Shown: positions 1 through 64,000 of the stretch, piece by piece
How positions within the stretch are numbered: position 1 is the first letter of the stretch
Layout: the number at the start of each line of letters is the position of its first letter
Source of the DNA: Acidimicrobiales bacterium
GTDB lineage: Bacteria > Actinomycetota > Acidimicrobiia > Acidimicrobiales > SZUA-35
Length of the DNA stretch: 64,000 nt
Assembly (NCBI GenBank): GCA_965224435.1
Contig: OZ245048.1
Span: forward strand, 1,724,511-1,788,510
Direction: 5' to 3'
Position numbers and translations under genes: made by a program
Notes under the pieces: generated by a model
What the model saw: only the letters and a program-made list of their open reading frames with translations
Told to the model about the DNA's origin: nothing
Database searches by the model: none

Positions 1-296
1 AATCCTTGGCCGCAGAGGCAGCTGCACTCATGGCTGACCGCGATCCTGGCGATGTGCAATTCGACGAAGAATCTGGCGAAGGCGACACCATTGCCGTCGA
101 ACGAGACCGAGACCTTGCCCTGTCGGCCAAGGCTCGCGAGAAGGTCGATGAAATCGATGCGGCACTCATCCGAATGGACAAGGGGCGTTACGGCCATTGT
201 GTGTCGGGTGACGAAGGTGACTTCATTCCGAAGGATCGACTCGAAGCTCTCCCAATGGCAGCCAAATGTGTGACTCATCAGACGGCGATGTTCTAG
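1..296 (+). CDS. TraR/DksA-family zinc-finger protein, C-terminal part (N-terminus off the 5' window edge)
   Basis: The frame is open to the window edge and the listed start at 6 is a TTG. The C-terminus 'GRYGHCVSGDEGDFIPKDRLEALPMAAKCVTHQ' follows the DksA/TraR finger layout (YGxCxxC...RLxAxPxAxxCxxC) but keeps only 2 of the 4 Cys. It lies directly upstream of lspA. Confidence 0.6.
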   Translation, partial: SLAAEAAALMADRDPGDVQFDEESGEGDTIAVERDRDLALSAKAREKVDEIDAALIRMDKGRYGHCVSGDEGDFIPKDRLEALPMAAKCVTHQTAMF

Positions 297-880
297 CGAT
301 CAACTCTAAACCAGAAGCCGATACCGACTCAGGAGCAGATAGTTCCTCGCCAGTCAAGGTTCCTTCACCCGAGACGAGTACTCGGTTCACCCTGATCATG
401 GCAAGCGTTATCCTGGTTGCTGATCACCTCAGCAAGTGGTGGGCGCAATCACACTTGGAGGCAGGGATCTGTTCGCCGGAGACCTGCTTGACTGTCTTCG
501 GTACTCGCTTGAGATTTCACCTGGTCTACAACACCGGTGCCGCTTTCAGCCTGGGTGAGGGGTTTGGTTGGCTGATCGCTCCTCTCGCCTTCGTTATGGC
601 TGGTGGCCTGCTTCTTGTCGCTCGTCAGACCTCAGACCGCGCATCGCTGATCGCCTTGGGTCTGGTCATCGGTGGCGCCTTGGGTAATATGGTCGACCGG
701 GTCATGCGGGCCGAAGATGGACTATTTAGCGGTGGTGTGGTGGACTTCATCGACTTCCAGTTCTGGCCAGTTTTCAATGTGGCGGATATGGCAGTGGTTG
801 GTGGAGTTGCCCTCCTATTCGTGCGTCAGATGAGCCAACCCAACGAAGTGGCAGCCGACGAAGGGATTGTCGATGAATAG
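266..880 (+). CDS. lspA: lipoprotein signal peptidase (signal peptidase II)
   Basis: Contains the motifs 'VYNTGAAFS', 'GGALGNMVDR' and 'VVDFIDFQFWPVFNVADMAV' with multiple TM segments. The true start may be the internal ATG at 398 (MASVILVADHLSK), because the first 44 codons are hydrophilic and low-complexity. Confidence 0.9.
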   Translation: MCDSSDGDVLAINSKPEADTDSGADSSSPVKVPSPETSTRFTLIMASVILVADHLSKWWAQSHLEAGICSPETCLTVFGTRLRFHLVYNTGAAFSLGEGFGWLIAPLAFVMAGGLLLVARQTSDRASLIALGLVIGGALGNMVDRVMRAEDGLFSGGVVDFIDFQFWPVFNVADMAVVGGVALLFVRQMSQPNEVAADEGIVDE

Positions 881-1817
881 GGAAGCAGAGCTACACGAGG
901 TACAGCTGCCGGATGCGCTAAACGGGGAGCGAGTGGATCGGGTGGTCTCCTTGGCGGCCGACATCAGTCGCAAGGAGGCGGCCGAACTCATCGAGGTTGG
1001 CGCGGTATTGGTGAACGGTGAGGCTCCTGTCAAGGCATCACAGAGGCTTCGAACCGGTGACCACCTTCGAGTGGCCGTTCCTTTTCGGGACAGCACAATT
1101 CGTGATGACCCGACGGTTGAAGTCGTCATCCACTATCTCGACGATCAGGTGATAGTGGTTGACAAACCAGCCGGTCTGATTGTGCACCCAGGTGCCGGTG
1201 CCAGCACCGGAACAATGATTCAAGGACTTCTGGCCCAGTTCCCGGAAATCGCTTTGGTTGGCAATGACCCAACAAGGCCTGGCGTTGTGCATCGACTGGA
1301 CAAGGGTACGTCGGGCTTGTTGATGGTTGCCCGGACCCAAGCTGCTCTGGAGTCGCTCAGTCTCCAACTGTCTGAACGGACAGTGACCCGGCAGTATCAA
1401 GCCTTGGCCTGGGGAACTGTTCAGGCCTCGCACGGCGTTGTTGATGCTCCGCTTGGTCGGTCTCCCAACGATGCGACCCGTCAAGCGGTTGTTGCTGATG
1501 GGCGAGAGGCCCGAACCAGCTATGAAGTCGTCACCCGCTACGAAGACCCACTTCTAACGTTTCTTCGCTGCCAGCTTGAGACTGGTCGGACCCACCAGAT
1601 ACGTGTTCATCTTGAGGCCATTGGCAATCCGATTGTCGGAGACGACCGATATGGGGGTGGCAGTCGAGATCGGATGGGTCTCGCGAGGCCCTTCTTGCAC
1701 GCTGGACTTCTCGGTTTTGTTCACCCCGCGAGCGGTGAATACATGGAATTTGAGACCGACATGCCGGGCGATCTTCAAGACCTTCTGGCACAGCTGGCAG
1801 AATCAGCCCTCGACTAG
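867..1817 (+). CDS. rluD: RluA/RluD-family 23S rRNA pseudouridine synthase
   Basis: Has an N-terminal S4-like region, the catalytic motif 'HRLDKGTSGLLMVART' and the motif 'GRTHQIRVHL'. It overlaps the lspA stop by 14 nt. Confidence 0.9.
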   Translation: MSMNREAELHEVQLPDALNGERVDRVVSLAADISRKEAAELIEVGAVLVNGEAPVKASQRLRTGDHLRVAVPFRDSTIRDDPTVEVVIHYLDDQVIVVDKPAGLIVHPGAGASTGTMIQGLLAQFPEIALVGNDPTRPGVVHRLDKGTSGLLMVARTQAALESLSLQLSERTVTRQYQALAWGTVQASHGVVDAPLGRSPNDATRQAVVADGREARTSYEVVTRYEDPLLTFLRCQLETGRTHQIRVHLEAIGNPIVGDDRYGGGSRDRMGLARPFLHAGLLGFVHPASGEYMEFETDMPGDLQDLLAQLAESALD

Positions 1818-1872
1818 CTCATGTTGTTGCGGCTGCCTGATCCCATCGGCCCTTGAACGAGCCGAAGCGCAG

Positions 1873-2502
1873 TCAACCCGACCAGTTTCCCCAGTGGGTG
1901 ATGCTCTCGAGACTGGGGCGCTGCCTCCCCGAGGAACGTGCTCGCTCGTCGTTGTCGTGATTCGGGTCAGTCGGATCGAGTGGATGGCCAATGGCGACAG
2001 TGGCCACAATTCTGCGGTCCTCGGGAATGGCAAAAGTATCGCGCAGAGCGGATTCGTGATTGAAGGGGCCAAACAGACAACAGCCCAGACCTCGCTCGGT
2101 GACGAGCAAAAGAAGGTTCTGCAGGACTGTTCCGGCGTCGACCCACCAGTAAGGCACTGGCCACCGCTGTTCAGAGCTGCCCCGACCGGTCGATGCCTTG
2201 TCTGCTTCTGAGTAACGGTCTAGGTAGGCCTGGGGTCGGGTCAGAACCAATACGAGGATGGGAGCAGTCAGAAGGGACTGCCAACGAAACGTTGTCTGAG
2301 AGTCTTCCGTCATCGAAGTCGCCCAATAGTTCTTCACCGCGTCTGTCGTGTTCAATACAAGGAACTCGGTTGCCTGCGTGTTTCCAGCTGATGGTGCCCG
2401 CCGAGCATTTTCGAGAATCTCTTCGACCACTGATTGCGGAACCGGGGCGTCGCTGAAGGTTCGAATCATATGCCGCGCTCGTATGGCTGGGATCAGGTCC
2501 AT
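1873..2502 (-). CDS. nitroreductase-family oxidoreductase
   Basis: The N-terminus 'IRARHMIRTFSDAPVPQSVVEEILENARRAPSAGNTQATEFLVL' is typical of FMN nitroreductase-fold proteins. At 209 aa it is the right size. Confidence 0.75.
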   Translation of the reverse strand: MDLIPAIRARHMIRTFSDAPVPQSVVEEILENARRAPSAGNTQATEFLVLNTTDAVKNYWATSMTEDSQTTFRWQSLLTAPILVLVLTRPQAYLDRYSEADKASTGRGSSEQRWPVPYWWVDAGTVLQNLLLLVTERGLGCCLFGPFNHESALRDTFAIPEDRRIVATVAIGHPLDPTDPNHDNDERARSSGRQRPSLESITHWGNWSG

Positions 2503-2508
2503 GATTTA

Positions 2509-2584
2509 TCCGCCATCACACGGTTCATCCGCCATCACACGGTTCATCCGCCATCACACGGTTCATCCGCCATCACACGGTCTA
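2509..2584. repeat. 19-bp tandem direct repeat, 4 copies (last copy diverges at its end)
   Basis: The unit 'tccgccatcacacggttca' occurs at 2509, 2528 and 2547, and as 'tccgccatcacacggtcta' at 2566. The array fills the whole spacer between the Rrf2 stop (2582-2584) and the nitroreductase start (2502). Confidence 0.95.
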
Positions 2585-3028
2585 TTCAGCATCACTTGGC
2601 CCAGGAGATGGAATCTCGGACTTAGCAACCACATCAGCCAGGGTGAAGCCCTCCAGGAGCTCTCGCATCTGCTCTCCGACCCCGTGCCAGATAGTCAAGA
2701 GCGCGCATTGGCCCTCGTGATCGCATGCTCCGCCAGCGTGGGGTTCGACAAAGTCACCCAAGGTGATTGGGCCATCGACAGCCCGGATGATTTCTGCCAG
2801 CGTGATCGATGTTGGGTTGCGGGCCAGGACGTAGCCCCCACCGACTCCTCGTTTGGAGCGAACGAGCCCGGCTCCCTTTAGAGCCAGCAGAATCTGTTCA
2901 AGGTAGGGCTGGGGAAGCCCGGTGCGATGAGCGATCTGGCGAACAGTGATTGGGCCATCCTGGTCTCCGTGTAGAGCCAAGGAAAGCAATGCACGGCTTG
3001 CATAGTCACCACGAGTCGAAACCTTCAC
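2582..3028 (-). CDS. Rrf2-family transcriptional regulator
   Basis: Contains 'MKVSTRGDYASRALLSLA', a winged-helix region '...IAHRTGLPQPYLEQILLALKGAGLVRSKRGVGGGYVLAR' and C-terminal Cys residues (GGACDHEGQC) that could ligate a cluster. Confidence 0.85.
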   Translation of the reverse strand: MKVSTRGDYASRALLSLALHGDQDGPITVRQIAHRTGLPQPYLEQILLALKGAGLVRSKRGVGGGYVLARNPTSITLAEIIRAVDGPITLGDFVEPHAGGACDHEGQCALLTIWHGVGEQMRELLEGFTLADVVAKSEIPSPGPSDAE

Positions 3029-3059
3029 CGGTGAGATCCTACTGGTCTGCGACCCTGGG

Positions 3060-4241
3060 ATGGCAGAAGAGAAGGATCGCGACTGCTTAGGTGGCTGTCT
3101 ATCCTGCCGATATCATCCTGGAGACCTGAATGGAGAAGCGGTGACAGATCCGATTCGACCCGCATATGGCCGTGGCTGCCTGAGCGAACTTCTGCCTGCG
3201 ATCCTTGGCTATCCATCAGCCGGAGGAATGGAATTGCCGGTTGCCGTCGATGCAACTGCCCCTCGGGTTCTGCTTGTCCTCGATGGTCTTGGCTGGGATC
3301 AGTTTCAGGACCGCCTGAGTGTCGCTCCCACCTTGGCCGGGTGTAGCGGGGGATCGATCACCACGGTCGCTCCGTCGACCACGGCGGCTGCCTTGACTTC
3401 CATTACTACCGGACTTACCCCAGGTGAGCATGGGGTCATCGGCTACCGAATGATGGTTGGCGATGAGGTGCTCAACACCTTGCGCTGGCGAACCGACCGA
3501 CACGGTGATGCTCGCAAGACCATCCCCCCTGAACTCGTGCAACCCTATGACCCTTTCATGGGTGAACGGGTCGCCCTGGTCTCCAAAGCTGAGTTCCGAC
3601 GGTCAGGGTTCTCCCAAGCTCACCTTCGGGGGGTTCAGTTCACTGGCTATCGCACACCAGCGCTGCTTGTTCACGAAACAGTCCGGCTCATCAATGAAGG
3701 TGAACCCGTTGTCTACGCCTATTATGACGGAATCGACAAGGTGGCGCACGAATACGGCCTTGGTTCGGAATACGACACCGAACTTCGATTTGTCGACCAG
3801 CTCGTAGCCTCAATGCTGGACGGCCTCCCGGACGGCACCCAAGTCGTGATCACGGCAGACCATGGTCAGGTCGATTGTCGCAATGGTTCTGTTTTGATTG
3901 ACGATCAGGTGATGGGCCTCACCCGAGGTTTGTCGGGCGAGGGCAGGTTCCGTTGGCTGCACGCAAAGAGCGGGGCGGCTGCCTCTTTGTTGGACGCCGC
4001 CAATGAGGCTCATAGTCATCATGCCTGGGTCCGGAGCCTTGAACAGATCCTCGATGAGAACTGGTTTGGGCCTAGCGTCAGGTCAGAAGTTCAGGAGTCT
4101 CTGGGCGACGTAGCCCTCCTGCCGTTTGAGCCGATCGCCTTTACGGATCCAAAGGACACCGGCCCCTTCGAACTCGTCGGCAGGCACGGATCGCTGACTG
4201 CAGCCGAAATGTTGGTACCCCTGATTGGTACTGTCTGCTAG
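3060..4241 (+). CDS. alkaline phosphatase superfamily protein (nucleotide pyrophosphatase/phosphodiesterase-like)
   Basis: Contains 'VLLVLDGLGWDQ', 'TTVAPSTTAAALTSITTGLTPGEHGV' and 'VVITADHGQVD', which are metal-ligand and nucleophile-Thr motifs of the AP superfamily. The start is uncertain (ATG 3060 or GTG 3141). Confidence 0.7.
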   Translation: MAEEKDRDCLGGCLSCRYHPGDLNGEAVTDPIRPAYGRGCLSELLPAILGYPSAGGMELPVAVDATAPRVLLVLDGLGWDQFQDRLSVAPTLAGCSGGSITTVAPSTTAAALTSITTGLTPGEHGVIGYRMMVGDEVLNTLRWRTDRHGDARKTIPPELVQPYDPFMGERVALVSKAEFRRSGFSQAHLRGVQFTGYRTPALLVHETVRLINEGEPVVYAYYDGIDKVAHEYGLGSEYDTELRFVDQLVASMLDGLPDGTQVVITADHGQVDCRNGSVLIDDQVMGLTRGLSGEGRFRWLHAKSGAAASLLDAANEAHSHHAWVRSLEQILDENWFGPSVRSEVQESLGDVALLPFEPIAFTDPKDTGPFELVGRHGSLTAAEMLVPLIGTVC

Positions 4242-4285
4242 GGAACCGTCTGCTGGTAGGCAGTGTGGTCTGCTAGAACAGAGCC

Positions 4286-4864
4286 ATGACTCAGACGAGC
4301 GATACAAATCAGCCACGACCCGAATCGGCAGACAGTTCACAGGCAGACAGTTCACAGGCAGACGTCACAGAGGCAGACAGCGCACAGTCGAAGAATGAGG
4401 TTATTTCTCCTGACGCAATTGATCCTGAGGGGGCACAATCGGACCCGGAGCCCATGCCCAAGGGCTCAGTCTCCGAACCAGCAAAGGTGATGCGAATTGG
4501 ATCCATGATTCGTCAGCTGTTGGAAGAAGTTCGAATGACCGAGCTGGATGAGCGTGGCAGGATCCGCCTTCGAGAGATCTACGACACATCAGTGGAGAAC
4601 CTGGCGTCCGCGCTGTCTCCAGATTTACAGGAAGAACTCTACTCCTTAGCTGTTCCCTTCGGTGATGACGAATTGCCATCTGTCTCGGAGTTGCGAATTG
4701 CGCAGGCTCAGCTGGTCGGCTGGCTTGAGGGCCTCTTCCACGGAATCCAGACGACAATCTTTGCTCAGCAAGCGGCGGCTCAACTGCAATTGGAACAGAT
4801 GAAATCGTCAACGCCCATGCCGGGTATCAACCCGGATGCTCCCCGCTCAGGTACCTATCTTTGA
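4286..4864 (+). CDS. bpa: bacterial proteasome activator (Bpa/PafE, DUF2587-like)
   Basis: Has a disordered acidic N-terminus and a helical core 'MRIGSMIRQLLEEVR...LREIYDTSVENL...AQAQLVGWLEGLFHGIQTTIFAQQ'. The extreme C-terminus 'GTYL' resembles the GQYL gate-opening motif of mycobacterial Bpa. Confidence 0.7.
   Translation: MTQTSDTNQPRPESADSSQADSSQADVTEADSAQSKNEVISPDAIDPEGAQSDPEPMPKGSVSEPAKVMRIGSMIRQLLEEVRMTELDERGRIRLREIYDTSVENLASALSPDLQEELYSLAVPFGDDELPSVSELRIAQAQLVGWLEGLFHGIQTTIFAQQAAAQLQLEQMKSSTPMPGINPDAPRSGTYL
4328..4387 (+). repeat. 15-bp in-frame tandem repeat (4 copies, last two diverged) inside bpa
   Basis: The unit 'gcagacagttcacag' occurs twice, followed by 'gcagacgtcacagag' and 'gcagacagcgcacag'. 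Together they encode ADSSQADSSQADVTEADSAQ. Confidence 0.9.
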
Positions 4865-5039
4865 CGGCTTGAGTTTCTGCTCGGATGGCTGAAAGCCAGC
4901 AACGGTAGGCATTGCTTTCGTTTTCGGTTTGCATTCCGCCCCTGCGAGCGGCGAAGCTAGTTCAAGAAGAAAGTATTGAAGGTCCATGAGGGCTTGCCCC
5001 GATGAGCGGGGTAAGGACGGGACCGCGAGGGGGAAACCG

Positions 5040-5738
5040 ATGGCCATCGAGGTCACGACAAAGGATTGCTCGTCATTGAGCGACGCCGAGTTTGCCGAGA
5101 TGGCAGAACTGGCATGCAATGACCATATGGAAGTGGGGATGCTGTCTAAGCAGGCGGATGACTGGGTGCTGATCAGCCAGGCCAGACGCAATGGAACCTT
5201 GCAAGGATTCATCTTCAGCACTCTTGAGCGAATCGGTGGAACGCCCGCACTGGTCATTGGGTTGGGCCTGGTCGAAGATGCTCAAGCGTCGGTCTTGCGG
5301 GCTCTCATGCATGATCAATTCCATAAGGCGAGAATGGCCTTTCCAGACGAGGACGTGGTGGTGAGTGCTCGAATGAGGTCCCACGGAGCTTTGGCTGCGT
5401 TGGTAGACCTTCAAGACATTCGACCGTGGCCCCAGACGAGGGTTAACGGCGAAGAGCGAGCCTGGGGGAGGCGGTTGGCAGCTCGCTACAAGACCACTAC
5501 CTATGACGACCGGACCATGGTTGGTAAGGGATTGGGCCCGCGATTAGTACTGGACTATGTGACCGGCGTTGAAGGTGGAGCGATCGCCGAAACGAGCGGC
5601 GCAAGCGAGAGCTTCACAACGGAGTCGGTGGAGGTCATGGACCAGTTCGACCCGTGTAACGATGGAACGCACTTTCTTGTGGTGTGGGGTTGGGCTTTGG
5701 CCGAACTCCTTGATGGGTTCCAGCAGCCCGCGTCCTGA
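5040..5738 (+). CDS. hypothetical protein (no recognisable family)
   Basis: A long ORF with the SD-like 'gaggggga' 5-12 nt upstream of ATG 5040 (the listed ORF starts at 4986). I could not recognise any motif. Confidence 0.5.
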   Translation: MAIEVTTKDCSSLSDAEFAEMAELACNDHMEVGMLSKQADDWVLISQARRNGTLQGFIFSTLERIGGTPALVIGLGLVEDAQASVLRALMHDQFHKARMAFPDEDVVVSARMRSHGALAALVDLQDIRPWPQTRVNGEERAWGRRLAARYKTTTYDDRTMVGKGLGPRLVLDYVTGVEGGAIAETSGASESFTTESVEVMDQFDPCNDGTHFLVVWGWALAELLDGFQQPAS

Positions 5739-5922
5739 AGACGCAGCGCCTTCGAAAACTGCGAATGTGACGATTTGATCACGGACGGAGTCGCGAGGGT
5801 CACGACGGGTGGTCGACTGGCCGAGACTGCGAACAGAGTTTCATGTGGCATCCAGGTGAATTACCCGAAAGAAGCGCAGAAATGAGCGATTTCACCCGGG
5901 TCGCTTGAGTAGATGCTCCTGA

Positions 5923-5955
5923 TTGACTTGACTTCGGAGAGTGTCTGCCTAGTAT
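5923..5955 (+). promoter_or_regulatory. candidate sigma-70-type promoter giving a leaderless or near-leaderless transcript for the CAP-domain gene
   Basis: Overlapping TTGACT hexamers sit at 5923-5928 and 5928-5933. A 16-nt spacer separates them from TAGTAT at 5950-5955, and the ATG at 5965 is 9 nt downstream of the -10 element. Confidence 0.3.
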
Positions 5956-5964
5956 GTCGTTTAC

Positions 5965-6831
5965 ATGACAACGAACCACGCCCAGTTCGTTCACCGCCTC
6001 GTGGCTTCGTTGGTGCTCATCTCCCTGACCTTGGTCGGGGTACTTGTTCCCGCGAATCCAGCAGGCGCTGTTCGGCCTCAGAATGTCCTCGAGACCGAAA
6101 TCTTGCAGCAGTTGAATGCTGAACGCACCGCTCGGGGGCTGGGAGCCGTCAGCATTGAAGACGAGCTGACCGATGCGTCTGCCCAATGGTCAGACTCAAT
6201 GGCCAGTCGTAGCTCTCTTGTTCATTCCGGCGATGGGCGGGCAGAAATCATTGCCTACGGCTACACCACAGGCCAGATCACCCTGGCTTGGATGAATTCT
6301 CCCAGCCATCGCAACCTGATGGTTGACCCAAACCTGGTTTTCGGCGGAGTCGGAGTGACATGCGACAGCGGCGGACGGATGTGGGCCACCATCCAATTTC
6401 GCAGGCTTGATACCCGCCTCGCAACTCTTCGCTCGTCGAATCCCAGTCCAGCAGTCACCGCTGACCTGTCGGGATCCAACTGCGAAGATCAGGCGGGGAC
6501 ACCTCCAGTGCGGCGCCTGTACCGAGCATTCTTCCAACGGGAGAGTGATACTGGTGGCTTGGCCTACTGGGTCCAGCGATATGCCGATGGTGAAAGTCTG
6601 ACCGGGATCGCCGACTATTTCGCTACATCGGATGAGTTTCAAGCAACCTATGGGCGACTCAGCGATCGTGACTTTGTGAAGACTGTCTATGTCAACGTGA
6701 TGGGACGAAGTCCTGATCAGGGCGGGTATGACTATTGGGTCGGTCAGATGCGCTCGGGGATGACTCGAGGTGAGCTGATGGTGGCCTTTAGCGAAAGCCA
6801 AGAGTTCGTGATCCGAACAGGGATCGTCTAG
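5965..6831 (+). CDS. secreted CAP/SCP (YkwD-like) domain protein with C-terminal DUF4214 repeats
   Basis: Has an N-terminal signal/TM segment 'LVASLVLISLTLVGVLVPANPAGA'. The CAP motifs are 'LNAERTARGL...AQWSDSMA...WMNSPSHRNLM'. The C-terminus 'RLYRAFFQRESDTGGLAYWV' and 'VYVNVMGRSPDQGGYDYWVGQM...FSESQEF' is DUF4214-like. Confidence 0.8.
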   Translation: MTTNHAQFVHRLVASLVLISLTLVGVLVPANPAGAVRPQNVLETEILQQLNAERTARGLGAVSIEDELTDASAQWSDSMASRSSLVHSGDGRAEIIAYGYTTGQITLAWMNSPSHRNLMVDPNLVFGGVGVTCDSGGRMWATIQFRRLDTRLATLRSSNPSPAVTADLSGSNCEDQAGTPPVRRLYRAFFQRESDTGGLAYWVQRYADGESLTGIADYFATSDEFQATYGRLSDRDFVKTVYVNVMGRSPDQGGYDYWVGQMRSGMTRGELMVAFSESQEFVIRTGIV

Positions 6832-6996
6832 CTCGACTGCTTGCCTGACCTGTTTCGGACCCAAGATTGCCGTCAAGAATCAGCTGAGCGGCAAAGCAAC
6901 CTCGATCGGGATCTATAGAGTCAGCACACTCAGAGTCAGGGCGCTCCGGGCAAGTGGTTTCGTTTAACTCGTCGGATCGCTCTGTCCGGCCAGGGA

Positions 6997-9900
6997 GTGG
7001 ACGTGGGGTCCTCTTTTACCCATCTGCATGTTCATACCGAGTTCTCGATGTTGGACGGAGCGTCGCGGCTTGATGATCTTGTAGCCAAGGCGGCAGCCGA
7101 CGGCATGCCAGCCCTGGGGATCACCGATCACGGCAATATGTATGGGGTCCTCGACTTCTACAAAGCCTGTCGCAAGCAAGGCGTCAAGCCAATCATCGGA
7201 GCGGAGCTCTATCAGGCCGACGACTCGCGTCATGAGCGCCCTAGTCGACGGGGCAAGATTGATGACTCGGGCGGAAGCACCGATGGTGGCAAGAAGCTCT
7301 ATTACCACCTGATCACCTTGGCCGAGAACAACACCGGCTACAAGAACCTGATCCAGCTGGCCTCAAGAGCTTTCATGGAGGGCTACTACTACAAGCCTCG
7401 GGTCGATTGGGAAGTGCTCTCCGATCATTCCGAGGGTGTGATTGCGACCTCAGGTTGTCTTGGCGGTCATGTACTGCAGGCTCTCATGAATGGCAATGAG
7501 CAGGACGCGCTGGAGAAGGCGGCACGTTTTCAAGACATCTTCGGACGAGACAACTTCTTCATCGAGATCCAAGATCACGGGATCCCCGAGCAGATCCAGA
7601 CCAATCCCCAGCTGCTAGAGATCGCCCGCAAAATCAAGGCACCGATCATGGTGACCAATGATTCCCATTATACCGATCAGCATGATCATGGTGCCCATGA
7701 CGCCCTGCTGTGTGTGCAAACCGGCTCGTTGATGAGTGACCCTGACCGGTTCAAGTTCAGCGGCGATCAGCATTATCTGAAAACGGCGCAAGAGATGCGT
7801 CATCAGTGGGCTGAGCTGCCTGAGGCCTGTGACAACACACTCTGGATTGCCGAACGGTGTGACGTCGAGATCGAGTTCGGCAGTCCCCAGCTACCAGACT
7901 TTCCTATTCCCGAAGGATTCACTGGCGCCGATGACTACCTCTTCCACCTCACCATGGAAGGAGCCAAGAAGCGCTGGGGCACAGCCATTCCCGAAGGGAC
8001 AATGGACCGGCTCGTCTTTGAGCTGGATGTCATCAAGAACATGGGGTTCTCTTCCTACTTTTTGATCACCTGGGACATGATCAAGTACGCCCGCGAAAAC
8101 GGTATCCGCGTCGGCCCGGGGCGTGGCTCTGCTGCTGGCTGCGCCGTGGCCTACTCGCTCTGGATCACCGACCTTGATCCGATCAAGTACGACCTCCTCT
8201 TTGAACGATTCCTGAATCCCAGCCGAATCTCCATGCCCGACATCGACATGGACTTCGACTCCCGCTATCGCGACACCATGATTCGCTACTGCGCCGAACG
8301 CTATGGCCGCGACCATGTGGCTCAGATCGTCACCTTCAGCCAGATCAAGGCCCGGGCCGCAGTTCGCGATGGTGCCCGGGTGCTTGGTTACCCTTATGTG
8401 GTCGGTGACAAAATCGCCAAGGCCATGCCACCACTCATCATGGGCCGTGATACGCCGCTCAAGTACTGCTTCGAAGAATCGGAGAAGTACAAGGACGGCT
8501 ACAACATGGCTGGCTCCTTGCGAACAATGGTCGAGACTGAGCCCGATGTGGCCAAGGTCATGGATGTTGCCATGGGGCTCGAAGGACTGCGTCGCAGTGA
8601 TGGAATCCATGCTGCAGCGGTAGTTATTACCAAGGATCCGCTGACGGACTATCTGCCGATCCAACGCAAGCCAGCGGCAGGCAAGGACATCTCCGAAGCT
8701 CCCGTCGTGACCCAGTACGAGATGCACGGGGTCGAAGAACTCGGCCTGCTCAAGATGGACTTCTTGGGCTTGCGAAATCTGGATGTCATCAGCGACACCC
8801 TTGCCCTCGTCGAACAAGTGCACGGTGTTGTGGTTGACATTGATCATGTCGACCTGACGGATGAGAAGACCTTCGCGCTGCTGCAAGCAGGAAATACCAT
8901 CGGCGTTTTCCAACTTGAGTCGTCGCCAATGCGAGCCCTCATGCGTTCCATGGCCCCCACCGGATTCGAAGATGTTGCTGCCCTGGTTGCCCTCTATCGG
9001 CCGGGGCCAATGGCAGCCAACATGCACAATGACTACGCTGACCGCAAGAACGGCCGGCAAGACGTAACCCTGGCCCACCCCGATGCGCAAGAGCTTCTCG
9101 GCGACACCTATGGGCTCATGATCTATCAAGAACAGATGATGCGCTTCAGCCAGAAGTTCGCAGGGTATTCCCTGGCTGATGCTGACAACTTGCGTAAGGC
9201 CGCCGGCAAGAAGAACCGGGAGCTGATGGCCAAGGAACGAACCAAGTTCGTCGACGGTTGTGTTGAGCACGGCTATGGCGAGGACTTCGGTGAAGACCAG
9301 TTCACCCTGATCGAGGGTTTTGCCGACTACGCCTTCAACAAGAGCCACTCCTATGGCTACGGATTGGTGAGTTTTCAGACGGCCTACCTCAAGGCCAATT
9401 ATCCGGTCGAGTATCTGGCTTGTCTTCTGACCAGCGTGAAAAGCAGTCTGGACAAGGCCGCCGTCTATCTCAATGAATGTCGTCAGATGGGAGTCACTGT
9501 CCTGGTTCCTGATATCAACCGTTCTGAGTTGGATTTTGCCTCCATACCGGATCTTGATGGAGGGGCTCTGAACGCCATCCCCTTTGGGCTTTCGGCTGTT
9601 CGCAATGTTGGTGCTGCCCTCGTCGAACTGATCTTGAAGGAGCGGCGAGCCAGCGGACCGTTTTCCTCTTTCCTCGACTTTTGTGAACGTGTTGACTACG
9701 CCGTGCTCAAGAAATCGGCCATCGAGTCCTTGATCAAGGCTGGAGCATTCGATTCGCTTGGACACCCACGTCGGGGACTTCTTCTGGCCTTTGAGGACAT
9801 CATCGACAAGACCATTGCTTCTCGCAAGGAGCACGACATGGGAGTCATGACCCTGTTCGGCGCAGTCGAGGATGCAGAAGACGGTCCAGCCTTTGACGAC

Positions 9901-10548
9901 CGCACCCCAATCTCTGACCTCACCTTCGACAAATCTCAGCGGCTGAAGTTCGAGAAAGAAATGCTCGGCCTTTACGTCTCGGACCATCCACTACTTGGTC
10001 TTGAAGGTGCGCTAAATCGAAAGGCAGAAGACTCGCTCAACGACTTTGAGCACAAGGAGGATGGGGCAGTCGTCGTCGTCGGCGGTGTTGTGACTGCCCT
10101 GCAGCGGAAGTGGACCAAGAAGGGTGACCTGATGGGCATCTTCATCTTGGAGGACCTGACCACATCGATCGAGGTCATGGTCTTTCCACGCACGTTTACT
10201 GACTACGGGCACCTGTTGGAAGATGATCGCATTGTCATTCTCCGTGGCCGGCTGCAAAAGCGCGACGAAGAAACCAAGCTGATGGCCCAGACCATCGAGG
10301 TCTTTGAGCCGGAGTCGTTGGGTTCGTCTCGGCCGCTGCGCTTGGAGATCCGCCCTGACCAGCTATCCGAAACCCTCATCGACCGGCTCAAGCTGGTTCT
10401 TTCACAACACCCCGGCGAGTCCCAGGTCTACATTCACTTGAGCGAAACCCAGGTGGTCAAGCTGGCTGATGAGTTCAACGTGACCACCGACGGCGGCTTG
10501 ATTCCGGAGCTTCGAGTGCTTCTTGGCCCTGATTCGGTTGTTTTCTAG
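6997..10548 (+). CDS. dnaE: DNA polymerase III alpha subunit
   Basis: An 1183-aa protein with a PHP domain 'FTHLHVHTEFSMLDG', the palm motifs 'PDIDMDF' and 'KMDFLGLRNL', and 'FNKSHSYGY'. It uses a GTG start at 6997. Confidence 0.97.
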   Translation: MDVGSSFTHLHVHTEFSMLDGASRLDDLVAKAAADGMPALGITDHGNMYGVLDFYKACRKQGVKPIIGAELYQADDSRHERPSRRGKIDDSGGSTDGGKKLYYHLITLAENNTGYKNLIQLASRAFMEGYYYKPRVDWEVLSDHSEGVIATSGCLGGHVLQALMNGNEQDALEKAARFQDIFGRDNFFIEIQDHGIPEQIQTNPQLLEIARKIKAPIMVTNDSHYTDQHDHGAHDALLCVQTGSLMSDPDRFKFSGDQHYLKTAQEMRHQWAELPEACDNTLWIAERCDVEIEFGSPQLPDFPIPEGFTGADDYLFHLTMEGAKKRWGTAIPEGTMDRLVFELDVIKNMGFSSYFLITWDMIKYARENGIRVGPGRGSAAGCAVAYSLWITDLDPIKYDLLFERFLNPSRISMPDIDMDFDSRYRDTMIRYCAERYGRDHVAQIVTFSQIKARAAVRDGARVLGYPYVVGDKIAKAMPPLIMGRDTPLKYCFEESEKYKDGYNMAGSLRTMVETEPDVAKVMDVAMGLEGLRRSDGIHAAAVVITKDPLTDYLPIQRKPAAGKDISEAPVVTQYEMHGVEELGLLKMDFLGLRNLDVISDTLALVEQVHGVVVDIDHVDLTDEKTFALLQAGNTIGVFQLESSPMRALMRSMAPTGFEDVAALVALYRPGPMAANMHNDYADRKNGRQDVTLAHPDAQELLGDTYGLMIYQEQMMRFSQKFAGYSLADADNLRKAAGKKNRELMAKERTKFVDGCVEHGYGEDFGEDQFTLIEGFADYAFNKSHSYGYGLVSFQTAYLKANYPVEYLACLLTSVKSSLDKAAVYLNECRQMGVTVLVPDINRSELDFASIPDLDGGALNAIPFGLSAVRNVGAALVELILKERRASGPFSSFLDFCERVDYAVLKKSAIESLIKAGAFDSLGHPRRGLLLAFEDIIDKTIASRKEHDMGVMTLFGAVEDAEDGPAFDDRTPISDLTFDKSQRLKFEKEMLGLYVSDHPLLGLEGALNRKAEDSLNDFEHKEDGAVVVVGGVVTALQRKWTKKGDLMGIFILEDLTTSIEVMVFPRTFTDYGHLLEDDRIVILRGRLQKRDEETKLMAQTIEVFEPESLGSSRPLRLEIRPDQLSETLIDRLKLVLSQHPGESQVYIHLSETQVVKLADEFNVTTDGGLIPELRVLLGPDSVVF

Positions 10549-10608
10549 GCCAGATGCCCCGGTGGGCACTGAGCAGAGGGACTCAAATGACCTTTCCAGC
10601 TGCCGACC

Positions 10609-11997
10609 ATGGTTTCGGTATCAGGTAATCTGGTTGCGTACGAACCGGGAGTAAACGTGGAACACACAGCAATTCGAGGGGACACCCAGGGCGACAGTCA
10701 AGGTGACAACGAACCTGGCAGTCATATTGGCTATCTCACCAATCAATACCCCAAAGCCAGCCACAGCTTTATTCGTCGCGAAATCCTGGCCCTTGAGGGC
10801 TTGGGCTGGAGAGTCAAGCGATACGCCATGCGTATCCCGATCGAAGAAATCGTTGACCCAGTCGATCGACAAGAGGCCGACAAGACCCGGTCCCTCGTTG
10901 ACGCGGGAATGCCGGCCATGGCGACTGCCCTGGCTCAGTTGGCGGCAAGACGGCCAGCGGCTTTCGCCCGAGCGCTTCGAGCCGCTACTCGATTGGCTCG
11001 CCGCTCCGATGTTGGCATGTCTCGACACCTTGTTTACCTCGCCGAGGCCGCCCTACTCGTTCAGTGGTGTGAGCAAGACGGGGTTACTCATCTTCACACT
11101 CATTTCGGTACCAACTCAGCCGAAGTGGCCTTGCTCAGCCACTATCTCGGTGGTCCGAGCTACAGCCTGACTATCCACGGACCAGAAGAGTTCGACCGAG
11201 CGCCGCTGCTTGGCATTGCCGAGAAAATTGGCCAGGCAAGATTCGTCTGCACCGTGAGTTCCTTTGGCCGAAGCCAAGCTTGTCGTCTGGTTCCAACCGA
11301 GCACTGGGATCGTATCCATGTTGTGCACTGCGGTCTTGATGACGAATGGTTCAGCGGAGACACCGTCCCAATCCCTGGGTCCAGCGTCCCAGCATCAAAT
11401 GGCTCTGAACATGGCGTCCCTGAACATGGCGTCCCTGAACAGAGTGTTTCGACCACCCGGCAGCTCGTTTGCGTGGCCAGACTGAGCGAGCAAAAGGGCC
11501 ATGGAATCCTTCTGGCTGCGCTAGCGAAGGTGGCGGAAAGCGGACGCGACTTCCACATGACCCTCGTCGGAGACGGAGAGCTTCGGCCAGAAGTCGAAGC
11601 ACAGATCCAATCCTCCAACCTTGGAGACAAGGTCACCATTACCGGGTGGGCGTCAGAAGACGAGGTGAAGGCCGCAATCAACGCATCAGTGGGCTTCGTT
11701 CTCCCCAGTTTTGCGGAAGGCCTTCCCGTTGTCATCATGGAGGCCCTCGCTGCCGGACGGCCAGTAATAAGCACCTATGTTGCCGGAATCCCCGAACTGG
11801 TTCGCCCCGGAGTCTCGGGTTGGCTTGTGCCTGCTGGTTCGGTTGATCTCCTGGTCGACGCGGTTTGTGAACTGCTGGATGCTCCCCTGGAACAGCTTGA
11901 GTCATTCGGTGCCGAGGGACGAAAAGCCGTGCATGAGCAGCACCGAGCAACAACCGAGGCGGCAAAGATTGCTGCCCTGTTTCCGCTAAGGAACTAA
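10609..11997 (+). CDS. GT4-family glycosyltransferase (WcaL-like)
   Basis: The N-terminus 'IGYLTNQYPKASHSFIRREILALE' and the C-terminal GT-B motif 'LPSFAEGLPVVIMEALAAGRPVISTYVAGIPELV' support the call. The start is uncertain, with a possible GTG near 10657. Confidence 0.8.
   Translation: MVSVSGNLVAYEPGVNVEHTAIRGDTQGDSQGDNEPGSHIGYLTNQYPKASHSFIRREILALEGLGWRVKRYAMRIPIEEIVDPVDRQEADKTRSLVDAGMPAMATALAQLAARRPAAFARALRAATRLARRSDVGMSRHLVYLAEAALLVQWCEQDGVTHLHTHFGTNSAEVALLSHYLGGPSYSLTIHGPEEFDRAPLLGIAEKIGQARFVCTVSSFGRSQACRLVPTEHWDRIHVVHCGLDDEWFSGDTVPIPGSSVPASNGSEHGVPEHGVPEQSVSTTRQLVCVARLSEQKGHGILLAALAKVAESGRDFHMTLVGDGELRPEVEAQIQSSNLGDKVTITGWASEDEVKAAINASVGFVLPSFAEGLPVVIMEALAAGRPVISTYVAGIPELVRPGVSGWLVPAGSVDLLVDAVCELLDAPLEQLESFGAEGRKAVHEQHRATTEAAKIAALFPLRN
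11407..11441 (+). repeat. 15-bp in-frame tandem duplication in the GT4 inter-domain linker
   Basis: 'gaacatggcgtccct' occurs twice and is followed by 'gaaca'. It encodes EHGVPEHGVPEQ. Confidence 0.9.
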
Positions 11998-12045
11998 CCG
12001 GCAAGCCGAAGCCCTGTGGACCTCCGATTCCACTAGACTTCGCCG

Positions 12046-14442
12046 ATGGATTTCACTGTGGCGCCAAGGGATTTCACCATGAGCAGAGGTGATCGGCGGA
12101 AGCGCTCGCAAATTCGGTTACGGACGAGAGGATCGGCCTGTTTCGTCGGGCTTTGTTGCGCCCTTCTGGTTCTGGGTGCTTGCACCTCCAATGGCGAAGG
12201 ATCTGGCGCTCCGGACGATGTTTCGCTTGCCACCGAACCTCCCGGGTTCCCCCAAGACGGCGTTGACAGCACGACCCCTTCTCCTGGCTCCGTAGCCGCC
12301 TCACTCAGCGAGGCCTACGAATTCACTGATCTCGAACTAGGCGGCGGCGGTTGGGTGACCGGAATGGTCATTCACCCGACAGAAGCCGATCTGATGTACG
12401 CCAGAACCGATGTTGGTGGGGCCTACCGCTGGGATCCGACGACCGAACATTGGATCCAACTGTTGTCCTTCGAAACAGTTCCAAACCCCGACCCTGGTGA
12501 TTGGCAGGTCTCATCCGTAGCCACCTCGCCATCGGACCCGGACCGTGCCTATATGGCGGTTGGCGACTCGACCAAGGATTCCGAGGGCCGCATTCTCATT
12601 AGCGACGATCGGGGAGCGACATGGCAAGATCATGGTCGCGGATTCACTATTGCTGGCAACGCCGAAGACAGGATTGGTGGTGAACGCCTAGCGGTTGACC
12701 CGACTGATCCTGACACTGTCTGGTTCGGAAGTCGAAGCGAAGGACTGCTTGTCTCGACTGATGGGTCAGCGACCTGGTCTCCGGTTCCGTCTGTCCCCAT
12801 TGTTGCCGCGGCCGAGGGTGAGAAACCAACGGGGGTGAAATGGGTGCTGGCCAGCGAGTTCGGAGTTTTTGTTGGTATCGCACATGACGGGGTCTATCAG
12901 GTCTCCGGAGAGCCATCTGCTCCTGGCGAAATCACCGCCGAGAAGCTTTGGGCCAGTGAAGGGATTCCCCTCGATGCGGAGATCGGCAGTGACGGTGTGC
13001 TCTGGGTAGCCGAACAGAAGCCGCCCTTTGTCTATCGATTTGACTCGTCCAGTCGCGAGCAACGCGACGTGACCCCGAACGGGGGCAAGAAGTTCGCTTC
13101 CGTCGCCATCGATCCCAACAACCCAAGTCGGGTCTTCATCGGACGTCAGAACATTTCGGACAGCGGTCTATGGAGAACCACCGATAGCGGCGAGAAGTGG
13201 AAGAAGGCGGCGGCGACGACCACCTGCGAGCAGGTCCCTTGGCTGGATGAGTATGACGACCGCTTGTTAAGCGCAGGCAGTATGGCCTTTGACCCAGCGG
13301 GTGAGCTGTGGTTTCCCGAGGGATTCGCCATGTGGCGAAGCACCGACCTTGATGACGGCGAAGTCACTTTCCAGTGCGCGACGCTTGGGATCGAAGAACT
13401 TGTGAGCAACGACGTTCTGGTCACCCCGGCTGGTTCCATTGTTAGCGCCCACTGGGACCGTGGAGCCTTTCGCCATACTGATGGCACACCACAAGGGGCG
13501 ATCCAAGGACCAGTCACCGAATTCAACTCGGTCTGGGATCTTGATTGGAGTCCTGCGGATCCAGATTTTGTGGTTGCAATCGTTGCCGATCACCGTTTCT
13601 GTTGCGAAGACTCATCCGATGCCTACGTCAGCAGCTTCTCCACCGATGGGGGACAGAGCTGGGAACGGTTTGGTTCCTACAAATCGGGCAACCATCCGTA
13701 CAAGCTCAGATTCGGCAATATCGCGGTCTCCGCAACTGACACCAACAATCTGGTGTGGCTCCCAACCTTCAATCTCCCGCCCCAGTTTTCGCGTGATCGC
13801 GGAACAACGTGGTCAGAAGTCATCTTGCCTGGAACCGAAGACATCCAGAAAGACGGGGTCAACCGTGGTGGCTCTCACACCACCTTTTTCCTGAACCGGA
13901 AGGTCCTCGCTGCGGATCGTGTCGCAGCGGACACGTTCTATCTTTATCAGGGAGACTTCGGGGTCTATCGATCCACAGACGGGGGTCAGTCTTGGGCGCT
14001 AATGGCCAGCGATGGTTTACCGATCGGGTCACCAATCGGCCATTTCCATAGCCAATTGCAGGCGGTTCCCGGTGAAGAAGGCCACCTTTTCTTCACCACC
14101 GGTCCGTTGGACCAGGGGGTTTGGCCCGCCTATGAAAGCGTCGATGGTGGAGACTCGTGGACCGAGGTCGACGGAACGGGCGAGGTAACAGCCATCGGAT
14201 TTGGATCTGCTTCCGAGGTTGGTGGGCCAGTCACTGTCTTCCTGGCTGGTGAACTCAATGGAGAGCGAGGCCTATGGAGGTCGATCGATGGTGCCGTAAC
14301 CTGGGGTCTGATTAGTGCGGCTCCTGGAGGAAATTACCTGCCGATTCAGGCCATAACCGGTCACCCAGACGAGTTCGGCACGGTTTTCGTGGCGTTTGGT
14401 GGAACAACAGTCAAAGTTGGAGCGTCTACACAAGGTGAATGA
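12046..14442 (+). CDS. BNR/Asp-box repeat lipoprotein (GH74/sialidase-like beta-propeller)
   Basis: Has a lipobox 'LLVLGAC' after a basic N-terminus, with a likely start at ATG 12079. There are at least 7 Asp-box motifs (SDDRGATW, STDGSATW, TTDSGEKW, STDGGQSW twice, SVDGGDSW, SIDGAVTW). Confidence 0.75.
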   Translation: MDFTVAPRDFTMSRGDRRKRSQIRLRTRGSACFVGLCCALLVLGACTSNGEGSGAPDDVSLATEPPGFPQDGVDSTTPSPGSVAASLSEAYEFTDLELGGGGWVTGMVIHPTEADLMYARTDVGGAYRWDPTTEHWIQLLSFETVPNPDPGDWQVSSVATSPSDPDRAYMAVGDSTKDSEGRILISDDRGATWQDHGRGFTIAGNAEDRIGGERLAVDPTDPDTVWFGSRSEGLLVSTDGSATWSPVPSVPIVAAAEGEKPTGVKWVLASEFGVFVGIAHDGVYQVSGEPSAPGEITAEKLWASEGIPLDAEIGSDGVLWVAEQKPPFVYRFDSSSREQRDVTPNGGKKFASVAIDPNNPSRVFIGRQNISDSGLWRTTDSGEKWKKAAATTTCEQVPWLDEYDDRLLSAGSMAFDPAGELWFPEGFAMWRSTDLDDGEVTFQCATLGIEELVSNDVLVTPAGSIVSAHWDRGAFRHTDGTPQGAIQGPVTEFNSVWDLDWSPADPDFVVAIVADHRFCCEDSSDAYVSSFSTDGGQSWERFGSYKSGNHPYKLRFGNIAVSATDTNNLVWLPTFNLPPQFSRDRGTTWSEVILPGTEDIQKDGVNRGGSHTTFFLNRKVLAADRVAADTFYLYQGDFGVYRSTDGGQSWALMASDGLPIGSPIGHFHSQLQAVPGEEGHLFFTTGPLDQGVWPAYESVDGGDSWTEVDGTGEVTAIGFGSASEVGGPVTVFLAGELNGERGLWRSIDGAVTWGLISAAPGGNYLPIQAITGHPDEFGTVFVAFGGTTVKVGASTQGE

Positions 14443-14529
14443 GCCGATTTGAGCGAGAAAATCTTTGCTGGATCTGCTGGATTCGTTGCCGCTGAGGCCG
14501 ACGAGTAGTAGTAACCCGGAGGGTAGAGA

Positions 14530-15531
14530 ATGCATTGGACCGTAGCGGCACCGTTCGTCACCAGTCCTACAAGTCAGTGGCTTGCCAGTTCGGTTAGCCA
14601 GGATCACCAACTCACCATTGTTCCCCGCGTCGGTGAACAGGTCAGTTGGCATGACAAGAAATCGCCTGTGACCAGTCCGGCTGAGTGGATCCAGTTCATG
14701 CGCCAGGCCCATCGGGCCGTTTCGCGGACCTCCGGTGGAGTCATCACCGTCTTTCCACAGCTCGCATCCATGGTTGGTGCTCAGAAGCAGCTGCGCCGCA
14801 AGAACGACATGCCCATCGTGAGCTGGTTCTTCAATACTTCGACCGACTCTGCCATCCGCATTGTTCCCGCCCGGCTATCCCTGCGAGCCGTCGACAAGTT
14901 CGTCGTGCATTCCAGTCGCGAGATCGAGGCCTATGCCAGCCAGCTAGCCATCGACCCTGGACGATTCGAGTACGTTCCCCTCCAGTACGGAGGCGACATT
15001 GATGACTCCCCGCTCGAAGAAGAGAAGCCCTTCATCTTCGCCACGGGTTCGGGACACCGTGACTATGCCACCTTCTTTGACGCAGTGGCAAAGACGGGGC
15101 ATCGCACGATCGTTCTGGCATCGGAGCACGCTCTGGCCAATACAACACCGCCGCCCAACGTTGAGATCTTGGAGCAACTTCCAAAGCCTGAGATTCGAAA
15201 GATGATTCGCCGGGCTCGCATCAATGTTGTGCCAATGAGCACCAACGGTCTGACCGCGGGGCTCGTAACCATCGTCGATGCTTTCTGCCACGGCCGTGGC
15301 CTGGTAGCCACTGCTCGACCCGGTGTTGAGGACTATCTTCTTGACAGCGAGAACTCGCTTCTGGTTCCGCCAAGTGATGCGGGGGCGATGGCAGAGGCTC
15401 TCGAAGCCATGTGGGGTGATGACATCCTGCGTCAGCAGCTAAACAAGGGCGCGGCCGCTTTTGCCGAAGCTAATTGCACGGACGCGGCCGCCGGTCGTCG
15501 CCTAAACGAAATCCTCGACTCTCTCTCGTAG
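14530..15531 (+). CDS. GT-B fold glycosyltransferase (GT1/GT4-like)
   Basis: The C-terminal half 'NVVPMSTNGLTAGLVTIVDAFCHGRGLVATARPGVEDYLLDSENSLLVPPSD' matches the nucleotide-sugar binding region of GT1/GT4 enzymes. Confidence 0.65.
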   Translation: MHWTVAAPFVTSPTSQWLASSVSQDHQLTIVPRVGEQVSWHDKKSPVTSPAEWIQFMRQAHRAVSRTSGGVITVFPQLASMVGAQKQLRRKNDMPIVSWFFNTSTDSAIRIVPARLSLRAVDKFVVHSSREIEAYASQLAIDPGRFEYVPLQYGGDIDDSPLEEEKPFIFATGSGHRDYATFFDAVAKTGHRTIVLASEHALANTTPPPNVEILEQLPKPEIRKMIRRARINVVPMSTNGLTAGLVTIVDAFCHGRGLVATARPGVEDYLLDSENSLLVPPSDAGAMAEALEAMWGDDILRQQLNKGAAAFAEANCTDAAAGRRLNEILDSLS

Positions 15532-15599
15532 GTCAACGGTTCACTTTCCGCTTTCGAAATGAACGGCTCCGTCATGAAGACTCCGATCGCTCACCCATT

Positions 15600-16517
15600 A
15601 TGAAGACCCCAATTGCTCTCTACGTCTGCACTCATCAACGCAATGATGAGCTTCAGCGTCTGCTCGACTCGGTTGTCGTTGCCGCAAATGAGGTGATGGA
15701 TCGTGTTGACGTCGCCGTTGTGGTGGTTGATGACAACCCCGATGGTCGGGCTGAGTCTGTTGTCGAAGCCTTCGAGCACAACTTCTCCCTCGGCCTCCAC
15801 TACCGCCTCAGTGGGAAACAGAACATCGCGATCGCCCGAAATATTGGTTTCGAAGCGGCCATGGAACTTGGTGACTGGGTACTCATGACCGATGACGACA
15901 TTGTCATCCCAGCCGATTGGTTTGCTCAGCACCTTGCATTACAAGACAGGACCGGTGCCGATGCCACGACCGGCCCGGCGCTCTTAACCTTTGGGCACGG
16001 AGGCGATTGGATCCGGGAGCAGCCATTTGATCTGGTTGGCCTTCTGGATTACGAAGAAGAGTCAATGCCTCCGGAGTGCTCAACCGGAAACTCTATGGTT
16101 CGGTCCGCATTTTTTGTCGAGCATCCCGAGATCCGCTTTGATCCTGGTCTCGGAATTGCTGGTGGCGAAGACATGGTGTTCTACCGGGGGGCTATTGCGG
16201 CAGGCATGGTGCCGCGATTCTCCAAGAAGGTGGCGGTCTATGAGATCGAACCAGCCAGTCGCTCAACCTATCGATATCAGCTCAGTCGCTCCCTCTGGAT
16301 GGGCAATACCGAGTTCGAAACCAACCTGCGTAGTGGTCAAGCAAGTCGCCTGCGCCTATTCCTTCGGGCGAGCAAACGTGCCCTTGGCGGTCTGAGCCGC
16401 CCGGCCCGTCGTGCTAGCAGGGGCCAGCCGCCCCAGTTTCGCTACGCCGGAGTACTTATTGTGCAAGGAATTGGTATGGGCATTGGCCAGTTCGGCATTG
16501 TCTTGGACCACCGGTAG
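15600..16517 (+). CDS. GT2-family glycosyltransferase
   Basis: Contains 'IALYVCTHQRNDELQRLLDSV', 'VVVVDDNPDG' and a DXD motif in 'LMTDDDIV'. I prefer ATG 15600 over the listed 15474 because the latter overlaps the upstream gene. Confidence 0.8.
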   Translation: MKTPIALYVCTHQRNDELQRLLDSVVVAANEVMDRVDVAVVVVDDNPDGRAESVVEAFEHNFSLGLHYRLSGKQNIAIARNIGFEAAMELGDWVLMTDDDIVIPADWFAQHLALQDRTGADATTGPALLTFGHGGDWIREQPFDLVGLLDYEEESMPPECSTGNSMVRSAFFVEHPEIRFDPGLGIAGGEDMVFYRGAIAAGMVPRFSKKVAVYEIEPASRSTYRYQLSRSLWMGNTEFETNLRSGQASRLRLFLRASKRALGGLSRPARRASRGQPPQFRYAGVLIVQGIGMGIGQFGIVLDHR

Positions 16518-16668
16518 TGATGACTGCGACTGGTTCTGGCCTACGCCACTCACGGGTTCAGCTAGGCCACCTACTAGGTCATAGGGCCTATTGCCTTGGG
16601 CAGAGTATTTTCCATTGGAATCCTCCCCGCCTTCAACGCTACGCTGGAGCGGTGGATTGGGAGTTTTG

Positions 16669-17487
16669 ATGGATATCCGAGCGGTTGTTGGTGCGGCCAG
16701 AGTCAAGGCCGAGCGAAAGGTTGGCGAGACAGTGGCGTCGGTGAGCCGTCGCCTTTCAGGGTCTTCAGAACAACCCCCGGCCAAGACACTCTTCGTGATT
16801 GCCCACGCCCGGTCCGGCTCGACGTTGCTCACCCACCTTCTCGGCGCTCACGATGACATTTTGTCCGTCGGTGAGCATCACGTCAGCTATAGCAAGGATT
16901 CTGACTTGCGCCGGTTGCGCGATCGCAGCGCGTTTATGGCCAATGATCTCAAGGCCCGGCCGATCTATGTCGTTGACAAGATCGTGTACAACGAGCACAC
17001 CATCAGTGATGACCTCCTGCGTGACTCCTCGATCAGGTTCGTGTTCTTGCTGCGACGGCCAGAAGGCACGCTGCCCAGCGTTGGCAAGATGTTCGGCCAG
17101 GCCGACATTGGTCGGCAGCTGGCCTACTACCGTCGGCGTCTCGACGAGATGGTCACCATCGCCAAGAAGGTGGGGGACCCGACCAGGTCGGCCTTCATGA
17201 CCTATGAGCAGATCACGGGCCAGCCCGACGCGACTCTGTCCTACCTCAGCGGCTTTCTTGATCTCGATTCGCCCCTGAATAAGGACTATGACGTCAGCCG
17301 CACGACGGGCCGTCAGGCCTGGGGTGATCCGTCCGAGCGTATCTTCTCTGGCACCATCGATCTGCGCCGCGGTGATTCTGACCCGCTACCAGTTGATATC
17401 GCAGTTGAGGCTGAGGCCATTCACGCCTTCGCCCTGTTTGAATTGGCGAAGCAATCTGCAGCAAATCCCCTGGTTAGCGACTCCTAA
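16669..17487 (+). CDS. sulfotransferase-family protein
   Basis: Has the 5'-PSB loop 'AHARSGSTLL' and the 3'-PB motif 'FLLRRPEGTLPS'. SD 'gggag' lies upstream of ATG 16669 (the listed ORF starts at 16591). Confidence 0.8.
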   Translation: MDIRAVVGAARVKAERKVGETVASVSRRLSGSSEQPPAKTLFVIAHARSGSTLLTHLLGAHDDILSVGEHHVSYSKDSDLRRLRDRSAFMANDLKARPIYVVDKIVYNEHTISDDLLRDSSIRFVFLLRRPEGTLPSVGKMFGQADIGRQLAYYRRRLDEMVTIAKKVGDPTRSAFMTYEQITGQPDATLSYLSGFLDLDSPLNKDYDVSRTTGRQAWGDPSERIFSGTIDLRRGDSDPLPVDIAVEAEAIHAFALFELAKQSAANPLVSDS

Positions 17488-18810
17488 GTGTTGAGCCAGG
17501 TCTCGGACCGAACAACCTCGTCGACCCTGACGACGGCAGACTCTTACTTTGGGCCATGGTCCAGGGGTCTGGGACAGATCTACATTGTTACGGCCATGGT
17601 CACTGCTTTTGGGGCCTATGACATCAAGCCTATGTTCCACACCCTGGTCCTTGGTTTCGCCTTTGGTTGCCTCCTGTTGGCTCCTCGCCAAGCCATTTTG
17701 GACATCCGTGTCTCCCTGATCTCGGTCATGATGTTGTCCCTGGTGGCCGCATCGGTCTTATGGACCTTTGACTCGGTGACGACAACGTTTCTGGTCCGCC
17801 TGGAAGTCCCGCGATCACTGTTTCTACTGCTTGTTATTGCTGTGCTTCCGTTGGAAGACACCATTGCTGGTCTGAAGAAGGCCATATGGGTGATCTTGGG
17901 CATGACCATCATTGGCTTGATTCTGGTGCCGGCTACTCGATCACACGGCATTCTGGCCGGATCGACCGAGCCCTATCCCGGCTGGCATGGCTTCTTCCTG
18001 CACAAGAACTCGATGTCGCCCTATCTGATCTTCGCTCTCAGCACGCTGTTGATTTGGGAAAAGAGCAAGGCAGCTCGAGTTCTTGGATTCCTGACCATCA
18101 TGGTCTTGATGGTGGGATCGCAATCGGGTACCGGCATCGGCGCCAGCCTGTTTGTTATTGCGTTCTATATTTGGGTTGTCATGTACCGGCGCAGCTCGAA
18201 CCGTTGGTCAGGCGGATTCTTGATTGCATCTGTTGGGCTGCTGTTCTGTGCGGCCATTACTGGAGCGGCAGCAATTGGCCAGATCTCCGAATCTGCGGGC
18301 AAGGGCTCGTCCTTCTCGGGCCGAACTTTCATCTGGAGCGCGGTTCTCGATGCCATTAGCCAACGACCCCTTCTGGGCTATGGCTATGGAGGCTTGTTCC
18401 AGAACCCGCCTTCGGATACAACCCGGGAAATATGGCGAAACATCGGGTTTGAGGCCAATCACTCCCATAGCGGAGGATTAGATCTACTGCTACAGCTTGG
18501 TGTTGTTGGCACGGTGCTCTTTGGTGGCCTCTTCGTATCGACCCTGCTCGGTGGGCTCGGGGTCCGAGAGGACGAGCAGCGGATGGCCGACTGGATCCTC
18601 ATCGTTCTGGCTGTGCAAGTTCTCATCAGCCTGTCCGAACCAGTCTTTCTTGGGCCATGGATGCTGGTAATGATGATTCTTCGGGGACTGACCCTCAAGA
18701 CAATGCCATCGTGGCGCCAACGTCATGGACGGGTCGCCACCATTCATGGTGAGCGGGCTCGGATCCGGTCGGAACACGACGACGAGCTTGACTATCAGTC
18801 CGTCGAATAG
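17488..18810 (+). CDS. O-antigen ligase/polymerase family (Wzy_C) membrane protein
   Basis: A polytopic membrane protein with a loop 'FSGRTFIWSAVLDAISQRPLLGYGYGG...NHSHSGGLDLLLQLGVVG'. Its GTG start directly abuts the stop of the upstream sulfotransferase. Confidence 0.8.
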   Translation: MLSQVSDRTTSSTLTTADSYFGPWSRGLGQIYIVTAMVTAFGAYDIKPMFHTLVLGFAFGCLLLAPRQAILDIRVSLISVMMLSLVAASVLWTFDSVTTTFLVRLEVPRSLFLLLVIAVLPLEDTIAGLKKAIWVILGMTIIGLILVPATRSHGILAGSTEPYPGWHGFFLHKNSMSPYLIFALSTLLIWEKSKAARVLGFLTIMVLMVGSQSGTGIGASLFVIAFYIWVVMYRRSSNRWSGGFLIASVGLLFCAAITGAAAIGQISESAGKGSSFSGRTFIWSAVLDAISQRPLLGYGYGGLFQNPPSDTTREIWRNIGFEANHSHSGGLDLLLQLGVVGTVLFGGLFVSTLLGGLGVREDEQRMADWILIVLAVQVLISLSEPVFLGPWMLVMMILRGLTLKTMPSWRQRHGRVATIHGERARIRSEHDDELDYQSVE

Positions 18811-18824
18811 GCGACCAGAAACGA

Positions 18825-18842
18825 GGTGAGATCGATCTCCCC
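18825..18842. terminator. imperfect palindrome between convergent genes (possible bidirectional hairpin)
   Basis: 'ggtGAGATCGATCTCccc' has a perfect 12-nt core palindrome at 18828-18839, located in the 31-nt gap between convergent genes. There is no U-tract. Confidence 0.2.
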
Positions 18843-20176
18843 TAGGTTCGAATGGGGGTGCGACCTGACTGGTTGCCCTTCTCACTGCCCGATTCGTCTG
18901 CGTCTTTGGCTGGGCCATCAGATTCGTCCGCTTGGCGCTGTGCCCGGATAAGCATCAGCCAGCCCCCAACTGCGAGGTAGATCTCGGCCACGATGGTGCC
19001 GATGACGGCACCGCGCCACGAGTAGGAGGGAATGAGGGCGATGTAGAGCACCATGCTCAACGCGGCGGAAGAGATTAGCAGGTAGGCGCGCCGGGAAATG
19101 AGGCCAAGTCCCATGAGCCCGTTGAGTGGTGCGCGACTGATAGCGAGCAGGGGGATCAATGGCACCAGCCAGCGAACGATGTTGACATCGATCTTGTCGG
19201 TTCCTGGCATGAAGCGAAGGAGGATCGGTGTCAGAGTGAACATGGCCAGAGCGATGACCAGGCTCAGGGCTAGGGACGTGCTGGCAAAGCGCTTGGCCCG
19301 GTCAACGTGCAGACCCTTGCGGCCGTCGCCCTCGGGCAAGAATCGCTGGAAGAGGGCCTTGTTCATGGTCTGGATCGGGAACTGGGAGAGCAACACAATA
19401 CGGAAGGCAGCGCCATAGAGGCCAGCGTCGGCCTCTAATCCGTAAACGTTCATGATGGCCTTGTCCCCATTTGTCTGGAGGTTGGAGGCGGCCATTGGTG
19501 TTGACAGCTCGAAATTGGTTCGCACATAGTCCCGGTCAGGCTGCATGAGACCAGGCCGTAATCCGAAGCGAGGTAGCACCAGAAACACTGCGACTGCGCT
19601 GGTGAAGGTGAAGCCGATGAGCCAAGCAATGGCGAGATTCTGGATAGTCATGTCGGCCAAGGTGTAGGTAGCCAGGAGTGAGCCAACACGAACAAGGGGC
19701 AGAGCCAGTCGTATCTTGGCCGACGTTGCGAATCCGTGCGTGGCTTGAATCAGGGTGGTAGCCACATTGGAGATCGGGAAGAGGATGAGTTCAGCAACGG
19801 CCATGAGGAACATGGCGAAGACGGTGACAGTGGAAACAACGAAGGAGGCAATCAGCGTGGCAACACCAACGGCCATGACACCCTGCAAGATGGTCATCCA
19901 GAGGGCGCGACTGCTTACAACCTGCGGGTCATCGTTCAGCTTGATAATGCGTTGTAAGACCAGAAGCTGCAGGCCAGACCAGCTCAGCGCACCAATCGGA
20001 CCAATGACCCCGTAGAAGCCGACGTAGCCGCCATATACCTCGGGTTCGAGGGCATTGAGGAGAAGCAGGAACGAGATGATGTTGGCTACAAGGCTCAGTC
20101 CGTCACCAAGCCCACTCCAAGCCACATCTCCCATCATCTCGCCGTAGCGACGGAAAAGCCCTCGAACCCGAGTCAT
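18842..20176 (-). CDS. MOP-superfamily oligosaccharide flippase (Wzx-like)
   Basis: A 444-aa protein with about 12-14 predicted TM segments. The N-terminus '...DVAWSGLGDGLSLVANIISFLLLLNALEPEVYGGY' is typical of polysaccharide biosynthesis/flippase proteins. Confidence 0.75.
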   Translation of the reverse strand: MTRVRGLFRRYGEMMGDVAWSGLGDGLSLVANIISFLLLLNALEPEVYGGYVGFYGVIGPIGALSWSGLQLLVLQRIIKLNDDPQVVSSRALWMTILQGVMAVGVATLIASFVVSTVTVFAMFLMAVAELILFPISNVATTLIQATHGFATSAKIRLALPLVRVGSLLATYTLADMTIQNLAIAWLIGFTFTSAVAVFLVLPRFGLRPGLMQPDRDYVRTNFELSTPMAASNLQTNGDKAIMNVYGLEADAGLYGAAFRIVLLSQFPIQTMNKALFQRFLPEGDGRKGLHVDRAKRFASTSLALSLVIALAMFTLTPILLRFMPGTDKIDVNIVRWLVPLIPLLAISRAPLNGLMGLGLISRRAYLLISSAALSMVLYIALIPSYSWRGAVIGTIVAEIYLAVGGWLMLIRAQRQADESDGPAKDADESGSEKGNQSGRTPIRT

Positions 20177-21087
20177 GAGGCGGCCAGACTATTCGGAGAG
20201 CAGGGCGGCAGATTTTCTTGCAAGTCGTCGACCCAGACGGGACGGAGAGATCCGGTCACTGTCGCAAAGTTCGCACAATCCAAGGGTGTTCCGAGCCAGG
20301 AACCGAGTTGTAAAAGGTCATGGTCAAAAACTTCACTCAGCCTGGCAATGTCATGATCAGACAGGACCGGCTTTGGTCCGGCCCGCCATTGATTCCGAAT
20401 CCGGTTCACGAGAGACTCTGGGGCAAGTCGTCGAAGCAGATCATAGAGCGGAGCCGACTTCAACCGCTCACGAACCGTGCTGCTGGCTAGCCGTTCGGCG
20501 GTGACATTGTGCTGACGTGTCGCGTCCCAGACGGGCGTTCCCTGGTAGCCAAGAAAGCCGCAGACGCGCTCAAGCTCAGCCTGGGGATCTTTCAACAGAT
20601 GATCAAAGAAAACTGGCAAGACGGACTCGGTGCCAAATCTGGTGAGGTAGGGGAGTAGCTGCTTGCTGTAGCAGCTGTACTCGATCAGCTCCGGATTGCT
20701 CCCGCTGATCGCAACTTCCAGTGGCTCGTGGATTTCTCCCTCCAGCTGCATGTGCTGGTACTGGGAGACAAGCCGGTCAATGGGGTGGCGCATCACATAG
20801 ATGAAGCGAGGATTGTCAATGGTGGCGGCCAGGCGCTCGATGGTGCGGGGGTAGGTGGGGAGTTTGGAGTAATGAGTGCTGGACTCGCCGCAGAGATCGG
20901 TCGGAACAGCCCCGTCGAAGTGGGATGCGTACCACTCCAGTCCTTGATCCCAGACTGCGTCATCGCTAAAGAAGTACAGCTCCTTGGGCTGGCTCATCGA
21001 GAGACCGGGTTGAGCTGCTAATTGCTCGTGCAAGGTCGAGGTCGCAGCTTTCATCGCTCCAATGATAAAGAAATCTGGGAATCGCAT
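20173..21087 (-). CDS. sulfotransferase-family protein
   Basis: Has the 5'-PSB loop 'FFIIGAMKAATSTLHEQL' and the 3'-PB motif 'YVMRHPIDRLVSQY'. It overlaps the flippase start by 4 nt. Confidence 0.8.
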   Translation of the reverse strand: MRFPDFFIIGAMKAATSTLHEQLAAQPGLSMSQPKELYFFSDDAVWDQGLEWYASHFDGAVPTDLCGESSTHYSKLPTYPRTIERLAATIDNPRFIYVMRHPIDRLVSQYQHMQLEGEIHEPLEVAISGSNPELIEYSCYSKQLLPYLTRFGTESVLPVFFDHLLKDPQAELERVCGFLGYQGTPVWDATRQHNVTAERLASSTVRERLKSAPLYDLLRRLAPESLVNRIRNQWRAGPKPVLSDHDIARLSEVFDHDLLQLGSWLGTPLDCANFATVTGSLRPVWVDDLQENLPPCSPNSLAAS

Positions 21088-21384
21088 CGAAAGGTTGGTC
21101 CCGAGAGTGGACGGAAGAGGTAACGGTCAGCAGTGGCGGGCGTGCATCTTGATGGTGAATCCATCGGTCGTTTGAGGAAGGAGATGAGGGTCGACAGGCG
21201 GGACGGACCACAATAGGCAGCGTTCACTGAATGGACCGTGTTCCCAGATTAGGTCGGGTTTGCACCCGTGTGAAGGCGTGCGACTGGGTAAATGTCGAAA
21301 CACCGGGCTGTATGGCACAAGGAGACGTGGGTCGCTTGGCGTGCTTGTCGGATATCTCGGCCTAGGTAAAAGCGACCAGTTGGC

Positions 21385-21401
21385 AGAAACTCGCGGTTTC
21401 T
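21385..21401. promoter_or_regulatory. inverted repeat AGAAAC-N5-GTTTCT in a divergent intergenic region (candidate operator)
   Basis: Perfect 6-bp arms sit at 21385-21390 and 21396-21401, about 70 nt upstream of ATG 21471. They lie in the 383-bp gap between divergent sulfotransferase genes. Confidence 0.2.
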
Positions 21402-21470
21402 CTCAAGCCGCCAGGTGAGAAGCCGATTAACTAGGGGTACCGCGTACTGCTCGAGGAGTACAAGACAGCA

Positions 21471-22424
21471 ATGATTCAATCCCCAGTGTTCCTAGTTGGC
21501 GCCGAGCGCTCTGGTACCACCATGCTCCATCTGATGTTGGACTCTCACCCCGAGATTACCGGGTGTGAAGGTTTCGAGTTCATGGTTGAGATGGTCGGGG
21601 AGCAGGGCGAGCGTCCTGAGCTGGCGGAGTATTATGAGTATCTGTCGCGGCATGCAATCTTCGGCACGTCGGAACTGTCGATCGACCGCAGCCTTGATTA
21701 CGACTCGCTGGTGAATAACTTCCTCGAACAGCGTCATGGTGCAGGCAACCAGGACCAACCAGTCATCCCTATGGTCCACTTTGGATTCTCCCGCCTCCTT
21801 CACATTTGGCCCGAGGCTCGATTCATCCACCTGGTACGAGATCCCCGCGACGTGACCAGCTCGGTCATCGAGATGGGTTGGGCGGGAACCGTTTGGCATG
21901 GCTTGGACAAGTGGATTGAGTCCGAAGACGAATGGACCGATTTTGCCAGACGGATCGATGCTTCCAAGTTCGTCGAGCTTCGCTATTCTGACCTCATCGC
22001 CGATCACCCAACAGAGCTCGGCAAGGTTTGTGACTTCCTGGGCCTGGCCTACACCGATGAGATGATGTCCTACGCCAAGGAGACCGAATACACGGTTCCT
22101 GACCCGTCCCGAGTCGAAGCCTGGAAGGCAAAGCTCAACACTGACCAGCTCTCCCTGGTCGAAGGGCGGGTGGCCCAGATGATGACGGATCGTGGTTTCG
22201 CCCTGAGCGGCGGGCCCATGCGTCAACCTGCTGGAATCGAACGATTCCGGCTGCAATGGCAGAACCGACTGGTCAAATGGAAGATGCGACTCGATCGTTT
22301 CGGGCCTCGCCTGTTCGTCGAAAGCCTCCTGATCCGGGTCATTCCCGTTGATTCCTATCACAAGTCGGTTCAGCTACGGACCAACAAGGTCGAGCGATCA
22401 CGGCGGAAGAAGTCATGGCGCTAA
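21471..22424 (+). CDS. sulfotransferase-family protein
   Basis: Has the 5'-PSB loop 'FLVGAERSGTTMLHLML' and the 3'-PB motif 'IHLVRDPRDVTSS'. Confidence 0.8.
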   Translation: MIQSPVFLVGAERSGTTMLHLMLDSHPEITGCEGFEFMVEMVGEQGERPELAEYYEYLSRHAIFGTSELSIDRSLDYDSLVNNFLEQRHGAGNQDQPVIPMVHFGFSRLLHIWPEARFIHLVRDPRDVTSSVIEMGWAGTVWHGLDKWIESEDEWTDFARRIDASKFVELRYSDLIADHPTELGKVCDFLGLAYTDEMMSYAKETEYTVPDPSRVEAWKAKLNTDQLSLVEGRVAQMMTDRGFALSGGPMRQPAGIERFRLQWQNRLVKWKMRLDRFGPRLFVESLLIRVIPVDSYHKSVQLRTNKVERSRRKKSWR

Positions 22425-22459
22425 ACTCCAACAATCCCCAATCAGGAAGACTCTGACCG

Positions 22460-24412
22460 GTGGAACTCTCCTTTGTAATTGCAGCCCTGCGGCGTAACGG
22501 CTGGGTCATCATTGTTTGCAGTGTGCTTGGCTTTTTCGCCTCGCTCAGTATCGAACCGCCTCGAGCCCAGTTCGAAAGCAATGGACTTCTCCTACTTTCG
22601 CCCTCGGGATTTGATGGTGGAGTCGCCTACGCCAACCAGCCCGATCGTTTCGTGCTGACCCAGCTTGGTGTGTTGCAGGCTGAGGGCTTGGCGGAACGAG
22701 TGGCCGAGCGAGTCAACGCCGGATCGAGCTTGGAAGAAACGGCAGGCTCGGTAAGTCGCAATACCGAGATGACGCAGAATCTTGATAGCGACACCGTCAA
22801 TATCGCTACCACCACTGGCCAAGAGCTACGCTCCCAGCTGATCGCCCAGGCCTACTTGGATCTCTATATTGAAGAGGCTAGGGCAACTGTTGAAGGCACC
22901 AGCCAGCCCGAATTGGAACGCTTGGACAATGATATCGACGAGGTTGAGAGCGAACTCACCAGCGTTCAGCAGCAGATCGTCTCTGTCATGGCTCCGTTCT
23001 TGCCCAGCACATCCGATGAAATCACCAAGCAGATCCCACCTCTGAGCATTGTCGCTCCTGAGTTGGCCACGCGTTTGGAAAATCTCACAGCCCAACTCAA
23101 GGCTCTGAATCTGAGCCGGATCGCTCTGGAATCCGAAGTTTTCTCCAGCTTCAACTCCATTATTGTTCAGGACGCCACCCTGCCGGTGAGTGCCATTGGT
23201 AACTCGACAGCGTTGCTGACAGCGGCCCTGGTCTTTGTCGCCACCACCCTTGGTTTCATCATTGCCTTGGTCTGGACCCGTTTCTCTGATCGTGTCCTGG
23301 ATGACCTGCAGGCCTCGGAGATCCTTGGTATGCCCATTGTCGGCGAGTTGGACCACGCTCGTGCGCTTCGCCGCTCGCCGCTGGTTGCCTTTGACAACTT
23401 GCCGAGCTCACTCATCCCCGTTATTGATCAGTTGTCGGTGCGGGCCGAGGCCCTTGGTTCGGTGACCGAGCCGCTCACCGTCGCTGTTGTCGGTACCCAG
23501 CGGGTGGCGGGAACAACGACCTTGGCCACTGCCATGGCTGGCCGCTTCAGTGCGGCTGAGTTTGAGGTTGTGCTGGTCGACCTGGATGCCAGCGATCCGT
23601 ACTTGTCCGAGGCCTTTGGTGGCATTCGTGGCGAAGGCTTGGCAGCAGTCTTCACTCCGAATCCGGAGCGAGCATTCATTCGCACCGGCCGGACCGGCGT
23701 GACCCTGTTGGGTCGTGGTCACCGGGCCGTCTCGATCCGTCGTGACCTGGTCGGTGAAGTCCTGGACGTCGCTAAGAGCCGAGCTCATATTGTCATCATC
23801 GATGCCGGTTCGGTGCTTGATGCTGCGGCCACGGTCGAACTCTGTGATCTTGTCGATGCTGTTGTACTGGCGGTTCCCTTGCGTCGCCAGGAAACCCGCC
23901 CCCTTGGACACGTTGCTCGTCAGTTCGAGCCCATCACGAAAAAGGTCTTGCCCATCATCACCCATCCGATGGCCAAACGAGCTGCCTTGTCATCAGACAA
24001 TAGTCACGCTGCTCCTGAGACGATCGAAGAAGCCATCGTGCCGACAACTCCGCCGACCCCTCGCCAAGCGCTTCCGCCCGAGCCGTCTGAACCGGCTGAG
24101 CCATATGTGGAGCCAATCGAGACACCAGCCAATAGCAAATCCTCAGCTCGGTCCGAATCGGCCAAGAAAGGATCAACACAGTCAGGATCAACAAAGTCAG
24201 GGTCAACAAAGTCGGGACCCGCAAGGTCTGAAACGGATACCTCCGGGTCGCGGAAACCAAAGAATGACCGGACCAAGAGTGATCGTACGAAGAGCGACCG
24301 CACCAAGAACGGCCGCAAGCGTAGTGAACAATCGACATCGGGGAATAGCTCATCGGGAAGCTCGTCCTCCGAGTCTGATCAGTCCGGCAGCGGTTCCCGC
24401 TCAAGGTCCTGA
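22460..24412 (+). CDS. Wzz-type chain-length determinant fused to a degenerate BY-kinase-like P-loop domain and a Ser/Lys/Thr-rich tail
   Basis: Has an N-terminal Wzz-like TM 'WVIIVCSVLGFFASL', a coiled-coil ectodomain and a second TM 'LLTAALVFVATTLGFIIALVW'. The P-loop region 'VAVVGTQRVAGTTTLA' has no Walker-A Lys. The other motifs are 'VLVDLDASDP' and 'IVIIDAGS'. The last ~100 aa are rich in S, K, T and R and contain no Tyr. Confidence 0.7.
   Translation: MELSFVIAALRRNGWVIIVCSVLGFFASLSIEPPRAQFESNGLLLLSPSGFDGGVAYANQPDRFVLTQLGVLQAEGLAERVAERVNAGSSLEETAGSVSRNTEMTQNLDSDTVNIATTTGQELRSQLIAQAYLDLYIEEARATVEGTSQPELERLDNDIDEVESELTSVQQQIVSVMAPFLPSTSDEITKQIPPLSIVAPELATRLENLTAQLKALNLSRIALESEVFSSFNSIIVQDATLPVSAIGNSTALLTAALVFVATTLGFIIALVWTRFSDRVLDDLQASEILGMPIVGELDHARALRRSPLVAFDNLPSSLIPVIDQLSVRAEALGSVTEPLTVAVVGTQRVAGTTTLATAMAGRFSAAEFEVVLVDLDASDPYLSEAFGGIRGEGLAAVFTPNPERAFIRTGRTGVTLLGRGHRAVSIRRDLVGEVLDVAKSRAHIVIIDAGSVLDAAATVELCDLVDAVVLAVPLRRQETRPLGHVARQFEPITKKVLPIITHPMAKRAALSSDNSHAAPETIEEAIVPTTPPTPRQALPPEPSEPAEPYVEPIETPANSKSSARSESAKKGSTQSGSTKSGSTKSGPARSETDTSGSRKPKNDRTKSDRTKSDRTKNGRKRSEQSTSGNSSSGSSSSESDQSGSGSRSRS
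24170..24322 (+). repeat. two blocks of 15-bp in-frame repeats in the tail of the pseudo-kinase
   Basis: Positions 24170-24214 hold 'ggatcaacacagtca/ggatcaacaaagtca/gggtcaacaaagtcg', encoding GSTQS GSTKS GSTKS. Positions 24263-24322 hold four units encoding NDRTK SDRTK SDRTK NGRKR with synonymous differences. Confidence 0.85.
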
Positions 24413-24569
24413 GCCCCGTTACAAGCTTTCGTAAATTTGAGCTCTACGTGCTTGGAATCTCGTTCCGCTAAAGAACCATCCATTTCGATCGATAGTCAGA
24501 GTACCAGTCTCACCAAAGTCAGGCCGTTAGTGCAACGGACACTAGTGACAAAACAGGTGGCAAAACAAG

Positions 24570-25391
24570 ATGATGAAGGACAGAGCAGTGTCTGAACAGG
24601 TTTCCCCCAGTGACATCCCAGTTGTGATCCTCTGCGGAGGGCAAGGAACCCGAATTCGGGAAGCATCCGAGAGCCTGCCCAAACCGTTGATCGATATTGG
24701 CGGCAAGCCAATCCTTTGGCACATCATGAAGAGTTACCACTCTCATGGTTTTCGCCGCTTCATTCTCTGCCTGGGGTACAAGGGCTGGAATATCAAAGAA
24801 TACTTCCTTCGATATCAAGAGAATGTCTCGGACTTCACTCTCGAACTCAGTTCCGGCACCGGCCCCAACTTCCACGGCCACGGTACTGACGACTTTGAGG
24901 TGTCACTGGTCGACACCGGTCTGAATACCGGAACTGGCGGTCGCATTCCCAAGATAGCCCACCTGCTGGATCAGGACTATTTCATGCTCACCTATGGCGA
25001 TGGCCTTGGTCCCGTCAATGTTGGGGATGAGCTCCAACAACTGGCTAGTTCAGACAACCTCGGCATGGTGACCGGCGTTCACCCAACCTCTCGTTTTGGT
25101 GAATTGCACTGTGTCGACGGCATGGTTGAGAACTTCGCGGAGAAGCCAGCCTCAACCGGCTGGGTATCTGGCGGGTTCTTTGCCTTCCGCAAGGAGTTCC
25201 TGGACTACCTGGACCCCGAGGACCCTGACCAGATGTTGGAAAGTCAGCCGCTACAACAGCTGGCTCGAGACGGCAAGCTCTCCATGTACGAACATGAAGG
25301 TTTCTGGATGGGCATGGACACCTTCCGTGAATACACCGCATTGAATGAGATGTGGGCCGCCGATGAAGCTCCTTGGAAGACCTGGGAGTAG
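24570..25391 (+). CDS. rfbF: glucose-1-phosphate cytidylyltransferase
   Basis: Similar along its length to my recollection of enterobacterial RfbF/DdhA. Matching segments include 'VVILCGGQGTRIRE...KPLIDIGGKPILWHIMKSY...LGYKG..IKEYF' and an identical C-terminal 'APWKTWE'. Confidence 0.92.
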   Translation: MMKDRAVSEQVSPSDIPVVILCGGQGTRIREASESLPKPLIDIGGKPILWHIMKSYHSHGFRRFILCLGYKGWNIKEYFLRYQENVSDFTLELSSGTGPNFHGHGTDDFEVSLVDTGLNTGTGGRIPKIAHLLDQDYFMLTYGDGLGPVNVGDELQQLASSDNLGMVTGVHPTSRFGELHCVDGMVENFAEKPASTGWVSGGFFAFRKEFLDYLDPEDPDQMLESQPLQQLARDGKLSMYEHEGFWMGMDTFREYTALNEMWAADEAPWKTWE

Positions 25392-25432
25392 CCACCAGTG
25401 ATCGGTGGGGCGAAGCAAACGGGAAGTATTCG

Positions 25433-26329
25433 ATGACGATGATGTCGGCATCGGTCATCATCCCCGCTCACAACGAAGAGGCCACTATTGAGGCTTGCCT
25501 TGACGCGGTCTTGGCCAGTGAATTGTCTTCTGGTGCTGTTACTGACCTAGACATTGTGGTTGTCGCCAATGGGTGTACCGACAAGACAGCCGTCATTGTC
25601 GAAGGCTACGCGGCTCCCGTGCGCTTGATCGACACGCCGGTTGGCTCCAAAGCCAATGCTCTCGAACTTGGTCGGGCCGCTACCCAGCCGGGCAATCGGA
25701 TCTACCTGGATGCTGACATCGTGGTGTCGCCTGACGCCATCGATTCTGTCCTGAAGTCGCTGAATAGCGACGGCATCGAAGGCTCAGCACCCCGGATTGA
25801 CCTGGCTCAACCGCAGTCGGCCAGCCTGCCGCTGCGCCAGTACGCCCGGATCTGGGAGCAGGCTCCCTACTTCGGCTCTGGACTCATTGGCTCCGGTTTC
25901 TATGGTCTGACCGAAGAAGCTCAGACCAGGATTGGTGGCTGGCCTAGCTTGATCGCTGATGATCTGGTGGCACTTTGCCACCTCAAGCCCCAAGAGCGGC
26001 AGACAGCTGCTGGCTGGTTCCGCCACACCTTGCCCAGCCGGCTACGAGATGTAGCCAAGGTGGAGGTTCGTCGCGAGGCTGGACGAATGGAGTTTGCTGC
26101 CTGGGCAGACGCTGAGGGCCGCTCGGTGGCCGAAGAAAGCCCGGGAGGGAACTGGCTCGGTGAGCTGGCCCGCAGCCCGAAGAACTGGCCAGGACTTGGA
26201 TTGTTTGTAGCGGTCAAGGTGGTGGCCAAGATCCGGGCCAAACGTGCTTTTGATGGCGGCAGCATTGCCTGGGGACAGGATCAGCATGGTCGTTCGCTGC
26301 GCGCCCGTGACGCAGCGTCGACTGAGTAG
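25433..26329 (+). CDS. GT2-family glycosyltransferase
   Basis: Contains 'SVIIPAHNEEATIEACLDAVL', 'IVVVANGCTDKTA' and 'YLDADIVV'. I chose ATG 25433 to avoid overlap with rfbF (the listed ORF starts at 25373). Confidence 0.8.
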   Translation: MTMMSASVIIPAHNEEATIEACLDAVLASELSSGAVTDLDIVVVANGCTDKTAVIVEGYAAPVRLIDTPVGSKANALELGRAATQPGNRIYLDADIVVSPDAIDSVLKSLNSDGIEGSAPRIDLAQPQSASLPLRQYARIWEQAPYFGSGLIGSGFYGLTEEAQTRIGGWPSLIADDLVALCHLKPQERQTAAGWFRHTLPSRLRDVAKVEVRREAGRMEFAAWADAEGRSVAEESPGGNWLGELARSPKNWPGLGLFVAVKVVAKIRAKRAFDGGSIAWGQDQHGRSLRARDAASTE

Positions 26330-26401
26330 ACAACTGACTGGCCGTCTGGAAAATCGGGTTGCCTGAGAATCTGGTCGGCTCGCGGTTTTCTTAATTTTCG
26401 G

Positions 26402-27697
26402 CTAGGAGGAGAACGTCGCTGTCTGCTCGCTCCGAAGCTGATCGCACAGTCGACCTTCCGGCAGGCTGACATCGGCGTAAGAAATGATCTGGTCCTTGGC
26501 GATGTCGCGAGTGAGGACACATCCTTCAGCCAGGCCCATTGGTAGCAGCTCCTGCTTCTGGCAGACATCAGAGTTCTCGGCTACTCCGTAGGTGTCGAAT
26601 CCACCGATGTAGTCCAGGGTTTGTCCGGCCTTGAGATCTTGCTTGGCCGCCGTGAGAACATCGACAACGGGTCCACCGATTGGCGCAATGGCTGCATCGC
26701 CGAAATGCACTGCCCGAGCCACGGTCAACGGTGCTTCAAAGTGGCAGATGTGGAAGGGGGTGTAGAAGACATAGAGGGGGCCGTCGCCCAGCTTGTAGTA
26801 CTGCAGATACTGGCGCTGGATCGGGTCATCCTGATGGGCGACGACGAAAACTCCACCAGGTGGCTTGGCCCCCAGCACATAGTCAACAATGCCGGGTCCA
26901 GCTGAGTCACCAAGATAGGGATCAAGGTCAAAGATGGTTTTAGCCTCGTCAACCTCCTCACAGCGGTAGCCGTACATGCCCCTCGTGCCGACACCGAAGC
27001 CGGTGGCGTTAGCAACGACGGCCATTTCCATTGAAATTTTGGAGCCGTCGGCGAAGGAGGTCACCATGCGCGGTTCCTGGTTGTGCATCTCGGCAAAGGC
27101 CTTCTGGGTTTCCGGAGTGCGGTAGGGATCTTGCAGGCCCTTCATATTGCCGGCCAGGACCGGCTTGAGACCGATGGACTGCACGTAGCGGAACAGGTTC
27201 ATGATCACGCCGGGCTGATCGCCGTCAGCATTGGTGTAGATCACACCCTGCTCATCGGCGTACTTCTTCAGAAGGGGGCCAACAGTCGCGTCAAGCTCGG
27301 CATTCATCAAGATGACGTGCTTGCCGTTCTTGATGGCCGACAGGACAACATGGGCGCCGAACTCGATCTCACCGGTTACTTCGATGATGGCGTCGATGCC
27401 GTCGGCTTGACACAACAGGAACGGATCATCGGTCACCGCGAACTGACGAGTTTTGATGCTGTCTTCGAGCTGGCCGACCGAGCTCACACGGTTGACCTCG
27501 TTGGCTCCGCCTTGGGCGTAGGCCGTCTCGGCCTTGGAGACGGTGCGGTTCGAGATGGCGGCGAGGTGCATGCCGGGTACCGAGGTCAAGATCTGCATGG
27601 CGATGCCGCGACCCATATAGCCAGCGCCGATGATGCCAACTGTGATTGGGTTGTTGTCTTGTTGACGTTGGGCCAGGGCACTATCGATAAGGATCAT
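26402..27697 (-). CDS. NAD(P)-binding oxidoreductase, homoserine-dehydrogenase-like with a C-terminal SAF-like domain (COG4091-like)
   Basis: Has a Rossmann motif 'ITVGIIGAGYMGRGIA'. At ~430 aa its architecture resembles COG4091 proteins. I prefer ATG 27697 (the listed ORF extends to 27787 and would overlap the upstream epimerase gene). Confidence 0.55.
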   Translation of the reverse strand: MILIDSALAQRQQDNNPITVGIIGAGYMGRGIAMQILTSVPGMHLAAISNRTVSKAETAYAQGGANEVNRVSSVGQLEDSIKTRQFAVTDDPFLLCQADGIDAIIEVTGEIEFGAHVVLSAIKNGKHVILMNAELDATVGPLLKKYADEQGVIYTNADGDQPGVIMNLFRYVQSIGLKPVLAGNMKGLQDPYRTPETQKAFAEMHNQEPRMVTSFADGSKISMEMAVVANATGFGVGTRGMYGYRCEEVDEAKTIFDLDPYLGDSAGPGIVDYVLGAKPPGGVFVVAHQDDPIQRQYLQYYKLGDGPLYVFYTPFHICHFEAPLTVARAVHFGDAAIAPIGGPVVDVLTAAKQDLKAGQTLDYIGGFDTYGVAENSDVCQKQELLPMGLAEGCVLTRDIAKDQIISYADVSLPEGRLCDQLRSEQTATFSS

Positions 27698-27705
27698 GAA
27701 TCTGC

Positions 27706-28254
27706 CTATTCCTGCTTGAAGTCTGGCTGAAAATCGGGCCAGTCCTGGTCCTTGTCGGAGATCAGATAGCCGCCAGTATCCGGCCACTCAATTCCAAAGG
27801 CTGGATCATTCCATCGACATCCTGCTTCATGACCTGGAGCATAGAAATCCGATACCTGATAGTGGACTTCAGCATTGTCTTCCAACGTGAGGTAGCCGTG
27901 GCCAAAGCCCTTTGGTACATAGAGTGAAAGATGGTTTTGCGCCGAGAGCTCGAGTCCGAACCAGTCAGTGAAGGTGGGGGAGTCTGGACGTAGATCGACA
28001 ATGGCATCGAAAACTGCGCCGCGGCTGCAGCGGACAACCTTGACTTCGGCATGAGGGGCAAGCTGCCGATGCATTCCACGAAGCGTGCCCTTCGTATTAT
28101 TGAAGGCGACGTTGGCTTGAGCCAGGTCGGTGTTGAGGCCATGCGCGGCTAGCTCGTTCTTGCACCAGGCTCGCCCAAAGAAGCCTCGATCATCTTCGAT
28201 TCGGTCAACGTCAAAGATATAGGCACCCTGTAGTGGAGTTTCGGTGATCTTCAT
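27706..28254 (-). CDS. RmlC-family sugar-nucleotide 3,5-epimerase (cupin)
   Basis: Contains 'GTLRGMHRQ...KVVRCSRGAVFDAIVDLRPDSPT...YVPKGFGHGY...WNDPAFGIEWP', including the His/Tyr catalytic context of dTDP-4-dehydrorhamnose 3,5-epimerases. Confidence 0.88.
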   Translation of the reverse strand: MKITETPLQGAYIFDVDRIEDDRGFFGRAWCKNELAAHGLNTDLAQANVAFNNTKGTLRGMHRQLAPHAEVKVVRCSRGAVFDAIVDLRPDSPTFTDWFGLELSAQNHLSLYVPKGFGHGYLTLEDNAEVHYQVSDFYAPGHEAGCRWNDPAFGIEWPDTGGYLISDKDQDWPDFQPDFKQE

Positions 28255-29360
28255 TGGGGACCGCCCATATTCTCAAACTCAGAGATCTGAGCCTCGCTCA
28301 GACTCTTCATGTTGGCACCTTCTTGGAACGACTTGTACCAGAGTGTTGTCCATCGCAGGGCTGTTGCCAGGTCAAGACGTGGGCTATACCCCAGCCGGTT
28401 GCCGGCCTTGGAGATGTCGAGTTTGAGATACTGGGCTTCATGGGGATGATCGCCTCCGTCCAGCTCCCAACGGGCCCCGGCTCCCCATTCCTTGGTGACA
28501 CGATCGACGATCCAGCCGACCGGCTTGGCATCATCTTCCTTGGGACCGAAGTTCCAGCCCTCAGCCACCTGGGCATCGTCCGATGCTGCAGCGGTCTCAC
28601 TGCTCTTCTTCCCTTGTTGGAAGAGTCGTTCGGCCAGAATCAGGTAACCGCAAAGCGGCTCGATGACGTGTTGCCATGGCCGGATGGAATTTGGGTTGCG
28701 AATGATGACGGGCTCGTTGTTCATCATGGCTCGCATGATGTCGGGGATGAGACGGTCTCCAGCCCAGTCACCACCCCCGATGACGTTGCCCGCTCGAGCG
28801 CTAGCCAGGGAGGTCGCTGAATCTGGTCCAAAGTAGGAGCGTCGATAGGCAGAGATCACAAGCTCGGAGCAGCCCTTGCTGCTGGAGTATGGATCGTGGC
28901 CACCCATGGCTTCGTTCTCACGGTATCCCCAATCCCACTCGCGGTTCTCGTAACACTTGTCGGTGGTGATGCAAACCACTGACTTTGCGCTGCCACTTCG
29001 ACGCACCGCTTCGAGAACGTTTGCCGTTCCCATCACGTTCGTTTCATACGTTTCGATTGGATTGTCATAGCTGTATCGAACAAGGGGCTGGGCGGCAAGG
29101 TGGAGCACAATGTCGGGCTCAGCCTCAGCGACGGCTGTCGTCACCCGCTCAAGGTCTCGGATATCGGCTTCGATGGAATGCATGCCTGACGCCACGTTGG
29201 CGGCCTCAAACAAGCTCGGGGTCGTGGGTGGGGCGAGCGAGTAACCTGTGACGTCAGCTCCCATGCCCTGCAGCCAGAGAGCGAGCCAGCTTCCCTTGAA
29301 ACCTGTATGCCCGGTCAGGAAGACTTTCTTGCCGGTCCAAAACTGCCGATTAGGGTTCAT
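28251..29360 (-). CDS. rfbG: CDP-glucose 4,6-dehydratase
   Basis: Contains 'FWTGKKVFLTGHTGFKGSWLALWL', 'TDKCYENREWDWGYRENE', 'YSSSKGCSELV', 'RAGNVIGGGDWAGDRLIPD' and 'IRPWQHV'. These closely follow my recollection of RfbG/DdhB. Confidence 0.92.
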   Translation of the reverse strand: MNPNRQFWTGKKVFLTGHTGFKGSWLALWLQGMGADVTGYSLAPPTTPSLFEAANVASGMHSIEADIRDLERVTTAVAEAEPDIVLHLAAQPLVRYSYDNPIETYETNVMGTANVLEAVRRSGSAKSVVCITTDKCYENREWDWGYRENEAMGGHDPYSSSKGCSELVISAYRRSYFGPDSATSLASARAGNVIGGGDWAGDRLIPDIMRAMMNNEPVIIRNPNSIRPWQHVIEPLCGYLILAERLFQQGKKSSETAAASDDAQVAEGWNFGPKEDDAKPVGWIVDRVTKEWGAGARWELDGGDHPHEAQYLKLDISKAGNRLGYSPRLDLATALRWTTLWYKSFQEGANMKSLSEAQISEFENMGGPQ

Positions 29361-29495
29361 TCTTCTTCCTCAAGTTGGAGATCTGAGATTCTAGGAGCTA
29401 GCGCTGTCCAGAAGGGGAATGACCGACTAACATCGATGGCCTGCCAGGCGATGGCTACAGACCGTGGGCAAGAATGTGGTGATTTACCCACCCTC

Positions 29496-29513
29496 TGTGA
29501 CAATCGTGTGACA
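29496..29513. promoter_or_regulatory. direct repeat TGTGACA-N4-TGTGACA in a divergent promoter region
   Basis: The 7-mers at 29496-29502 and 29507-29513 are spaced 11 bp apart. They lie between rfbG (start 29360, minus strand) and the phosphoglycosyl transferase gene (start 29566 or 29692). Confidence 0.2.
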
Positions 29514-29565
29514 GGCAAAGTCGGACCCTGTGCCGCGGGGCGCGGTGGTCTAGCTTTGGAAGCGG

Positions 29566-31248
29566 TTGCCGCGGGCGAAGAATGAAACGAGACCTGTCGT
29601 GGCGATTGTTGGTCTTGTTGGGCGGAGAAGAAGGAAAGCGGTGGGGTTGTTGAATTCGGGACGACGTAGTTGGGACATCATCCCTAGGTTGATGGACGCC
29701 ACAGTGCTGTTCGCCACTTGGGCCGGGGTATTTGTTGTTTCCAACATCACGGAAACATCGGTCCGTTCTACTGGGCATTCTTGGGTCCTAGTCGGCATGG
29801 CCGTCGTCTTCACCCTGGTCTTGTTCGGGCGAAGCAATCTGTATGAAACGAAACCAACGCTTCCCCGGACCGAGGAGATTTCTCGGGTTTCGATGTCGGT
29901 CGTTGGTGGCGTAGCTGGATGTGTTGTTGTTGATGCCTTCCTCGATTGGCGCATCGGTGCGTGGGAGCTGGTTTGGGGAGTTGGCATTGCCTCCTTCCTG
30001 CTCATGATCTTTCGCGGCTTGCTTCGAAACCTTGGTGATCTCATTCCCGGGCACCACGAGCCGTCTCGTATCCTGATCGTCGGAACAGGCGAAGAAGCTC
30101 GCGAGCTTGCCGACGTGATTCTGGATCATCAAGAAGCTCGGCTCCATCTTGTCGGGGTAGTCGGCCATCTGCCTGTCGCCCAAGAAAACGGGCTGGCCGA
30201 TATCTGGATTGGTCCAACTGATCGCCTCATTGAACTCATGCATATCCATCAGGCCACCGGAGCCCTAGTAACCCCGACAGGCTTCCGAGCCGCACAGTTC
30301 CGCCAGATCAGCACCGGGCTTCTCAAGGCTGGGTTCGATGTGCAGACCTCAACGGGGGTCAGCCGTCTTTGGGAGGGCCGATTTGAGGTTCGCAGCCTGG
30401 CGCATGAACCACTGGTCGTGATGGGAACTCGAAAACTTGGTACGGGTCAGATGACCCTGAAGCGAATTCTCGACGTGATTGGGGCCAGTGTGATCTTGCT
30501 GCTCGCTTCACCCGTCATGCTGGTCGCGGCTCTGGCCATCAAGCTGGAAGACCGTGGGCCAGTGTTCTTCCGTCAGCATCGTGCTGGGCGCAACGCCGAG
30601 CCGTTTGGCATGCTCAAGTTTCGCTCCATGGTGATCAATGCCGAGGATTTGAAGGCCGAGTTAGCCGAAGCCAATGAGCGAACTGGACCGTTGTTCAAGG
30701 TCAGTCACGATCCACGAATCACCAAGGTCGGGCGCATCATTCGGGAGCTTTCAATCGACGAGCTTCCCCAACTGATCAATGTGATTATTGGTGACATGAG
30801 CTTGGTCGGGCCGAGGCCAGCGTTGGACGAAGAAGAGCGCGCCTTTGACGACGAGCTGCGCAGCCGCTTCGACGTTCGCCCAGGAATAACCGGACTCTGG
30901 CAGGTCGAGGCTCGAAGCAATGCCAGCTTCGCCGCCTACCGTCGGCTTGATCTGCATTATGTCGAGAACTGGACTATTGGTCTGGACATCCGAATCCTCA
31001 TGGCAACAGTCGAACAGGTTGTGGTCACAGCTGCCATGATTCCGGCCCGGGCAATTCTGTCCCGGTTCTACCAGCAGAAGGACGTTTCGCTACCTGGCAC
31101 GGATGAGATCGCCGGTAGGGACGTGATCGACCTTCGTGACCGAGCAACCGCCAAGATGGCAGCGGAGGCCGACAGTGGCTCACCTTCGACGACCCCAAGT
31201 GACAATCCATCGGGCGACTCGCTGGTGAAGAAGTCAACCTCCTCCTGA
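29566..31248 (+). CDS. polyprenyl-phosphate sugar phosphotransferase, large WbaP/exopolysaccharide type
   Basis: Has N-terminal TM segments and a central Rossmann-like domain 'RILIVGTGEEAREL'. The C-terminal Bac_transf domain reads 'KRILDVIGASVILLLASPVMLVAALAIKLEDRGPVFFRQHRAGRN..FGMLKFRSM...DELPQLINVIIGDMSLVGPRP'. The start is uncertain (TTG 29566 or ATG 29692). Confidence 0.88.
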   Translation: MPRAKNETRPVVAIVGLVGRRRRKAVGLLNSGRRSWDIIPRLMDATVLFATWAGVFVVSNITETSVRSTGHSWVLVGMAVVFTLVLFGRSNLYETKPTLPRTEEISRVSMSVVGGVAGCVVVDAFLDWRIGAWELVWGVGIASFLLMIFRGLLRNLGDLIPGHHEPSRILIVGTGEEARELADVILDHQEARLHLVGVVGHLPVAQENGLADIWIGPTDRLIELMHIHQATGALVTPTGFRAAQFRQISTGLLKAGFDVQTSTGVSRLWEGRFEVRSLAHEPLVVMGTRKLGTGQMTLKRILDVIGASVILLLASPVMLVAALAIKLEDRGPVFFRQHRAGRNAEPFGMLKFRSMVINAEDLKAELAEANERTGPLFKVSHDPRITKVGRIIRELSIDELPQLINVIIGDMSLVGPRPALDEEERAFDDELRSRFDVRPGITGLWQVEARSNASFAAYRRLDLHYVENWTIGLDIRILMATVEQVVVTAAMIPARAILSRFYQQKDVSLPGTDEIAGRDVIDLRDRATAKMAAEADSGSPSTTPSDNPSGDSLVKKSTSS

Positions 31249-31258
31249 CTCCGGCTAG

Positions 31259-33301
31259 TCAGCCTCTTCTGGCCTGGGTGACGTCCTTGGCCACGAAATA
31301 CAGCCGCATGAACGATTGAAACGGCGCAGGCGTCGCGACCAGTGATCCGTGGCGCCATTGCCGAGGAATAATTGCGCGACCAAATACCTCGGCCGGAGAA
31401 TAGGGTCGGACTACCCGGCCGATTGAGTCTCCAGCATCGTCTCCCTCAAAGCGCAGACCGCTTAAAGCTACGGCCTCGGACTTGCTGGGTTTGGCCCAGA
31501 AGAGGGTCAGGATCTTGCGAGCCTCCTCATCCAGGTCCTGGGAGCAATCACACCAGTAATCCATGTCATGCCGGGATGGCAGAAACTTCGCCATATCAAT
31601 TGCACCGGACCAGAGGCGACGAAGGGAATCGGTATCGACGGGGGAGGAGGCATCTTCGAAGACTTCGCAAACAGAGTCATCTTTTGAGTGCTCATAGCCG
31701 AGCAGACGAGCCTTGCCCGACGCCAAGAAGGTCTCGAGGCATGAGACTGGTTCGCCGATCGGGTGGGGGCGCACCGAGTCATCGAAGGCGAAGCGACGAA
31801 TCTGGATGATCTTGTCGATCTCGGGCAAAACCTCGTCTCCTCCGAAGTGGAGATGGAGGGGTTCGTGGCCAGTGACTTCACGGATGATGGTGCCGGTAAA
31901 CATGGCATGTAGTCCCCGCCAGCCAACATCGATCAGGGCAATGGACTCTGACGGCAGTTTCCGCTGGCGAAGACTCTGCAAGATCAAGTTGAGAGGCTCG
32001 GCTGCCCGCTTCTCGATCAGGGCGTTTAGTGATCCGGACTGAAGGACATCGGCCCAGCTTTGGACTGCGTCACCCGTGCCGAGGGCCTGCTGAGGGTCAG
32101 TGTTTCGGAGTGGGTGAGTCTGGGGCAGGTCCTCCAACTGCAAGCGGCAACGGGCAAGGACTGAGCGGAAAGGGATATGGCCGGCCGAGTGAAGCAAGAA
32201 GGCCTCGGAATCACCGGTGCCGTGTCCGATCCATTTCTCGACGCCGACCAGGGGAGCCGCAGCCAGGGACCAGGCCCGTCGCCCGCAATGCAGGTAGTTG
32301 AGGGAGAAGTTCGACCAATGGTCATTGGGCATTGCCTGAGCGACTCGTAGGGGCAACTCGCCGTCCCGAGCAAGGAACTCCAGATGATTGATATTGCTGC
32401 TCTCACATTGTTGTCTCACCCAGAGAACGAAGGCAGTCATGACCTGGCCTGCTACCTGCGAGCCGCCGATGGCGATCGGATCGGGATCACCTCGCTCGAT
32501 TGAGGTCAACCGATGAGTTCTGGCGGCAGCAGCAATGACTGGTCCGGCCGAGGAAGCATTGTTGGCCATCACCGACTCATAGCGTGTTGGATTGGCGGAC
32601 ATGGCCGGAACCGGGGCTGCTCCCGATGCGGCGGCCTGGGTCACGTCGGACCATGGGTTGTTTCCAATAAAGGCAACACCACTATTGCCGAGGTGTTCGT
32701 CGCTAAATGCTAACTCGAAGAGTGTGCCGTCTGATTTCGAGGCATCGTGTTCGCAGGAGACGACGAGGCGGTCGCCGGATTCGATCAGCTCATGGTGCTG
32801 CAGGATGGCGCGGACTGCAGAACCGTCGTGGTGCATATCAGACACAAAGGTCAGCTGGCGACCCTGGCGCAACCGCACGAGCGCTGCCTGAGCACCAGGC
32901 ACTGGCCTCAGAAGCTCGGACTCTGCTTCCAGTTCGACTTCCAGCGCATCGTCTGCTGAGCTAAGGCCAACGGCCATCATGGCAGTTAGCCAGGCGTGTA
33001 GGTGGGCCGATGGGTCCTGTCGTGCGGCCTCGGCCCGTGCCTGCAAATACGACGCCAGAGTACCCCTCCATAGGCCAGCAGCAATGACGCGTCTGGCCAC
33101 CAGGGATTCCATCGCAGAATCACCAAGCACTGCTCTGCTCAGGACAGTGTCAAAGACGTCAATGCCGACCTCAGCGGGAGCGAGTCGTTCGATATCTTCG
33201 ATGATGCCTGTCCAACTAGCAGCGTCTCGATGCCGCCAAAGGAGCCGACGGTGTGACGCTGAGCGTTTCACTCGATCGATTGTGATCTGAGAACGATCCA
33301 C
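31259..33301 (-). CDS. hypothetical 680-aa protein with an N-terminal HAD-like hydrolase domain and a large uncharacterised C-terminal region
   Basis: HAD-like motifs occur in order: 'GIDVFDTVLSR' (motif I-like), 'LTFVSDM' (II), 'SKSDG' (III Lys) and 'FIGNNPWSD' (IV). The remaining ~430 aa have no motif I recognise. The architecture recalls COG5610-type predicted hydrolases. Confidence 0.4.
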   Translation of the reverse strand: MDRSQITIDRVKRSASHRRLLWRHRDAASWTGIIEDIERLAPAEVGIDVFDTVLSRAVLGDSAMESLVARRVIAAGLWRGTLASYLQARAEAARQDPSAHLHAWLTAMMAVGLSSADDALEVELEAESELLRPVPGAQAALVRLRQGRQLTFVSDMHHDGSAVRAILQHHELIESGDRLVVSCEHDASKSDGTLFELAFSDEHLGNSGVAFIGNNPWSDVTQAAASGAAPVPAMSANPTRYESVMANNASSAGPVIAAAARTHRLTSIERGDPDPIAIGGSQVAGQVMTAFVLWVRQQCESSNINHLEFLARDGELPLRVAQAMPNDHWSNFSLNYLHCGRRAWSLAAAPLVGVEKWIGHGTGDSEAFLLHSAGHIPFRSVLARCRLQLEDLPQTHPLRNTDPQQALGTGDAVQSWADVLQSGSLNALIEKRAAEPLNLILQSLRQRKLPSESIALIDVGWRGLHAMFTGTIIREVTGHEPLHLHFGGDEVLPEIDKIIQIRRFAFDDSVRPHPIGEPVSCLETFLASGKARLLGYEHSKDDSVCEVFEDASSPVDTDSLRRLWSGAIDMAKFLPSRHDMDYWCDCSQDLDEEARKILTLFWAKPSKSEAVALSGLRFEGDDAGDSIGRVVRPYSPAEVFGRAIIPRQWRHGSLVATPAPFQSFMRLYFVAKDVTQARRG

Positions 33302-33565
33302 GCACTCTCCGAATCAGGATCTGAAGGCCACCAGCAGGAGACTCAATATAGTGGCGCCCTGGGCAGATGTTGAACCGGGTGAATAATGACCAGCCGGCCA
33401 AGCACAACTCAGATGAAAGTACTTCTGAGAGTGTGATTGTTGTCGAGCGACACTTCTTTCCAGACATGCCATGAGCAAGCTCACCGGGGTCGGCTGGGTC
33501 GATCTAGAAACCTTGATAGGTAATTGTTCACCTTCTCTTTCCAAGCGCCAAATCGCGTGAGAATA

Positions 33566-34378
33566 ATGGCGGTATTCCGATCACCTGAACAAGGGGCGAG
33601 GACCGAGAATATGGCACAAGCGATGATTCAGAATACGGCTGGAGGCCAAAGTGGCGATCCAGAAGCGACCGCAGGTTCGCTAGCAATGATCGACCATGAG
33701 GTGAGGACCGCGGTCCTCGTCCCAGTCGGGGTTGCAAGCGCTGCTGAGTTGAACCAGCGTCGGGGCCCAGCGTCCCTGCTGTATCGCTCGGTTGGCAAAC
33801 GCCTGCTGGACCTGGCCGTGACCAGTACCGTGCTCGTTGTCGTCGCCCCAATCTTGGCCACCGTTTGGCTTGGCCTGCGCACGACTCTTGGTCCGCGAGT
33901 TGTACTTCGGCAAGATCGCGTCGGCAAGAATGGCGACACGTTCCGGTTGATCAAGTTCCGAACGATGCGCGGCTGTCGCCGAAACACCGAGGACTCATGT
34001 TCCTTCGTTGGTGCCGATCGGCGGCTGACCCACAAAAGCTGTGATGATCCCCGCCACACAAAGTTGGGCCGTGTGGTCCGCAAGTTCAGTCTGGATGAGC
34101 TGCCCCAGCTGATAAACATCCTGCGGGGTGACATGTCGTTGGTTGGTCCTCGACCCGAACTCGCTTCGGTAGCAACAACGGAGTTCCTCAACCATCCGCG
34201 ACACCGGGTTCGCCCAGGACTGACGGGCCCCTTTCAAGTATCTGACCTTCGCGGCTCCGGCGATCTGAATTCCGGCCTTCACCTGGACACGAGCTATGTC
34301 GAGAATCTGGGTTTGCGCGGTGACCTGCGTTACCTGGCCCAGACATCGGGTGCACTTCGGCAAGGCACCGGCAGCTAG
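33566..34378 (+). CDS. polyprenyl-phosphate sugar phosphotransferase, small (monotopic) type
   Basis: Contains 'KRLLDLAVTSTVLVVVAPILATVWLGLRTTLGPRVVLRQDRVGKNGDTFRLIKFRTM...DELPQLINILRGDMSLVGPRP'. The start is uncertain (33524, 33566 or 33611). Confidence 0.85.
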   Translation: MAVFRSPEQGARTENMAQAMIQNTAGGQSGDPEATAGSLAMIDHEVRTAVLVPVGVASAAELNQRRGPASLLYRSVGKRLLDLAVTSTVLVVVAPILATVWLGLRTTLGPRVVLRQDRVGKNGDTFRLIKFRTMRGCRRNTEDSCSFVGADRRLTHKSCDDPRHTKLGRVVRKFSLDELPQLINILRGDMSLVGPRPELASVATTEFLNHPRHRVRPGLTGPFQVSDLRGSGDLNSGLHLDTSYVENLGLRGDLRYLAQTSGALRQGTGS

Positions 34379-34408
34379 AAGCAAGGACTGATGCTGAAAG
34401 CCCGGGGC

Positions 34409-35872
34409 TTAGGACTCTTTCGTCCGAGACGAGAATGCCTCTTGAGCCTGTCTGAGTCTGCGAGCAAGGGTTTGTGCGCCCGATCTGATGTGTTGAGCGT
34501 TAGGACGCACAGAGAGCCCACGAACTCGTTGAGCAGCAATTCCTAAGGCGAGGTTCATGCCAATAATGCTGACAGCAACGGCAATTGCCGTGCCAGGCAA
34601 GCCGAGATAGTGGGTCAAGACGATTGAGGCGACGACTTGAAAGAGCGTCGATGCTGCTTGAAGCCAGGCAAAAACTCCGGCCTTCCCAGTCATGAGCAGG
34701 ACCGAACCGCTCGGGCCAGTAGCAGCGCTGGCGATGGCTCCGAGCAGGAGGATGCCAAGCGGTAGCCAGGCGGCAAGATACTCAGTGCCCATGAACCAAA
34801 GCAAGACGGGGCTGCCAATCAGGGCAGCAATGGACAAGATGATGGTTGGCAAGAGGGCTAAGGAAATGCTCTCGTCAATAACGTCTTGAATCTTCTGGTC
34901 TTCGGATGACGAGTGGTGCTTGGAAAGTAGGGGAGCCGCCGACCCCTCGACTGCCATATTGAGGTTCTGCACCAGGGAGACGACGCGGAAGGCCATGGAC
35001 ACGACCGCAGCTGCTGCGTGGCCTTTGATGTGGTCGACGATGAGTATCGGCGAACCAACAGATATGACCAGTGCCGCTTGGGTGACGAATAGCGGCAGGG
35101 TCAGGCCTTCTTCGCTGACGCCCGCTGCCCCTGTCGTGTCGGCTGACTGTGCTGTCGTGTCGGCTGACTGTGACTGTGTTGTCGTGTCGGCTGACTGTGT
35201 TGTCGTGTCGGCTGACTGTGTTGTCGTGTCGGCTGACTGTGCCGCTTGCTTGGTGGCCACACCGTAAAGCGCCATCAAGCCGAGCAGCGAGCTCAGGATG
35301 ATCATGAGCAATCCTGAGCCAGGGCTGTCCTGTCCCAAGAGGGGCAGCGCTGCTACCAAGACGAGGAGGATCACTGGCTGGATCAGGTCAGCGATCAGGG
35401 TGGCAGTGGCCAGGCTCCCTCGCGCCTGGAGGGCAGCCTTCTCGATGCCTATTGCGCCGAGGATGGGAGCGAGCACAAAGCCAAAGATCAGGAGCCGATC
35501 GGGCTCACCGAAGGCACGAAGCAACGCATAGGTGCCCAGACCAAGAATTGAACCCCGAATGATCGTTCCAACGCGGTAGCGCCGCAGGAGCGTCCGTGCT
35601 TCTGACGCCCGGCCGGTGTGATCCATAGCTGGTAGGAGGCGGTTGAGAATGCCGCGACCGCCCAGATCGGAGACCGCGGCGATGCTCTCACCCCAAGTTC
35701 GGGCGACAACGAGGCGCCCGAACCCAGCGGTACCGAAGACCAGGTTGAAGACAAGCGCCGACCCGAAACGTACAAGACTTCCCACGATGGTGAGGACGAA
35801 GGTTCCACTGGCGTTGGTCTCATGTGATGAGACAGGGGCCTTGTCGGCGTGATCGTCCAAGTGGTCGTCCAT
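34409..35872 (-). CDS. MOP-superfamily polysaccharide flippase-like membrane protein with an internal repeat insertion
   Basis: A polytopic 487-aa protein resembling polysaccharide biosynthesis/flippase proteins. It contains a hydrophilic block 'QSADTTTQSADTTTQSADTTTQSQSADTTAQSADTT'. Confidence 0.65.
   Translation of the reverse strand: MDDHLDDHADKAPVSSHETNASGTFVLTIVGSLVRFGSALVFNLVFGTAGFGRLVVARTWGESIAAVSDLGGRGILNRLLPAMDHTGRASEARTLLRRYRVGTIIRGSILGLGTYALLRAFGEPDRLLIFGFVLAPILGAIGIEKAALQARGSLATATLIADLIQPVILLVLVAALPLLGQDSPGSGLLMIILSSLLGLMALYGVATKQAAQSADTTTQSADTTTQSADTTTQSQSADTTAQSADTTGAAGVSEEGLTLPLFVTQAALVISVGSPILIVDHIKGHAAAAVVSMAFRVVSLVQNLNMAVEGSAAPLLSKHHSSSEDQKIQDVIDESISLALLPTIILSIAALIGSPVLLWFMGTEYLAAWLPLGILLLGAIASAATGPSGSVLLMTGKAGVFAWLQAASTLFQVVASIVLTHYLGLPGTAIAVAVSIIGMNLALGIAAQRVRGLSVRPNAQHIRSGAQTLARRLRQAQEAFSSRTKES
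35131..35241 (-). repeat. 21-bp in-frame tandem repeat, 5 copies with one 6-nt insertion
   Basis: On the plus strand the unit is '(c/t)tgtcgtgtcggctgactgtg'. Copies lie at 35131, 35152, 35179, 35200 and 35221, with an extra 'actgtg' at 35173-35178. Confidence 0.95.
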
Positions 35873-35992
35873 TTCGAGTCGGCAAATAGTAGCGCGTCAA
35901 GGCGATCTTCCCTGGGCTCCTGACAGGAGCTGGGCACAGATGGCCCGTAACGGGCTTGCATGCCGAACATGGAGCGGTAGCCTCAGCACACC

Positions 35993-37006
35993 GTGGCCAG
36001 CAGTAGCGATAGTGAGAATGAGCTTCGGGAGGACTATCCGTGGCGATCTGAGCGACTCATTCAGTTGCTGGGAACAGCTGACCACGAGTCCTTTGACGTC
36101 ACAATCTGTATCGCCACGTTTCATCGGGAAGAGCAGCTCCTCGTCCTGCTGGAGTCGATTCTGGCCCAGCGCTACCGGGCAATTAGTGAGCCAACAATCT
36201 GCTTTTCAATCGCCGACAACAGTCCAACGCTTACTTCGGCTTCCACAATCCATGAGTTCTGCCGCCTAAACCCTTCGCTGGCACTTGTTTTGGACCAGGC
36301 GACTCCACAAGGAGTCGTCCATGCTCGCAATGTCAGCGTAAGAAATGCTCCGCCTAGCGACTTCGTCATCTTTGTCGATGACGACGAATACGCCGATACT
36401 CAATGGCTGGAGAGCCTGCTGAGTACCCAGAGAGCAACTGGAGCGACAGGTGTGGTCGGTCCCCTTCGTGAAGTTCTGCCAGCTGGTGTGCCCGCCTGGT
36501 ATCACGATGGTGGGTTGGATAGGCCGGACAGCTATCCCGACCAAGAGCGCATATACCGCGGCTACACCAGCAATATGATGCTGCGGGCATCGGCTGTTGA
36601 AGATCCAGAGGGACCGTTTGACGAACGTTTCAATGTCACCGGTGGAGAGGACACGCATTTGTGCATCGGCTTACTGGCCGATGGTGCATACTTTGTCTGG
36701 GCCGCTGATGCCGTGGTCTCTACCGAGGTTCCCTTGGAACGGACCGAGCTTTCGTTCGTTTTGCGACGAGAGTTTGTGGGGGCAGCAAACTTCACCCGCT
36801 CGGAACGTCTTGTGCACGGAGTCAAGGTGATTCCGAAACGTGTTCTGACTGGTTCGGCGCGTGGCGCCATGGGGCTCGTTGTTGCTGCTGGAGCCATGGC
36901 TCTTGGGCGTAAGGGGAGTGCAGCCCAGGCCATTGCTCATTCGGCCAAGGGGCTTGGAGTGCTGGCCGGCGCAGTTGGATTCCGGCGTATACCAAGCTGG
37001 TGGTAG
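35993..37006 (+). CDS. GT2-family glycosyltransferase
   Basis: Contains 'FDVTICIATFHREEQLLVLLESILAQ' and a DXD motif in 'VIFVDDDEYAD'. It uses a GTG start. Confidence 0.8.
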   Translation: MASSSDSENELREDYPWRSERLIQLLGTADHESFDVTICIATFHREEQLLVLLESILAQRYRAISEPTICFSIADNSPTLTSASTIHEFCRLNPSLALVLDQATPQGVVHARNVSVRNAPPSDFVIFVDDDEYADTQWLESLLSTQRATGATGVVGPLREVLPAGVPAWYHDGGLDRPDSYPDQERIYRGYTSNMMLRASAVEDPEGPFDERFNVTGGEDTHLCIGLLADGAYFVWAADAVVSTEVPLERTELSFVLRREFVGAANFTRSERLVHGVKVIPKRVLTGSARGAMGLVVAAGAMALGRKGSAAQAIAHSAKGLGVLAGAVGFRRIPSWW

Positions 37007-37076
37007 CGAAGCTGGTGTTAGAGCCCAGTAATAGAGGCCCGTGGACCCGTGTTCTGAGGACTGCGTTCAGCCGCTC

Positions 37077-38969
37077 CTAGTTTCTGAGGCGAGTCACCCC
37101 GACCACACCGGCCGCACCAAGACAGAGGGCGCCTAGAGCGAGGAAGACGCCGATTCTTGACGATCCGTCGGACTCAGTATCGGGACTGCCATAGGCCAAT
37201 GAGTCGGGTTCGCCTGACGAGCCTTGCAGTTCCTCAGATTGCAAGCCCTCAGATCCAGGGTCATGTTGGTCTGATTCCTTCTCCGAAGCGGTCCCAGATT
37301 GATCGTCGAGGTTTCCGTCTGTGGCCTCGTTTGGGTCGGCGTCGCGGATCTGGCCCCGAGCAATTGTCGTTGTTGATGTTGAAGTGGTCGAATCGTCTTG
37401 GTCAATCGTGGTGCTGGATCGATCAGCCGCTGAGGTTGCAACCTGGCTCGTTGCGCCCCGGCCAGTGGTCGTTGTTGACGAGCTGGGTTTCGATTGTGGT
37501 TTCGATGTGGTTGCGGTCGTTCGAGTTGTCGGTGCGGTATCGGCACTCGGTTGGTTCGCGGACTCAATTGCCCCTGGCTCAGCCGTATCGCCGCCGCGTG
37601 AGCGATTGTAGAAGTCGGTCCCGATCGGGAGATCCAACTCGAGGGCGGAGCCGAAGAGGCCAGATTCTGTGCTCAGGGCGAAGTTGGCCTGGCGGGGATC
37701 GGTATTTGGGCTCACAAAGACTGGGCCGTCGGCGAGTACCTGATCAGATTCATCCACGATGCTGCTTGGGGCACCACCGACTAGAACATTGCCTGCTGAT
37801 TCGATGGAATTGGCTTCGCCAACCAGGATGGGGAGCTTGCCCGGCAAGGCCACAGCAATATTGTTCAGGAATCGAACGTCAGAAGCTCGGTACGCAGTGA
37901 GTTCGCTTCCGCCGGGCCACAACGCAGCGGTGAAGCCGTTGCGATAGGTCGTATTGTGAATGACGTCGACATGGTCGGTGTCGAATACGTGGATGCCTCG
38001 ACCTCCATTGCCGGCAGAAATGTTGTTCATGACCAGGAAGCGCCCCTGGTAGCCGGTTTGGCGGCCCGAGTCGATGATGATGCCGTTGCCGTCGGTGATC
38101 TGACCTTGAGCATTTCCGTTGGCGGCCACCTTGTTTTCATTGGCGAAGACGACGTTTCCGTAGATTCGGTCGGTGTATCCGTCCTGGTCAAAAGACTGGC
38201 CGCGATTCTGAGGCAGCCAGACGGAGATACCGCTGCCCTGGTGGGGGTGCCAGTATCCGTTCTGGTAGACAGTGTTGTTGGAGATCTGGATGCCAGCGGA
38301 ACGGTTGGCAGCGATACCTCCAAGAGGGAAGCCATGAACCGTGTTGTTGGAGACAATGAGGTTGACGCCATCGGCCAGTTCGATGCCCATGCCGAAGTTG
38401 TTGCTGCTGCTATATCCCTGGCCGGCGATCTCCAGACCACTGACTTCGATAAAGGAACCAGCGATTTCCAATCCTGAGCCATGGGTTCCCACTAAGACTG
38501 GATGGTGGCCAGCCATTGCCTTGACCCGGATCCAAGCATTGGCTGTCCCTGACTGACTGAGGCGAAAGTGGCCGCCTCGACCGGGGCTAAGCGGTTGCTC
38601 ATAGCGACCGTCCATCACATAGAGGGTTTGGCCAGCAGACAATCGATGCAGGGCTGGATCCAGGCTGAGCCACGCTGTCTCTGGCGCTTGGCCATCCCCG
38701 GAGTCGTCCCCGGTAGCGCTGACAAAGAAGGTGGACGGGTCAGTTTCAGACAGCAAGGCTGGTTGCACACCGGCGGTCGACGGAGAGGTCTCTTCGAGTG
38801 TCGGCCCCAGGATCAGCTCCTCACCAGCCTGGGCTGGCTCACCATCTTGTGAAGGCGACTCTGAGGGCCGGATGGCTGCACGGCTGGCAAGGAATCCAAG
38901 AGCGATGACGACTAGGGCGAGCGGAAGGATAGCTCGGCCACTTCGGTCTGATCGGAGAAACTGGGGCAT
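37077..38969 (-). CDS. right-handed parallel beta-helix repeat exoprotein with Thr/Ser-rich linker and C-terminal TM anchor
   Basis: Has an N-terminal signal/TM 'ILPLALVVIALGFLA' and repeated 'xNNxVxG/N' rungs (SNNTVHG, SNNTVYQN, MNNISAGNGGRGIHV, IHNTTYRN). These are followed by a linker 'TTRTTATTSKPQSKPSSSTTTTGRG...STTSTSTTT' and the terminal 'IGVFLALGALCLGAAGVVGVTRLRN'. Confidence 0.7.
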   Translation of the reverse strand: MPQFLRSDRSGRAILPLALVVIALGFLASRAAIRPSESPSQDGEPAQAGEELILGPTLEETSPSTAGVQPALLSETDPSTFFVSATGDDSGDGQAPETAWLSLDPALHRLSAGQTLYVMDGRYEQPLSPGRGGHFRLSQSGTANAWIRVKAMAGHHPVLVGTHGSGLEIAGSFIEVSGLEIAGQGYSSSNNFGMGIELADGVNLIVSNNTVHGFPLGGIAANRSAGIQISNNTVYQNGYWHPHQGSGISVWLPQNRGQSFDQDGYTDRIYGNVVFANENKVAANGNAQGQITDGNGIIIDSGRQTGYQGRFLVMNNISAGNGGRGIHVFDTDHVDVIHNTTYRNGFTAALWPGGSELTAYRASDVRFLNNIAVALPGKLPILVGEANSIESAGNVLVGGAPSSIVDESDQVLADGPVFVSPNTDPRQANFALSTESGLFGSALELDLPIGTDFYNRSRGGDTAEPGAIESANQPSADTAPTTRTTATTSKPQSKPSSSTTTTGRGATSQVATSAADRSSTTIDQDDSTTSTSTTTIARGQIRDADPNEATDGNLDDQSGTASEKESDQHDPGSEGLQSEELQGSSGEPDSLAYGSPDTESDGSSRIGVFLALGALCLGAAGVVGVTRLRN

Positions 38970-39167
38970 TAAACTCTATCGGCCGAACGGAATTGGACTC
39001 AAGGGTATTGAAACCGATGGAACGACCGGCCTGGACCATATCAGACCCGTGGTTCTCCCCCTATGCGGATGGGCAATTCAACCCGGAGAGGCTTGATTCA
39101 GCCGATCTGCTCTCGGCACGTCCTCGTTTACAGTACGGCTGGCTGCCCGTTGAGGTAGCCTACCAGG

Positions 39168-40217
39168 GTGGTGGACCTCGGCCTAGATACTCAAACGCTC
39201 CTCAACGACATTGTCGTTGAGACGCGGGGCGAGCCGAGACTGAGCGTGCTTATGACGGTCTACAACGGCTTGCCCTATGTTCGCTCGGCAGTGGAGTCGA
39301 TCCTTAATCAGACCTTTGCCGATTTTGAGTTCGTCATTGTTGACGATGGATCCACCGACGAAACACTGGCCTACCTGCAAGCTCTTGATGATCCGAGAGT
39401 CCGAGTTATAGCTAGAGAAAACGGCGGGACAGCGGCTGCAGCTAACGAAGGTTTGAGCTATTGCACCGGTGAGTTGCTAGCCAGGATGGACGCCGATGAT
39501 GAGGCAATTCCTACCCGATTTGAACGACAGGTCGACTATTTGGACCAGAATGCCGAAATTGGGCTGGTTGGTTCCTACACCTGGGCGTTAGGTGAATGCC
39601 GAACCGGAGGGGTAACACCTCTTCCGACCGATCATGAGGAAATCGTTGATGCCTTGATGGCGGGGCGACATGCTCTTTCGCATCCGACCTTGATGATGCG
39701 GACCGATTTGTTGGAAGAAATCGGTGGCTATTGGTCCTACCGGCTAATCGATGATTGGGACATGATGCTACGGATGAGCGAGACCACGCTCCTGGCAAAC
39801 ATTCCGGAGCCCCTTCTGAGGTACCGGGTCCATCGTGGTTCGCTTAACGGTGAATCAATGGCCAAGATGCGATTCAGTATCGATTTTGCCCGAGCTCGCT
39901 CAAGGTCTCGGCGAGAAGGATCTCTGGAGCCAGAGCTCGCTGGCTTCGAACAAGGCCAAGCATCTCAAGGCTCATTGCAGCGGATTGCCTCAGGAGCGTT
40001 GTGCTATTCGCTCATGAACTACCGGATTGCCGTGGCCGAACGCAATGGCCCTCGGCCCTGGATGATGGTGCCCCACCTCATGCTCGCCGGTCTGAGCAGG
40101 CCTGACCTGGTCTTCCTTCGTGTAGTTCGTCATCTACCGCACAGCTGGCGCCGTCCAAAGCCCAGCAACTCGTCCGTAGTCAAGCAGCTTTCTTCTGTAG
40201 TCAGCCAGTTCCGCTAG
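39168..40217 (+). CDS. GT2-family glycosyltransferase
   Basis: Contains 'LSVLMTVYNGLPYVRSAVESILNQTFADFEFVIVDDGSTDET' and 'ARMDADDEAIPTRF'. Confidence 0.88.
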   Translation: MVDLGLDTQTLLNDIVVETRGEPRLSVLMTVYNGLPYVRSAVESILNQTFADFEFVIVDDGSTDETLAYLQALDDPRVRVIARENGGTAAAANEGLSYCTGELLARMDADDEAIPTRFERQVDYLDQNAEIGLVGSYTWALGECRTGGVTPLPTDHEEIVDALMAGRHALSHPTLMMRTDLLEEIGGYWSYRLIDDWDMMLRMSETTLLANIPEPLLRYRVHRGSLNGESMAKMRFSIDFARARSRSRREGSLEPELAGFEQGQASQGSLQRIASGALCYSLMNYRIAVAERNGPRPWMMVPHLMLAGLSRPDLVFLRVVRHLPHSWRRPKPSNSSVVKQLSSVVSQFR

Positions 40218-40219
40218 AG

Positions 40220-40236
40220 GTTCGGCTCGTCCGAAC
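40220..40236. terminator. hairpin between convergent genes
   Basis: 'GTTCGGctcgtCCGAAC' forms a 6-bp stem with a 5-nt loop, 3 nt after the GT2 stop. There is no U-tract. Confidence 0.25.
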
Positions 40237-40267
40237 AGTACCGATTCTGGCTAGTTGCGGTAGCTGG

Positions 40268-41923
40268 TTAGTTGCGGTAGTACGAGTGCTTGCCCCGGTT
40301 GAGCCACGAGCCAGCGTCTTGGCCATCACGGTTGAGGATCGCTCCGGCCAAGTTTCCTCCGGCTCCTGATATCTCAGCCTCAGTCCGAACGAGATCAGGA
40401 ATCTCTGTCGTCCTCGAATCAACGATCACCACAAAACCGTCAACATGTTTGGCAATGGCAAGAGGATCGGCGGCGCTGAGAACGGGCGGGCAGTCGATGA
40501 TGACGTAGTCCAGTTCGCTGCGCAGCGTCTGGATCATGAGGGCAAAGTTCTCACTTCCCAACAGTTCGGCCGGATTGTCTGGAACTGGGCCCGCAGTCAA
40601 GATCCAGAGGCCGCGTACATCCTTGATCTGAGTGGGTTCGATTTCTGCCTCACCAGCCAGGTACAGAGAAAGGCCGGTTTCACTATTGGGAACATCGAAG
40701 AGCCGTTCCAAGGAGGGACGGCGCAAATCGGCGTTCACCAGAGCCACTCGAGCACCATTTTGAGCCAACGCGACTGCGAGATTGCTGGCGACCACGGACT
40801 TGCCTTCGGACGGGAAGGCGCTGGTAGTAGCGATAACCATGGCACCCTCGTCTTCTTCAACGATGGACAAGAACTGAACAGCCGAGCGTAGGCGTCTGAA
40901 AGCCTCCCGTACCCGTTGGCTGCCAATCGACTGAGCTGTCGACCGCATGACGATTGCCCCAGGGCCGCGGCGTGACTGTAGAGGGAGGACGGGAATATGG
41001 CCAATCACTCTTGTCCGTAGAGCATTGGCGATGGTCGACTCGTCTCGGGCAGTGATATCGATGCTGTCCAGCACGATTGCGGCCACAATGCCACCCAGCA
41101 GAGCGATCGAGGTCAGTGCAACAAGAATGAGTCCGTTTGACGGGCCTTTTGGCCCGTCCGGTTCTTCTGCCAGTACCAGGACCCGCGCACTCGGCTCACG
41201 AGTTGCCATCTGTCGCTCAGCCTTGGCTAGCGCATTGCCCAGGTCTCGACTGTCGGTCAGTGCAAGTCCATATTGACTCTGGACAATGGCACGCTCCTGA
41301 GCAAGCTTGAGTGACTCCTGCCTTCGGGCGCTGACGGAAAGGTCAATGGCCACGTCAATCGCGGTTTGAAGCTCCTCCAGCCGTTCCAGCTCTATGGCCA
41401 GATCCTTGGCGGTGGCGAGCGCGGCTTCGGACTGGGTCACCAAGATGACCCGTTCAGAATCGACGAGGTTGATGGCGGTGTCTTCAGTGAACTTGACGTA
41501 AGACTCGGCGAATGCGTTGGCAATGTCGGCGGCAACAGAGGGGTCGACATCAGTTGCCTGGATAGTGAGAACCTCGCTCTCAGGAACGAACAAGACGTCC
41601 AGCTCTTCCAACAACTCGTCGACGTCTCGCTCTGGCACCTTTGTCGCGACGGCCCGAGCCACCACATCTGAACCAACAATGGCCATCTCGCGTTCAAGTA
41701 CAGGAGCGCGGGCGTTCTCATTGGTTGAGCCAACCATGGTCGGGCCGAGTACGACGCTGGCTTCGGCCTCATAGCTGGGAGTTCTTGTTCCGGTGAACCA
41801 GAGAGCAAGAGCCAGTCCGAGCAGACCCGCAAGCAGGATCAGCAGGCGATGAGCGCGGATGGAGTTGAGGTAGTCCTTGAGACCGACCGAATTGTCGTCG
41901 GTTTGGAGATCTTGATACATCAT
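40268..41923 (-). CDS. polysaccharide co-polymerase with C-terminal BY-kinase domain (tyrosine autokinase)
   Basis: Has a Wzz N-terminus 'LKDYLNSIRAHRLLILLAGLLGLAL', Walker A 'FPSEGKSVV', Walker A' 'LVNADLRRP' and Walker B 'VIIDCPPVL'. The C-terminal tail is 'KHSYYRN'. Confidence 0.88.
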   Translation of the reverse strand: MMYQDLQTDDNSVGLKDYLNSIRAHRLLILLAGLLGLALALWFTGTRTPSYEAEASVVLGPTMVGSTNENARAPVLEREMAIVGSDVVARAVATKVPERDVDELLEELDVLFVPESEVLTIQATDVDPSVAADIANAFAESYVKFTEDTAINLVDSERVILVTQSEAALATAKDLAIELERLEELQTAIDVAIDLSVSARRQESLKLAQERAIVQSQYGLALTDSRDLGNALAKAERQMATREPSARVLVLAEEPDGPKGPSNGLILVALTSIALLGGIVAAIVLDSIDITARDESTIANALRTRVIGHIPVLPLQSRRGPGAIVMRSTAQSIGSQRVREAFRRLRSAVQFLSIVEEDEGAMVIATTSAFPSEGKSVVASNLAVALAQNGARVALVNADLRRPSLERLFDVPNSETGLSLYLAGEAEIEPTQIKDVRGLWILTAGPVPDNPAELLGSENFALMIQTLRSELDYVIIDCPPVLSAADPLAIAKHVDGFVVIVDSRTTEIPDLVRTEAEISGAGGNLAGAILNRDGQDAGSWLNRGKHSYYRN

Positions 41924-43383
41924 CGAGAAATGAGTTCCGTTGGGGGTCGAAGGGCGGAGGGAGGTGGTTTGCCGACGCTCGTCATCTTTTCACCGGTTAG
42001 AAGAGTGGCAGCGCTCATGGTTGAAGCACAGACCAGGAGCCAGCCGATTCCCCTTGAGAGGATGCCCGATTCGGTCATGGAGAACATCAGCATGTAGCTG
42101 AGCATGGCGATGGGAAGTGTTGCCGGAGCCCCAGGGAAGTCACGAATCAGTCGGGTAGAGCGGACCACGGACGTGATGAAATAGACCAGCACGGCTGCGA
42201 AACCAATGATCCCGATCTGGAGCAAGTACTCGAGCCCTGCATTGTGCGCTGAAGGCGGATTCCAGTCCTCGAGAAGCCAGATCCTTCTTGCCGGGCTGAG
42301 CCAGCCATTCCAATACGCAGAGTAGCCGTGCCCAAGAAAGGGCCGCCGACTGATCTCGGGAATGAGATTGGCCCAAAGTGATGTCCGCCCGGTGAGGGTG
42401 ATGTCCTTGTCCAGCAGGTCGGTGAGGAGCGGCAATGCCGCGGTGGCGAAGAGAACGCCGACCGCAGAGGCGCTGAACATCGATAGTGCTACCGCCCCGA
42501 ACAGCTTCTCCCTGGATCGAAAGAACTGATACACGGCCATCAGAATGGTGATGAGAATTGCGCTGGCTAGGGAGGTCTTTGATTGGCTACCGAGAAGCAG
42601 GACGAATGAGCCACCGAGAGCGGGAATGGTCCAGATTCTGCTCATGGGGGAGCGTGCAGTCTGAAGAGCCAAGATGATGGCCGCCAAAGTGGAAACCATG
42701 CCAAGCTCGTTCTTGTTGAAATAGATCCCGCTCCAAAGGTCTGAGTGCTGCATGATTCCGTACTGGGGCAGGACGAAGACCCAAGCTAGATTCATCATGG
42801 TGTTTGTCGCCAGGGCGATAGCGGCCATATGGAGAATCTGGTGCCTGCTGAATCGAAGGGCTAAGTAAGCAGCGAAGAAGACGGTGATGGCTACAGACAT
42901 TGACCGGCGGCCGGTCGTGGCGATGTCTTCAGACCAGAGGGTCGACATCAGGATCCAAAGGGTCAGAATCATGAGCGGCTTGTTGGCTCGGATGACACCA
43001 AAGACCCATTGGAAGTTGGGGAGCAGGATCATGAAAGCCACGCCGGCAATGGCCATGAACACGATTGATGAAAGCGGACCGGTCAAGCTGGCGTTGACAT
43101 TGGCATCGGTGTTGAGGGCGTCCGTTGAGGTGAACCAGGTCTGGGGTAAATCGACAGCGAACAGGAGTATGGATAAGAAGGCGAACGAAGCCTCTACGAG
43201 CGAGCTGACCGGGCGACGGCGGCGATAGTGAGGAAATCGACCGTCATGGCTATCGCGGCCATCTGAATCAATCTGGATCGCTGGCGTGCCCATGGCTGGC
43301 CATTTCTCACGGGACCACTCGGAGTCAGAAAACAAGGCACCGTTTTCGCCCTCTTGTTTCCCTCGAACGGTGACCATGGACAA
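41920..43383 (-). CDS. O-antigen ligase/polymerase family (Wzy_C) membrane protein
   Basis: A polytopic protein containing 'LTGRTSLWANLIPEISRRPFLGHGYSAYWNG...SAHNAGLEYLLQIGIIG'. It has a 4-nt overlap with the downstream BY-kinase gene. Confidence 0.8.
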   Translation of the reverse strand: MSMVTVRGKQEGENGALFSDSEWSREKWPAMGTPAIQIDSDGRDSHDGRFPHYRRRRPVSSLVEASFAFLSILLFAVDLPQTWFTSTDALNTDANVNASLTGPLSSIVFMAIAGVAFMILLPNFQWVFGVIRANKPLMILTLWILMSTLWSEDIATTGRRSMSVAITVFFAAYLALRFSRHQILHMAAIALATNTMMNLAWVFVLPQYGIMQHSDLWSGIYFNKNELGMVSTLAAIILALQTARSPMSRIWTIPALGGSFVLLLGSQSKTSLASAILITILMAVYQFFRSREKLFGAVALSMFSASAVGVLFATAALPLLTDLLDKDITLTGRTSLWANLIPEISRRPFLGHGYSAYWNGWLSPARRIWLLEDWNPPSAHNAGLEYLLQIGIIGFAAVLVYFITSVVRSTRLIRDFPGAPATLPIAMLSYMLMFSMTESGILSRGIGWLLVCASTMSAATLLTGEKMTSVGKPPPSALRPPTELISR

Positions 43384-43685
43384 GAGCGTAGGACCCTTGT
43401 CCCTGCTTGCCTTTGAGAGCGGGCAATTCGACTCTATGAGTGCCTACCAGGCATATCAAGCGTTTGGTCAGACTGATGTTGCCGAGCCCGATGAGCTGGA
43501 GGGCTTGTGTGAAGAGAAGCGGGGGCGTTGTTGGTCTGAGAGCTTACGATTGCACCATCAGAGTCGATGGGTTCAGAAGGGAATACTATGAGCGACGGCA
43601 AAAACTGCCCGTTCCTGGCAGTACTACCTCAGCGTGAATGGGCAGTTGGCTCGTCCACCCGATATCGCTACCGCGGAGAACTCCT

Positions 43686-44759
43686 ATGAAGACAGTCATT
43701 ATCACCGGATCAGGCGGCCTCATTGGCGCTCAAGCAGTGCGGTTTTTTGCACCATTGGCGGACAAGGTCATCGGTGTCGACAATGACATGCGGGCCTATT
43801 TCTTTGGCGCTGAGGCCTCAACTGACTGGGCGGTTGCGGAGCACAAGTCATCGCTTGCCAACTACGAGCATCGTTCGCTTGATATCAGAGACCGTCGGGC
43901 AACACTTGATTTGTTGGCCGAGCACAGCTCGGACATCGAGCTGATCATCCATACCGCTGCTCAGCCGTCACATGACTGGGCAGCCAATGAGCCCTTCACT
44001 GACTTCGATGTCAATGCTGGTGGCACCTTGAACCTTTTGGAAGCCGCTCGACAGTCCTGTCCGAAGGCGACCTTCATCTTTACCTCGACCAACAAGGTCT
44101 ATGGCGATACACCTAACCGACTGCCCCTAATTGAGCTGGACACCCGGTGGACGCTGGACCCAAGTCATGAATGGGCCGAGTTCGGATTCCCCGAAGAAAT
44201 GTCGATTGACAACTCGACACATAGCCTCTTTGGTGCTTCCAAGGTTGCCGCTGACGTCATGGTGCAAGAGTATGGGCGCTACTTTGACATGAACACCGGC
44301 GTATTCCGAGGTGGTTGCCTGACGGGCCCTGGCCACTCAGGCGCCCAGTTGCACGGTTTCTTGGCCTACCTCATGAAGTGCACCACAACGGGCGATCCGT
44401 ACACCGTGTTTGGCTACAAGGGCAAGCAGGTTCGCGACAACATCCACGCCGATGACCTGGTGCGAGCCTTTGAGGCCTTCCACAAGGCTCCGCGTGCGGG
44501 TGAGGCCTACAACATTGGTGGCGGCCCCGAAGCCAACTGCTCAATGATGGAAGCGATCGAGCTTTGTCAGACGATTGCTGGAAAAGAGCTTGATCACTCC
44601 TACGCCGAGGACAACCGCATTGGGGATCACATCTGGTGGGTTTCCGACATCCGAAAGTTCAAGGACCACTTCCCTGAGTGGAAGCTGAACTATGACATCA
44701 CCGGCATCCTGCAGGACATCCATGACAATGGTGTTGAACGCTGGTCCGCCTGTGACTGA
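43686..44759 (+). CDS. NAD-dependent SDR epimerase, CDP-paratose 2-epimerase-like
   Basis: Contains '[14 protein letters not shown]', '[15 protein letters not shown]', 'TSTNKVYGD', '[14 protein letters not shown]', '[15 protein letters not shown]' and 'YNIGGG'. These parallel my recollection of Salmonella RfbE (tyvelose epimerase). SD 'ggaga' precedes ATG 43686. Confidence 0.75.
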
Positions 44760-45516
44760 TCGATATGGCGAGAAGGTGGACATTTTCGGGGTTGGCTACA
44801 CGATCACTGACTATGTGGATGCCACCGAACGCATCATGGTGGCAGCGCGACAGAACCAGTCCTACGCGGTCTCCGCGCTGGCGGTGCACGGCTTGATGGA
44901 GGCCGTGAACGATGATTCGTTTATGGCTCAGGTACGAACGATTGATCTGATCACCCCTGATGGGCAACCTGTTCGCTGGGCCATGAATGCGCTTCATAAG
45001 GCCGATCTGGATGAGCGGGTCTATGGCCCTGATCTGACCTGGTACGTAATTGAGGCTGCGGCCAAGGAGGGAGTCAAGATCTTTCTCTTCGGCTCGACGG
45101 AGGAGACCTGTGACGCCTTCGCTGACGCGATTCGGGAGCGTTGCCCTGGGGCCCTCGTTGAATACCAATCTGACCGTTTCCGCGAGCCGACTCCGGAAGA
45201 GGATCGGGCTGATGTCGATCGAATCAATGACTTCGGCGCTGGAGTTGTCCTGGTTGGGCGTGGCTGTCCTCGTCAAGAAAAGTGGGTCGCCGACCATCGA
45301 GGCAGAGTCAATGCGGCGATGCTGGCCGTTGGCGCCGCCTTTGATTATGGCGCCGGGTCCCTGGAGCCGCCGCCAGCGTGGATGCAGCGCTATGGCTTGC
45401 AGTGGCTGTTTCGACTCAAGCAAGAGCCTGGACGGCTGTGGAAACGCTACCTGTTCACGAACTCGCAGTTTGTCTTCAACTTCGGCAAAGCCTTCGTGAA
45501 GACTCGGCGTCGCTAG
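44752..45516 (+). CDS. WecB/TagA/CpsF-family glycosyltransferase (GT26)
   Basis: Contains '[13 protein letters not shown]', '[12 protein letters not shown]' and '[43 protein letters not shown]'. The start is uncertain (GTG 44752, or ATG 44722 or 44692 overlapping the upstream gene). Confidence 0.82.
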
Positions 45517-46601
45517 ATCTCGGTTGCCACCGACTTGTTGTGAACCTGTTCTTTGTTCTGGAACTGGTCGCTCAACTTGTCAAAGAAAGCGGGCGGCCAG
45601 AGCAGGCCGGAAACAGCAAGGTTGCCGAATCCTTGGACTCGCTGCCCGCCGAGGGCGAGCGCTCCACCACGCCGGAAATGCATGCGGCTGCGGTCACGAA
45701 GATCACGTTTCGCTCGGACCCAGGCAGGAGCTTCGGCTTCGGCCTGCAGGAGGTCAGAGAGAGAAGGCTCTGGCAGATCCTGACGCCTCGCACGGTGGCA
45801 GGCTTCAACCAGTCGGACATGCTCATTCTGCAGCTTCCAATTGGAAGTTGAGACCGATCCTTGATGGATCCGGTAGCCGAAGTCCCAGTCAGGAATGGCT
45901 ATCACCGGGGCATCAAGGGCAAGCTTGGTGAAGATTCGATTGTCGACAGACTGGTTGAACTTGGCTTCGAAACCGCCACTGTCGCGGAGGAGATCCGTAC
46001 GGATTACGGCCCCTGGCCAGAGCATCTCAAAGATGCATCCCTCGTCTCGCCAACGCGTCCACTCCGAGACGGAGGTTGGGCCCAGGTTCTTTCTGGTGCC
46101 AATAGTCGGTTGTGCTGCGTCGCCAGCAATGCGGCGAGCGAAGGTCGTAACGGCTGCTGGTTCGGGATTGGTCTGGTTGAACGCGTCCAGAATCTTGTCA
46201 AACCGAGGTGCGAGGGCTACGTCGTCGTCGCCCATGAAGTTGACGAGAGGAGTCTTGACCAGTTCGAGGGCACGGTTGTGAGAAGCATCAAGGGAGACCA
46301 TTTCCGGGATGTGCTCGAAGTGCACGGGACCTTTCCATGAGCCTGCTTGCTCCATGGTCCGCTCACGGGATGAAGAAGGAGTTCCGTTGAACACGATCGT
46401 GAGAGGAGCGCCCTCCGGAGTGGTGTGTAGCAGGCTCTCCAAGCAGGCGCCAAGATACTCAGGCCGATTGACGGTGCAGATGTTGACCGTCAGATCTTCG
46501 ATTGTGTAACCACCCATATCGCGTGTCCGTTTTATTTGCCGCCGGAAGGTCCAAATACTATCCATTGCTGGATCGAAGTATCCCATTCGGCGTCTTGTCA
46601 T
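45513..46601 (-). CDS. GT2-like glycosyltransferase
   Basis: Contains 'LTVNICTVNRPEYLGACLESLL' and a DXD motif in 'FMGDDDVA'. Confidence 0.65.
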   Translation of the reverse strand: MTRRRMGYFDPAMDSIWTFRRQIKRTRDMGGYTIEDLTVNICTVNRPEYLGACLESLLHTTPEGAPLTIVFNGTPSSSRERTMEQAGSWKGPVHFEHIPEMVSLDASHNRALELVKTPLVNFMGDDDVALAPRFDKILDAFNQTNPEPAAVTTFARRIAGDAAQPTIGTRKNLGPTSVSEWTRWRDEGCIFEMLWPGAVIRTDLLRDSGGFEAKFNQSVDNRIFTKLALDAPVIAIPDWDFGYRIHQGSVSTSNWKLQNEHVRLVEACHRARRQDLPEPSLSDLLQAEAEAPAWVRAKRDLRDRSRMHFRRGGALALGGQRVQGFGNLAVSGLLWPPAFFDKLSDQFQNKEQVHNKSVATEI

Positions 46602-46633
46602 GGCCTTGTCATGACCTGATGTGATCTCAAGAG

Positions 46634-47914
46634 TTAGAGCGCTTCTGCTGTTCCTATCGGCATTCGATGGCGAGTATCAAAGACATAAGGGGCGTGAGCG
46701 GCGATGAGGTCGTAGTCAACGTCGTCATGATCGGTCACGATCACGACGGCGTCCGCGGTACCCAGGACATCAGGCGTAAGCGCGACTCGCTTGGCTGTCG
46801 AGTCGATTGCATGGGAGTCAACCCACGAATCATGCACCGAAACGCTGGCGCCAAGAGTGAGTAGCCCTTCGATGATTGGCAGTGACGGGGTTTCGCGGGC
46901 GTCATTGGAGTTCCGCTTATAAGCAAGCCCGACAACCAAAATCTTGCTTCCCTTGACAGACTTTTCCAACTCGTTCAGACCGAGCTGTACTCGCCGCACA
47001 ACCTCAGCTGGCATGCCGTTGTTGATGTCATCGGCGATCTTGACGAATCGACTAACGGTTCCAAGCTCGCGTTCAAACTGCCAGGACAGGTATGAGGGAT
47101 CGATGGGCAGGCAGTGGCCCCCGACTCCAGGTCCTGGGTAGAAAGGCATGAATCCGAACGGCTTGGTTGATGCCGCCTCGACCACGTTCCAGAAGTCGAT
47201 GCCGAGCGCCCGCGAGTTGACTGCAAGCTCGTTGACCAGAGCGATATTGACGTGGCGAAAGGTGTTTTCCAAGAGTTTCGCCAGCTCGGCTTCTCGGGTG
47301 CCGCTGGTGGCTACTGTCTGGTCGACAAGCTGGTTGTAGAAGTCTTGGATGATTTTGAGTGAGGCATCATCCAGGCCAGAGACAATCTTCGGAGTGCGAC
47401 GGAAATTCCAAGTCTCGTTGCCGGGGTCAATTCGCTCGGGCGAGAAACCTAGATGGAAATCGTCTCCGGCTCTGAGTCCAGAGACTTCTTCCAGGATTGG
47501 GGCCACGAATTCTTCAGTCGTTCCCGGATAGGTCGTTGATTCAAGGATCACCGTTGATCCAGGCCGGATGTAGGCGGCGACGGTGCGCGACGCACTCTCA
47601 ATGTAAGACATGTCCGGTGCCCCGTCTCGCAAGGGTGTCGGCACAGTGATGACGGCGATGTCAAAGTTGGCCAGATCCGCCATATTGCTGGTTGGCTTAT
47701 AGCGGCCAAGTTCCAACGCCTCAGAGATCTGCGCATCAGTGATGTCATCAATGTGAGAGATCCCGGCGATCAGGCCGTCGACCTTGTTCTGATCCAGTTC
47801 GGCGCCAACAACATCGAAGCCAGCCTCCACCGCCCGGATAGCGACGGGAAGGCCAACATATCCCTGCCCGATGATGACCACGCGCTGCGGATTCTTTGTC
47901 TTTGTTTCAGCCAT
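46634..47914 (-). CDS. nucleotide-sugar 6-dehydrogenase (UDP-glucose/GDP-mannose dehydrogenase family)
   Basis: Contains 'VVIIGQGYVGLPVAIRAVEAGFDVVG' and a catalytic Cys context 'PGPGVGGHCLPIDP', plus a C-terminal UDP-binding domain 'KILVVGLAYKRNSNDARETP'. Confidence 0.88.
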   Translation of the reverse strand: MAETKTKNPQRVVIIGQGYVGLPVAIRAVEAGFDVVGAELDQNKVDGLIAGISHIDDITDAQISEALELGRYKPTSNMADLANFDIAVITVPTPLRDGAPDMSYIESASRTVAAYIRPGSTVILESTTYPGTTEEFVAPILEEVSGLRAGDDFHLGFSPERIDPGNETWNFRRTPKIVSGLDDASLKIIQDFYNQLVDQTVATSGTREAELAKLLENTFRHVNIALVNELAVNSRALGIDFWNVVEAASTKPFGFMPFYPGPGVGGHCLPIDPSYLSWQFERELGTVSRFVKIADDINNGMPAEVVRRVQLGLNELEKSVKGSKILVVGLAYKRNSNDARETPSLPIIEGLLTLGASVSVHDSWVDSHAIDSTAKRVALTPDVLGTADAVVIVTDHDDVDYDLIAAHAPYVFDTRHRMPIGTAEAL

Positions 47915-47931
47915 GCTGACCCCATCTCTGT

Positions 47932-47952
47932 GTGAGCCGCTTTCCGGCTCAC
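47932..47952. other. 8-bp stem hairpin in the 5' region of the dehydrogenase gene
   Basis: 'GTGAGCCGctttcCGGCTCAC' lies 18-38 nt upstream of the minus-strand ATG at 47914, in a divergent intergenic region. Confidence 0.25.
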
Positions 47953-48076
47953 CCTCATCGAAATCGTCGATCAGAATAGTCTCTCATCTGTTGCCTTGGA
48001 GGTGATGGGTGAACATCCCTTCGCGATAGTGGAATCGGCCTAGGTGAGGCGTCACTGGGCTACGCTTCGCAGGATG

Positions 48077-49246
48077 TCGAAGCCCGTTCCCTCCGTGGCT
48101 TACCTCGTTCGCCACGTCCATCACTATCGAGAGCCCTTCTATTTGGGTTTATCCGAGACCATGAAGTCTCGTGGCGTTGAATTCGATCTGCTGTATGGAC
48201 AGCCGGGCACCCATGACCAGGGCAAGAATGACGCCACCACTCCCGAGTGGGCGCTGTTTCGGAAGAATCGAATACTTGACATTCGCGGCCAAGAGCTGAT
48301 CTATCAGCCCTGGTTTCGTGAACTCTTCACCCGTGACTTGGTGATTGTCGAACAGGCCAGTCGTCTACTGATCAACTATCTCCTGATTGCACGGCGAGCG
48401 TTAGGCCGTGGCCCCCGCATTGCCATGGTCGGCCACGGCTCGAACCTGGCGTCTAACCCGAGTCGGTTCGGTGAAGCATTGAAGCGAGGCTACACGGGGC
48501 GTCTTGACTGGTTTTTTGCCTATACCGATGGAGCGAAACAGCGGCTGGTTGACTCTGGCTTTCCGGCAGCTCGAATCACTGCATTCCAGAACACGCTGGA
48601 CATGTCGGCGCTGAAAGCAGATCTCGCTTCGATAACTGAGGCCGATATCAGTAAGTTTCGTGCGGAAAACAAGATGGACCGAGAGCATCTTGTGCTCAGC
48701 TTGGGTTCGCTGTACCCAGACAAGCGACCAGATCTCATGGTTGCGATCGGGGACAAGCTGAATGCGGCCAACGCTCGTAGTAATGTTTTGGTAGTCGGTA
48801 GCGGCCCGGATCAAGACATGATCGCAGGAGCAGCGAATCAGCGACCGTGGATGACCTACAAGGCGGCTGCATTTGGCCGAGAGAAGGCGCTTGCCCTTGC
48901 TGCTTCGGATGTATTGCTGGTACCCGGGGTCGCTGGGCTCGTTGTCCTGGATTCTTTCGCTGCGGGCTTGCCGCTGATGAGTGCGCACATGAAGCATCAT
49001 CCGCCCGAGACCGAGTATGTGCGACCTGACGTGAATGGCCTGATGCTGGCCGAAGGAGCGACAGCCGAAGACTTCGCTCTGGCGCTGGACGGCGTGCTCG
49101 AGTCGCCCGAACGTTTGCAAGAAATCGCCCGAGCGGCGTCGGCGTCGGGTGATGTACTCACCATTGACAATATGATCAGGAACTTCGCGGACGGAATTGG
49201 GCAGGTTCTGGGCGCCTCCGAGCTTGCGACGCTTGATGTGAGATAG
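48077..49246 (+). CDS. GT4/GT1-family glycosyltransferase
   Basis: The GT-B C-terminal motifs 'LGSLYPDKRPDL' and 'ASDVLLVPGVAGLVVLDSFAAGLPLMS' support the call. I prefer ATG 48077 (the listed ORF starts at GTG 48044). Confidence 0.7.
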   Translation, partial: SKPVPSVAYLVRHVHHYREPFYLGLSETMKSRGVEFDLLYGQPGTHDQGKNDATTPEWALFRKNRILDIRGQELIYQPWFRELFTRDLVIVEQASRLLINYLLIARRALGRGPRIAMVGHGSNLASNPSRFGEALKRGYTGRLDWFFAYTDGAKQRLVDSGFPAARITAFQNTLDMSALKADLASITEADISKFRAENKMDREHLVLSLGSLYPDKRPDLMVAIGDKLNAANARSNVLVVGSGPDQDMIAGAANQRPWMTYKAAAFGREKALALAASDVLLVPGVAGLVVLDSFAAGLPLMSAHMKHHPPETEYVRPDVNGLMLAEGATAEDFALALDGVLESPERLQEIARAASASGDVLTIDNMIRNFADGIGQVLGASELATLDVR

Positions 49247-49358
49247 GGCCGAAAAGCCTTAGGGTAAGAAACCACCTAGCCCCGAGGTTGTGGGTTATTG
49301 TGCTCGTTGGTCCGCGTTCTAGGTGGACAGTCTTCGATCGATTGGCAGTATTGCGGTA

Positions 49359-51011
49359 ATGATGTTTCAGCAGCCTTCGAATGAGGCACCCTCTCTTGAT
49401 GACTACATCAAGGCCATCACCTCCCGGAAGTGGGTCGTGTTGGCGGCAACACTGGCTGGCTTGCTGGCGGCTCTGCTCTATCAGACCTATCGCACCGATA
49501 CCTTTGAAGCCGCAGCCAGAGTGGTCGTTGGGCCATCACGTCGGCTGAGCCTGAACCCGAAACTAGCAGTTGCTCCAAACCTGGAGCGTGAGCGCGAGAT
49601 CATGCTGGGTGATGACGTGTTTGCGGCCACAGCACTCGACCTGAAGGTCGATGTCAGTGAGATCCACGAACGTATCAAGCTGGCGACCGTGCGATTCATT
49701 CCGAAGAGCGACGTCATGGCTTTGTCGGCGACCGCAGACAGCCCCGAGGGTGCATCCGAATTGGTGAACTCCATTGCTGCTTCTTATGTCTCCCTAACCG
49801 AAGCAGGCGAAGAAGAGTTCTTCCAGGTTCGTATTGATGGACTGAGGGCCAACATCAAGGAAGCCAACGAAGCCTTAGCTGTCCTGGACACCGAAATCGC
49901 TGACCTGCTGGCCCGCCGCACGATTGCGGCTGCCCTGCCTGCTGATGACACGTCCAAGGCAACCCAGATCTCTTCGATCGATGCTGAGCGGGCAACTCGC
50001 CAAACCAGCCGTCAGCAGCTGCTTGTGTCTATCCGGCTGACTGATACGGAACTGCGATCGCTTCAAGCTGAGCTCGGAACTCGCCCATCGACAGCATTGC
50101 TGTTTAGCCCAGCTCGCGTTCCAACCGTCTCCCAGGGAATGTCGGGGCCGATGCTGTCGGCCATTGGCCTGATTCTTGGCTCTGCTTTGGGTGTCGCTGC
50201 GGCCTTCTTGCTGGCCCGCCTGGACCGCCGAGCACGGGGTCAGGAAGACATCGAGGCGGCCCTGGGGCAGCGGGTCCTGGCCTCGGTGCCCAGTTTCGGA
50301 TTTGGACTCACTGATCTTCGGGGAGAAAGTGCCCTGATCATGGCCAGCGAGGCCAAGAACCCTCGGGCGATCAACGCAGCGGAGGCGTTCCGTCGCTTGC
50401 GTACCGGTGTGAGCTTTCTGGCCAAGACCGAAGACTCCAAGGTATTTCTGGTTTCCTCCGCCTTCCCGGCTGAAGGAAAGTCGACGGTGTCGGCCAACCT
50501 GGCGGTGGCCTTCGCCCAGAGCGGTCAGCGCACTGTTCTGGTGTCCGCTGACCTGAGGCGCCCCTCGCTGGAGCGGCTCTTTGGGGTTGAGGCAACGATT
50601 GGTTTGAGTGAATGGCTGGGAGGCGACGACGGTGTTGACCTCTTGGTTGAGCTTGACCAGCAGAACCTCTACTTTGTGCCTGCCGGAAAGCCAGCGGCCA
50701 ACTCGTCTGAATTGCTTGGTTCGGATCGATTCGCGCTTTTGATCGAAGAGCTGCGCTCCAAATTCGATGTTGTCCTCGTTGACACCCCACCCGTCTTGGC
50801 CACTGCTGACGCTGGCGCTGCTTCCAAGCATGTTGATGGCGTGATCATTGTGGTCGATTCACGCAAGACCGAGACGGACCAGCTGCTCCAGGTTCGCTCT
50901 GACCTAGACCGGGCCGGATCCCAACTCATTGGAGCGGTTCTCAACCGAGAGCGACAGAAACGGACGTTGCCGTGGCGCAAACGCGATCGCTACAGCTACG
51001 CGTACGTGTAG
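49359..51011 (+). CDS. polysaccharide co-polymerase with C-terminal BY-kinase domain (tyrosine autokinase)
   Basis: Has a Wzz N-terminus 'LDDYIKAITSRKWVVLAATLAGLLAAL', Walker A 'FPAEGKSTV', Walker A' 'LVSADLRRP' and Walker B 'VLVDTPPVL'. The tail is 'RDRYSYAYV'. The listed ORF starts at GTG 49323. Confidence 0.88.
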   Translation: MMFQQPSNEAPSLDDYIKAITSRKWVVLAATLAGLLAALLYQTYRTDTFEAAARVVVGPSRRLSLNPKLAVAPNLEREREIMLGDDVFAATALDLKVDVSEIHERIKLATVRFIPKSDVMALSATADSPEGASELVNSIAASYVSLTEAGEEEFFQVRIDGLRANIKEANEALAVLDTEIADLLARRTIAAALPADDTSKATQISSIDAERATRQTSRQQLLVSIRLTDTELRSLQAELGTRPSTALLFSPARVPTVSQGMSGPMLSAIGLILGSALGVAAAFLLARLDRRARGQEDIEAALGQRVLASVPSFGFGLTDLRGESALIMASEAKNPRAINAAEAFRRLRTGVSFLAKTEDSKVFLVSSAFPAEGKSTVSANLAVAFAQSGQRTVLVSADLRRPSLERLFGVEATIGLSEWLGGDDGVDLLVELDQQNLYFVPAGKPAANSSELLGSDRFALLIEELRSKFDVVLVDTPPVLATADAGAASKHVDGVIIVVDSRKTETDQLLQVRSDLDRAGSQLIGAVLNRERQKRTLPWRKRDRYSYAYV

Positions 51012-52351
51012 CGCCAGATCGGCCTTCGAATGCTGGGGGTACGCCAGCGTTGGCCGCCTCGTTGACGTGGCCTGGTCGGCTGGAACGCTTCATTGTCGGC
51101 CTAACGTTTTTCTTGTTGGCCTTCGATCTGCCGTCGGTCTGGTTTCGAAATCGAGACGACATTGCTGCTGGTGAGATCATTATTGGTGGCGACGCCAAGA
51201 CGCTGGCCCTGTTCTTAGCGCTCTATGCCTTGTCGTTCTCCCGACTGGTCAACAACGGCAACCTTGTACTTGCCATCATGCGACGTGATCGTCTGCTGAC
51301 CGCGTTCATCGGATGGATCGCAATCTCGACATTCTGGTCGGTCAGTCCTGGACAAACCGGACGACGAGTTGTGTCTCTGGTTCTGACCACGCTGTTCGCG
51401 GTATTCCTGGTTATTCGCTTTCCCTTGCGTGAGATCATGGCAATGACGTCGGCTGCTTTCGGTCTTGGAACCATCCTGAGCTACTTCTTCGTCTTTGCCA
51501 TCCCGAGCGCCGGGGTGGCTGGTTCGGGCTGGATTGGCATCTTTGACAACAAGAATTCGCTTGGGCGTCATGAGGTTCTGGCCACGGTGATTGCCTTGGT
51601 CGCTAGTTCCAGCAATCGCCGCTGGCGTGTACCTCTTTTCTTGCAGGCCGTGTTGTCGATGGGGCTGGTGGCAGGTGCGGGTTCGTCGACAGCGATCGTT
51701 GGGCTTCTTGCGATTCTCGGCAACTACACCGTCTTTCGACTCTTCCGCTCGCGCGACACCTTGTTTGGGGCCGTCGCTATTTCACTGACAGCGACTGGAG
51801 CGGCGTCGGTGTTGCTGGCCTACGGGAACCTCGACCGATTGACTGGGCTCTTCGGCAAGGACGTGTCCTTGACCGGAAGGACCGATCTTTGGGAAAGTGT
51901 CTGGCGGGCGATCGGGGAACGACCTTGGCTTGGACACGGATATGACGCCTATTGGAATGGCTTCTTCAGCCCAGCCCACGAGATATGGGTGGAATTTCAC
52001 TGGCTGCCGCCACATTCCCACAATGCGATCTTGGACTATCTCTTGGTGATTGGAATTCCCGGGGCTGGTCTGTTTCTTTTCATGTTTGGCCGAGGCCTCT
52101 ATCGCAGCACACGATTTATTCGTGAGCGTCTTGACGGAACGGGGCTGTACCCGATCATGATGCTGACCTACGCCTTTGTCTTCTCACTAACCGAGGCCGG
52201 CGTGGTTGGTCGGACAGCAAGATGGGTCCTCTTCGTTGTGGCCCTCCTGGCTGTCGCTGACTCAGAAGAATTCGGTCCGACTAGTGAGACTGACAAGGGC
52301 ATGACTGATTCGCGCGACGGAGAACTGACGAATACCCTGGCTGAGTCCTGA
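50972..52351 (+). CDS. O-antigen ligase/polymerase family (Wzy_C) membrane protein
   Basis: Contains 'LTGRTDLWESVWRAIGERPWLGHGYDAYWNG...HSHNAILDYLLVIGIPG'. It is a clear paralog of 41920..43383. The real start is probably downstream of 50972, which overlaps the kinase gene by 40 nt. Confidence 0.8.
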   Translation: MAQTRSLQLRVRVAPDRPSNAGGTPALAASLTWPGRLERFIVGLTFFLLAFDLPSVWFRNRDDIAAGEIIIGGDAKTLALFLALYALSFSRLVNNGNLVLAIMRRDRLLTAFIGWIAISTFWSVSPGQTGRRVVSLVLTTLFAVFLVIRFPLREIMAMTSAAFGLGTILSYFFVFAIPSAGVAGSGWIGIFDNKNSLGRHEVLATVIALVASSSNRRWRVPLFLQAVLSMGLVAGAGSSTAIVGLLAILGNYTVFRLFRSRDTLFGAVAISLTATGAASVLLAYGNLDRLTGLFGKDVSLTGRTDLWESVWRAIGERPWLGHGYDAYWNGFFSPAHEIWVEFHWLPPHSHNAILDYLLVIGIPGAGLFLFMFGRGLYRSTRFIRERLDGTGLYPIMMLTYAFVFSLTEAGVVGRTARWVLFVVALLAVADSEEFGPTSETDKGMTDSRDGELTNTLAES

Positions 52352-52489
52352 ATCAAGGAGATGAGGCTGTTGCCAGCGATCGCATCGGCCAAGCCTGACA
52401 AGAACCAGGCCTTCGGAGCACTTCCGGCTATTCTTTTCCCTAGGTGACTGTGGTGGCATGTACTCGTCAGACCCAGGGGACTAACAAGA

Positions 52490-53125
52490 ATGGCAAACTT
52501 GCGTTTTGCTCGAAGAATCCATGACTGGAATCGTCAGCGGAAATGGCTGCTCTTTCAGGAGCGATGCATCTCAGGCGAGAACCAGACGATTCTAGACGTT
52601 GGATTCGCCGCCGCCGCTGGCCCGGATGGTTACCAGAACACGCTCGAACATTCGATTGAAAACCTTTCGCGTGTTACAGGTTTGAGCCTGGACCCGGTTC
52701 CTGAGATCAGTCCGTTTCCGGGCATGACGATGATCCAGTACGGAGGCGGCGTTTTCCCGTTTTCCGATGGCGAGTTCGAGCTGTGTTGGTCGAACGCTGT
52801 GCTCGAGCACGTTGGCACCGACACGCAGATGATCGAGTTTCTTCGCGAAATAGCCCGAGTCGGCCGCCACAGCTTTGTGACCACTCCCAATCGGTGGTTT
52901 CCAGTAGAACCCCACACCAAGCTGCCTCTGGTCCATTTTCTACCGAAGTCGGTCTTCGACAAGATACTGAGAAAGACCGGGAAGTCCTGGGCTGCAGGTT
53001 CCTATATGGACCTGCTCGGTGAGAAGCGTTTGCGACAGTTGTTAGAAGACGCGGACATCCGTGACTACGAGATGTTCAAGAATCGTGTTGGCCCGTTCAC
53101 CATGGACTTTGTTGTCATCTTCTAA
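52490..53125 (+). CDS. class I SAM-dependent methyltransferase
   Basis: Contains 'ILDVGFAAAAG' (motif I-like) and 'CWSNAVLEHVGTDTQMIEFLREIARVGRHSFVTTPN', typical of Methyltransf_11/23-type enzymes. Confidence 0.7.
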   Translation: MANLRFARRIHDWNRQRKWLLFQERCISGENQTILDVGFAAAAGPDGYQNTLEHSIENLSRVTGLSLDPVPEISPFPGMTMIQYGGGVFPFSDGEFELCWSNAVLEHVGTDTQMIEFLREIARVGRHSFVTTPNRWFPVEPHTKLPLVHFLPKSVFDKILRKTGKSWAAGSYMDLLGEKRLRQLLEDADIRDYEMFKNRVGPFTMDFVVIF

Positions 53126-54447
53126 CTGGAGGGCTTGAGCAGCACATCAAAGACAGCTCGGGAGAACTCTTCGACCGATTGGTCTTGGAGGGGCTGGACC
53201 AGGTCCAGGGCAACGTCACCGACCTGGTTGTTGCTGATAACAACGGTGATCAAACTATCCACCAGCTCGGAAGAATCCAAAATCGGCTCTAGGCCGGTCT
53301 GGAAGACCACGTTACCTTCGACCAGAATCTGGCCGGCGGTTTCGCTTCTCAGATTGCGGTCAAGAAGGATTCCATGGTGTTGCACGTCCCATATCAAGTT
53401 GTTTCTAACGATGGCCGGAGCACTAAGGACGATTGCGTTTCCGTCGCGCCACGGGCTAGTGCGAGAGATGCTGTAGATCACATTGCGCTCGATCACAACA
53501 TCGGGGCTCGGGCTGCTCCGTTCGCCGATTGACACGACGATCGCACCGCTATTGGCCGTCGCGATGTCGTGAACCAGATTGTCCGATATGACAACATGGC
53601 TGACGGAAGGCTTCACGTCTATGGCCTCAGCGGTGGTGAAAGAGATCTCGTTGTCGTGGATCGAAATATCCGACGTCTGGTCATAACTGCCATCATCTAG
53701 GACCCCACCAGTTCCGAGGTAGATGCCTTCTCCAAAATTTGCGAATGCAGTCGTGCCGTTTGTGCCCGGTCGGCGACCTGTTTGACTGATTGTGTTGTTG
53801 GCGATCTCGATTCGTGTGGAGTTGTCACTAACGAGGATTCCTTCCTGTCCGATGTCGACGATTGTCGAGTCGGCAAGCAAGACATCTGACGAGTCCAGGA
53901 CCAGAAGGCCCCACAATGAATTTTCAATCTGAATGCCCTGGAGGGAAATCTGATCACTTGACTTGATGAGAACACCGGCACGTGTGCCATAACCTGCGGC
54001 GGAGAAGGTCGTTGCATTGTCGGACGCTCCGACCACGATCAGACCAGTCTTGCCCTCGATCGTCAACTCAGAGTAGGTGCCGCTAGCGAAGTGCACGGTG
54101 TCGCCTTCAACTGCCATGCCAATTGCATAATCTGGAGTCCGGACCGGCAAAGCTTGTTCCCTACCCCTTCCAGATTCGTCGACCCCACTCGGGTCGACGA
54201 AGATGTCGTGGGAGGCTTCAACTAGCGTCTCAGGGACAGTGCTCGTGGGTCGCGTTTGTGAACCGCCCAGAGTGGTCGAAGTAGCTGACGTCGCTGTTTG
54301 TGCGTTCTCGCTTGGGCGAATTGGTGCTGGTTGCCCAACCTTTCCTAGCGCAAGTAGAAGCAACAGCGTGGTGATTGAACCCGCGACGGCTCCAAGTAGC
54401 AGCGGCGTGAGAATTGACGAGCTGGGCTTTCGGCTTCTTCGTGACAC
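53122..54447 (-). CDS. right-handed parallel beta-helix repeat protein, N-terminally membrane anchored
   Basis: Has an N-terminal TM 'LTPLLLGAVAGSITTLLLLLAL' and rungs 'IANNTISQTG', 'IHDNEISFTTAEAIDVK', 'ISDNLVHDI', 'IERNVIYSI' and 'VRNNLIWDVQHHGILLD'. Confidence 0.7.
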   Translation of the reverse strand: MSRRSRKPSSSILTPLLLGAVAGSITTLLLLLALGKVGQPAPIRPSENAQTATSATSTTLGGSQTRPTSTVPETLVEASHDIFVDPSGVDESGRGREQALPVRTPDYAIGMAVEGDTVHFASGTYSELTIEGKTGLIVVGASDNATTFSAAGYGTRAGVLIKSSDQISLQGIQIENSLWGLLVLDSSDVLLADSTIVDIGQEGILVSDNSTRIEIANNTISQTGRRPGTNGTTAFANFGEGIYLGTGGVLDDGSYDQTSDISIHDNEISFTTAEAIDVKPSVSHVVISDNLVHDIATANSGAIVVSIGERSSPSPDVVIERNVIYSISRTSPWRDGNAIVLSAPAIVRNNLIWDVQHHGILLDRNLRSETAGQILVEGNVVFQTGLEPILDSSELVDSLITVVISNNQVGDVALDLVQPLQDQSVEEFSRAVFDVLLKPSS

Positions 54448-54564
54448 CAGCTGAGCCTAGATCAAAGGCTAGCGATCCCACCTTCGCCGATGTCGTCGAC
54501 AGGTTGGAGGCAACAGTTTCGATCTCAGCAAGGGCTATGATTTCGTGCTTGTGAGTCAAACACC

Positions 54565-55818
54565 ATGACCAGCGGGCCAGTTGACCTCCGATCCAACACC
54601 ATGTGGGCCTTTGCTGCTGATGGTACGCAAATCGTGCTCACACTGGTTTCCTTCCTCTGGCTGAGCCGCTACCTCGGCAAGGCTGAGTTCGGGATCTATA
54701 GCGGCGCAATTGCAATCTGCGGATTGGCAGCCCTAGCTGGGTATCTCGGTGCCCAACAGGTCCTAATGCTGGATATGTCCGCTGGCGGGTCGTTCTCTGG
54801 CCTGTGGTCGCGTCTTGTCTCCACCGTCGTTGTTGGTGGTCTAGGGGTCGTCGGAGCCCTCATTCTTCTCCAGCCAATCTTGCTCGTCCGGTTGACGCGC
54901 ATTGAGGTGGCCGCCATTGCGCTGTCTCAAGTGATCTTCTTCGGATTTTCCGAGTTCGCACTTGTAGCGGCCCAGGCCCAGCAACGGATGATCGTTGCTT
55001 TTGCAGTGCGGCTCACGTCGGGAGTTGTCCGCCTTGTGGCAGTCGCCTTGTTCGTGGTCTTTGGTGACCCAACCGTCGCTGCTTGGGTCTGGTTCGCCCT
55101 GGCGACGTGGTTCGTATCCGGCTTAGCGGCCATCGTTTGGGTTCGAGTTTTCTTCGCCAGCTGGCCATCCTGGGACCCACCAGACTGGGCAGCGGTTCGT
55201 CGGGGAGTCCCCTTCGTCGTTGGCGGAAGCGGAGCAACAGTTCTGGCGGTCGTCGATCAACCGATGTTGCTCAATTTGGCGGGTGATGATGGCCCATCGG
55301 CAAACGGTCTCTATGCGGTTGGAGCAAAGCTGGCAGCTTTCTCAGCCCTACCGATAACCGCCCTCGTGCGTGCGAGCGACTACGACTTCTATACCGCTGG
55401 CGCCAAAGGTAGACGTGAGGCCCAACGTCTTGCCGTCCGAATGACGAGTCTTGCAGCGGGATACGGAGTCTTCGCTGGCCTTGGCTTGGTAGCAATTTCA
55501 GGCTTCGCCGACGACGTGCTCGGACCAGATTTTGCCGAAACGACCACAGTGCTCCGCTTTCTCTCGCCCCTGCCGTTCATCAAAGCCCTGCAAATCTTTC
55601 CAGCGAACGCCTTGACCGGTTCGGGCCAGCAACAGAGCCGAAACAGGATCATCCTGACTGCCGTGCTTCTCAATGTGTCCATGAATGTCGTGCTCATTCC
55701 TCGTTACACGTGGAGAGGAGCAATCGTGGCGACTCTGGTTGCCGAGACCGTTATGGCCATCTTGTTGTGGGTCTTCTTGCGACGGTCAGTTCGAGCGCAT
55801 GTTGACAGTGCGAAGTGA
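54565..55818 (+). CDS. MOP-superfamily oligosaccharide flippase (Wzx-like)
   Basis: A 417-aa polytopic protein. The N-terminus 'NTMWAFAADGTQIVLTLVSFLWLSRYLGKAEFGIYS' is typical of polysaccharide flippase-family proteins. Confidence 0.7.
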   Translation: MTSGPVDLRSNTMWAFAADGTQIVLTLVSFLWLSRYLGKAEFGIYSGAIAICGLAALAGYLGAQQVLMLDMSAGGSFSGLWSRLVSTVVVGGLGVVGALILLQPILLVRLTRIEVAAIALSQVIFFGFSEFALVAAQAQQRMIVAFAVRLTSGVVRLVAVALFVVFGDPTVAAWVWFALATWFVSGLAAIVWVRVFFASWPSWDPPDWAAVRRGVPFVVGGSGATVLAVVDQPMLLNLAGDDGPSANGLYAVGAKLAAFSALPITALVRASDYDFYTAGAKGRREAQRLAVRMTSLAAGYGVFAGLGLVAISGFADDVLGPDFAETTTVLRFLSPLPFIKALQIFPANALTGSGQQQSRNRIILTAVLLNVSMNVVLIPRYTWRGAIVATLVAETVMAILLWVFLRRSVRAHVDSAK

Positions 55819-55825
55819 TTTCGTT

Positions 55826-56842
55826 CTAGCGATACACAGCCAGATGGCGGCGAATGTTTTGTTGCCAGTCAAACTCGGGCACAGGCGTCTCGGTCCTGTC
55901 ATTCTGGGCCCACTTGAGTATTTCTGGCCAGTCGCGATCCTCGTTCCGCTCAGCGACACAAAATACCCATTCCTCTCCAAGTGAGTCTCTAGCCTGCCGT
56001 GCCTGAGCTGTGTCGGCGGAGATGACTGGAGTTCCAAGAGGGACTGATGCGGGTATGACTCCGGAGTTGAGGGCACCGCCTTGCAGGGCAAGAGATCCAT
56101 CTGCGCTGCTAACCAATTCGGCGAGCTCGACATCAGGGACATAGCGGGCGACCATAGTCGCACCCTCGAGTGAAGCAACCCGGCGGCGAAGCTCCTCGGC
56201 GTAGGCCTGATTCCCGACTCGTCCAACGAACTGCAGAGTGACAGCACCGTCATTAAGTAGTGGTTCAAGAGCATCTAGAGTCGCGAGTTGTTCTTTGTAC
56301 GGATCGATCGTCCCGAACTGGATCAATCGAGGAACCCCGCTCTGGGCTTCCGTTGTGGGTAGAACGCCATTTGAAGAGGCGGACTCGAGAGCCAGTGAGC
56401 CAAGTGGTATTTGGTGGAATGCAACTCCAGAGAGGCGCGGGTAGAGCGAGCGAAGAGGCTGGACATGTTCAGACGAGGTGACGATTACTCCGGTCAGGAG
56501 CCTCTGCACCCACGAAAGAACGATTCGCTGAGCCCAGGCGAATTCGGTTTTGTGTGGGCGGTCGTTGTGAGCGGTCCAAACTACTTGCCTACGCAGCACG
56601 GTCAGAATTGACAAGATGACGAATGTGTTTGCAATCTTGCCGAGACGAACCAGCGGGCTTGGGTGAGAGATGAGGTGCTCGGGCCAGTGGATATGAACCA
56701 CCGCCCGGCGGCTCCGGATAACAGATCCCACCGTCAGAAACTGCACGTTTGCGCCTGACGAGCGAAGTGCATTTGACCAACGCCCAACATAGCTGTTCTC
56801 GCCGAAGAGGGGCCTCGGGTGAGCCAGAACCGTGATCTTCAT
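55826..56842 (-). CDS. probable GT-B fold glycosyltransferase
   Basis: The N-terminus 'MKITVLAHP...IHWPEHL' and the C-terminal segment 'GGALNSGVIPASVPLGTPVIS' resemble GT1-type enzymes. The motif support is weak. Confidence 0.5.
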   Translation of the reverse strand: MKITVLAHPRPLFGENSYVGRWSNALRSSGANVQFLTVGSVIRSRRAVVHIHWPEHLISHPSPLVRLGKIANTFVILSILTVLRRQVVWTAHNDRPHKTEFAWAQRIVLSWVQRLLTGVIVTSSEHVQPLRSLYPRLSGVAFHQIPLGSLALESASSNGVLPTTEAQSGVPRLIQFGTIDPYKEQLATLDALEPLLNDGAVTLQFVGRVGNQAYAEELRRRVASLEGATMVARYVPDVELAELVSSADGSLALQGGALNSGVIPASVPLGTPVISADTAQARQARDSLGEEWVFCVAERNEDRDWPEILKWAQNDRTETPVPEFDWQQNIRRHLAVYR

Positions 56843-56990
56843 GCGGTTGGGTGCATTGATTGGTCGCTGTGCATGATTCGCCCGGGTGGTCGTTGGCTAA
56901 CGGCTCTAGCCGCGCGACTATAAGGTTGCTTCTCGCTGTATGAAACCATTGCCAGCACAATCGGTCAATGGCCGACGTTCGGTGACTTGG

Positions 56991-58727
56991 TCAGCGAGCC
57001 GCTCGCCGGAAGACTAGGAAGCCGCTCAACGATCCTGCCATGAGCAAGAGGAGGACCAAGTGATGGGAGGACTTCCCTGATCGCGATGCTGGGTCATTGA
57101 AGCCCAATTGTTCGGGTGCGGCGTTGTCGGTATCTGAGCTAAATTCGTTGATGGACACGCCGGTCTTGGAGATCTCGAGTTCGGATTCAAGGATGCTGAT
57201 TGTTGGCAGCGGATCCGGTTGCTGGATGCCTGGTGTGTGGTCGGCCTGCACCGATCGATTAGCCGCAGCGGGTCCATCCCCGGCCTGGCCAGCCGCAGCC
57301 ATTTCCGTTGGAGTGAAACTCTGCTGCTCGGCGATGGACTGAGGAGATGCTGTTGGTGAGCCGGCGGAGTGGCCACCCTGCGCTGGAGAATTCGGTTGGG
57401 ATGCCTTGCCTGGCAGCGTTGTCGCTGGCTTCGACTCAGGTGTGGTCGTCGACGGAGTCCGACCCGCTGGAGTCTGGGGAGTCGAGGTCGGCGATACCAC
57501 GGCTGGAGTAGTAGTTGGGGTCGGAGCTGGTGTTGGTTTCGGTGCCGGTTGCTGGATGGGTGCCCCACCCAGACTGGCAACCAGGCTGTCTCGAAGTTGG
57601 ATGACATTTGCACCCGGATTGTCACCCGAAGGCCTTGGTGACGAACCCAAGGCGTTTTCGGCATCGCCAGCGGTCAAGTTGCTGGATAGTTGAGGCTGAG
57701 CCGGATTGGGATCAGTCCAGTGCCCAATCGCATCTCGGCCGGTTTGGAAGACGGCATTGCTTCGCAGTGAAACGGTCTTGTTGGAGGACGCAAAATTGCC
57801 GTCCATCAAAATGCCATGGTGCTCGGTTCCCCAAATGACGTTTGCCTCAACTGTCGATGATGCGCTCAGCGATATGGCATTGCCGTCAGTCCAACGGGTA
57901 TTGGTCGAGATGTTCCAAAGGATGTTTCCGCGAATGAGGACGTTTGGATCGCGGTAGGACCGGATTCCGATGCCGACCACGACAGCACCACTGGTGTTGG
58001 TGTTGATGTCGTGAACCAAGTTCCCTTCGATCCGCACGTTGTACACCGATTGCTTGATGTCGATTGCCTCAGATGTCGTGGCGGAAATGGTGTTGCGTAA
58101 GATGCGAATGTCATGGGTGTCATCGTCGTTCAGGCCGCTACCGGTGCCGATATAGATTCCCTCGCCGTAGTGAGCGTACTGTCCGCCTCTGTTGCCGGTG
58201 TCAGAGATGTGCGAGTCAGCAATGGTCACATCCGATGAGTATCGGTGGACATGGATTCCTTCCTGACCGGTATCAGAGACGTTCAGCCTGAGCAATGAGA
58301 TGCCGCTTGAGCCCTCAACCTTGACACCCCAAAGAGATCTTGACAGTGCGAGATCTTCAACGGAGATACGCTGGCTATCAAGGATGGCCACAGCAGCAGA
58401 GCGTTCATAGCGACCGTCCGAGACAGCGACACCGGCCTCGCCGATGATGCGGAGGTCAGTTCGATTCTGAACAATGAATGATTGATAGGAGCCAGCGGAA
58501 ATCTGGATGGTCGAACCAGCCGGAGCAAGGTCAACGGCCCGTTGGATTTCTCGCACAGCCTCGTTTGATGAGCTTCCAGTCTTGCTGTCATCACCATTTG
58601 GGCTGACGAACAGCGTCGTGCCAGACAAGCTTCCGGAGGCGTCCGCAGCAGCAAGGCCGGGTCCGGCGACAAGAGCCGTGAGTAGTGCAAGCGTTGCACA
58701 AAGAGGAAGAAGTCGAAAGTGTCGCAC
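56991..58727 (-). CDS. right-handed parallel beta-helix repeat exoprotein with Pro/Thr-rich linker and C-terminal TM anchor
   Basis: Has a signal peptide 'LLPLCATLALLTALVAGPGLAAADA'. The rungs 'IADSHISDTG', 'ILRNTISATTSEAIDIK', 'IEGNLVHDI', 'IRGNILWNI' and 'VEANVIWGTEHHGILMD' are collinear with those of 53122..54447. A linker 'PAPKPTPAPTPTTTPAVVSPTSTPQTP' and the terminal 'HHLVLLLLMAGSLSGFLVFRRAAR' follow. Confidence 0.7.
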   Translation of the reverse strand: MRHFRLLPLCATLALLTALVAGPGLAAADASGSLSGTTLFVSPNGDDSKTGSSSNEAVREIQRAVDLAPAGSTIQISAGSYQSFIVQNRTDLRIIGEAGVAVSDGRYERSAAVAILDSQRISVEDLALSRSLWGVKVEGSSGISLLRLNVSDTGQEGIHVHRYSSDVTIADSHISDTGNRGGQYAHYGEGIYIGTGSGLNDDDTHDIRILRNTISATTSEAIDIKQSVYNVRIEGNLVHDINTNTSGAVVVGIGIRSYRDPNVLIRGNILWNISTNTRWTDGNAISLSASSTVEANVIWGTEHHGILMDGNFASSNKTVSLRSNAVFQTGRDAIGHWTDPNPAQPQLSSNLTAGDAENALGSSPRPSGDNPGANVIQLRDSLVASLGGAPIQQPAPKPTPAPTPTTTPAVVSPTSTPQTPAGRTPSTTTPESKPATTLPGKASQPNSPAQGGHSAGSPTASPQSIAEQQSFTPTEMAAAGQAGDGPAAANRSVQADHTPGIQQPDPLPTISILESELEISKTGVSINEFSSDTDNAAPEQLGFNDPASRSGKSSHHLVLLLLMAGSLSGFLVFRRAAR

Positions 58728-58824
58728 GGCAAATCTACGGCGCGTTTATTGTGAAGGTTGAGAAGAATTACCCAGACTTACTTGATCCGTCCCTCCCCGA
58801 GCCGACTGGTTTAGGCTTCCCTTG

Positions 58825-60594
58825 ATGCAGGAACCATCCTCGGAAGAACCTCGCCCCGGCCTGGTTACAACTAGCTTCAAGAGATGGTTGCTGTTCACAT
58901 TTCTCGTGTGGCTTGCGCTTGCTAGTGCGACCTTGGTGAAGGCTCAGAGAGAGGCCCGGGCCGGTGAAGTAGCGTTGCGATCAGTGGCCGACTTGTCAGA
59001 TCCAACGGCTATTGATCTGGATCAGGTGGCTCATTCACTGCGAGTGGGCCAAATAAACCTTGAGTCAGCCGAGGGCAGGCTCAACTCTTCGATCCTGTGG
59101 CCTCTGCGCCCACTCCCATTTGTTGGCCGTCAATTCTCCTCGACACGTGCCCTTGTTGGCACAGCTCAAGATCTCACCGAGGTGGTGCAACCGCTCATTG
59201 CCGATGTGCAGGCAGCCCGAACTGATCCCAACGGTCTTGACCGGATCGCCTTCCTTCGCCGGGTGGCCAACCAGCTTGGCGATTTGGAACAGGTTATCGA
59301 TGGTGCTGATCTTGGCCCAGAGGACGGCCTCATCGGGCCCTTGGCTGAGGGTCGGGTTGAGATGGCGACACAACTGGCTGAGCTCGCTGATCGTGGAGCG
59401 GCCTATCGAGTGGTGACTGATGGTCTCGCCTCGTTTCTTGAGGAAGGCGACTACCTCCTACTCGGTTCCAACAATTCCGAGATGCGACTCGGATCAGGCA
59501 TGCACCTCTCAGTTGGTCGGTTGACAACGAGTGACGGTCGACTTGACCTGGTGGACCTCACACCTAGTGCCGACTTGGCGCCAGTCGTTGGCGCGGACCT
59601 CATCGACGACGATGTGGCAGCAAGATGGGGCTTCCTCGACATCGAGACGGATTTTCGGAAGCTGGGATATTCAGCCAGATTTGATGAGTTCGTGGCCCCG
59701 CAAGCACTGGAGATGTGGCAAGCCAAAACCGGGGAATCCTTGGATGGCGTGATCCTCCTGGACCCATTCGTCCTTGAAGCACTATCGGGAGTGCTTGGAG
59801 ACGTGACGGTTGAAGGCGAAACCTATGACCGGGCAACCTTGCTGGCCTACCTGCTTCGCGATCAATACGACGCAGTCGGAGCCGATGCCACCGAGGAAGA
59901 AAACGAGGTCCGACGAGACCGTCTGGCTCTGCTTGCCGGCGCCATGAGTGAATCATTCGATACTGCGTCATGGGACCCGCTCGACCTGATCCAAGCCCTG
60001 GCCCCAGTTGCTCGGGGGAGACACCTCATGGTGTACAGCAACGATGAATCGGAGCAGCGCGGCTGGGAGGAAATGGGTGTTGCTGGCCAGATCAGTGGCC
60101 ACGAAACTGGAGTATTTTGGCTAAACACGGGCGCTAGCAAGTTGGACTCGTTCCTTTCCGTTGATGTTGAAGTCACTTCTGAGGTGATTGAGGATCGGCG
60201 GAAATTGTCCTTCGTTGTTCAGACAACAAACACGGCTGATGCCAGCATCTCCCGCTACGTGCTCGGCCCGTGGGAGACGCTCGGAATCCCTAAAGCTGGC
60301 GCCTACCGCGGCCGGTTTGCCTTCTATGCACCAAGCGATGCGGCCGACGTAGAGTTCGCCCCCAAACGACCCTTGGATGTGCAAGGACCCGACGGGCGAC
60401 TGTGGCTTGTGTCCAGCGAGCAGATGGTTGTGTTGCCTGGCCGCAGCACAACCATCCGCTTTGAGTACACGGTCCCTCTCGAGCGGTCAACTATCGAGAT
60501 TCTGCCGTCAGGCCGCTTTCCGTTGGTGACATGGAATTGGGACGGCCAAGAGTTTGATGATGCCGAGCGGCGCTCGATCTCGCTTGATGGCTAG
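58825..60594 (+). CDS. DUF4012-like membrane-anchored protein
   Basis: Has an N-terminal TM 'WLLFTFLVWLALASATLV'. Its size and segments such as 'LLLGSNNSEMRLGSGMHLSVGRLTTSDGRLDLVDL' resemble DUF4012 proteins found in actinobacterial glycan loci. This assignment is from memory only. Confidence 0.5.
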   Translation: MQEPSSEEPRPGLVTTSFKRWLLFTFLVWLALASATLVKAQREARAGEVALRSVADLSDPTAIDLDQVAHSLRVGQINLESAEGRLNSSILWPLRPLPFVGRQFSSTRALVGTAQDLTEVVQPLIADVQAARTDPNGLDRIAFLRRVANQLGDLEQVIDGADLGPEDGLIGPLAEGRVEMATQLAELADRGAAYRVVTDGLASFLEEGDYLLLGSNNSEMRLGSGMHLSVGRLTTSDGRLDLVDLTPSADLAPVVGADLIDDDVAARWGFLDIETDFRKLGYSARFDEFVAPQALEMWQAKTGESLDGVILLDPFVLEALSGVLGDVTVEGETYDRATLLAYLLRDQYDAVGADATEEENEVRRDRLALLAGAMSESFDTASWDPLDLIQALAPVARGRHLMVYSNDESEQRGWEEMGVAGQISGHETGVFWLNTGASKLDSFLSVDVEVTSEVIEDRRKLSFVVQTTNTADASISRYVLGPWETLGIPKAGAYRGRFAFYAPSDAADVEFAPKRPLDVQGPDGRLWLVSSEQMVVLPGRSTTIRFEYTVPLERSTIEILPSGRFPLVTWNWDGQEFDDAERRSISLDG

Positions 60595-61940
60595 AGGTTG
60601 ATGGCTGAGATGCTTTGGCCGAGATCGTGCGTCAAGCGCTCATCAGGCGTTCTCAGATCGATCTCGTCAAGCTGATCAGGGACTCGCTTGGCCGCGACTG
60701 GAGAAGTCAATACGACGGCAACACAGATCGCTAACCAAGCAAAGGCCGGAGCTCGAAGCACAGCTTCGCTGATGCCGTCGACAAGGACGAAGGTCAGCAA
60801 AGCTAACGCTAGCGGTTCGGTCATCGATGCCGAGCGAACTAAACCGAGGGCCATCGCCCCAACAAGGAGGGCCGCTCCAATCACACCGGTGGTGAGGGCT
60901 AGATGAAGGGCCAGGTTGTGGGTGTGTTGGGCCCCCCAACCGATCGGTAGCCCTGCGACAACAGAACGGTCGTTTCCGAGCCCGATCCCAATAATGGGTG
61001 AGTCCTTGATCTCGTCAATGACTTGTGGCCAGAGGGTCGAGCGCCCATTGAACGACTGGACCTCGCCTTCAGAAAACGAGGTGGCTTGGGAGAATGCAGT
61101 TGAGTTCCCGATCCCAATAGATCCTGAAAGGGCGAGGGACAGAAGGAGCAGAAGGAGCCCGAGAGCAAGGGCGGCGATCCGACGGCGAGAGACGTGGACG
61201 ACCAGGATTGTGAGAGCGATAGCGAGCCCGAATGCTCCAGTTCGGCTCATGGTGGCTAGGACAAGCAATAGACCCAGGACAGAAGACGCGGCAACAGCGA
61301 GCCGCTGAATTCCAAAGCACTCCCGAGCAAACCAGAGGGAACCGATGCAACCAAGGGCAGCAATCCGAGCAAACTGGTTGGACTCGAGCGACGCGAGGGC
61401 AAGACTGTCGGCCACAAATGGAGACGCGGTCGAGGTCTGGACCAGGATTGCACCGATGAGCAAATGGACCAAGAAGCCTAGCCAGAGCGTCCGAGTAGCT
61501 GCGATCCGGCCACCGTGTCCAACGATGGCGTAGGTGGCACCCATGACCAAGGCAAACCCTCCAGCAGTGGTCAATGAGTGTTGCCAATTGCTGCCTATGG
61601 AGGAAATGACCGACCACAGAACCCAGCTGGTCAAGAAACCTAGCTGGGGCGAAGAATAGAGATTAGGGCGGCGCAGCGAACCGCGAATGTAACTGGCAAC
61701 CAGGGAGCCGAGTAGAGCGATCGCGGTGCCGGCCGACAATATCCGCAAGCTGATTGGATCGCCGAAACGAATCTGGTCAACAGCGGCGACGGCAACAAAG
61801 ACGGCCAGCAACGCCTCTTGCCCGGTTGGAATCAGTAGAGACCGGCGCTCGCTTGTGCTTGAGCTTGCCGGGTCCGGGGGCCTGGTTCCTGGCTTCACGG
61901 GTGCTCGGACTGAGCCCCTCTCGACTTGCTCAGTCGTCAC
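60591..61940 (-). CDS. O-antigen ligase/polymerase family (Wzy_C) membrane protein
   Basis: A polytopic protein containing 'FNGRSTLWPQVIDEIKDSPIIGIGLGN...AQHTHNLALHLALTTGVIG'. Confidence 0.75.
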   Translation of the reverse strand: MTTEQVERGSVRAPVKPGTRPPDPASSSTSERRSLLIPTGQEALLAVFVAVAAVDQIRFGDPISLRILSAGTAIALLGSLVASYIRGSLRRPNLYSSPQLGFLTSWVLWSVISSIGSNWQHSLTTAGGFALVMGATYAIVGHGGRIAATRTLWLGFLVHLLIGAILVQTSTASPFVADSLALASLESNQFARIAALGCIGSLWFARECFGIQRLAVAASSVLGLLLVLATMSRTGAFGLAIALTILVVHVSRRRIAALALGLLLLLLSLALSGSIGIGNSTAFSQATSFSEGEVQSFNGRSTLWPQVIDEIKDSPIIGIGLGNDRSVVAGLPIGWGAQHTHNLALHLALTTGVIGAALLVGAMALGLVRSASMTEPLALALLTFVLVDGISEAVLRAPAFAWLAICVAVVLTSPVAAKRVPDQLDEIDLRTPDERLTHDLGQSISAINL

Positions 61941-62874
61941 GAGGCTGAGCGGTAGTGAAGGACAACATGAGCAAGGTCAAAACTGCTGCTCCAACCCCGG
62001 CTGCTACCGACGCCAAGAGGGACTGCCGACTGGGAGAATGGATCTGAGCTGGTTGCAGGAAGATGTAGGCCGAACCAGTCGAAGCAATCTCGCTCTGGAG
62101 CTCTTGCTGTTCGGACCGTCGAGCGTTCAGCTGGTCGCTCACGGCGTGAAGATCTGAGCGAAGGCGAATCTGAGCAGACTCTTCAGTCGCCGCCGACAAT
62201 TCAGCTTCCCTGGTGATCTGTTGCTCTTCAAGTTTAGCAATGGCGGATTCAAGGGGAGCAAGGTCAACGCTCAGCCCGTGGCGGCGATCAGCCTGGGAGT
62301 GTTGCATCAACACAGCTGCTCCGAAAGCAGCCAACTCTTCTGCGGCTTCAGAGGTCTTTGCTGTTGCTACCAGTTGGAGCACCGAGAGATCAGAGGATGG
62401 ATCAACTCGAAGTGAGATCGCGTCGTCGGGGTTTGGGAGGGCTGCTGCTGCCTCGCTGAGAACGGCTGGGTCGGCCAAGATGGTGTCGGCCAGGTCATGG
62501 GAGGCGCGAAAGAAGGGCCAATGGATCTCGTTCTCATCAAGGATGAGTGGGGCGACAGCCTCGGGGTCGCTGGCGTTGATTCGGTTGATGGAGAATGCGG
62601 CGATGCCAACGGCCACTCCCACCAGGAGAGCGACGAGAGATAATGCGCGGCCAGTGAGTCGGGTGGTTGGCGTCTTTGGGGGTTTCTCAGACTGCTTGGG
62701 CACGGTGGAAGTCACTACCCGTTGCGGGTCAGTTCGCCTGGCCTGGGCATGGGTTTTCTCTTGAACCTTGACCGGAGACTTGCCCGCGGTTGCCTGCTTG
62801 CCCGCGGTTGCCTGCTTGCCCGCCGGCTGTTTGGTCCTGGGGCCTGTCGCCGCGCTGTGTCGTTCTTTAGTCAT
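61930..62874 (-). CDS. Wzz-like chain-length determinant without kinase domain
   Basis: Has a basic N-terminal tail with KQATAG repeats and a TM 'ALSLVALLVGVAVGIAAFSI'. An ectodomain with coiled-coil character and a C-terminal TM 'LLASVAAGVGAAVLTLLMLSF' follow. It overlaps the downstream Wzy-like gene by 11 nt. Confidence 0.6.
   Translation of the reverse strand: MTKERHSAATGPRTKQPAGKQATAGKQATAGKSPVKVQEKTHAQARRTDPQRVVTSTVPKQSEKPPKTPTTRLTGRALSLVALLVGVAVGIAAFSINRINASDPEAVAPLILDENEIHWPFFRASHDLADTILADPAVLSEAAAALPNPDDAISLRVDPSSDLSVLQLVATAKTSEAAEELAAFGAAVLMQHSQADRRHGLSVDLAPLESAIAKLEEQQITREAELSAATEESAQIRLRSDLHAVSDQLNARRSEQQELQSEIASTGSAYIFLQPAQIHSPSRQSLLASVAAGVGAAVLTLLMLSFTTAQPRDD
62779..62826 (-). 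repeat. 18-bp in-frame tandem repeat (2 copies plus a partial third)
   Basis: On the plus strand 'cttgcccgcggttgcctg' occurs twice and is followed by 'cttgcccgccgg'. It encodes AGKQATAGKQATAGK. Confidence 0.9.
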
Positions 62875-63305
62875 CGTTGCTCTGTAACCATCGTCGCTCC
62901 GTAGTCATCGCCGGATAAACGTTATCGCGTGGCTTGTAGCCAAAGGACCCGGTTAGCCAAGCAGAACTGCCCGCTACTTAGGTGGGGGTGAAAGGAAAAC
63001 GAGCCCAGCCAACTGGCCGAGTCGTGGCCGGCCGACGTGAGCTAGTAACTCACCGTGCAATTGGAAACCTCTCGACGGTCGGCGTGGCTTGATGTCGGCA
63101 CCGGCGCGTCCGCGGAGGAAGTCGATCGCATGATGAGTAGCGGCACAATAGTTGGCTGATAAAGCACCCGGAGTGGTTGGGCGGGGACTCCCTGGTCTTT
63201 TTGGCTAGGCATATCAACACATTTACCCTTGAAGTCCTGAATTGGAGTTCGAGTATGCTGTAGGTTGTGCGAAGGCAGTTTGTGGTCCTTCGGGAAGGGT
63301 GAATC

Positions 63306-63620
63306 ATGAGAAAAATGATTGTGGCAGCAGGTTTAGTCGCCGGGTTAACCGGCGGATTCATAGGTGTGGCGGGTGCTCAAGTTCCGTATCCGGACGACAC
63401 TCCGAACCCTGATTCGGTAGATCCTGACGTTCTCCCAGAGGAATCGACTGACCCGGCCGTGGTTGAGTCAGCGGGAACGCCTGGTGTTGAAGTCAAGGGC
63501 AAACAACAGCTTCCCGTGACCGGAACCGATGCTGCAGGTCTGGCCGCCATTGGCGCCATCCTCGTCGGTGGTGGAGCAGTCCTGGTGTGGCGCTCCAAGG
63601 GTGCAGAAGTCGAGGCGTAG
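63306..63620 (+). CDS. small LPXTG cell-wall-anchored protein
   Basis: Has a signal peptide 'MRKMIVAAGLVAGLTGGFIGVAGA' and an acidic Pro-rich ~50-aa segment. The sorting signal is 'LPVTG' plus the hydrophobic 'LAAIGAILVGGGAVLVW' plus the basic 'RSK'. Confidence 0.8.
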   Translation: MRKMIVAAGLVAGLTGGFIGVAGAQVPYPDDTPNPDSVDPDVLPEESTDPAVVESAGTPGVEVKGKQQLPVTGTDAAGLAAIGAILVGGGAVLVWRSKGAEVEA

Positions 63621-63682
63621 TCCTTCGCCCACAACTTGAGATCTTCGATGATGCCTTCTCCTTGGAGAAGGCATCATCGCGT

Positions 63683-64000
63683 TCAGGCTTGGCGGGTAGC
63701 GCTGAAGAGTTGGGAGAGACCACCTGTTAGTTGGCGCCGTTCTTGGTGCTGGAAACCAGCGTCGGCCAAGAGCTCAAGCATCTGCTCGGTCGGAGGAAGG
63801 TAGGAAACCGAGCGCGGTAGATAGCTGTAGGCATTCTTATCGGACAACAGACCTCCGACGAAGGGCACGACCTTGTTGAAGTAAATGCCATGGCCAAAGG
63901 CTAAGAAACGATTGTCCGGTTGAGAGACGTCCAGTAGCCCGATGCGGCCGCCGGGACGAATGACCCGAGCCAATTCGACGAAGAACACCTCCAGGTCAAC
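63683..64000 (-). CDS. ubiE: UbiE/MenG-type class I SAM-dependent methyltransferase, C-terminal part (N-terminus off the 3' window edge)
   Basis: 'ELARVIRPGGRIGLLDVSQP...FYFNKVVPFVGGLLSDKNAYSYLPRSVSYLP...LLADAGF' matches the C-terminal half of demethylmenaquinone/ubiquinone methyltransferases. The frame stays open to position 64000. Confidence 0.75.
   Translation of the reverse strand, partial: VDLEVFFVELARVIRPGGRIGLLDVSQPDNRFLAFGHGIYFNKVVPFVGGLLSDKNAYSYLPRSVSYLPPTEQMLELLADAGFQHQERRQLTGGLSQLFSATRQA

Follow-up and report, generated by a model that had tools for sequence, protein, structure and literature searches.

Just downstream of dnaE, the chromosome of an uncultured member of the Acidimicrobiales carries a 52-kb island of about 39 tightly packed sugar-polymer genes, with three full assembly lines and a partial fourth, and it is probable that this is a genuine chromosomal island encoding several Wzx/Wzy-dependent heteropolysaccharide pathways end to end. 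The sequence-only reading of this DNA had proposed a contiguous glycan locus of ~52 kb with three to four parallel modules. Domain and structure searches in the window (the whole stretch of 64,000 nucleotides that was analysed) bear out the locus, as nearly all of the 39 adjacent ORFs flanked by dnaE and a small LPXTG gene fall to glycan synthesis; three of the modules are complete, while the fourth (57-62.9 kb) lacks a flippase or glycosyltransferase of its own. Across the 39-gene block the gaps between ORFs are at most 431 bp, the coding strand switches 19 times, and the GC content of the region is uniform (0.54-0.60). The window contains no tRNA and gave no Rfam match, and domain searches across the ORFs turned up neither transposase or integrase domains nor LCP or phosphatase domains; the intergenic gaps are too small to leave room for an unseen gene of these kinds, so that the earlier statements on the absence of separating mobile elements or tRNAs and of an LCP ligase or phosphatase hold. 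The locus is bounded by two genes:

6997..10548, +, dnaE, left boundary, outside the locus (DNA_pol3_alpha 309 bits, PHP, finger, HHH_6; aa identity with the Acidimicrobiales MAG L002 is 83%)
63306..63620, +, small sortase substrate of 104 aa with an LPVTG motif, right boundary (Gram_pos_anchor, PF00746 at 19.7 bits, just under the cutoff of 20; motif visible by eye)

Module A (10.6-31.2 kb) follows dnaE and comprises:

10609..11997, +, GT4 glycosyltransferase (Glycos_transf_1 115 bits, Glyco_trans_1_4 121 bits)
12046..14442, +, GH74-like beta-propeller glycoside hydrolase with N-terminal TM/signal (TM residues 29-47; BNR/Sortilin Pfam; full-length phmmer matches to GH74 xyloglucanases/endoglucanases, E 4e-66)
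14530..15531, +, GT4-type glycosyltransferase (Glyco_trans_1_4 40.5 bits; 95-97% aa identity in L127/L128)
15474..16517, +, GT2 glycosyltransferase (Glycos_transf_2 55.7 bits; L002 orthologue, 57%, after dnaE)
16591..17487, +, sulfotransferase 1 (Sulfotransfer_3 42 bits, above 27; 5'-PSB-like motif 'ARSGST' visible)
17488..18810, +, Wzy_C polymerase-type membrane protein (Wzy_C 67.8 bits; ~10 TM segments)
18842..20176, -, MOP/Wzx-type flippase (BLASTP to 54565; L002 orthologue 53%)
20173..21087, -, sulfotransferase 2 (Sulfotransfer_3 62.8 bits, Sulfotransfer_1 46.8 bits; PAPS-binding-type motifs 'GAMKAATSTL' and 'RHPIDRLVS')
21471..22424, +, sulfotransferase 3 (Sulfotransfer_3 122 bits; PDB matches to TPST2, CurM and StaL sulfotransferases)
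22460..24412, +, Wzc-fold PCP-2 with BY-pseudokinase domain and disordered Ser/Lys-rich tail (AF2/Foldseek)
24570..25391, +, glucose-1-phosphate cytidylyltransferase-like (TIGR02623 273 bits, below the cutoff of 300; NTP_transferase)
25373..26329, +, GT2 glycosyltransferase (Glycos_transf_2 61.9 bits)
26402..27787, -, DRL_cat/SAF NAD(P) oxidoreductase, which may act as 4-keto reductase (DRL_cat 181.5 bits)
27706..28254, -, RmlC-type NDP-4-keto-6-deoxyhexose 3,5-epimerase (TIGR01221 168 bits, above 156)
28251..29360, -, CDP-glucose 4,6-dehydratase (TIGR02622 493 bits, above 278)
29566..31248, +, large polytopic phosphoglycosyl transferase (PGT), WbaP/WcaJ type (Bac_transf 218 bits; TIGR03025 358 bits, above 296)

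Module borders had been left undefined in the sequence-only reading; judged by synteny, module A also takes in the CDP-sugar genes and the large PGT, an assignment that is probable from their co-retention in relatives, the large PGT being kept together with this module in L126, L127 and L129. Since module A has three cytoplasmic PAPS-type sulfotransferases, a sulfated glycan is predicted, and its product would be a sulfated polymer containing 6-deoxyhexose; genes for PAPS synthesis are not present in the window.

The compact module B (31.3-43.4 kb) is an accessory cassette, for which a polymer with ribofuranose is the predicted product:

31259..33301, -, CrpP-CriT-like HAD phosphatase and PRPP-dependent ribofuranosyl-5-phosphate transferase (AF2/Foldseek)
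33524..34378, +, small monotopic PGT, module B allele (Bac_transf 171 bits)
34409..35872, -, divergent MOP flippase with in-frame heptad VNTR (21-nt repeat at 35111-35262; homologue P0005, hhalign)
35993..37006, +, GT2 glycosyltransferase (Glycos_transf_2 46.6 bits)
37077..38969, -, right-handed beta-helix protein with N-terminal signal/TM and C-terminal TM anchor (Beta_helix 33 bits; TM 13-31, 606-624)
39168..40217, +, GT2 glycosyltransferase (Glycos_transf_2 115.7 bits)
40268..41923, -, PCP-2 Wzz and BY-kinase fusion (TIGR01007 140 bits, above 108; 2 TM segments; Walker A 'EGKS', C-terminal 'HSYYRN')
41920..43383, -, Wzy_C polymerase-type protein (Wzy_C 55.4 bits; 37% identity to 50972)

The AF2 model of the 31259- protein (pLDDT 93.2) matches Bcs3 structures 8a0c/8a0m in Foldseek (E 4e-19, ~655 columns, TMq 0.65) and also 7shg (E 2e-18); its domain order is that of Bcs3 residues 374-1036, and its relatives carry a GT4 fusion.

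Module C (43.6-56.8 kb), which has no PGT of its own, is predicted to make a uronic-acid polymer of the teichuronic or capsule type:

43638..44759, +, NAD-dependent sugar epimerase/dehydratase (Epimerase 125 bits; aa identity 96% in L127 and 88% in L129, directly 3' of the small PGT in both)
44692..45516, +, WecG/TagA/CpsF-family glycosyltransferase (Glyco_tran_WecG 172.5 bits; TIGR00696 126 bits)
45513..46601, -, GT2 glycosyltransferase (Glycos_transf_2 32.2 bits)
46634..47914, -, NDP-sugar 6-dehydrogenase, nearest to UDP-ManNAc/UDP-GlcNAc dehydrogenases (TIGR03026 407 bits; UDP-ManNAc dehydrogenase models 204-271 bits, under their cutoffs)
48044..49246, +, GT4 glycosyltransferase (Glycos_transf_1 43.5 bits)
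49323..51011, +, PCP-2 Wzz and BY-kinase fusion (Wzz 28 bits, above 25.5; TIGR01007 152 bits; Walker A 'EGKS', C-terminal 'YSYAYV'; alternative gene-call start 49359)
50972..52351, +, Wzy_C polymerase-type protein (Wzy_C 66.3 bits)
52490..53125, +, putative SAM methyltransferase, a weak call (Methyltransf_11 over no more than a short stretch, 23.2 bits, cutoff 21.2; no NCBIfam match)
53122..54447, -, secreted beta-helix enzyme of lyase/hydrolase/epimerase type (Beta_helix 79.7 bits, NosD 39 bits; weak match to alginate lyase 6kfn, E 2e-4)
54565..55818, +, Wzx flippase (Polysacc_synt 44.1 bits, above 28.2)
55826..56842, -, protein of no assigned family, possible glycosyltransferase (weak NCBIfam Agl16 match, 22.8 bits; neither Pfam nor PDB match)

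Module D (57.0-62.9 kb) holds only four genes:

56991..58727, -, beta-helix enzyme with Pro/Thr-rich linker and C-terminal TM anchor (Beta_helix 48 bits; TM 9-27, 555-573; 42% identity to 53122-)
58822..60594, +, DUF4012 membrane-anchored protein (DUF4012 82.9 bits), a domain that adjoins wzz in the B. longum 105-A eps1 operon (PMC5412050)
60591..61940, -, divergent Wzy_C protein, polymerase or ligase (Wzy_C 75.0 bits)
61930..62874, -, short kinase-less PCP-like protein (TM 78-96, 286-304; hhalign)

Features that the sequence-only reading had not listed are the three PAPS-type sulfotransferases, the PRPP-dependent ribofuranosyltransferase/phosphatase, the GH74 hydrolase, the three beta-helix enzymes and the CDP-6-deoxyhexose pathway.

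The core counts of that reading stand, with four Wzy_C proteins (all above the Pfam gathering threshold, 55.4-75.0 bits), three MOP/Wzx flippases, four Wzz-type proteins (PCPs) and two initiating PGTs, but HMM searches did not carry this multiplicity throughout: 18842- and 22460+ gave no Pfam match, 61930- no HMM match and 34409- only a weak MatE match, and all four were recovered by homology or structure. One flippase (54565+) has a direct Pfam match and two are assigned via profile homology. The 18842- protein aligns full-length to 54565 (BLASTP 23% identity, E 3e-16); the homologue P0005 of 34409- matches PF01943, PF01554, PF13440 and PF03023, and the 34409- profile aligns with the other two flippases at an hhalign probability of 96.2% (E 2.4e-9, 364 columns). 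The PCPs comprise two Wzz and tyrosine-kinase fusions, both matched by TIGR01007, one Wzc-fold pseudokinase and one short kinase-less protein. The pseudokinase (22460+, AF2 pLDDT 78.5) matches full-length Wzc in Foldseek (E 7e-20, ~620 columns) and CapAB (TMt 0.82), and the short protein (61930-) shows a TM-ectodomain-TM topology, its family profile matching a PCP alignment at an hhalign probability of 95.9% (E 6e-9), with a weak match to the Wzc ectodomain (E 0.0015) and only 15 representative homologues. The estimate of about 12 glycosyltransferases is reached only by counting the PGTs (~12-13, or 10-11 without them): nine are recognised by Pfam (three GT4, five GT2 and one WecG), 31259- is one by structure only, and 55826- is a doubtful candidate.

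Polymerase and ligase activities are indistinguishable from sequence in Wzy_C, a domain common to polymerases, O-antigen ligases and O-oligosaccharyltransferases that bears the Pfam name 'O-Antigen ligase'. It is conceivable, if rather improbable, that at least one of the four, most likely the divergent 60591-, is a WaaL/PglL-like ligase that hands the completed glycan on to an acceptor (lipid, protein or wall) and replaces the LCP step. The other three proteins align mutually over 300-390 aa and 60591 matches them over a core of 79-165 aa only, and the lack of flippase and glycosyltransferases in module D and of LCP in the window would also suit a ligase; however, the gene overlaps that of the PCP-like protein by 11 bp, as is classic for a polymerase and its co-polymerase, the 4.37-Mb genome may carry LCP genes at other sites, and no acceptor was identified.

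That sub-blocks travel together, a check proposed with the sequence-only reading, is evident for the ~12-kb cassette B, which is present in L126 and absent in L127 and L129. L127 has 2.5 kb in its place, still with a small PGT (72% aa identity), and in L129 nothing but a small PGT (69%) separates the large PGT from the epimerase, while the allele of L126 is 87% identical; the flanking genes are colinear in all three, with 75-96% aa identity to the window in L127 and L129. The sulfation core GT2-Wzx-ST-ST-Wzy is retained after dnaE in L002 (34-57% aa identity to the window proteins) and also in L127 and L128, and in more distantly related Acidimicrobiales no glycan genes follow dnaE. The island occupies a clade-specific variable site. 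An alternative in which all 39 genes form one unusually complex pathway to a single polymer or block co-polymer, whose different sub-units the several flippases and polymerases would handle, is unlikely. It draws on the packing without separators and on the mismatch of two PGTs with four Wzy_C proteins, from which it follows that initiation is shared or supplied from elsewhere; likewise, the lack of a private PGT in module C and of flippase and glycosyltransferases in module D means that the pathways are not fully separate and may depend on one another in part. Yet one PGT serving separate polymers is well known, as WecA serves both ECA and O antigen. Several pathways, one of the two options of the sequence-only reading, are favoured because close relatives can do without cassette B, a block with its own Wzx, Wzy, PCP and PGT, and still retain A and C, because the Wzy/PCP-kinase pairs 41920/40268 and 50972/49323 (37% identity) are old paralogues rather than recent copies, and because the sugar-precursor gene set differs from block to block.

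Loss of the Walker-A lysine and the tyrosine tail in 22460 and the incompleteness of module D might suggest decaying redundancy, with a kinase-dead PCP and an orphan module as unused remnants, which we regard as very unlikely. Among 61 homologues of 22460 the Walker-A position is Lys in none and the last 40 residues lack Tyr in 60, but the K-less motif 'G[TSA]QRxAG[TA]TT', the Walker A' DxD and the Walker B Asp are kept across all 61, down to 30% identity and in full-length ORFs, which indicates purifying selection; every ORF of module D is intact as well. Functional BY-pseudokinases occur in Myxococcus (EcpK) and Caulobacter (HfsB) (PMC12004946) and are a precedent for the 22460 type.

The locus is not chimeric over 10.2-57.9 kb, the range covered by independent assemblies (57.9-64 kb is covered by the window only). 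Contigs of NCBI GCA_044240345.1 and ENA ERZ25083849 match the window colinearly, at 99.5% identity or more, over 10173-21204 and 23820-57913, including positions 1-34037 of a 38.1-kb contig (window 23830-57913, at least 99.6%); L127 (~85% nt) is colinear over 12550-31191 and bridges the remaining gap, L126 (~80% nt) over 24675-42672, and L125 links dnaE to module A. An assembly chimera of separate loci, which the sequence-only reading had itself named, is effectively refuted for this range by the colinearity, even though two short-read assemblies both break at ~23.82 kb, where 15-nt tandem repeats lie in the low-complexity tail of 22460, and one stops at 21.2 kb.

Under the preferred reading of several pathways end to end, and going by the protein families, a PGT would prime undecaprenyl phosphate, and the glycosyltransferases, the ribofuranosyltransferase and the sulfotransferases would complete the repeat unit in the cytoplasm; Wzx would flip it, Wzy and its PCP would polymerise it outside, and the surface-anchored GH74 and beta-helix enzymes may trim or release chains. 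Modules would be exchanged via recombination in conserved flanking genes, not by mobile elements. Precedents are the 49-kb triple cps region of L. plantarum and the wps-1 cluster of Actinoplanes, and we judge the locus to be a large, essentially ordinary case of an already known arrangement.

The region between dnaE and a gene for an LPVTG protein, described in the sequence-only reading as a super-locus of about 52 kb with several Wzx/Wzy-type modules, contains 39 ORFs in 10609-62874 with intergenic gaps of at most 431 bp, and its 19 internal strand switches imply at least about 20 transcription units. Genes are named here by their start coordinate, and the locus and its borders are composed as follows.

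Modules and borders of the locus
6997-10548: dnaE, left border
10609-31248: module A, a complete Wzx/Wzy pathway with predicted sulfation
31259-43383: module B, a complete, compact accessory pathway
43638-56842: module C, complete except for a private phosphoglycosyl transferase (PGT)
56991-62874: module D, only a beta-helix enzyme, a DUF4012 protein, a divergent Wzy_C protein and a short polysaccharide co-polymerase (PCP)
63306-63620: gene for a 104-aa LPVTG protein, right border

The flank upstream of dnaE is of housekeeping type and encodes lspA, rluD, a phosphodiesterase, the proteasome activator Bpa and a CAP/DUF4214 protein; a 19-nt tandem repeat of about four perfect or near-perfect copies (ATCCGCCATCACACGGTTC) lies there at 2500-2595 and overlaps short alternative ORFs. 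GC content is even across the window (0.54-0.60) and gives no signal of foreign DNA. The earlier impression that neither mobile elements nor attachment and regulatory enzymes accompany the modules was upheld: the window contains no tRNA, and in no ORF of the locus did Pfam detect a transposase or integrase domain, an LCP (LytR-CpsA-Psr) ligase (PF03816), LMWPc or a PHP-type CpsB. An Rfam search of the window returned no match and no regulatory RNA. Invertible promoters and IS-mediated mobility were dropped as explanations, since in a search for repeats none of the modules proved to be bounded by long ones, direct or inverted.

The contig is not a chimeric assembly of separate loci, an artefact that had been considered possible. 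Contigs of GCA_044240345.1 (NCBI) and ERZ25083849 (ENA) are at least 99.5% identical to and colinear with 3430-7033, 10173-21204 and 23820-57913. Both short-read assemblies stop at approximately 23.82 kb, near the 15-nt tandem repeats (24169-24308) coding the Ser/Lys-rich tail of gene 22460, and this break (region 23820-24310) is an assembly-breaking repeat and no biological junction. It is spanned by L127, a 68.5-kb contig of a related organism (about 85% nucleotide identity) that is colinear over 12550-31191, so that independent support is confined to the sequence before the end of the window (57.9-64 kb).

The machinery counted by the sequence-only reading was recovered in full, by routes that differ between families. 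All four Wzy_C proteins score 55-75 bits against a Pfam gathering cutoff of 31.7; they are of polymerase type, a predicted role, ligases having the same fold. All three flippases belong to the MOP superfamily, which follows from three lines of evidence: 54565 is the sole one with a direct Polysacc_synt match (44 bits); 18842, which has no Pfam match, aligns end-to-end with 54565 in BLASTP (E 3e-16); and 34409, with only a sub-threshold MatE match in Pfam, is 25% identical over 88% coverage (E 5e-13) to a homologue, P0005, that carries PF01943, PF01554, PF13440 and PF03023, while the profile of its family aligns with that of the other two flippases in hhalign (96.2%, E 2.4e-9, 364 columns). PDB sequence searches with 34409, 55826 and the DUF4012 protein gave nothing useful. 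Both PGTs, which face four polymerase-type genes, are solidly identified by Bac_transf (218 and 171 bits), and 29566 also exceeds the cutoff of TIGR03025 (358 bits). The approximately 12 glycosyltransferases (GTs) first estimated correspond to nine found by Pfam, one recognised by structure alone (31259) and one doubtful case (55826).

Two repeats were observed in flippase genes. In 34409-35872 (minus strand), an in-frame 21-nt tandem repeat at 35111-35262 encodes QSADTTT heptads in the protein's central loop, and three near-identical assemblies have five, four and three copies (487, 478 and 471 aa, respectively), which may reflect a genuine VNTR or a repeat collapsed by short-read assemblies. 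A 30-nt inverted repeat with 83% complementarity and 98 nt between its arms (20027-20056 / 20155-20184) is located at the 5' end of flippase gene 18842-20176, where the upstream sulfotransferase (ST) gene overlaps.

The four Wzz-type proteins of the sequence-only reading all show a transmembrane (TM)-ectodomain-TM organisation with a coiled coil, as judged from topology, NCBIfam, Foldseek comparison to Wzc and hhalign, and they fall into different types. Genes 40268 and 49323 encode fused Wzz and BY-kinase proteins (TIGR01007, 140 and 152 bits, over the cutoff) with the motifs "EGKS" (Walker A), "ADLRRP" and "DxPPV" and the Tyr tails "HSYYRN" and "YSYAYV"; by these motifs both carry the set expected of active BY-kinase PCP-2 proteins (Walker A, A', B and C-terminal Tyr cluster). 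A metagenome scan returned no homologues of 40268. The short protein 61930 belongs to a family of 15 representatives among 1.84 billion proteins. It has no HMM match, and a Pfam scan of its 16 family members gave coiled-coil noise only; it is called a PCP because of its TM-ectodomain-TM layout and an hhalign match of its family to the N-terminal TM segment and first ectodomain of the PCP alignment (95.9%, E 6e-9). A perfect 18-nt tandem repeat of 2.5 copies at 62779-62823, in the 5' part of 61930-62874, gives this protein "AGKQAT" repeats in its disordered cytoplasmic N-terminus.

The remaining co-polymerase, 22460 (22460-24412), has no Pfam match and was placed by structure; its family counts at least 61 members. 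Its AlphaFold model (pLDDT 78.5 overall, >85 across most of the folded part) matches full-length Escherichia coli Wzc in Foldseek (E 7e-20, about 620 columns), and its cytoplasmic domain matches CapAB with a TMt of 0.82. Among 61 homologues (30-92% identity, mostly Acidimicrobiales), the position of the Walker A lysine is occupied by T in 42, A in 12, S in 4, V in 2 and I in 1, and by K in none, and the last 40 residues are devoid of Tyr in 60 of the 61, the window protein included. Conserved in the family are G345, R348, G351, T353-T354, the DxD of Walker A', the Walker B Asp and a P-loop "GTQRxAGTTT". A decayed gene was rejected as an explanation because the altered motif is conserved across the 61 homologues. 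On the evidence of family alignment and model, 22460 is a conserved fused PCP-2/BY-pseudokinase that is predicted to act without kinase function. At its C-terminus the window protein has a disordered Ser/Lys-rich tail of 140 residues, whose coding sequence contains the 15-nt repeats. BY-pseudokinase PCP-2 systems have been described before, with EcpK and HfsB as stand-alone proteins and SMc01795 as a fused form, in Gram-negatives (PMC12004946). The two hallmarks of active BY-kinases, the catalytic Walker A lysine and the Tyr-rich tail, are absent from 22460 as they are from EcpK/EpsV, HfsB/HfsA and SMc01795, and as in SMc01795-type variants the pseudokinase is fused to the PCP (PMC12004946). 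Unlike EcpK, which has no Walker motifs at all, the 22460 family retains the Walker A'/B acidic residues and the "QR" of the P-loop; 22460 differs further by its long disordered tail, its occurrence in Acidimicrobiia and the presence of two active-type kinase-PCPs at the same locus. It carries an already known PCP type into a Gram-positive class.

Several genes that bear on the nature of the products had been overlooked in the first reading, namely three STs, the GH74 protein 12046, the beta-helix proteins, a CDP-sugar route, the dehydrogenase 46634 and the fold of 31259. The STs 16591, 20173 and 21471 (42, 63 and 122 bits) exceed the Pfam gathering thresholds for Sulfotransfer_1/3, contain recognisable PAPS-binding-type motifs (5'-PSB, 3'-PB) and no TM segments, and 21471 has sulfotransferase relatives in the PDB; all three are predicted to be PAPS-dependent sulfotransferases. 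Their genes (16591-17487, 20173-21087 and 21471-22424) surround the flippase and polymerase of module A. Gene 12046 encodes a full-length GH74-family hydrolase (E 4e-66). On L127 (1-1893) the GH74 gene is called as three pieces of 371, 227 and 178 aa, which suggests frameshifts, either from a pseudogene or from low-coverage assembly errors. Genes 24570, 28251, 27706 and 26402 constitute a route from CDP-glucose to CDP-6-deoxyhexose. An assignment of this CDP-sugar block to module B was rejected, as the block stays with module A in relatives without B, and synteny in relatives places both the CDP-sugar genes and the large PGT in module A.

At the start of module B, gene 31259 (31259-33301) has a weak "HAD" match in Pfam and a very confident predicted structure (pLDDT 93.2). 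In Foldseek, the model matches Bcs3 of Haemophilus influenzae type b (E 4e-19, about 655 columns, TMq 0.65) and the Thermobacillus composti polysaccharide ribofuranosyltransferase 7SHG (E 2e-18). Bcs3 has the domain order CroT-CrpP-CriT-SH3b (PMC10299916), and 31259 reproduces the order of Bcs3 residues 374-1036, a HAD phosphatase followed by a PRTase-like CriT catalytic domain with helical bundles; 31259 therefore equates to the phosphatase CrpP joined to CriT, the PRPP-dependent ribose-5-phosphate transferase. D48 is near-invariant, and HAD motif I has no Asp+2, just as CrpP keeps the first Asp alone; the invariant R312-D313 may be the counterpart of CriT R679-D680. In four relatives a fused GT4 domain brings the protein to about 1040 aa. 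From its modelled fold, 31259 is a predicted hidden GT, a CrpP-CriT-type PRPP-dependent ribofuranosyltransferase/phosphatase, and this fold predicts beta-ribofuranose in the product. The likeness to Bcs3 CrpP-CriT and 7SHG (PMC10299916) is one of fold and domain order at only about 15% sequence identity. Unlike Bcs3, 31259 has neither the TagF-like CroT nor the SH3b domain, and it lies in a Wzx/Wzy cassette of a Gram-positive bacterium whereas Bcs3 belongs to an ABC-transporter capsule locus.

Comparison with relatives, which had been proposed as a way to find sub-blocks that travel together, identified one such unit. The dnaE gene is 83% identical to that of the MAG CALHCB01 (L002) and 60-76% identical to those of many other Acidimicrobiales/Acidimicrobiia MAGs. 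Acidimicrobiales whose dnaE is no more than 70% identical have no glycan locus there; their dnaE is directly followed by a homologue of gene 4986. This homologue of 4986-5738 (250 aa, no assigned function) occupies the position directly 3' of dnaE in most Acidimicrobiales (L005, L006, L078, L081 and others); in the window and the closest relatives it lies upstream of dnaE, and the glycan locus fills the downstream site. Within the closest clade, the content of the glycan locus following dnaE differs between the relatives L002 and L003:

L002, after dnaE: acyltransferase, GT2, Wzx, ST, ST, Wzy, GT4
L003: GT2, GT4, epimerase, MocA-type oxidoreductase, WecG, GT2, 22460-like PCP, G1P-cytidylyltransferase, kinase-PCP

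The Wzx-ST-ST-Wzy core is thus kept 3' of dnaE in L002. In the MAG GCA_024280015.1, module A is found on contig L128, and the CDP block, the large PGT and the entire 31.3-42.7 kb segment are colinear on L126. On L127, amino acid identity is 86-97% for module A, the CDP block and the large PGT; next come only a small PGT (72%) and a paralogue of DRL, after which colinearity resumes at window position 43686, the epimerase being 96% identical. A further relative's contig, L129, has the order large PGT, small PGT (69%), epimerase (88%), WecG (80%) and GT2; in relatives without module B, the small PGT adjoins module C. Its presence in L126 and absence in L127 and L129 mark 31259-43383 as an accessory cassette, which comprises the CrpP-CriT gene, a small PGT allele, a MOP flippase, GT2, a beta-helix enzyme, GT2, a kinase-PCP and Wzy. 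Presence of the cassette is not tied to flank similarity, as the flanks of L127 are nearer to the window than those of L126, and both of its breakpoints lie inside genes, one in the large PGT gene at its 3' end and the other in the epimerase gene at its 5' end. By analogy with capsule switching, we infer that this pattern fits homologous recombination in conserved flanks.

The view of several pathways packed end to end is supported with corrections: modules A and B are complete, cassette B being dispensable in close relatives, module C lacks only a private PGT, and module D is partial. In module C, 46634 is an NDP-sugar dehydrogenase nearest to UDP-ManNAc/GlcNAc dehydrogenases and adjoins a WecG/TagA-family GT; when it was used to scan metagenomes, a single fragment (L082) was close and the remaining matches came from distant, unrelated loci. 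Modules B and C have paralogous Wzy/kinase-PCP pairs with 37% identity, and identity is 42% between the beta-helix enzymes of modules C and D. The three right-handed beta-helix proteins (37077, 53122 and 56991) have signal sequences and faint lyase similarity, and could be lyases, hydrolases or C5-epimerases. Two of them (37077-38969 and 56991-58727) have C-terminal TM anchors, joined in 56991 to the N-terminal signal part by a long Pro/Thr/Ser-rich linker, which suggests surface-tethered glycan-processing enzymes. As a DUF4012 gene also lies beside a Wzz-type gene in the eps1 operon of Bifidobacterium longum 105-A (PMC5412050), the genes of module D may represent a conserved actinobacterial accessory set and no separate pathway. 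Going by family knowledge, priming would be followed by elongation, sulfation, flipping, polymerisation and trimming.

Multi-cluster arrangements are known from Lactiplantibacillus plantarum WCFS1, in which three adjacent Wzx/Wzy-type capsule clusters, cps1-cps2-cps3, form a region of about 49 kb that is highly variable among strains and includes, in some cases, clusters without a full gene set (PMC3539956). Similarly, several clusters are adjacent here in one variable region, with A and B complete and C lacking only the PGT. Unlike the transposase-separated, largely co-directional cps operons, the present locus has no mobile-element genes, 19 strand switches and shared PGTs, its host is an uncultured actinobacterium of the Acidimicrobiales, and no transposase or IS genes delimit clusters within its gaps of at most 431 bp. 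Module A can be likened by gene content to wps-1 of Actinoplanes missouriensis (PMC13390465, 2026) and xss/synechan of Synechocystis (PMC8205485), Wzx/Wzy clusters with at least two STs, a glycoside hydrolase and a methyltransferase, for which a sulfated polysaccharide was predicted (wps-1) or shown (synechan). It differs from both by three STs, GH74 instead of GH26, CDP-6-deoxyhexose genes and the pseudokinase PCP. The B. longum 105-A EPS locus (PMC5412050) shares an actinobacterial Wzx/Wzy system, a priming PGT, DUF4012 beside a Wzz-type gene and deoxyhexose precursor genes, and differs in its size of 33 kb, single Wzx and Wzy, many transposases/integrases and dTDP-rhamnose in place of the CDP-sugar. 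The island is a large, unusually dense, transposase-free case of a known multi-cluster arrangement in a poorly studied class.

Acidimicrobiia, actinobacteria of water and soil, are abundant and for the most part uncultured, and to our knowledge their cell envelopes are essentially uncharacterised; the island provides a concrete parts list for their surface glycans. We tentatively propose, with more doubt than confidence, that module A might produce a sulfated 6-deoxyhexose envelope polysaccharide with chain assembly under a phosphorylation-independent Wzc-like pseudokinase, within a combinatorial island in which two PGTs feed four polymerase/co-polymerase pairs and cassettes are swapped by flank recombination to diversify the surface. 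Sulfation is rare among bacterial polysaccharides, and the one actinomycete locus for which it has been put forward to date is A. missouriensis wps-1, as a prediction (PMC13390465, 2026). If the proposal is true, Acidimicrobiia would gain their first sulfated-polysaccharide pathway, which would rank among the earliest with a defined gene set from any bacterium outside the cyanobacteria. The island predicts both sulfation and incorporation of ribofuranose via the recently discovered PRPP route, and the fused PCP-pseudokinase beside active-type kinase-PCPs lends itself to comparing chain-length control that depends on phosphorylation with control that does not. The island would also be a case, from an environmental lineage, of cassettes exchanged much as in capsule switching but free of mobile elements. 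Current models would not be overturned by these findings; they would be extended to a new class.

Follow-up and report, generated by a model that had tools for sequence, protein, structure and literature searches.

An uncultured marine actinobacterium, a monoderm whose genome sequence is the source of the locus described here, carries a surface-polysaccharide gene module on its chromosome beside dnaE. Within the 64-kb stretch of DNA that was analysed (the window), this module occupies approximately 10.6-31.2 kb and encodes Wzx, Wzy, a co-polymerase, four glycosyltransferases, a priming transferase, a CDP-6-deoxyhexose pathway and three sulfotransferases, designated ST1 through ST3. The flippase, polymerase, co-polymerase, priming transferase, glycosyltransferase and CDP-sugar genes are contiguous. 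Features are given by window coordinate and strand.

10609..11997, plus: GT4 glycosyltransferase, XssI-like (Pfam Glyco_trans_1_4, 4e-35)
12046..14442, plus: exported BNR/sortilin-repeat protein (Pfam Sortilin-Vps10 and BNR)
14530..15531, plus: GT4 glycosyltransferase (Glyco_trans_1_4, 4e-10; 95% amino acid identity in related locus L001)
15600..16517, plus: GT2 glycosyltransferase (Pfam Glycos_transf_2, 7.5e-15)
16669..17487, plus: ST1, sulfotransferase of a third, uncharacterised subfamily (Sulfotransfer_3, 42 bits)
17488..18810, plus: Wzy-type polymerase with a Wzy_C domain (Pfam Wzy_C, 1.2e-18)
18842..20176, minus: Wzx/MOP-family flippase, 444 aa (alignment to the window's Polysacc_synt protein)
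20173..21087, minus: ST2, XssA-type, heparan-sulfate-sulfotransferase-like carbohydrate sulfotransferase (54% identity to XssA)
21088..21470, no strand: divergent ST2-ST3 intergenic region (leader kept in close relatives)
21471..22424, plus: ST3, XssE-type (TPST/CurM-ST-like) sulfotransferase (Sulfotransfer_3, 5.7e-35)
22460..24412, plus: polysaccharide co-polymerase whose P-loop (kinase-like) domain is degenerate and whose tail is rich in Ser and Lys (topology, weak HMMs)
24570..25391, plus: glucose-1-phosphate cytidylyltransferase-like enzyme (TIGR02623, 273 bits, just below the 300-bit cut-off; Pfam NTP_transferase)
25373..26329, plus: GT2 glycosyltransferase (Glycos_transf_2, 9e-17)
26402..27787, minus: DRL-type NAD(P) oxidoreductase, a candidate sugar reductase (Pfam DRL_cat, 1.6e-53)
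27706..28254, minus: RmlC-type 3,5-epimerase (TIGR01221, 168 bits; cut-off 156)
28251..29360, minus: CDP-glucose 4,6-dehydratase (TIGR02622, 493 bits; cut-off 278)
29566..31248, plus: priming polyprenyl-phosphate glycosylphosphotransferase (TIGR03025, 358 bits; cut-off 296)

Assembly and export genes

The first-pass annotation of this DNA described the sulfotransferase genes as interleaved with a Wzy-like polymerase and a flippase, and both proteins are indeed found between them. The polymerase carries the Wzy_C domain and approximately ten hydrophobic segments. The flippase has no Pfam or NCBIfam match of its own. Its sequence contains multiple transmembrane segments and aligns end to end (BLASTP, E 6e-18) with the Polysacc_synt protein encoded at 54565-55818 in the window, and its orthologues, including one in related locus L013, match PF01943. 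By this transitive sequence evidence, the 444-aa protein is a MOP/Wzx homologue.

Translational coupling had also been claimed, and the junctions have the form described. The TAA stop codon of ST1 (17485-17487) is followed directly by the GTG of the polymerase gene (17488), whereas the flippase and ST2 genes share a 4-nt ATGA overlap at 20173-20176 on the minus strand. Both junctions recur in the orthologous loci L002 and L008. The flippase and ST2 genes lie on the minus strand and point away from ST3; the first-pass annotation did not spell out these strands.

Downstream of ST3, the co-polymerase has a loop of approximately 200 aa between two transmembrane segments and gives weak NCBIfam matches to tyrosine autokinase and chain-length models. 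Its Walker A sequence, AGTTT, lacks the Lys, and its tail has no Tyr cluster. The priming transferase also matches Pfam Bac_transf (9e-65), and its catalytic domain is 45% identical to XssP of the xss cluster of Synechocystis, discussed below. The XssI-like GT4 enzyme is 48% identical to Synechocystis XssI over 421 aa, nearly the whole protein, and its gene is the first past dnaE, as it is in three related loci (L002, L005 and L008). For the GT2 gene at 15600..16517, the in-frame ATG at 15600 is the likely start (orthologues are called at 305 aa), while the mechanical ORF begins at TTG 15474.

The BNR protein has an N-terminal hydrophobic anchor (residues 27-50) and is conserved in four related loci (L001, L008, L010 and L013). 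It matches the NCBIfam model for the F510_1955 family glycosylhydrolase at 1.6e-25, below the cut-off, and its sequence suggests that it is probably a glycosidase-like enzyme that processes the polymer.

Three sulfotransferases from distinct subfamilies

ORFs for all three proposed sulfotransferases are present as annotated, and so are the PAPS-binding motifs attributed to them: ARSGST and RRPEGTLPS in ST1, MKAATST and RHPIDRLVS in ST2, and ERSGTT and RDPRDVTSS in ST3. In each protein, the 5′-phosphosulfate-binding (PSB) loop (RSGST, KAATST and RSGTT, respectively) follows the pattern [KR]-x-[GA]-x-[ST]-[ST]. Each exceeds the Pfam gathering cut-offs (27 and 22 bits) of the models it matches, Sulfotransfer_3 and, for ST2 and ST3, also Sulfotransfer_1. 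Only these two families are matched, and no Pfam match to the Stf0-type family (the LpsS type) is seen for ST1, ST2 or ST3, with ST1 searched to E 10. Structural comparison agrees, in that ST1 and ST3 are both predicted to adopt a sulfotransferase fold and the ST2 sequence directly matches sulfotransferases of solved structure. Judged from their sequences, ST1 through ST3 are real sulfotransferases, mutually unrelated and belonging to three distinct subfamilies. No signal peptide or membrane segment is found in any of them, and no fourth sulfotransferase is found in the window.

ST2 scores 63 bits with Sulfotransfer_3 and 47 bits with Sulfotransfer_1, and its 54% identity to Synechocystis XssA (sll5042) extends over 283 aa, the full length. 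Its sequence matches in the PDB include 3rnl (4e-16) and HS 3-OST-1 (2e-12). Residues K13, E36, R100 and S108 are invariant among 45 homologues, and T16 of the PSB loop is invariant or near-invariant in the family alignment. E36 aligns with the Glu in the NEVHFFD segment of HS 3-OST-1, which we take to be the catalytic Glu90. With the HS 3-O-sulfotransferases/NDST and with bacterial 3rnl, ST2 has in common an aligned PSB Lys (K13), the 3′-PB Arg/Ser and, as a candidate catalytic residue, the aligned Glu E36. The animal enzymes, however, modify finished glycosaminoglycan chains in the Golgi, whereas ST2 is predicted to be cytoplasmic, and its presumed substrate is a lipid-linked repeat unit.

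ST3 gives the strongest Pfam match (Sulfotransfer_3, 122 bits; Sulfotransfer_1, 46 bits) and is 38% identical to Synechocystis XssE (sll5046) over 309 aa, again the full length. Its AF2 model has a pLDDT of 94.6, and the best 50 PDB fold matches to this model are sulfotransferases only. In the family alignment, R13, S14, G15 and T17 are invariant or near-invariant, R123 is invariant and S131 is near-invariant. Where TPST2 and CurM-ST carry their catalytic Glu, the aligned residue in ST3 and throughout its clade is Gly (Gly34); E33 lies next to it, and E36 close by is near-invariant.

The Sulfotransfer_3 match of ST1 (E 1.6e-10) is limited to the N-terminal stretch and covers only the loop there. 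All orthologues start at the equivalent of ATG 16669, giving 272 aa, while the mechanical ORF starts at TTG 16591. The AF2 model is of medium confidence (pTM 0.73, pLDDT 68.7), and its best 45 PDB fold matches are PAPS sulfotransferases only. The ST1 family comprises 1334 representative clusters, and all 52 members sampled match PF13469. Invariant positions in its alignment are R48 and S51 (PSB) and R129 and S137 (3′-PB), with E69, D103 and K104 near-invariant. E69, a candidate catalytic Glu, is the counterpart of the PPELH Glu when ST1 is aligned to the CurM-ST domain.

For both ST1 and ST3, the nearest solved structures belong to TPST1/2 and to the polyketide sulfotransferases of CurM and OLS, rather than to sugar sulfotransferases. 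These proteins share with ST1 and ST3 the same fold, an R-S-G-[ST]-T PSB loop and the 3′-PB motif. They are known to sulfate tyrosine or beta-hydroxyacyl groups, whereas the context of ST1 and ST3 is glycan synthesis. ST3 differs further by approximately 90 additional C-terminal residues that form two long helices, a feature in common with XssE.

Counterparts in relatives and in characterized clusters

The module is syntenic in related metagenome genomes, and its sulfotransferases are under purifying selection there, with dN/dS values of 0.07 (ST1), 0.12 (ST2) and 0.04 (ST3) as computed against a genome that is only 79% identical in DNA and in which gene order is conserved. The same gene order is found in relatives of approximately 60% identity, and the core, in which the flippase and XssA-like genes diverge from the XssE-like gene, is kept at approximately 50% identity. 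Both two- and three-sulfotransferase versions of the locus occur among relatives. ST1 is missing from the former, and in the relatives' loci examined ST3 is always paired divergently with an XssA-type sulfotransferase gene next to wzx.

To our knowledge, the xss (synechan) cluster is the only bacterial sulfated-exopolysaccharide cluster that has been genetically dissected. In Synechocystis sp. PCC 6803 it produces synechan, a sulfated exopolysaccharide (EPS) with approximately two sulfates per eight sugars, and contains two sulfotransferases, XssA and XssE (Maeda et al. 2021, PMC8205485), which we identified as sll5042 and sll5046 by their pSYSM coordinates. Knockout of xssA reduces EPS to 10% of wild type, whereas knockout of xssE barely changes the yield; support for both enzymes is genetic and compositional, and we found no published enzymology (PMC8205485).

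The locus described here resembles xss in being Wzx/Wzy-dependent, with embedded sulfotransferases of different subfamilies, four homologous protein pairs (ST2, ST3, the first GT4 enzyme and the priming transferase, at the identities given above) and a 6-deoxyhexose, which is rhamnose in synechan and a product of the CDP-6-deoxyhexose pathway here. The two also differ. The xss cluster resides on a megaplasmid in a host of another phylum, has eight glycosyltransferases rather than four or five, has a different gene order, and has no counterpart of the ST1 subfamily. The regulators XssQ, XssR and XssS have no BLASTP match at E 1e-5 when compared with every window ORF of 150 aa or more. No OPX exporter (XssT/Poly_export-type) family occurs among the scanned window ORFs, as expected for a monoderm host, and XssT is unlinked to xss in Synechocystis as well (PMC8205485).

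A second relevant system is wps-1 of the soil actinomycete Actinoplanes missouriensis (PMC13390465, 2026), likewise a Wzx/Wzy cluster with sulfotransferases of different families and a glycoside hydrolase. One sulfotransferase in each locus is heparan-sulfate-sulfotransferase-like, a likeness that for WpsB/WpsH is taken from their published description, and in both cases the sulfated polysaccharide is predicted from genes (PMC13390465). In contrast to the present locus, wps-1 has two sulfotransferases rather than three, is tied to sporangium development and is reported to have an adjacent sulfate adenylyltransferase/APS kinase gene (PMC13390465). Sulfotransferases also occur in a cluster for a GAG-like EPS in Pontiella sulfatireligans (PMC7356697), and Sinorhizobium meliloti LpsS is an LPS sulfotransferase annotated as Stf0-family (cited in PMC12445080). 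Both illustrate sulfotransferase-modified surface glycans outside cyanobacteria, and their descriptions place them in enzyme families, pathways and phyla other than those considered here (PMC7356697, PMC12445080).

Thus, with xss (2021), Actinoplanes (2026) and Pontiella published, and with two- and three-sulfotransferase versions in relatives, sulfotransferase-bearing glycan clusters are less exceptional than the first-pass annotation implied. What we judge to be new is a locus with XssA- and XssE-type sulfotransferases in another phylum, together with an extra sulfotransferase type, ST1.

A predicted sulfated polysaccharide and alternative readings

The proposal that this three-sulfotransferase Wzx/Wzy locus specifies a sulfated polysaccharide is supported by the HMM matches, the folds, the conservation of the PAPS loops and the complete gene context. 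We consider it likely that the 10.6-31.2 kb module is a complete Wzx/Wzy-dependent heteropolysaccharide locus whose product is sulfated by cytoplasmic, PAPS-dependent enzymes before flipping. A sulfated glycan is predicted because two of the three sulfotransferases match those of synechan.

Under this proposal, a repeat unit of approximately five sugars, including a CDP-derived 6-deoxyhexose, would be assembled by the four glycosyltransferases together with the priming transferase (29566), with undecaprenyl phosphate as its carrier on the cytoplasmic side. ST1, ST2 and ST3, as soluble cytoplasmic proteins, would move sulfate from PAPS to hydroxyls at different positions of the lipid-linked unit, and basic amphipathic helices (N-terminal in ST1, C-terminal in ST3) may keep these two enzymes close to the membrane. 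The sulfated unit would then be exported by the MOP flippase and polymerised by Wzy, with the co-polymerase setting chain length, and trimming or release of the polymer may fall to the exported BNR protein. The first-pass annotation took three sulfotransferases to imply multi-site sulfation of the repeat unit; we regard such sulfation as inferred. The xssE knockout barely changes EPS yield in Synechocystis, and the ST3 clade has Gly at the position aligned with the catalytic Glu.

The product might be a sulfated glycan with another destination. It could be a capsule or a glycopolymer anchored to the wall, or the Wzy_C protein, acting as a ligase/O-oligosaccharyltransferase, could attach an oligosaccharide to protein or S-layer. 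This alternative is a variant of the favored reading that differs only in product fate. Wzy_C proteins can be ligases instead of polymerases, and Pfam Wzy_C, as an 'O-antigen ligase' family, does not separate the two. The presence of four Wzy_C proteins and three to four glycan loci in the window suggests a division of labour, and the organism is a monoderm with no outer-membrane exporter present. On this reading, the glycan could stay attached to the wall or form a capsule instead of being released as exopolysaccharide. However, a dedicated co-polymerase directly after ST3 implies polymerisation with chain-length control, and the homologues of XssA, XssE and XssI belong to a secreted EPS system. 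Such a fate strikes us as credible but unlikely.

It is also doubtful, though conceivable, that only some of the sulfotransferases modify the glycan, with ST1 and/or ST3 acting on peptide or protein tyrosine (as TPST and RaxST do) or on a lipid or small molecule (as for CurM-ST and Stf-type enzymes), or being catalytically impaired. The structural neighbors of ST1 and ST3, the Gly in the ST3 clade, the two-sulfotransferase relatives that dispense with ST1 and the mild effect of xssE loss (PMC8205485) would all fit such a division. Against it, ST1 is translationally linked to wzy through a conserved junction, ST3 keeps its divergent XssA-type partner beside wzx, and strong purifying selection acts on both proteins. 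Moreover, two sulfotransferases go with two sulfates per repeat in synechan (PMC8205485), and no candidate peptide or polyketide substrate gene lies nearby.

PAPS supply bears on the last alternative. As the first-pass annotation noted, the window holds no PAPS synthesis genes: the APS kinase, ATP sulfurylase and CysD/H families are absent among the approximately 48 ORFs scanned, and no PAP-phosphatase gene lies within the 64 kb. This absence might suggest that the sulfotransferase-fold proteins transfer no sulfate, as pseudo-enzymes or users of another donor, and that the polymer is unsulfated, but such an outcome is highly improbable given that hundreds of homologues in each of three independent subfamilies keep both phosphate-binding motifs invariant or nearly so, that dN/dS is 0.04-0.12, and that PAPS genes are normally unlinked to such glycan loci, including the xss region itself.

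A minor observation concerns the spacer between ST2 and ST3 (21088..21470), which shows no promoter-consensus enrichment and no Rfam match. The leader of ST3 is not retained in the related loci L008, L010 or L013, while the last approximately 115 nt upstream of the ST3 ATG are approximately 95% identical among the window, L001 and L002.

The three sulfotransferases

The first-pass annotation of this window described three sulfotransferase genes interleaved with a Wzx/Wzy module and proposed that the locus makes a sulfated polysaccharide. The observation is confirmed, with all three open reading frames borne out at the coordinates listed here, and the interpretation, taken as a prediction, is supported.

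Principal features of the locus (about 10.6-31.2 kb)
10609-11997, GT4 glycosyltransferase (GT4a)
16669-17487, plus strand, sulfotransferase ST1
17488-18810, Wzy gene, encoding a Wzy_C domain and about 10 hydrophobic segments
18842-20176, minus strand, 444-aa membrane protein, predicted divergent Wzx flippase
20173-21087, minus strand, sulfotransferase ST2
21471-22424, plus strand, sulfotransferase ST3
22460-24412, plus strand, 650-aa protein best read as a co-polymerase (PCP)

The PAPS-binding signatures quoted for these genes, a 5'-PSB loop and a 3'-PB motif, are all found in the three proteins. All three score above the Pfam gathering threshold of Sulfotransfer_3; ST2 and ST3 pass that of Sulfotransfer_1 as well. 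Pairwise, the three share at most 25% identity (E 1e-5 or worse), and they are not paralogues of each other. A fourth sulfotransferase in the window was considered and rejected, and none was found. The proposed translational coupling also rests on real junctions. Specifically, the ST1 stop codon directly adjoins the GTG of the Wzy gene at 17488, and the ST2 stop on the minus strand shares ATGA (20173-20176) with the ATG of the next gene. Orthologous loci have both junctions as well, a pattern that fits co-translation but falls short of proof.

ST2 directly matches solved carbohydrate sulfotransferases, namely bacterial 3rnl (E 4e-16) and heparan sulfate 3-O-sulfotransferase-1 (E 2e-12), with its PSB lysine, the Glu of K-E-L-Y-F-F and the R...S motif all aligned. 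Across 45 homologues with 48-87% identity, residues K13, T16, K35, E36, R100, S108 and H112 are invariant. One homologue is a sulfotransferase encoded on pSYSM of Synechocystis sp. PCC 6803 (40411..41316, complement), which by its coordinates is sll5042, or xssA, of the xss cluster that produces synechan; xss gene identities were taken from the pSYSM coordinates in NC_005229.1. ST2 and XssA are 54% identical over 283 residues. XssA-type proteins with 50-58% identity also occur in metagenome-assembled genomes (MAGs) labelled Pseudomonadota, Phycisphaerales, Isosphaeraceae, Promineifilaceae and Sandaracinaceae.

ST3 yields a high-confidence structural model (pLDDT 94.6, pTM 0.91) whose 50 top-ranked fold matches in the PDB are without exception PAPS sulfotransferases, headed by the OLS and CurM polyketide sulfotransferase domains and the tyrosylprotein sulfotransferases TPST1/2. 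Over 309 residues it shares 38% identity with the second sulfotransferase of pSYSM (43343..44293), which is sll5046, or xssE. Most members of the XssE family carry Glu, within the motif xEFEY, where the catalytic Glu of TPST2 and CurM-ST aligns, whereas ST3 and its ten nearest relatives have C-E-G-F-E-F (residues 32-37). This clade has Gly at the aligned catalytic position, with Glu33 one residue before it and a near-invariant Glu36 two residues after.

ST1, which begins at ATG 16669 as in every orthologue, is the weakest Pfam match of the three (42 bits), with an alignment limited to the N-terminal loop. A word-indexed search returned only four close homologues, giving the appearance of a near-orphan that a profile search overturned. 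Among 1.84 billion representatives, the profile matches 1334 at E <= 1e-3, of which 162 reach E <= 1e-30; almost all are 220-310 aa long. In an alignment of family members 25-42% identical to ST1, R48, S51, R129 and S137 do not vary, and G50, E69, D103 and K104 are nearly invariant; together these span both phosphate-binding motifs plus a candidate base, and E69 aligns with the Glu in the PPELH segment of CurM-ST. The quality of the ST1 model is medium (pLDDT 68.7, pTM 0.73), and all 45 of its top PDB matches are sulfotransferases. Because every sampled relative (52 of 52) matches Sulfotransfer_3, the motifs are invariant and the top 45 fold matches are exclusively sulfotransferases, ST1 is a genuine member of the superfamily. 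We could find no characterised representative of its subfamily, and ST1 points to a sizeable uncharacterised group of 1334 representative clusters.

Neighbouring genes and a predicted pathway

The 444-aa membrane protein has no Pfam or NCBIfam match, even at E up to 10, and does not match the MatE-like protein of the window. Its alignment with the Polysacc_synt protein at 54565-55818 runs from end to end (E 6e-18), its orthologues match PF01943, and we read it as a divergent Wzx. The 650-aa protein downstream of ST3 has two membrane segments enclosing a loop of about 200 residues, together with a cytoplasmic P-loop-like domain that weakly matches tyrosine autokinases. Its Walker A sequence (AGTTT) is without lysine, and its C-terminal tail of about 130 residues is of low complexity and rich in Ser, Lys and Thr; it has short repeats (TKSGS, DRTKS) and lacks a tyrosine cluster. 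The best reading of the protein is a co-polymerase whose kinase domain is probably inactive. In this it resembles a pseudo-kinase PCP, in contrast to the window's two other PCP/BY-kinase-like proteins at 40268-41923 and 49323-51011.

Upstream of ST1 lie two GT4 genes, a GT2 gene (likely start 15600) and a gene for an exported BNR/sortilin-repeat protein. GT4a shares 48% identity with XssI across 421 residues. Downstream of the co-polymerase are genes for a glucose-1-P cytidylyltransferase-like protein, a GT2, a DRL-type oxidoreductase and an RmlC-type epimerase, followed by those for a CDP-glucose 4,6-dehydratase, which scores 493 bits where the cut-off is 278, and an EPS-type priming transferase. 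Counterparts of XssQ, XssR and XssS were sought in the window, and none was found.

PAPS is a cytoplasmic metabolite, and the three sulfotransferases have neither a signal peptide nor a membrane segment, so sulfation would have to precede flipping. The most likely substrate would be the undecaprenyl-diphosphate-linked repeat unit. Wzx would then export the sulfated unit, Wzy would polymerise it and the co-polymerase would regulate chain length. One primer and four glycosyltransferases suggest a repeat of about five sugars, for which three sulfates is an upper bound. The N-terminal helix of ST1 (residues 3-29) and the C-terminal helix of ST3 (255-287) show strong amphipathicity (µH 0.62 and 0.65, net charge +5 each) and, more speculatively, might serve as membrane tethers. 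Sulfation of a lipid-linked repeat unit has likewise been proposed for synechan (Maeda et al., 2021; PMC8205485).

Relation to known sulfated polysaccharides

Sulfated polysaccharides, heparin-like and carrageenan-like polymers among them, are prized as materials and influence the marine cycles of carbon and sulfur. Synechan contains Rha, Man, Gal, Glc and sulfate at about 1:1:1:5:2, and its cluster encodes two sulfotransferases; an xssA knockout makes 10% of wild-type EPS and no longer forms blooms, whereas an xssE knockout keeps 77% (PMC8205485). The locus described here is likewise a predicted Wzx/Wzy sulfated-polysaccharide locus, and it has homologues of XssA, XssE and XssI in common with xss. 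It differs in belonging to another, Gram-positive phylum, in being without the cyanobacterial regulators and in having an additional, uncharacterised sulfotransferase subfamily. The evidence supports its assignment to the xss-type class, with sulfation of the product as a prediction.

Both Maeda et al. (2021) and a 2026 study of Actinoplanes missouriensis (PMC13390465) state that among bacteria sulfated polysaccharides are exclusive to cyanobacteria. That claim is already contradicted by the sulfated GAG-like exopolymers of Pontiella (Kiritimatiellae), whose cluster includes a sulfotransferase (PMC7356697), and by Sinorhizobium LPS, sulfated by LpsS (as cited in PMC12445080). The Actinoplanes study also offered wps-1, a Wzx/Wzy cluster with two sulfotransferases compared with three here, as the first hint in actinomycetes, without chemical proof (PMC13390465). 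Comparable predictions have been published, and the locus is not a new mechanism. It ties a non-cyanobacterial, Gram-positive lineage to the sole dissected bacterial system through three shared enzymes.

Our fullest reading, which we advance tentatively and rate somewhat short of an even chance, is that the surface heteropolysaccharide of an uncultured marine actinomycetote is densely sulfated. Each repeat, of about five sugars with a 6-deoxyhexose among them, would carry up to three sulfates, made by means of the XssA/XssE/XssI trio shared with synechan and a third, uncharacterised sulfotransferase subfamily. If true, this would be the first demonstrated Wzx/Wzy sulfated polysaccharide in a Gram-positive bacterium, and the synechan sulfation toolkit would be a cross-phylum module, against the cyanobacteria-only claim. 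ST1, ST2 and ST3 are also compact candidate enzymes for sulfated-glycan engineering.

Conservation and genomic setting

The window opens with lspA, rluD, a nitroreductase gene, a bacterial proteasome activator (PF10759), a CAP/DUF4214 protein and dnaE, a neighbour set that points to an actinomycetotal host. Named homologues of ST3 come mostly from Acidimicrobiia/Acidimicrobiales MAGs and from cyanobacteria, and a literature search for Acidimicrobiia and sulfotransferases found nothing relevant. The nearest named relative, 'MAG: Actinomycetes bacterium isolate Dive100_bin2.26', is collinear with positions 11458-24626 at 79% DNA identity and 77-95% amino-acid identity, with dN/dS of 0.07 (ST1), 0.12 (ST2), 0.04 (ST3), 0.07 (Wzy) and 0.05 (Wzx). 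'Dive100' samples belong to a Southwest Indian Ridge hydrothermal vent study, the main text of which does not name bin2.26.

The order dnaE-GT4-BNR-GT4-GT2-ST1-Wzy-Wzx-ST2 is common to the window, an ENA assembly (L002) and a relative with about 60% identity (L008). In more distant relatives the site is still beside dnaE and has a core in which Wzx and an XssA-like gene are divergent from an XssE-like gene, and the rest differs. Positions 10609-31248 of the window and the corresponding sites in two such loci, L010 (6513-21017) and L013 (2386-16641), hold different glycan gene sets, and only this core, an XssI-like GT4 and a BNR protein are constant. L010 has two sulfotransferases and is without ST1; L013, with three, carries a second XssE-type paralogue as its third. 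By these comparisons the locus behaves like a hypervariable surface-glycan site, capsule or O-antigen like, with a conserved sulfation core. In L002 (labelled 3x coverage) the BNR orthologue falls in three called genes (5369-7765), probably through assembly frameshifts rather than as a pseudogene.

Nearly all genes from 10.6 kb to the window end serve glycan synthesis, and this stretch amounts to three or four consecutive glycan loci. Together they encode four Wzy_C proteins, three co-polymerase-like proteins, three MOP-like transporters, two Bac_transf primers plus WecG, and three beta-helix proteins. Positions 31259-62874 hold two or three more Wzx/Wzy-type loci in unbroken series, with a DUF4012 protein and several family-less ORFs (55826-56842, 61930-62874); no sulfotransferase was found in these loci.

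Wzy_C and beta-helix proteins of these additional loci
41920-43383, 50972-52351 and 60591-61940, Wzy_C proteins
37077-38969, 53122-54447 and 56991-58727, secreted right-handed beta-helix proteins

Rfam and tRNA scans gave no matches, and a promoter and terminator consensus scan gave no enrichment over shuffles. The last ~115 nt before the ST3 start (21355-21470) are about 95% identical in the window, the Dive100 MAG and L002, compared with 79% for the loci overall, and contain the palindromes AGAAAC-N5-GTTTCT and GTACT-N8-AGTAC; the stretch is a possible operator or 5' leader, and its conservation does not extend to more distant relatives. G+C content is about 57% along the entire window, and antisense ORFs of 698 aa inside dnaE (7891-9987, minus strand) and 289 aa inside ST3 (21492-22361, minus strand) were treated as artefacts of G+C-rich coding sequence. 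At the likely GT2 start, an imperfect short direct duplication, ATGAAGACTCCGATCGCTC...ATGAAGACCCCAATTGCTC, spans 15574-15620, its first copy out of frame with the ORF.

Follow-up and report, generated by a model that had tools for sequence, protein, structure and literature searches.

A putative phosphorylation-independent PCP-2a protein with a BY-pseudokinase domain in an Acidimicrobiales polysaccharide locus

The gene at 22460..24412 (+) of the 64-kb stretch of Acidimicrobiales DNA analysed here (the window, to which all coordinates refer; signs give the strand) probably encodes a phosphorylation-independent PCP-2a protein with a BY-pseudokinase domain, serving one Wzx/Wzy exopolysaccharide module of this bacterium. 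Its cytoplasmic domain would act as a non-catalytic pseudokinase assembly module, holding or organising an oligomeric PCP ring that works with Wzy, a role that we propose by analogy with those put forward for GumC, PssP2, EcpK and HfsB. The family to which the protein belongs was sampled as 89 homologs from a word search, which are its nearer relatives, and as 141 newly retrieved representatives at 50% identity. It is present in 58 species genomes, every one of them from Acidimicrobiia, all members coming from uncultured MAGs, and a family search yields at least 150 clusters at 50% identity with E<1e-92.

Fold, architecture and catalytic motifs

The open reading frame runs from a GTG start to a TGA stop and specifies 650 aa. 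An SD-like AGGAAG lies at 22445-22450, 9 nt 5' of the start codon, the MELSF N-terminus is invariant or nearly so across the family, and public data hold a protein, P0001, that is 100% identical to the product. The AF2 model (pLDDT 87 over residues 1-510) allows us to predict confidently a Wzc-like fold with the full architecture of Wzc. TM helix 1 (aa 13-30; 22496..22549, +), which bears the hydrophobic sequence NGWVIIVCSVLGFFASLS, corresponds to AF2 helix 14-29 and is included in the Foldseek match to full-length Wzc, leads into an extracytoplasmic PCP domain (aa 31-248; 22550..23203, +) made of an alpha/beta base and a long helical hairpin (H122-180 and H200-230); this domain is modelled at a pLDDT of about 90, and its HMM matches the Wzc periplasmic domain. 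TM helix 2 (aa 249-274; 23204..23281, +; AF2 helix 250-275) contains G265, which is invariant in a 55-member family alignment and present in 99% of the 141 representatives, and is followed by the cytoplasmic pseudokinase domain (aa 275-503; 23282..23968, +), whose BY-kinase fold is indicated by Foldseek and by profile searches against the PDB. Foldseek retrieved full-length Wzc (1e-20) and WzzE (4e-8) and, for the cytoplasmic domain, CapA1B1 (4jlv; TM 0.82, rmsd 3.1 Å) and the Wzc kinase domain (3la6; TM 0.75). The family profile found Wzc at 8e-19, CapAB at 2e-13, VpsO/Etk/BceF at 4e-13 to 6e-12 and MinD at 4.5e-6. Two TM helices around a largely alpha-helical ectodomain, with a domain of BY-kinase fold after the second, are the features that place the AF2 model among PCP-2a proteins.

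A Pfam search with the product gave zero matches, and the top NCBIfam match, to Ssd/CpaE_hom_Actino, was weak (1.1e-5). We considered and rejected a MinD/ParA/Ssd-type ATPase: the KGGxxGK[ST] signature is absent, Gln347 standing at the position of the signature Lys, and the scores of 24.8 bits for Ssd (cutoff 154) and 14.5 bits for ParA (cutoff 180) lie far under the thresholds.

Two canonical BY-kinase PCPs are encoded in the same window, each adjoining its own Wzy. The first (40268..41923, -; Wzy at 41920..43383) carries EAFRRLR, SEGKS, ADLRRP, DCPP and the tail HSYYRN, and the second (49323..51011, +; Wzy at 50972..52351) carries EAFRRLR, AEGKS, ADLRRP, DTPP and the tail DRYSYAYV. Both pass the cutoff of 108 of TIGR01007, the NCBIfam tyrosine-autokinase model, with 140 and 152 bits, whereas the product of 22460..24412 reaches 20.0 bits. 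The first-pass annotation had described this product as a paralog of the two kinases, and the homology is indeed clear, but only at the profile level: the family HMM matches them at 7.9e-48 and 7e-32, while BLASTP gives E=0.015 and 0.27, so that the pairwise similarity had been overstated.

The catalytic motifs differ from those of the canonical kinases throughout. In the P-loop, GTQRVAGTTT (aa 345-354; 23492..23521, +), Thr352 occupies the position of the Walker A Lys of the paralogs, the lack of which had been noticed in the first-pass annotation. A scan of the whole protein found neither GK[ST] nor Gx4GK anywhere in it, and the original observation therefore stands. The Walker A' strand, VVLVDLDASDP (aa 370-380; 23567..23599, +), keeps both of its Asp residues and has lost its Arg in the subclade of our protein: at position 378, where this subclade has Ser, 81% of the 89 near homologs and 52 of the 141 representatives carry Arg. 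The motif aligns as VDLDASDP against VNADLRRP and VSADLRRP; the change reported there is real, but the paralog string ADLRR used to describe it was one residue out of register, since DLDAS aligns to NADLR and SADLR. The Walker B strand, IVIIDAGS (aa 444-451; 23789..23812, +), also keeps its Asp, and its IIDAGS stands, as annotated, against IIDCPP and LVDTPP in the paralogs; at position 451 the subclade has Ser, whereas 85% of the near homologs have Pro there, in the form DGGP or DAGP. The EX2RX2R O-motif is missing as well. The helix equivalent to alpha2 of BY-kinases (IPVIDQLSVRAEAL; 23414..23455, +) places PVIDQLS against EAFRRLR of the paralogs, the O-motif positions are mostly P/D/C and not E/R/R in the 141 representatives, and the helix bears in their place a conserved motif specific to the family, D323, L325, V327 and E330, the last three of which are 82-87% conserved in the representatives. 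Finally, the Tyr cluster is absent from all 89 homologs and all 141 representatives.

The product of 22460..24412 is thus without the Walker A GK[ST], the A' hhhhDxDxR, the Walker B hhhhDxxP, the O-motif, the Tyr cluster and the TIGR01007 score of a competent BY-kinase, and we infer from its sequence that it would be unable to run the canonical cycle of Tyr trans-autophosphorylation and dephosphorylation. The loss of the Walker A Lys, the A' Arg, the Walker B Pro, the O-motif and the Tyr cluster from a fold that remains Wzc/CapB-like supports the earlier suggestion of a pseudokinase or scaffold.

Conservation and selection across the family

Measured against a 95%-identical ortholog, dN/dS falls from about 0.2 in the C-terminal tail to 0.056 in the ectodomain and 0.005 in the cytoplasmic domain; this last domain, which has no Walker A Lys, is the most constrained region of the protein and is under the strongest purifying selection. 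Among the 141 representatives, the residues that line its pocket have been kept, with G345 at 88%, G351 at 86%, T353 (as T or S) at 94%, D374 at 96%, D376 at 86%, D448 at 95% and G450 at 98%, and the conservation of the Mg/phosphate ligands T353, T354, D374, D376 and D448 ranges from 86 to 96%. This conservation, together with the dN/dS of 0.005, would also suit an active non-canonical NTPase, and to that extent counts against the explanation we prefer.

The Lys itself is found in 0 of the 89 homologs and 0 of the 141 representatives, where its position is taken by T/A/S/V/C/G and never by K. Because the residue is missing from both samples while the domain evolves at so low a dN/dS and retains its Mg/phosphate ligands, the lack of Lys is a fixed trait of a large family specific to Acidimicrobiia and not the private decay of one paralog, and the term dead P-loop, if taken to mean decay, does not describe it. 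The degeneration of several catalytic motifs, the empty Pfam search and the marginal pairwise similarity to the paralogs might suggest a decaying BY-kinase duplicate, non-functional or on its way to a pseudogene. However, open reading frames are intact in the 58 species and at least 150 clusters, synteny is conserved, the AF2 model is confident, and it is the allegedly decaying domain that evolves at a dN/dS of 0.005; these observations on selection and conservation effectively refute the idea.

Because the pocket has retained its P-loop glycines, its Mg-ligand Thr and three Asp residues, it may still bind nucleotide or phosphate; we regard the chances as evenly balanced that the site accommodates Mg-nucleotide or a different phosphate ligand, in the role of a structural or allosteric cofactor. 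Wzc without its Lys can hold nucleotide, K540M structures having been deposited with MgADP according to their PDB titles. Moreover, the table of a review gives the kinase activity of Acinetobacter baumannii Wzc with the Walker A substitution K547Q as 'not affected', and loss of the Lys alone is therefore not always decisive.

A bolder reading of the same residues, which we hold to be unlikely, is that the Lys-less P-loop is a working site, at which the switch between ring assembly and disassembly is no longer the Tyr cycle but the binding and release of Mg-nucleotide, or its slow hydrolysis with the help of R348. If the P-loop does work, it would represent a third way to time polysaccharide polymerisation, beside kinase-driven and purely scaffold-driven PCP-2 proteins, and would offer a natural experiment on P-loop function without lysine. 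The domain could also be a still-active non-canonical P-loop enzyme, either an ATPase or a kinase with other proteins as its substrates, with Arg348 substituting for the Walker A Lys; a relocated catalytic Lys is known from WNK kinases. Such an enzyme would be in keeping with the family-typical R348, found in 98% of the 89 closer homologs, with three further near-invariant Arg residues (R362, R427 and R428), with the conserved glycines and Mg/phosphate ligands, with the low dN/dS of the domain and with the activity listed for the K547Q variant. Across the wider family, however, R348 is conserved at only 65%, and positions 346-350 are devoid of basic residues in 34 of 140 representatives, so that the Arg cannot be a universal catalytic substitute. 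The variable small residue at the Lys position suggests that nothing specific is needed there, the subclade of our protein lacks the A' Arg and the Walker B Pro in addition, the O-motif Arg residues that build the trans active site in BY-kinases are missing, and there is no tail with a Tyr substrate. Taken together, we find an active enzyme quite improbable and continue to favour a non-catalytic assembly module.

The polysaccharide locus and the C-terminal tail

The window comprises three modules, each with its own Wzy and its own PCP, and 22460..24412 is the sole PCP gene of the module in which it lies. This module contains its own Wzy, a putative flippase, glycosyltransferases, CDP-sugar genes, an initiating transferase and three sulfotransferases. 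The Wzy-type polymerase (17488..18810, +; PF04932, 1.2e-18) is the presumed functional partner of the PCP. Family members are set in Wzx/Wzy polysaccharide loci in every case, and Wzy-like genes were found in at least 20 of 37 family loci, as well as in loci L002-L005. The partners shared family-wide are a glucose-1-phosphate cytidylyltransferase and a phosphoglycosyl transferase (PGT). The former is represented here by the downstream gene at 24570..25391 (+), which scores 273 bits against TIGR02623, just below the cutoff of 300, and whose ortholog (58-68% identity) lies immediately downstream of the family gene in 39 of 53 loci. The latter is represented by the polyprenyl glycosylphosphotransferase at 29566..31248 (+; TIGR03025, 358 bits, above the cutoff of 295), the initiating enzyme of the module, and a PGT lies at most 6 kb downstream of the family gene in 33 of 45 loci.

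A sulfotransferase gene (21471..22424, +; PF13469, 5.7e-35) ends 35 nt upstream of 22460..24412 and is probably co-transcribed with it; further sulfotransferases of the module are at 20173..21087 and 16591..17487. The attachment of the PCP gene to a sulfotransferase-containing module, as first annotated, holds for the window and for the closest relatives, L006 and L007, the only loci in which the adjacency is conserved, but not for the family, in which a sulfotransferase occurs only at a distance, about 8 kb away in 5 loci, and the cytidylyltransferase and PGT are the partners instead.

In 21 of the 42 family loci with enough flank, a Lys-containing (GK[ST]) PCP-like gene lies at most 10 kb downstream, usually right after the PGT. 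A protein of this type might consequently not act alone, an observation that weighs against the explanation we prefer. Kinase-pseudokinase pairs exist in eukaryotes, and by the same logic the product of 22460..24412 could be the pseudokinase partner of a competent Lys-containing PCP/BY-kinase, which it would regulate or join in a hetero-oligomeric ring; the two canonical BY-kinase PCPs, encoded in the same genome at distances of 16 and 25 kb, would be at hand for this. We nonetheless judge such a partnership improbable. There is no second PCP in the module, either here or in L006 and L007, no Lys-containing PCP occurs within 10 kb on either side in 19 of 37 family loci, and the two canonical paralogs sit in separate modules beside their own Wzy. 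In addition, the O-motif interface residues are wholly different, which makes mixed rings not obviously compatible, and EcpK of Myxococcus appears to be independent of active BY-kinases (PMC12004946).

The protein ends in a disordered cytoplasmic tail of 147 aa (aa 504-650; 23969..24409, +), with an AF2 pLDDT of 36-48 and no secondary structure from about residue 517. It has a basic start, followed by a Pro/Glu-rich linker and then by a Ser/Thr/Lys/Arg-rich low-complexity region. Ser and Thr account for 34% of the tail, which contains a single Tyr (Y549); no Tyr falls in the last 100 aa, whose composition is 32% Ser, 10% Thr, 11% Lys and 10% Arg, in agreement with the description of a Tyr cluster replaced by some 100 aa of Tyr-free low-complexity sequence. 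The 15-bp repeats described with it were recovered by TRF as two arrays, one at 24169-24217 (+; 3.3 copies, 88% matches) encoding GSTQS-GSTKS-GSTKS and one at 24260-24308 (+; 3.3 copies, 76% matches) encoding NDRTK-SDRTK-SDRTK; GSTKS and SDRTK thus do occur three times each, if up to one substitution per array is allowed. The repeats are confined to relatives of at least 95% identity, and the tail shows indels relative to L007 and L006. In the family as a whole, the median tail is 40 aa long and 25 of 140 tails measure 20 aa or less; tail sequences are unconserved, with a mean Ser+Thr content of 18% and Tyr at 0.2% of residues. Like the neighbouring sulfotransferase genes, the tail with its Ser/Lys repeats is peculiar to the lineage of our protein, and we infer that this long stretch rich in Ser, Thr, Lys and Arg is a disordered and rapidly evolving addition that plays no part in the conserved mechanism.

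These data bear on the proposal that the protein is regulated by Ser/Thr phosphorylation of its tail. A Hanks-type kinase could in principle drive oligomer cycling in this lineage and so replace Tyr phosphorylation: the tail takes the position of the Tyr cluster, is cytoplasmic, disordered and rich in Ser and Thr, evolves under some constraint (dN/dS about 0.2), and Ser/Thr kinases are commonly encoded by Actinomycetota. Conservation lends the proposal no support, however, given the short and variable tails of the family, with their mean Ser+Thr content of only 18%, and the restriction of the repeats to the nearest relatives, and no Hanks-kinase, LMW-PTP or PHP-phosphatase motif was found within the 64-kb window. 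We therefore consider it highly unlikely that such a cycle operates, and it would at most be a lineage-specific add-on to the phosphorylation-independent PCP that we favour.

Relation to known PCP-2 and BY-kinase systems

Escherichia coli Wzc (PDB 7NHR, 3LA6), the two canonical paralogs of the window and our protein share their architecture, their fold, a Wzy-adjacent setting and a juxtamembrane segment that leads into the cytoplasmic domain. The fused arrangement is the norm in Actinomycetota, where the table of a review assigns it to 1588 of 1901 BY-kinases. The differences are that the ectodomain of Wzc is much longer than the ~220 aa of ours and that Wzc and the paralogs possess the Walker A Lys, the A' Arg, the Walker B Pro, EX2RX2R and the Tyr cluster, none of which is present in the protein described here. 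MinD, ParA and Ssd have a SIMIBI-type P-loop fold in common with it but, unlike them, it is membrane-anchored with a PCP ectodomain, is encoded in a polysaccharide locus and has a profile nearer to Wzc/CapB than to MinD.

Closer parallels come from PCP-2 systems that work without phosphorylation, for which EcpK and HfsB (PMC12004946), PssP2 (PMC4182512) and GumC (PMC9800525) are precedents. Myxococcus xanthus EcpK and Caulobacter crescentus HfsB have, like our protein, a BY-kinase fold without the catalytic Lys and Tyr tail, and each cooperates with a PCP-2 of a Wzx/Wzy pathway, with a proposed scaffold function similar to the one we suggest (PMC12004946). The C-terminus of EcpK is basic, as is the patch at the tail start in our family (29% R+K over its first 12 residues). 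EcpK and HfsB are nevertheless soluble proteins in their own right, each binding a PCP that has no kinase domain, whereas the domain described here is fused. EcpK also has none of the Walker motifs, is missing several secondary-structure elements and terminates in an alpha-helix, in contrast to the full CapB-like domain and disordered tail of our protein (PMC12004946).

Fusion of a pseudokinase to a PCP-2 is known from Rhizobium leguminosarum PssP2 (PMC4182512) and Xanthomonas GumC (PMC9800525), and Cuthbertson et al., as cited in PMC12004946, list a fused group with Sinorhizobium meliloti SMc01795, Mlr8439 and VV1_2305. These proteins resemble ours in combining the PCP membrane and ectodomain parts with a BY-kinase-like cytoplasmic domain in one polypeptide, in having no Tyr cluster, in belonging to Wzx/Wzy-type loci and in their proposed phosphorylation-independent role in polymerisation and chain length, the effect on chain length having been demonstrated experimentally for PssP2 (PMC4182512). 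They are proteobacterial, whereas our family is restricted to Acidimicrobiia. Set side by side on the basis of their descriptions, PssP2 reportedly lacks Walker A, A' and B, GumC and PssP mainly lack the Y-cluster, and our family is intermediate, having lost the Lys, the O-motif and the Y-cluster and kept, under strong selection, the P-loop glycines, the Thr pair, the A' DxD and the Walker B Asp. The restriction of the family to Acidimicrobiia and its closeness to the BY-kinases of Acidimicrobiales suggest an origin independent of EcpK, HfsB, PssP2 and GumC, with which it is compared here by description only.

Judged by its sequences, the family would belong to a BY-pseudokinase subfamily, with the fold kept, the key catalytic residues and the Tyr tail gone, maintenance by selection and a link to polysaccharide loci. 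BY pseudokinases and pseudokinase-fused PCP-2 proteins are already part of the literature (PMC12004946, PMC4182512, PMC9800525), and the Acidimicrobiia family is best read as a new, large and uncharacterised clade among them.

Active-site motifs and class assignment

The gene at 22460-24412 (+) encodes a protein of 650 residues that starts at a GTG codon, with a Shine-Dalgarno-like AGGAAG 9 nt 5' of it, and its N-terminus, MELSF, is fully or almost fully conserved across homologs. The first-pass annotation described it as a paralog, with a dead P-loop, of the two canonical BY-kinase PCPs in the window. These, paralog A (40268-41923, -) and paralog B (49323-51011, +), are 37% identical, each join a ParA/AAA_31 P-loop domain to an N-terminus of the Wzz type, and pass TIGR01007, the NCBIfam tyrosine-autokinase model, with 140 and 152 bits against a cutoff of 108. 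A three-way alignment places GTQRVAGTTT of the target opposite SEGKS (paralog A) and AEGKS (paralog B) at the P-loop, VDLDASDP opposite V[NS]ADLRRP at Walker A', IIDAGS opposite IIDCPP (paralog A) and LVDTPP (paralog B) at Walker B, and PVIDQLS opposite EAFRRLR at the O-motif. This bears out both the lysine-less Walker A and the replacement of DxPP at Walker B; the change at Walker A' is also real, the earlier pairing of DLDAS with ADLRR being one residue out of register. GK[ST] occurs nowhere in the protein, so the check proposed with that reading, for an intact copy elsewhere in the domain, leaves it standing.

Several smaller features of these sequences deserve mention. The Tyr clusters of the paralogs are very short (HSYYRN with two Tyr in A, DRYSYAYV with three in B), and their first Walker A' Asp is replaced by Asn or Ser (NADLRRP, SADLRRP); both Asp are kept in the Lys-less protein. 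Five residues past its second Walker A' Asp, the target carries Tyr381 (23600-23602, in DLDASDPYLS), at what we take to be the position of Tyr569 of E. coli Wzc, which contacts the ATP alpha-phosphate. Tyr381 is confined to the query subclade (10 of the 89 homologs), with R, W or E at this position elsewhere, and the correspondence may be coincidental. Long ORFs overlap the gene at 22826-23356 (-), 23408-23965 (-), 23958-24404 (-) and 23715-24434 (+, other frame); the 57% G+C content most likely accounts for them, and the annotated frame is backed by homologs and by dN/dS. A promoter and terminator scan of 21200-24700 gave counts at or below chance level.

Compared pairwise, the target and the two paralogs show marginal similarity (E = 0.015 and 0.27), so that proof of homology had to come at the profile level. 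Pfam returned only noise and no domain for the target, and NCBIfam only sub-threshold matches (Ssd/CpaE, XrtA-associated Tyr kinase and eps_fam; aa 334-506), which required us to build family profiles. A word-indexed search yielded 89 homologs (31-100% identity), and a profile built from 55 of them matched the two BY-kinases of the window at 7.9e-48 and 7e-32; the term paralog thus needs qualifying, homology being clear only at this level. Against PDB sequences, the same profile found Wzc (8e-19), CapAB (2e-13), VpsO, Etk and BceF (4e-13 to 6e-12) and MinD (4.5e-6). AlphaFold2, given the 55-sequence alignment, produced a model of high confidence (pLDDT 87.3 for aa 1-510), whose top Foldseek matches are full-length Wzc (1e-20). 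On superposition, its cytoplasmic domain reaches TM scores of 0.82 with CapA1B1 (rmsd 3.1 A) and 0.75 with the kinase domain of Wzc. A relationship to Ssd/CpaE or MinD was rejected, as Wzc and CapB are far ahead in both profile and structure searches.

In the model, two transmembrane helices, TM1 (aa 13-30) and TM2 (aa 249-274), enclose an ectodomain of ~220 aa that contains a long helical hairpin; a BY-kinase-fold domain (aa 275-503) follows TM2, with a tail after aa 503. This architecture identifies the target, as modelled, as a PCP-2a (Wzc-like) co-polymerase. All testable features of this class are present, as are the testable ones of BY pseudokinases or phosphorylation-independent PCP-2 proteins; of the features of a catalytically competent BY-kinase, only the fold was found, and none of the sequence features tested. 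The fused architecture is normal in Actinomycetota, where it accounts for 1588 of 1901 BY-kinases (review table; PMC9800525).

Nucleotide site and tail across the family

The motif VVG[ST]QRxxG[TAS]TT is carried by all 89 homologs. When 1.84 billion representatives were searched exhaustively with an HMM, 1737 proteins scored E<=1e-30, and the best 150 of these, all at E <1e-92, gave 141 newly retrieved representatives at 50% identity. Among these 141, the lysine position is occupied by T (43), A (41), S (27), V (15), C (8) or G (3) and never by K, and only two have a Lys anywhere in the P-loop region. The aligned sequences thus indicate that the Lys-less P-loop is a fixed family trait. In the same representatives, the O-motif positions are mostly P, D or C and the tails are essentially Tyr-free. 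The rest of the site is retained, including the glycines (G345 88%, G351 86%, G450 98%), a pair of T or S residues (T353 94%, T354 87%) and three Asp (D374 96%, D376 86%, D448 95%). The helix on which active kinases bear the O-motif is well conserved with a different motif, IDQLxVRAEA (L325, V327 and E330 at 82-87%), a pattern compatible with a protein-protein interface specific to the family. The query subclade (identity >=71%) has departed further than most of the family, in that it has also lost the Arg of Walker A' (DxDxR to DLDAS) and the Pro of Walker B (DGGP to DAGS).

Selection acts most strongly on precisely this domain. In a comparison with the ortholog (95% identical) from L007, one of the two most closely related loci, where synonymous divergence is close to 1, the cytoplasmic domain has a dN/dS of 0.005, the ectodomain 0.056 and the tail about 0.2; the tail also has 10 gapped codons. 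The cytoplasmic domain therefore evolves ten times slower than the ectodomain and is under tighter constraint than any other part of the protein. The first-pass annotation was right about the loss of the lysine, and the word dead needs qualifying. The idea that the gene is a recently decayed paralog is ruled out by the selection and conservation data, and we regard it as effectively refuted.

Retention of the Mg-ligand Thr, the three Asp and the glycines of the P-loop makes nucleotide binding plausible, as do the structures of Wzc K540M deposited with MgADP (PDB titles); by this sequence comparison and analogy, binding without efficient catalysis would be roughly an even bet. Alternatively, the protein could be an active, non-canonical NTPase or kinase relying on Arg348, which lies within the P-loop and is present in 98% of the closer family. 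The conserved metal and phosphate ligands, the low dN/dS and the reported retention of activity by A. baumannii Wzc K547Q would agree with such an enzyme. However, only 65% of the wide family have Arg348, and of 140 representatives from the best 150 of the 1737 matches, 34 have no basic residue at positions 346-350, so that it cannot substitute for the lysine in all members, and that role was rejected family-wide. With 24% of representatives thus lacking a basic P-loop residue, a variable small residue at the lysine position, and both the O-motif arginines and the Tyr substrate missing, we consider an Arg348-dependent enzyme unlikely.

The 147 residues of the tail contain one Tyr, and the final 100 have none and are 32% Ser. 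TRF detects two 15-bp arrays, at 24169-24217 (GSTQS-GSTKS-GSTKS) and 24260-24308 (NDRTK-SDRTK-SDRTK); the Tyr-free stretch of about 100 residues and the 15-bp repeats are as first described, except that one copy in each supposed triplet of GSTKS and SDRTK is substituted. In the full-length AlphaFold2 model, aa 517-650 have pLDDT 36-48 and no secondary structure, and the tail is therefore predicted to be disordered. Across the family, tail length ranges from 1 to 233 aa (median 40; <=20 aa in 25 of 140 representatives from the best 150 of the 1737 matches), the sequence is unconserved, with a mean S+T of 18% and few hydrophobic residues, and all that recurs is a basic patch over the first 12 residues (29% R+K vs 10% in the domain). 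Only relatives >=95% identical carry the GSTKS and SDRTK repeats, which have already diverged among them, so the repeats represent a lineage-specific, slippage-prone elaboration. The substitution rates suggest a tail that is relaxed yet non-neutral, and the repeat-rich part appears to lie outside the conserved mechanism. The earlier suggestion of regulation by Ser/Thr phosphorylation of the tail would thus be possible only as a lineage-specific add-on, and we find it improbable even so. A motif scan of all window ORFs >=90 aa revealed no credible LMW-PTP (CxGNxCRS / CX5R[ST]), Hanks-kinase HRDxKxxN or PHP DxHxH motif.

Polysaccharide loci

The window contains a polysaccharide super-locus of >50 kb (10600-63000) with four Wzy-type polymerase genes (17488-18810, 41920-43383, 50972-52351 and 60591-61940), two phosphoglycosyl transferases (PGTs; 29566-31248 and 33524-34378), three PCP-like genes, three right-handed beta-helix proteins (37077-38969, 53122-54447 and 56991-58727) and a DUF4012 protein (58822-60594). 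Its content suggests that several distinct exopolysaccharides are encoded side by side. The Lys-less protein is the only PCP of module 1 (~10.6 to 31 kb), and paralogs A and B each adjoin another Wzy in separate modules. Module 1 further encodes glycosyltransferases, a BNR protein, a Wzy, a putative flippase, a PGT and a CDP-sugar branch, comprising a glucose-1-phosphate cytidylyltransferase-like protein (24570-25391, +; 273 bits, cutoff 300), a DRL-type oxidoreductase (26402-27787, -) and a CDP-glucose 4,6-dehydratase (28251-29360, -; 493 bits, above cutoff). Three sulfotransferase genes (16591-17487, +; 20173-21087, -; 21471-22424, +) surround its Wzy and putative flippase, so the polymer is predicted to be sulfated. 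In other respects, the target gene is an ordinary component of an exopolysaccharide locus.

A locus search seeded by an alignment tighter than the 55-sequence one found family members in 58 species-representative genomes, all Acidimicrobiia/Acidimicrobiales MAGs from families including Acidimicrobiaceae, Ilumatobacteraceae and Iamiaceae, with no cultured organism among them. The loci are consistently of the Wzx/Wzy type, with Wzy, flippase, glycosyltransferases, sugar-nucleotide enzymes and WecG. Counting loci with sufficient flank, a glucose-1-phosphate cytidylyltransferase gene (58-68% identical) lies immediately downstream in 39 of 53 and a PGT <=6 kb downstream in 33 of 45, the former being the most constant neighbour, for which operon inheritance alone may account. 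Attachment to a sulfotransferase module, proposed from the window, holds there and in the two closest loci (L006 and L007), the only ones to share the three-gene arrangement and to have a directly adjacent sulfotransferase; family-wide such genes are rare, with a distant one (36-42% identical, ~8 kb upstream) in five more (L012, L019, L027, L032 and L037). The BNR / Sortilin-Vps10 repeat protein (12046-14442, +; 798 aa), with a C-terminal match to F510_1955-family glycosylhydrolases, has homologs (33-52% identity) near the Lys-less PCP in ~15 related loci, often directly upstream, and may act in the pathway by processing the polymer.

The target might alternatively serve as the pseudokinase partner of a Lys-containing PCP, since a PCP-like gene of that kind lies <=10 kb downstream in 21 of 42 loci. 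Against this, many loci are without one (none within +-10 kb in 19 of 37), module 1 of the window among them, and the interface motifs look incompatible; we therefore give a partner role little credence.

In many Acidimicrobiales loci, a third class of PCP adjoins the Lys-less gene on the minus strand, just after the PGT, including L011:15168-16685, L014:15174-16595, L028:6888-8483, L030:14674-16236, L039:14435-15994 and L044:15018-16433. These proteins have an intact Walker A (SxxxSEGKTT), a variant O-motif (EAYQKVR), DVDFRRP, LDAPP and long tails whose last 40 aa hold 0-3 scattered Tyr; keeping the lysine and missing a clear Y-cluster, they are reminiscent of PssP/GumC. The class is absent from the window, where the post-PGT slot is occupied by an ORF of 680 aa (31259-33301, -). 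It was rejected as a missing second PCP (hhalign probability 0.1%), has no Pfam match and shows weak HAD-hydrolase-like similarity in its N-terminal third; L029 encodes a homolog at 35% identity (18921-20837).

Proposed role and relation to known systems

The standard model of how PCP-2 proteins control polymerisation invokes cycles of Tyr phosphorylation. The target has lost every element specific to Tyr trans-autophosphorylation, namely the lysine, the O-motif and the Tyr cluster, and has kept a Wzc-like fold; the family's place in Wzx/Wzy loci is fixed. The earlier observation is confirmed and its interpretation partly supported, the pseudokinase reading being the part that gains. We consider it probable that the target acts as the co-polymerase of module 1 together with Wzy, and that its cytoplasmic pseudokinase domain would organise or stabilise the oligomeric assembly without phosphorylation, a role already proposed for GumC, PssP2, EcpK and HfsB. 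In many loci the Lys-less protein is the sole PCP.

A literature search of limited reach found no paper on the family, and nothing family-specific on Acidimicrobiia sulfotransferase polysaccharides or actinobacterial BY-kinase Y-clusters. Its members have no Pfam domain and are called hypothetical or Mrp family ATPase; they deserve recognition as PCP-2a-like co-polymerases. They also raise the question of nucleotide binding without the Walker lysine, and the intermediate state of the site, coupled with the slow evolution of the domain, makes the family suitable for testing whether pseudo-BY-kinases need to bind nucleotide.

To our knowledge, very few pseudo-BY-kinase systems that work independently of phosphorylation are on record, and all are proteobacterial (GumC, PssP2, EcpK and HfsB). 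EcpK and HfsB are stand-alone BY pseudokinases (PMC12004946), and fused forms were noted by Cuthbertson et al. (SMc01795, Mlr8439 and VV1_2305; cited in PMC12004946). Fused PssP2 has been studied experimentally (PMC4182512), and GumC has been termed a pseudo-BY-kinase (PMC9800525). Since the class is already established, the Lys-less family is not a new kind of system and instead represents a new clade within it. Its distinctive features are its size (at least 150 clusters at 50% identity, 58 species) and its detection only in Acidimicrobiia, an intermediate state in which the lysine, O-motif and Tyr cluster are lost and the remaining nucleotide site is kept, and the exceptionally strong constraint on the pseudokinase domain. 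With the same proposed scaffold-like role as its proteobacterial counterparts, this fused clade extends pseudo-BY-kinase co-polymerases to Actinomycetota, a Gram-positive phylum.
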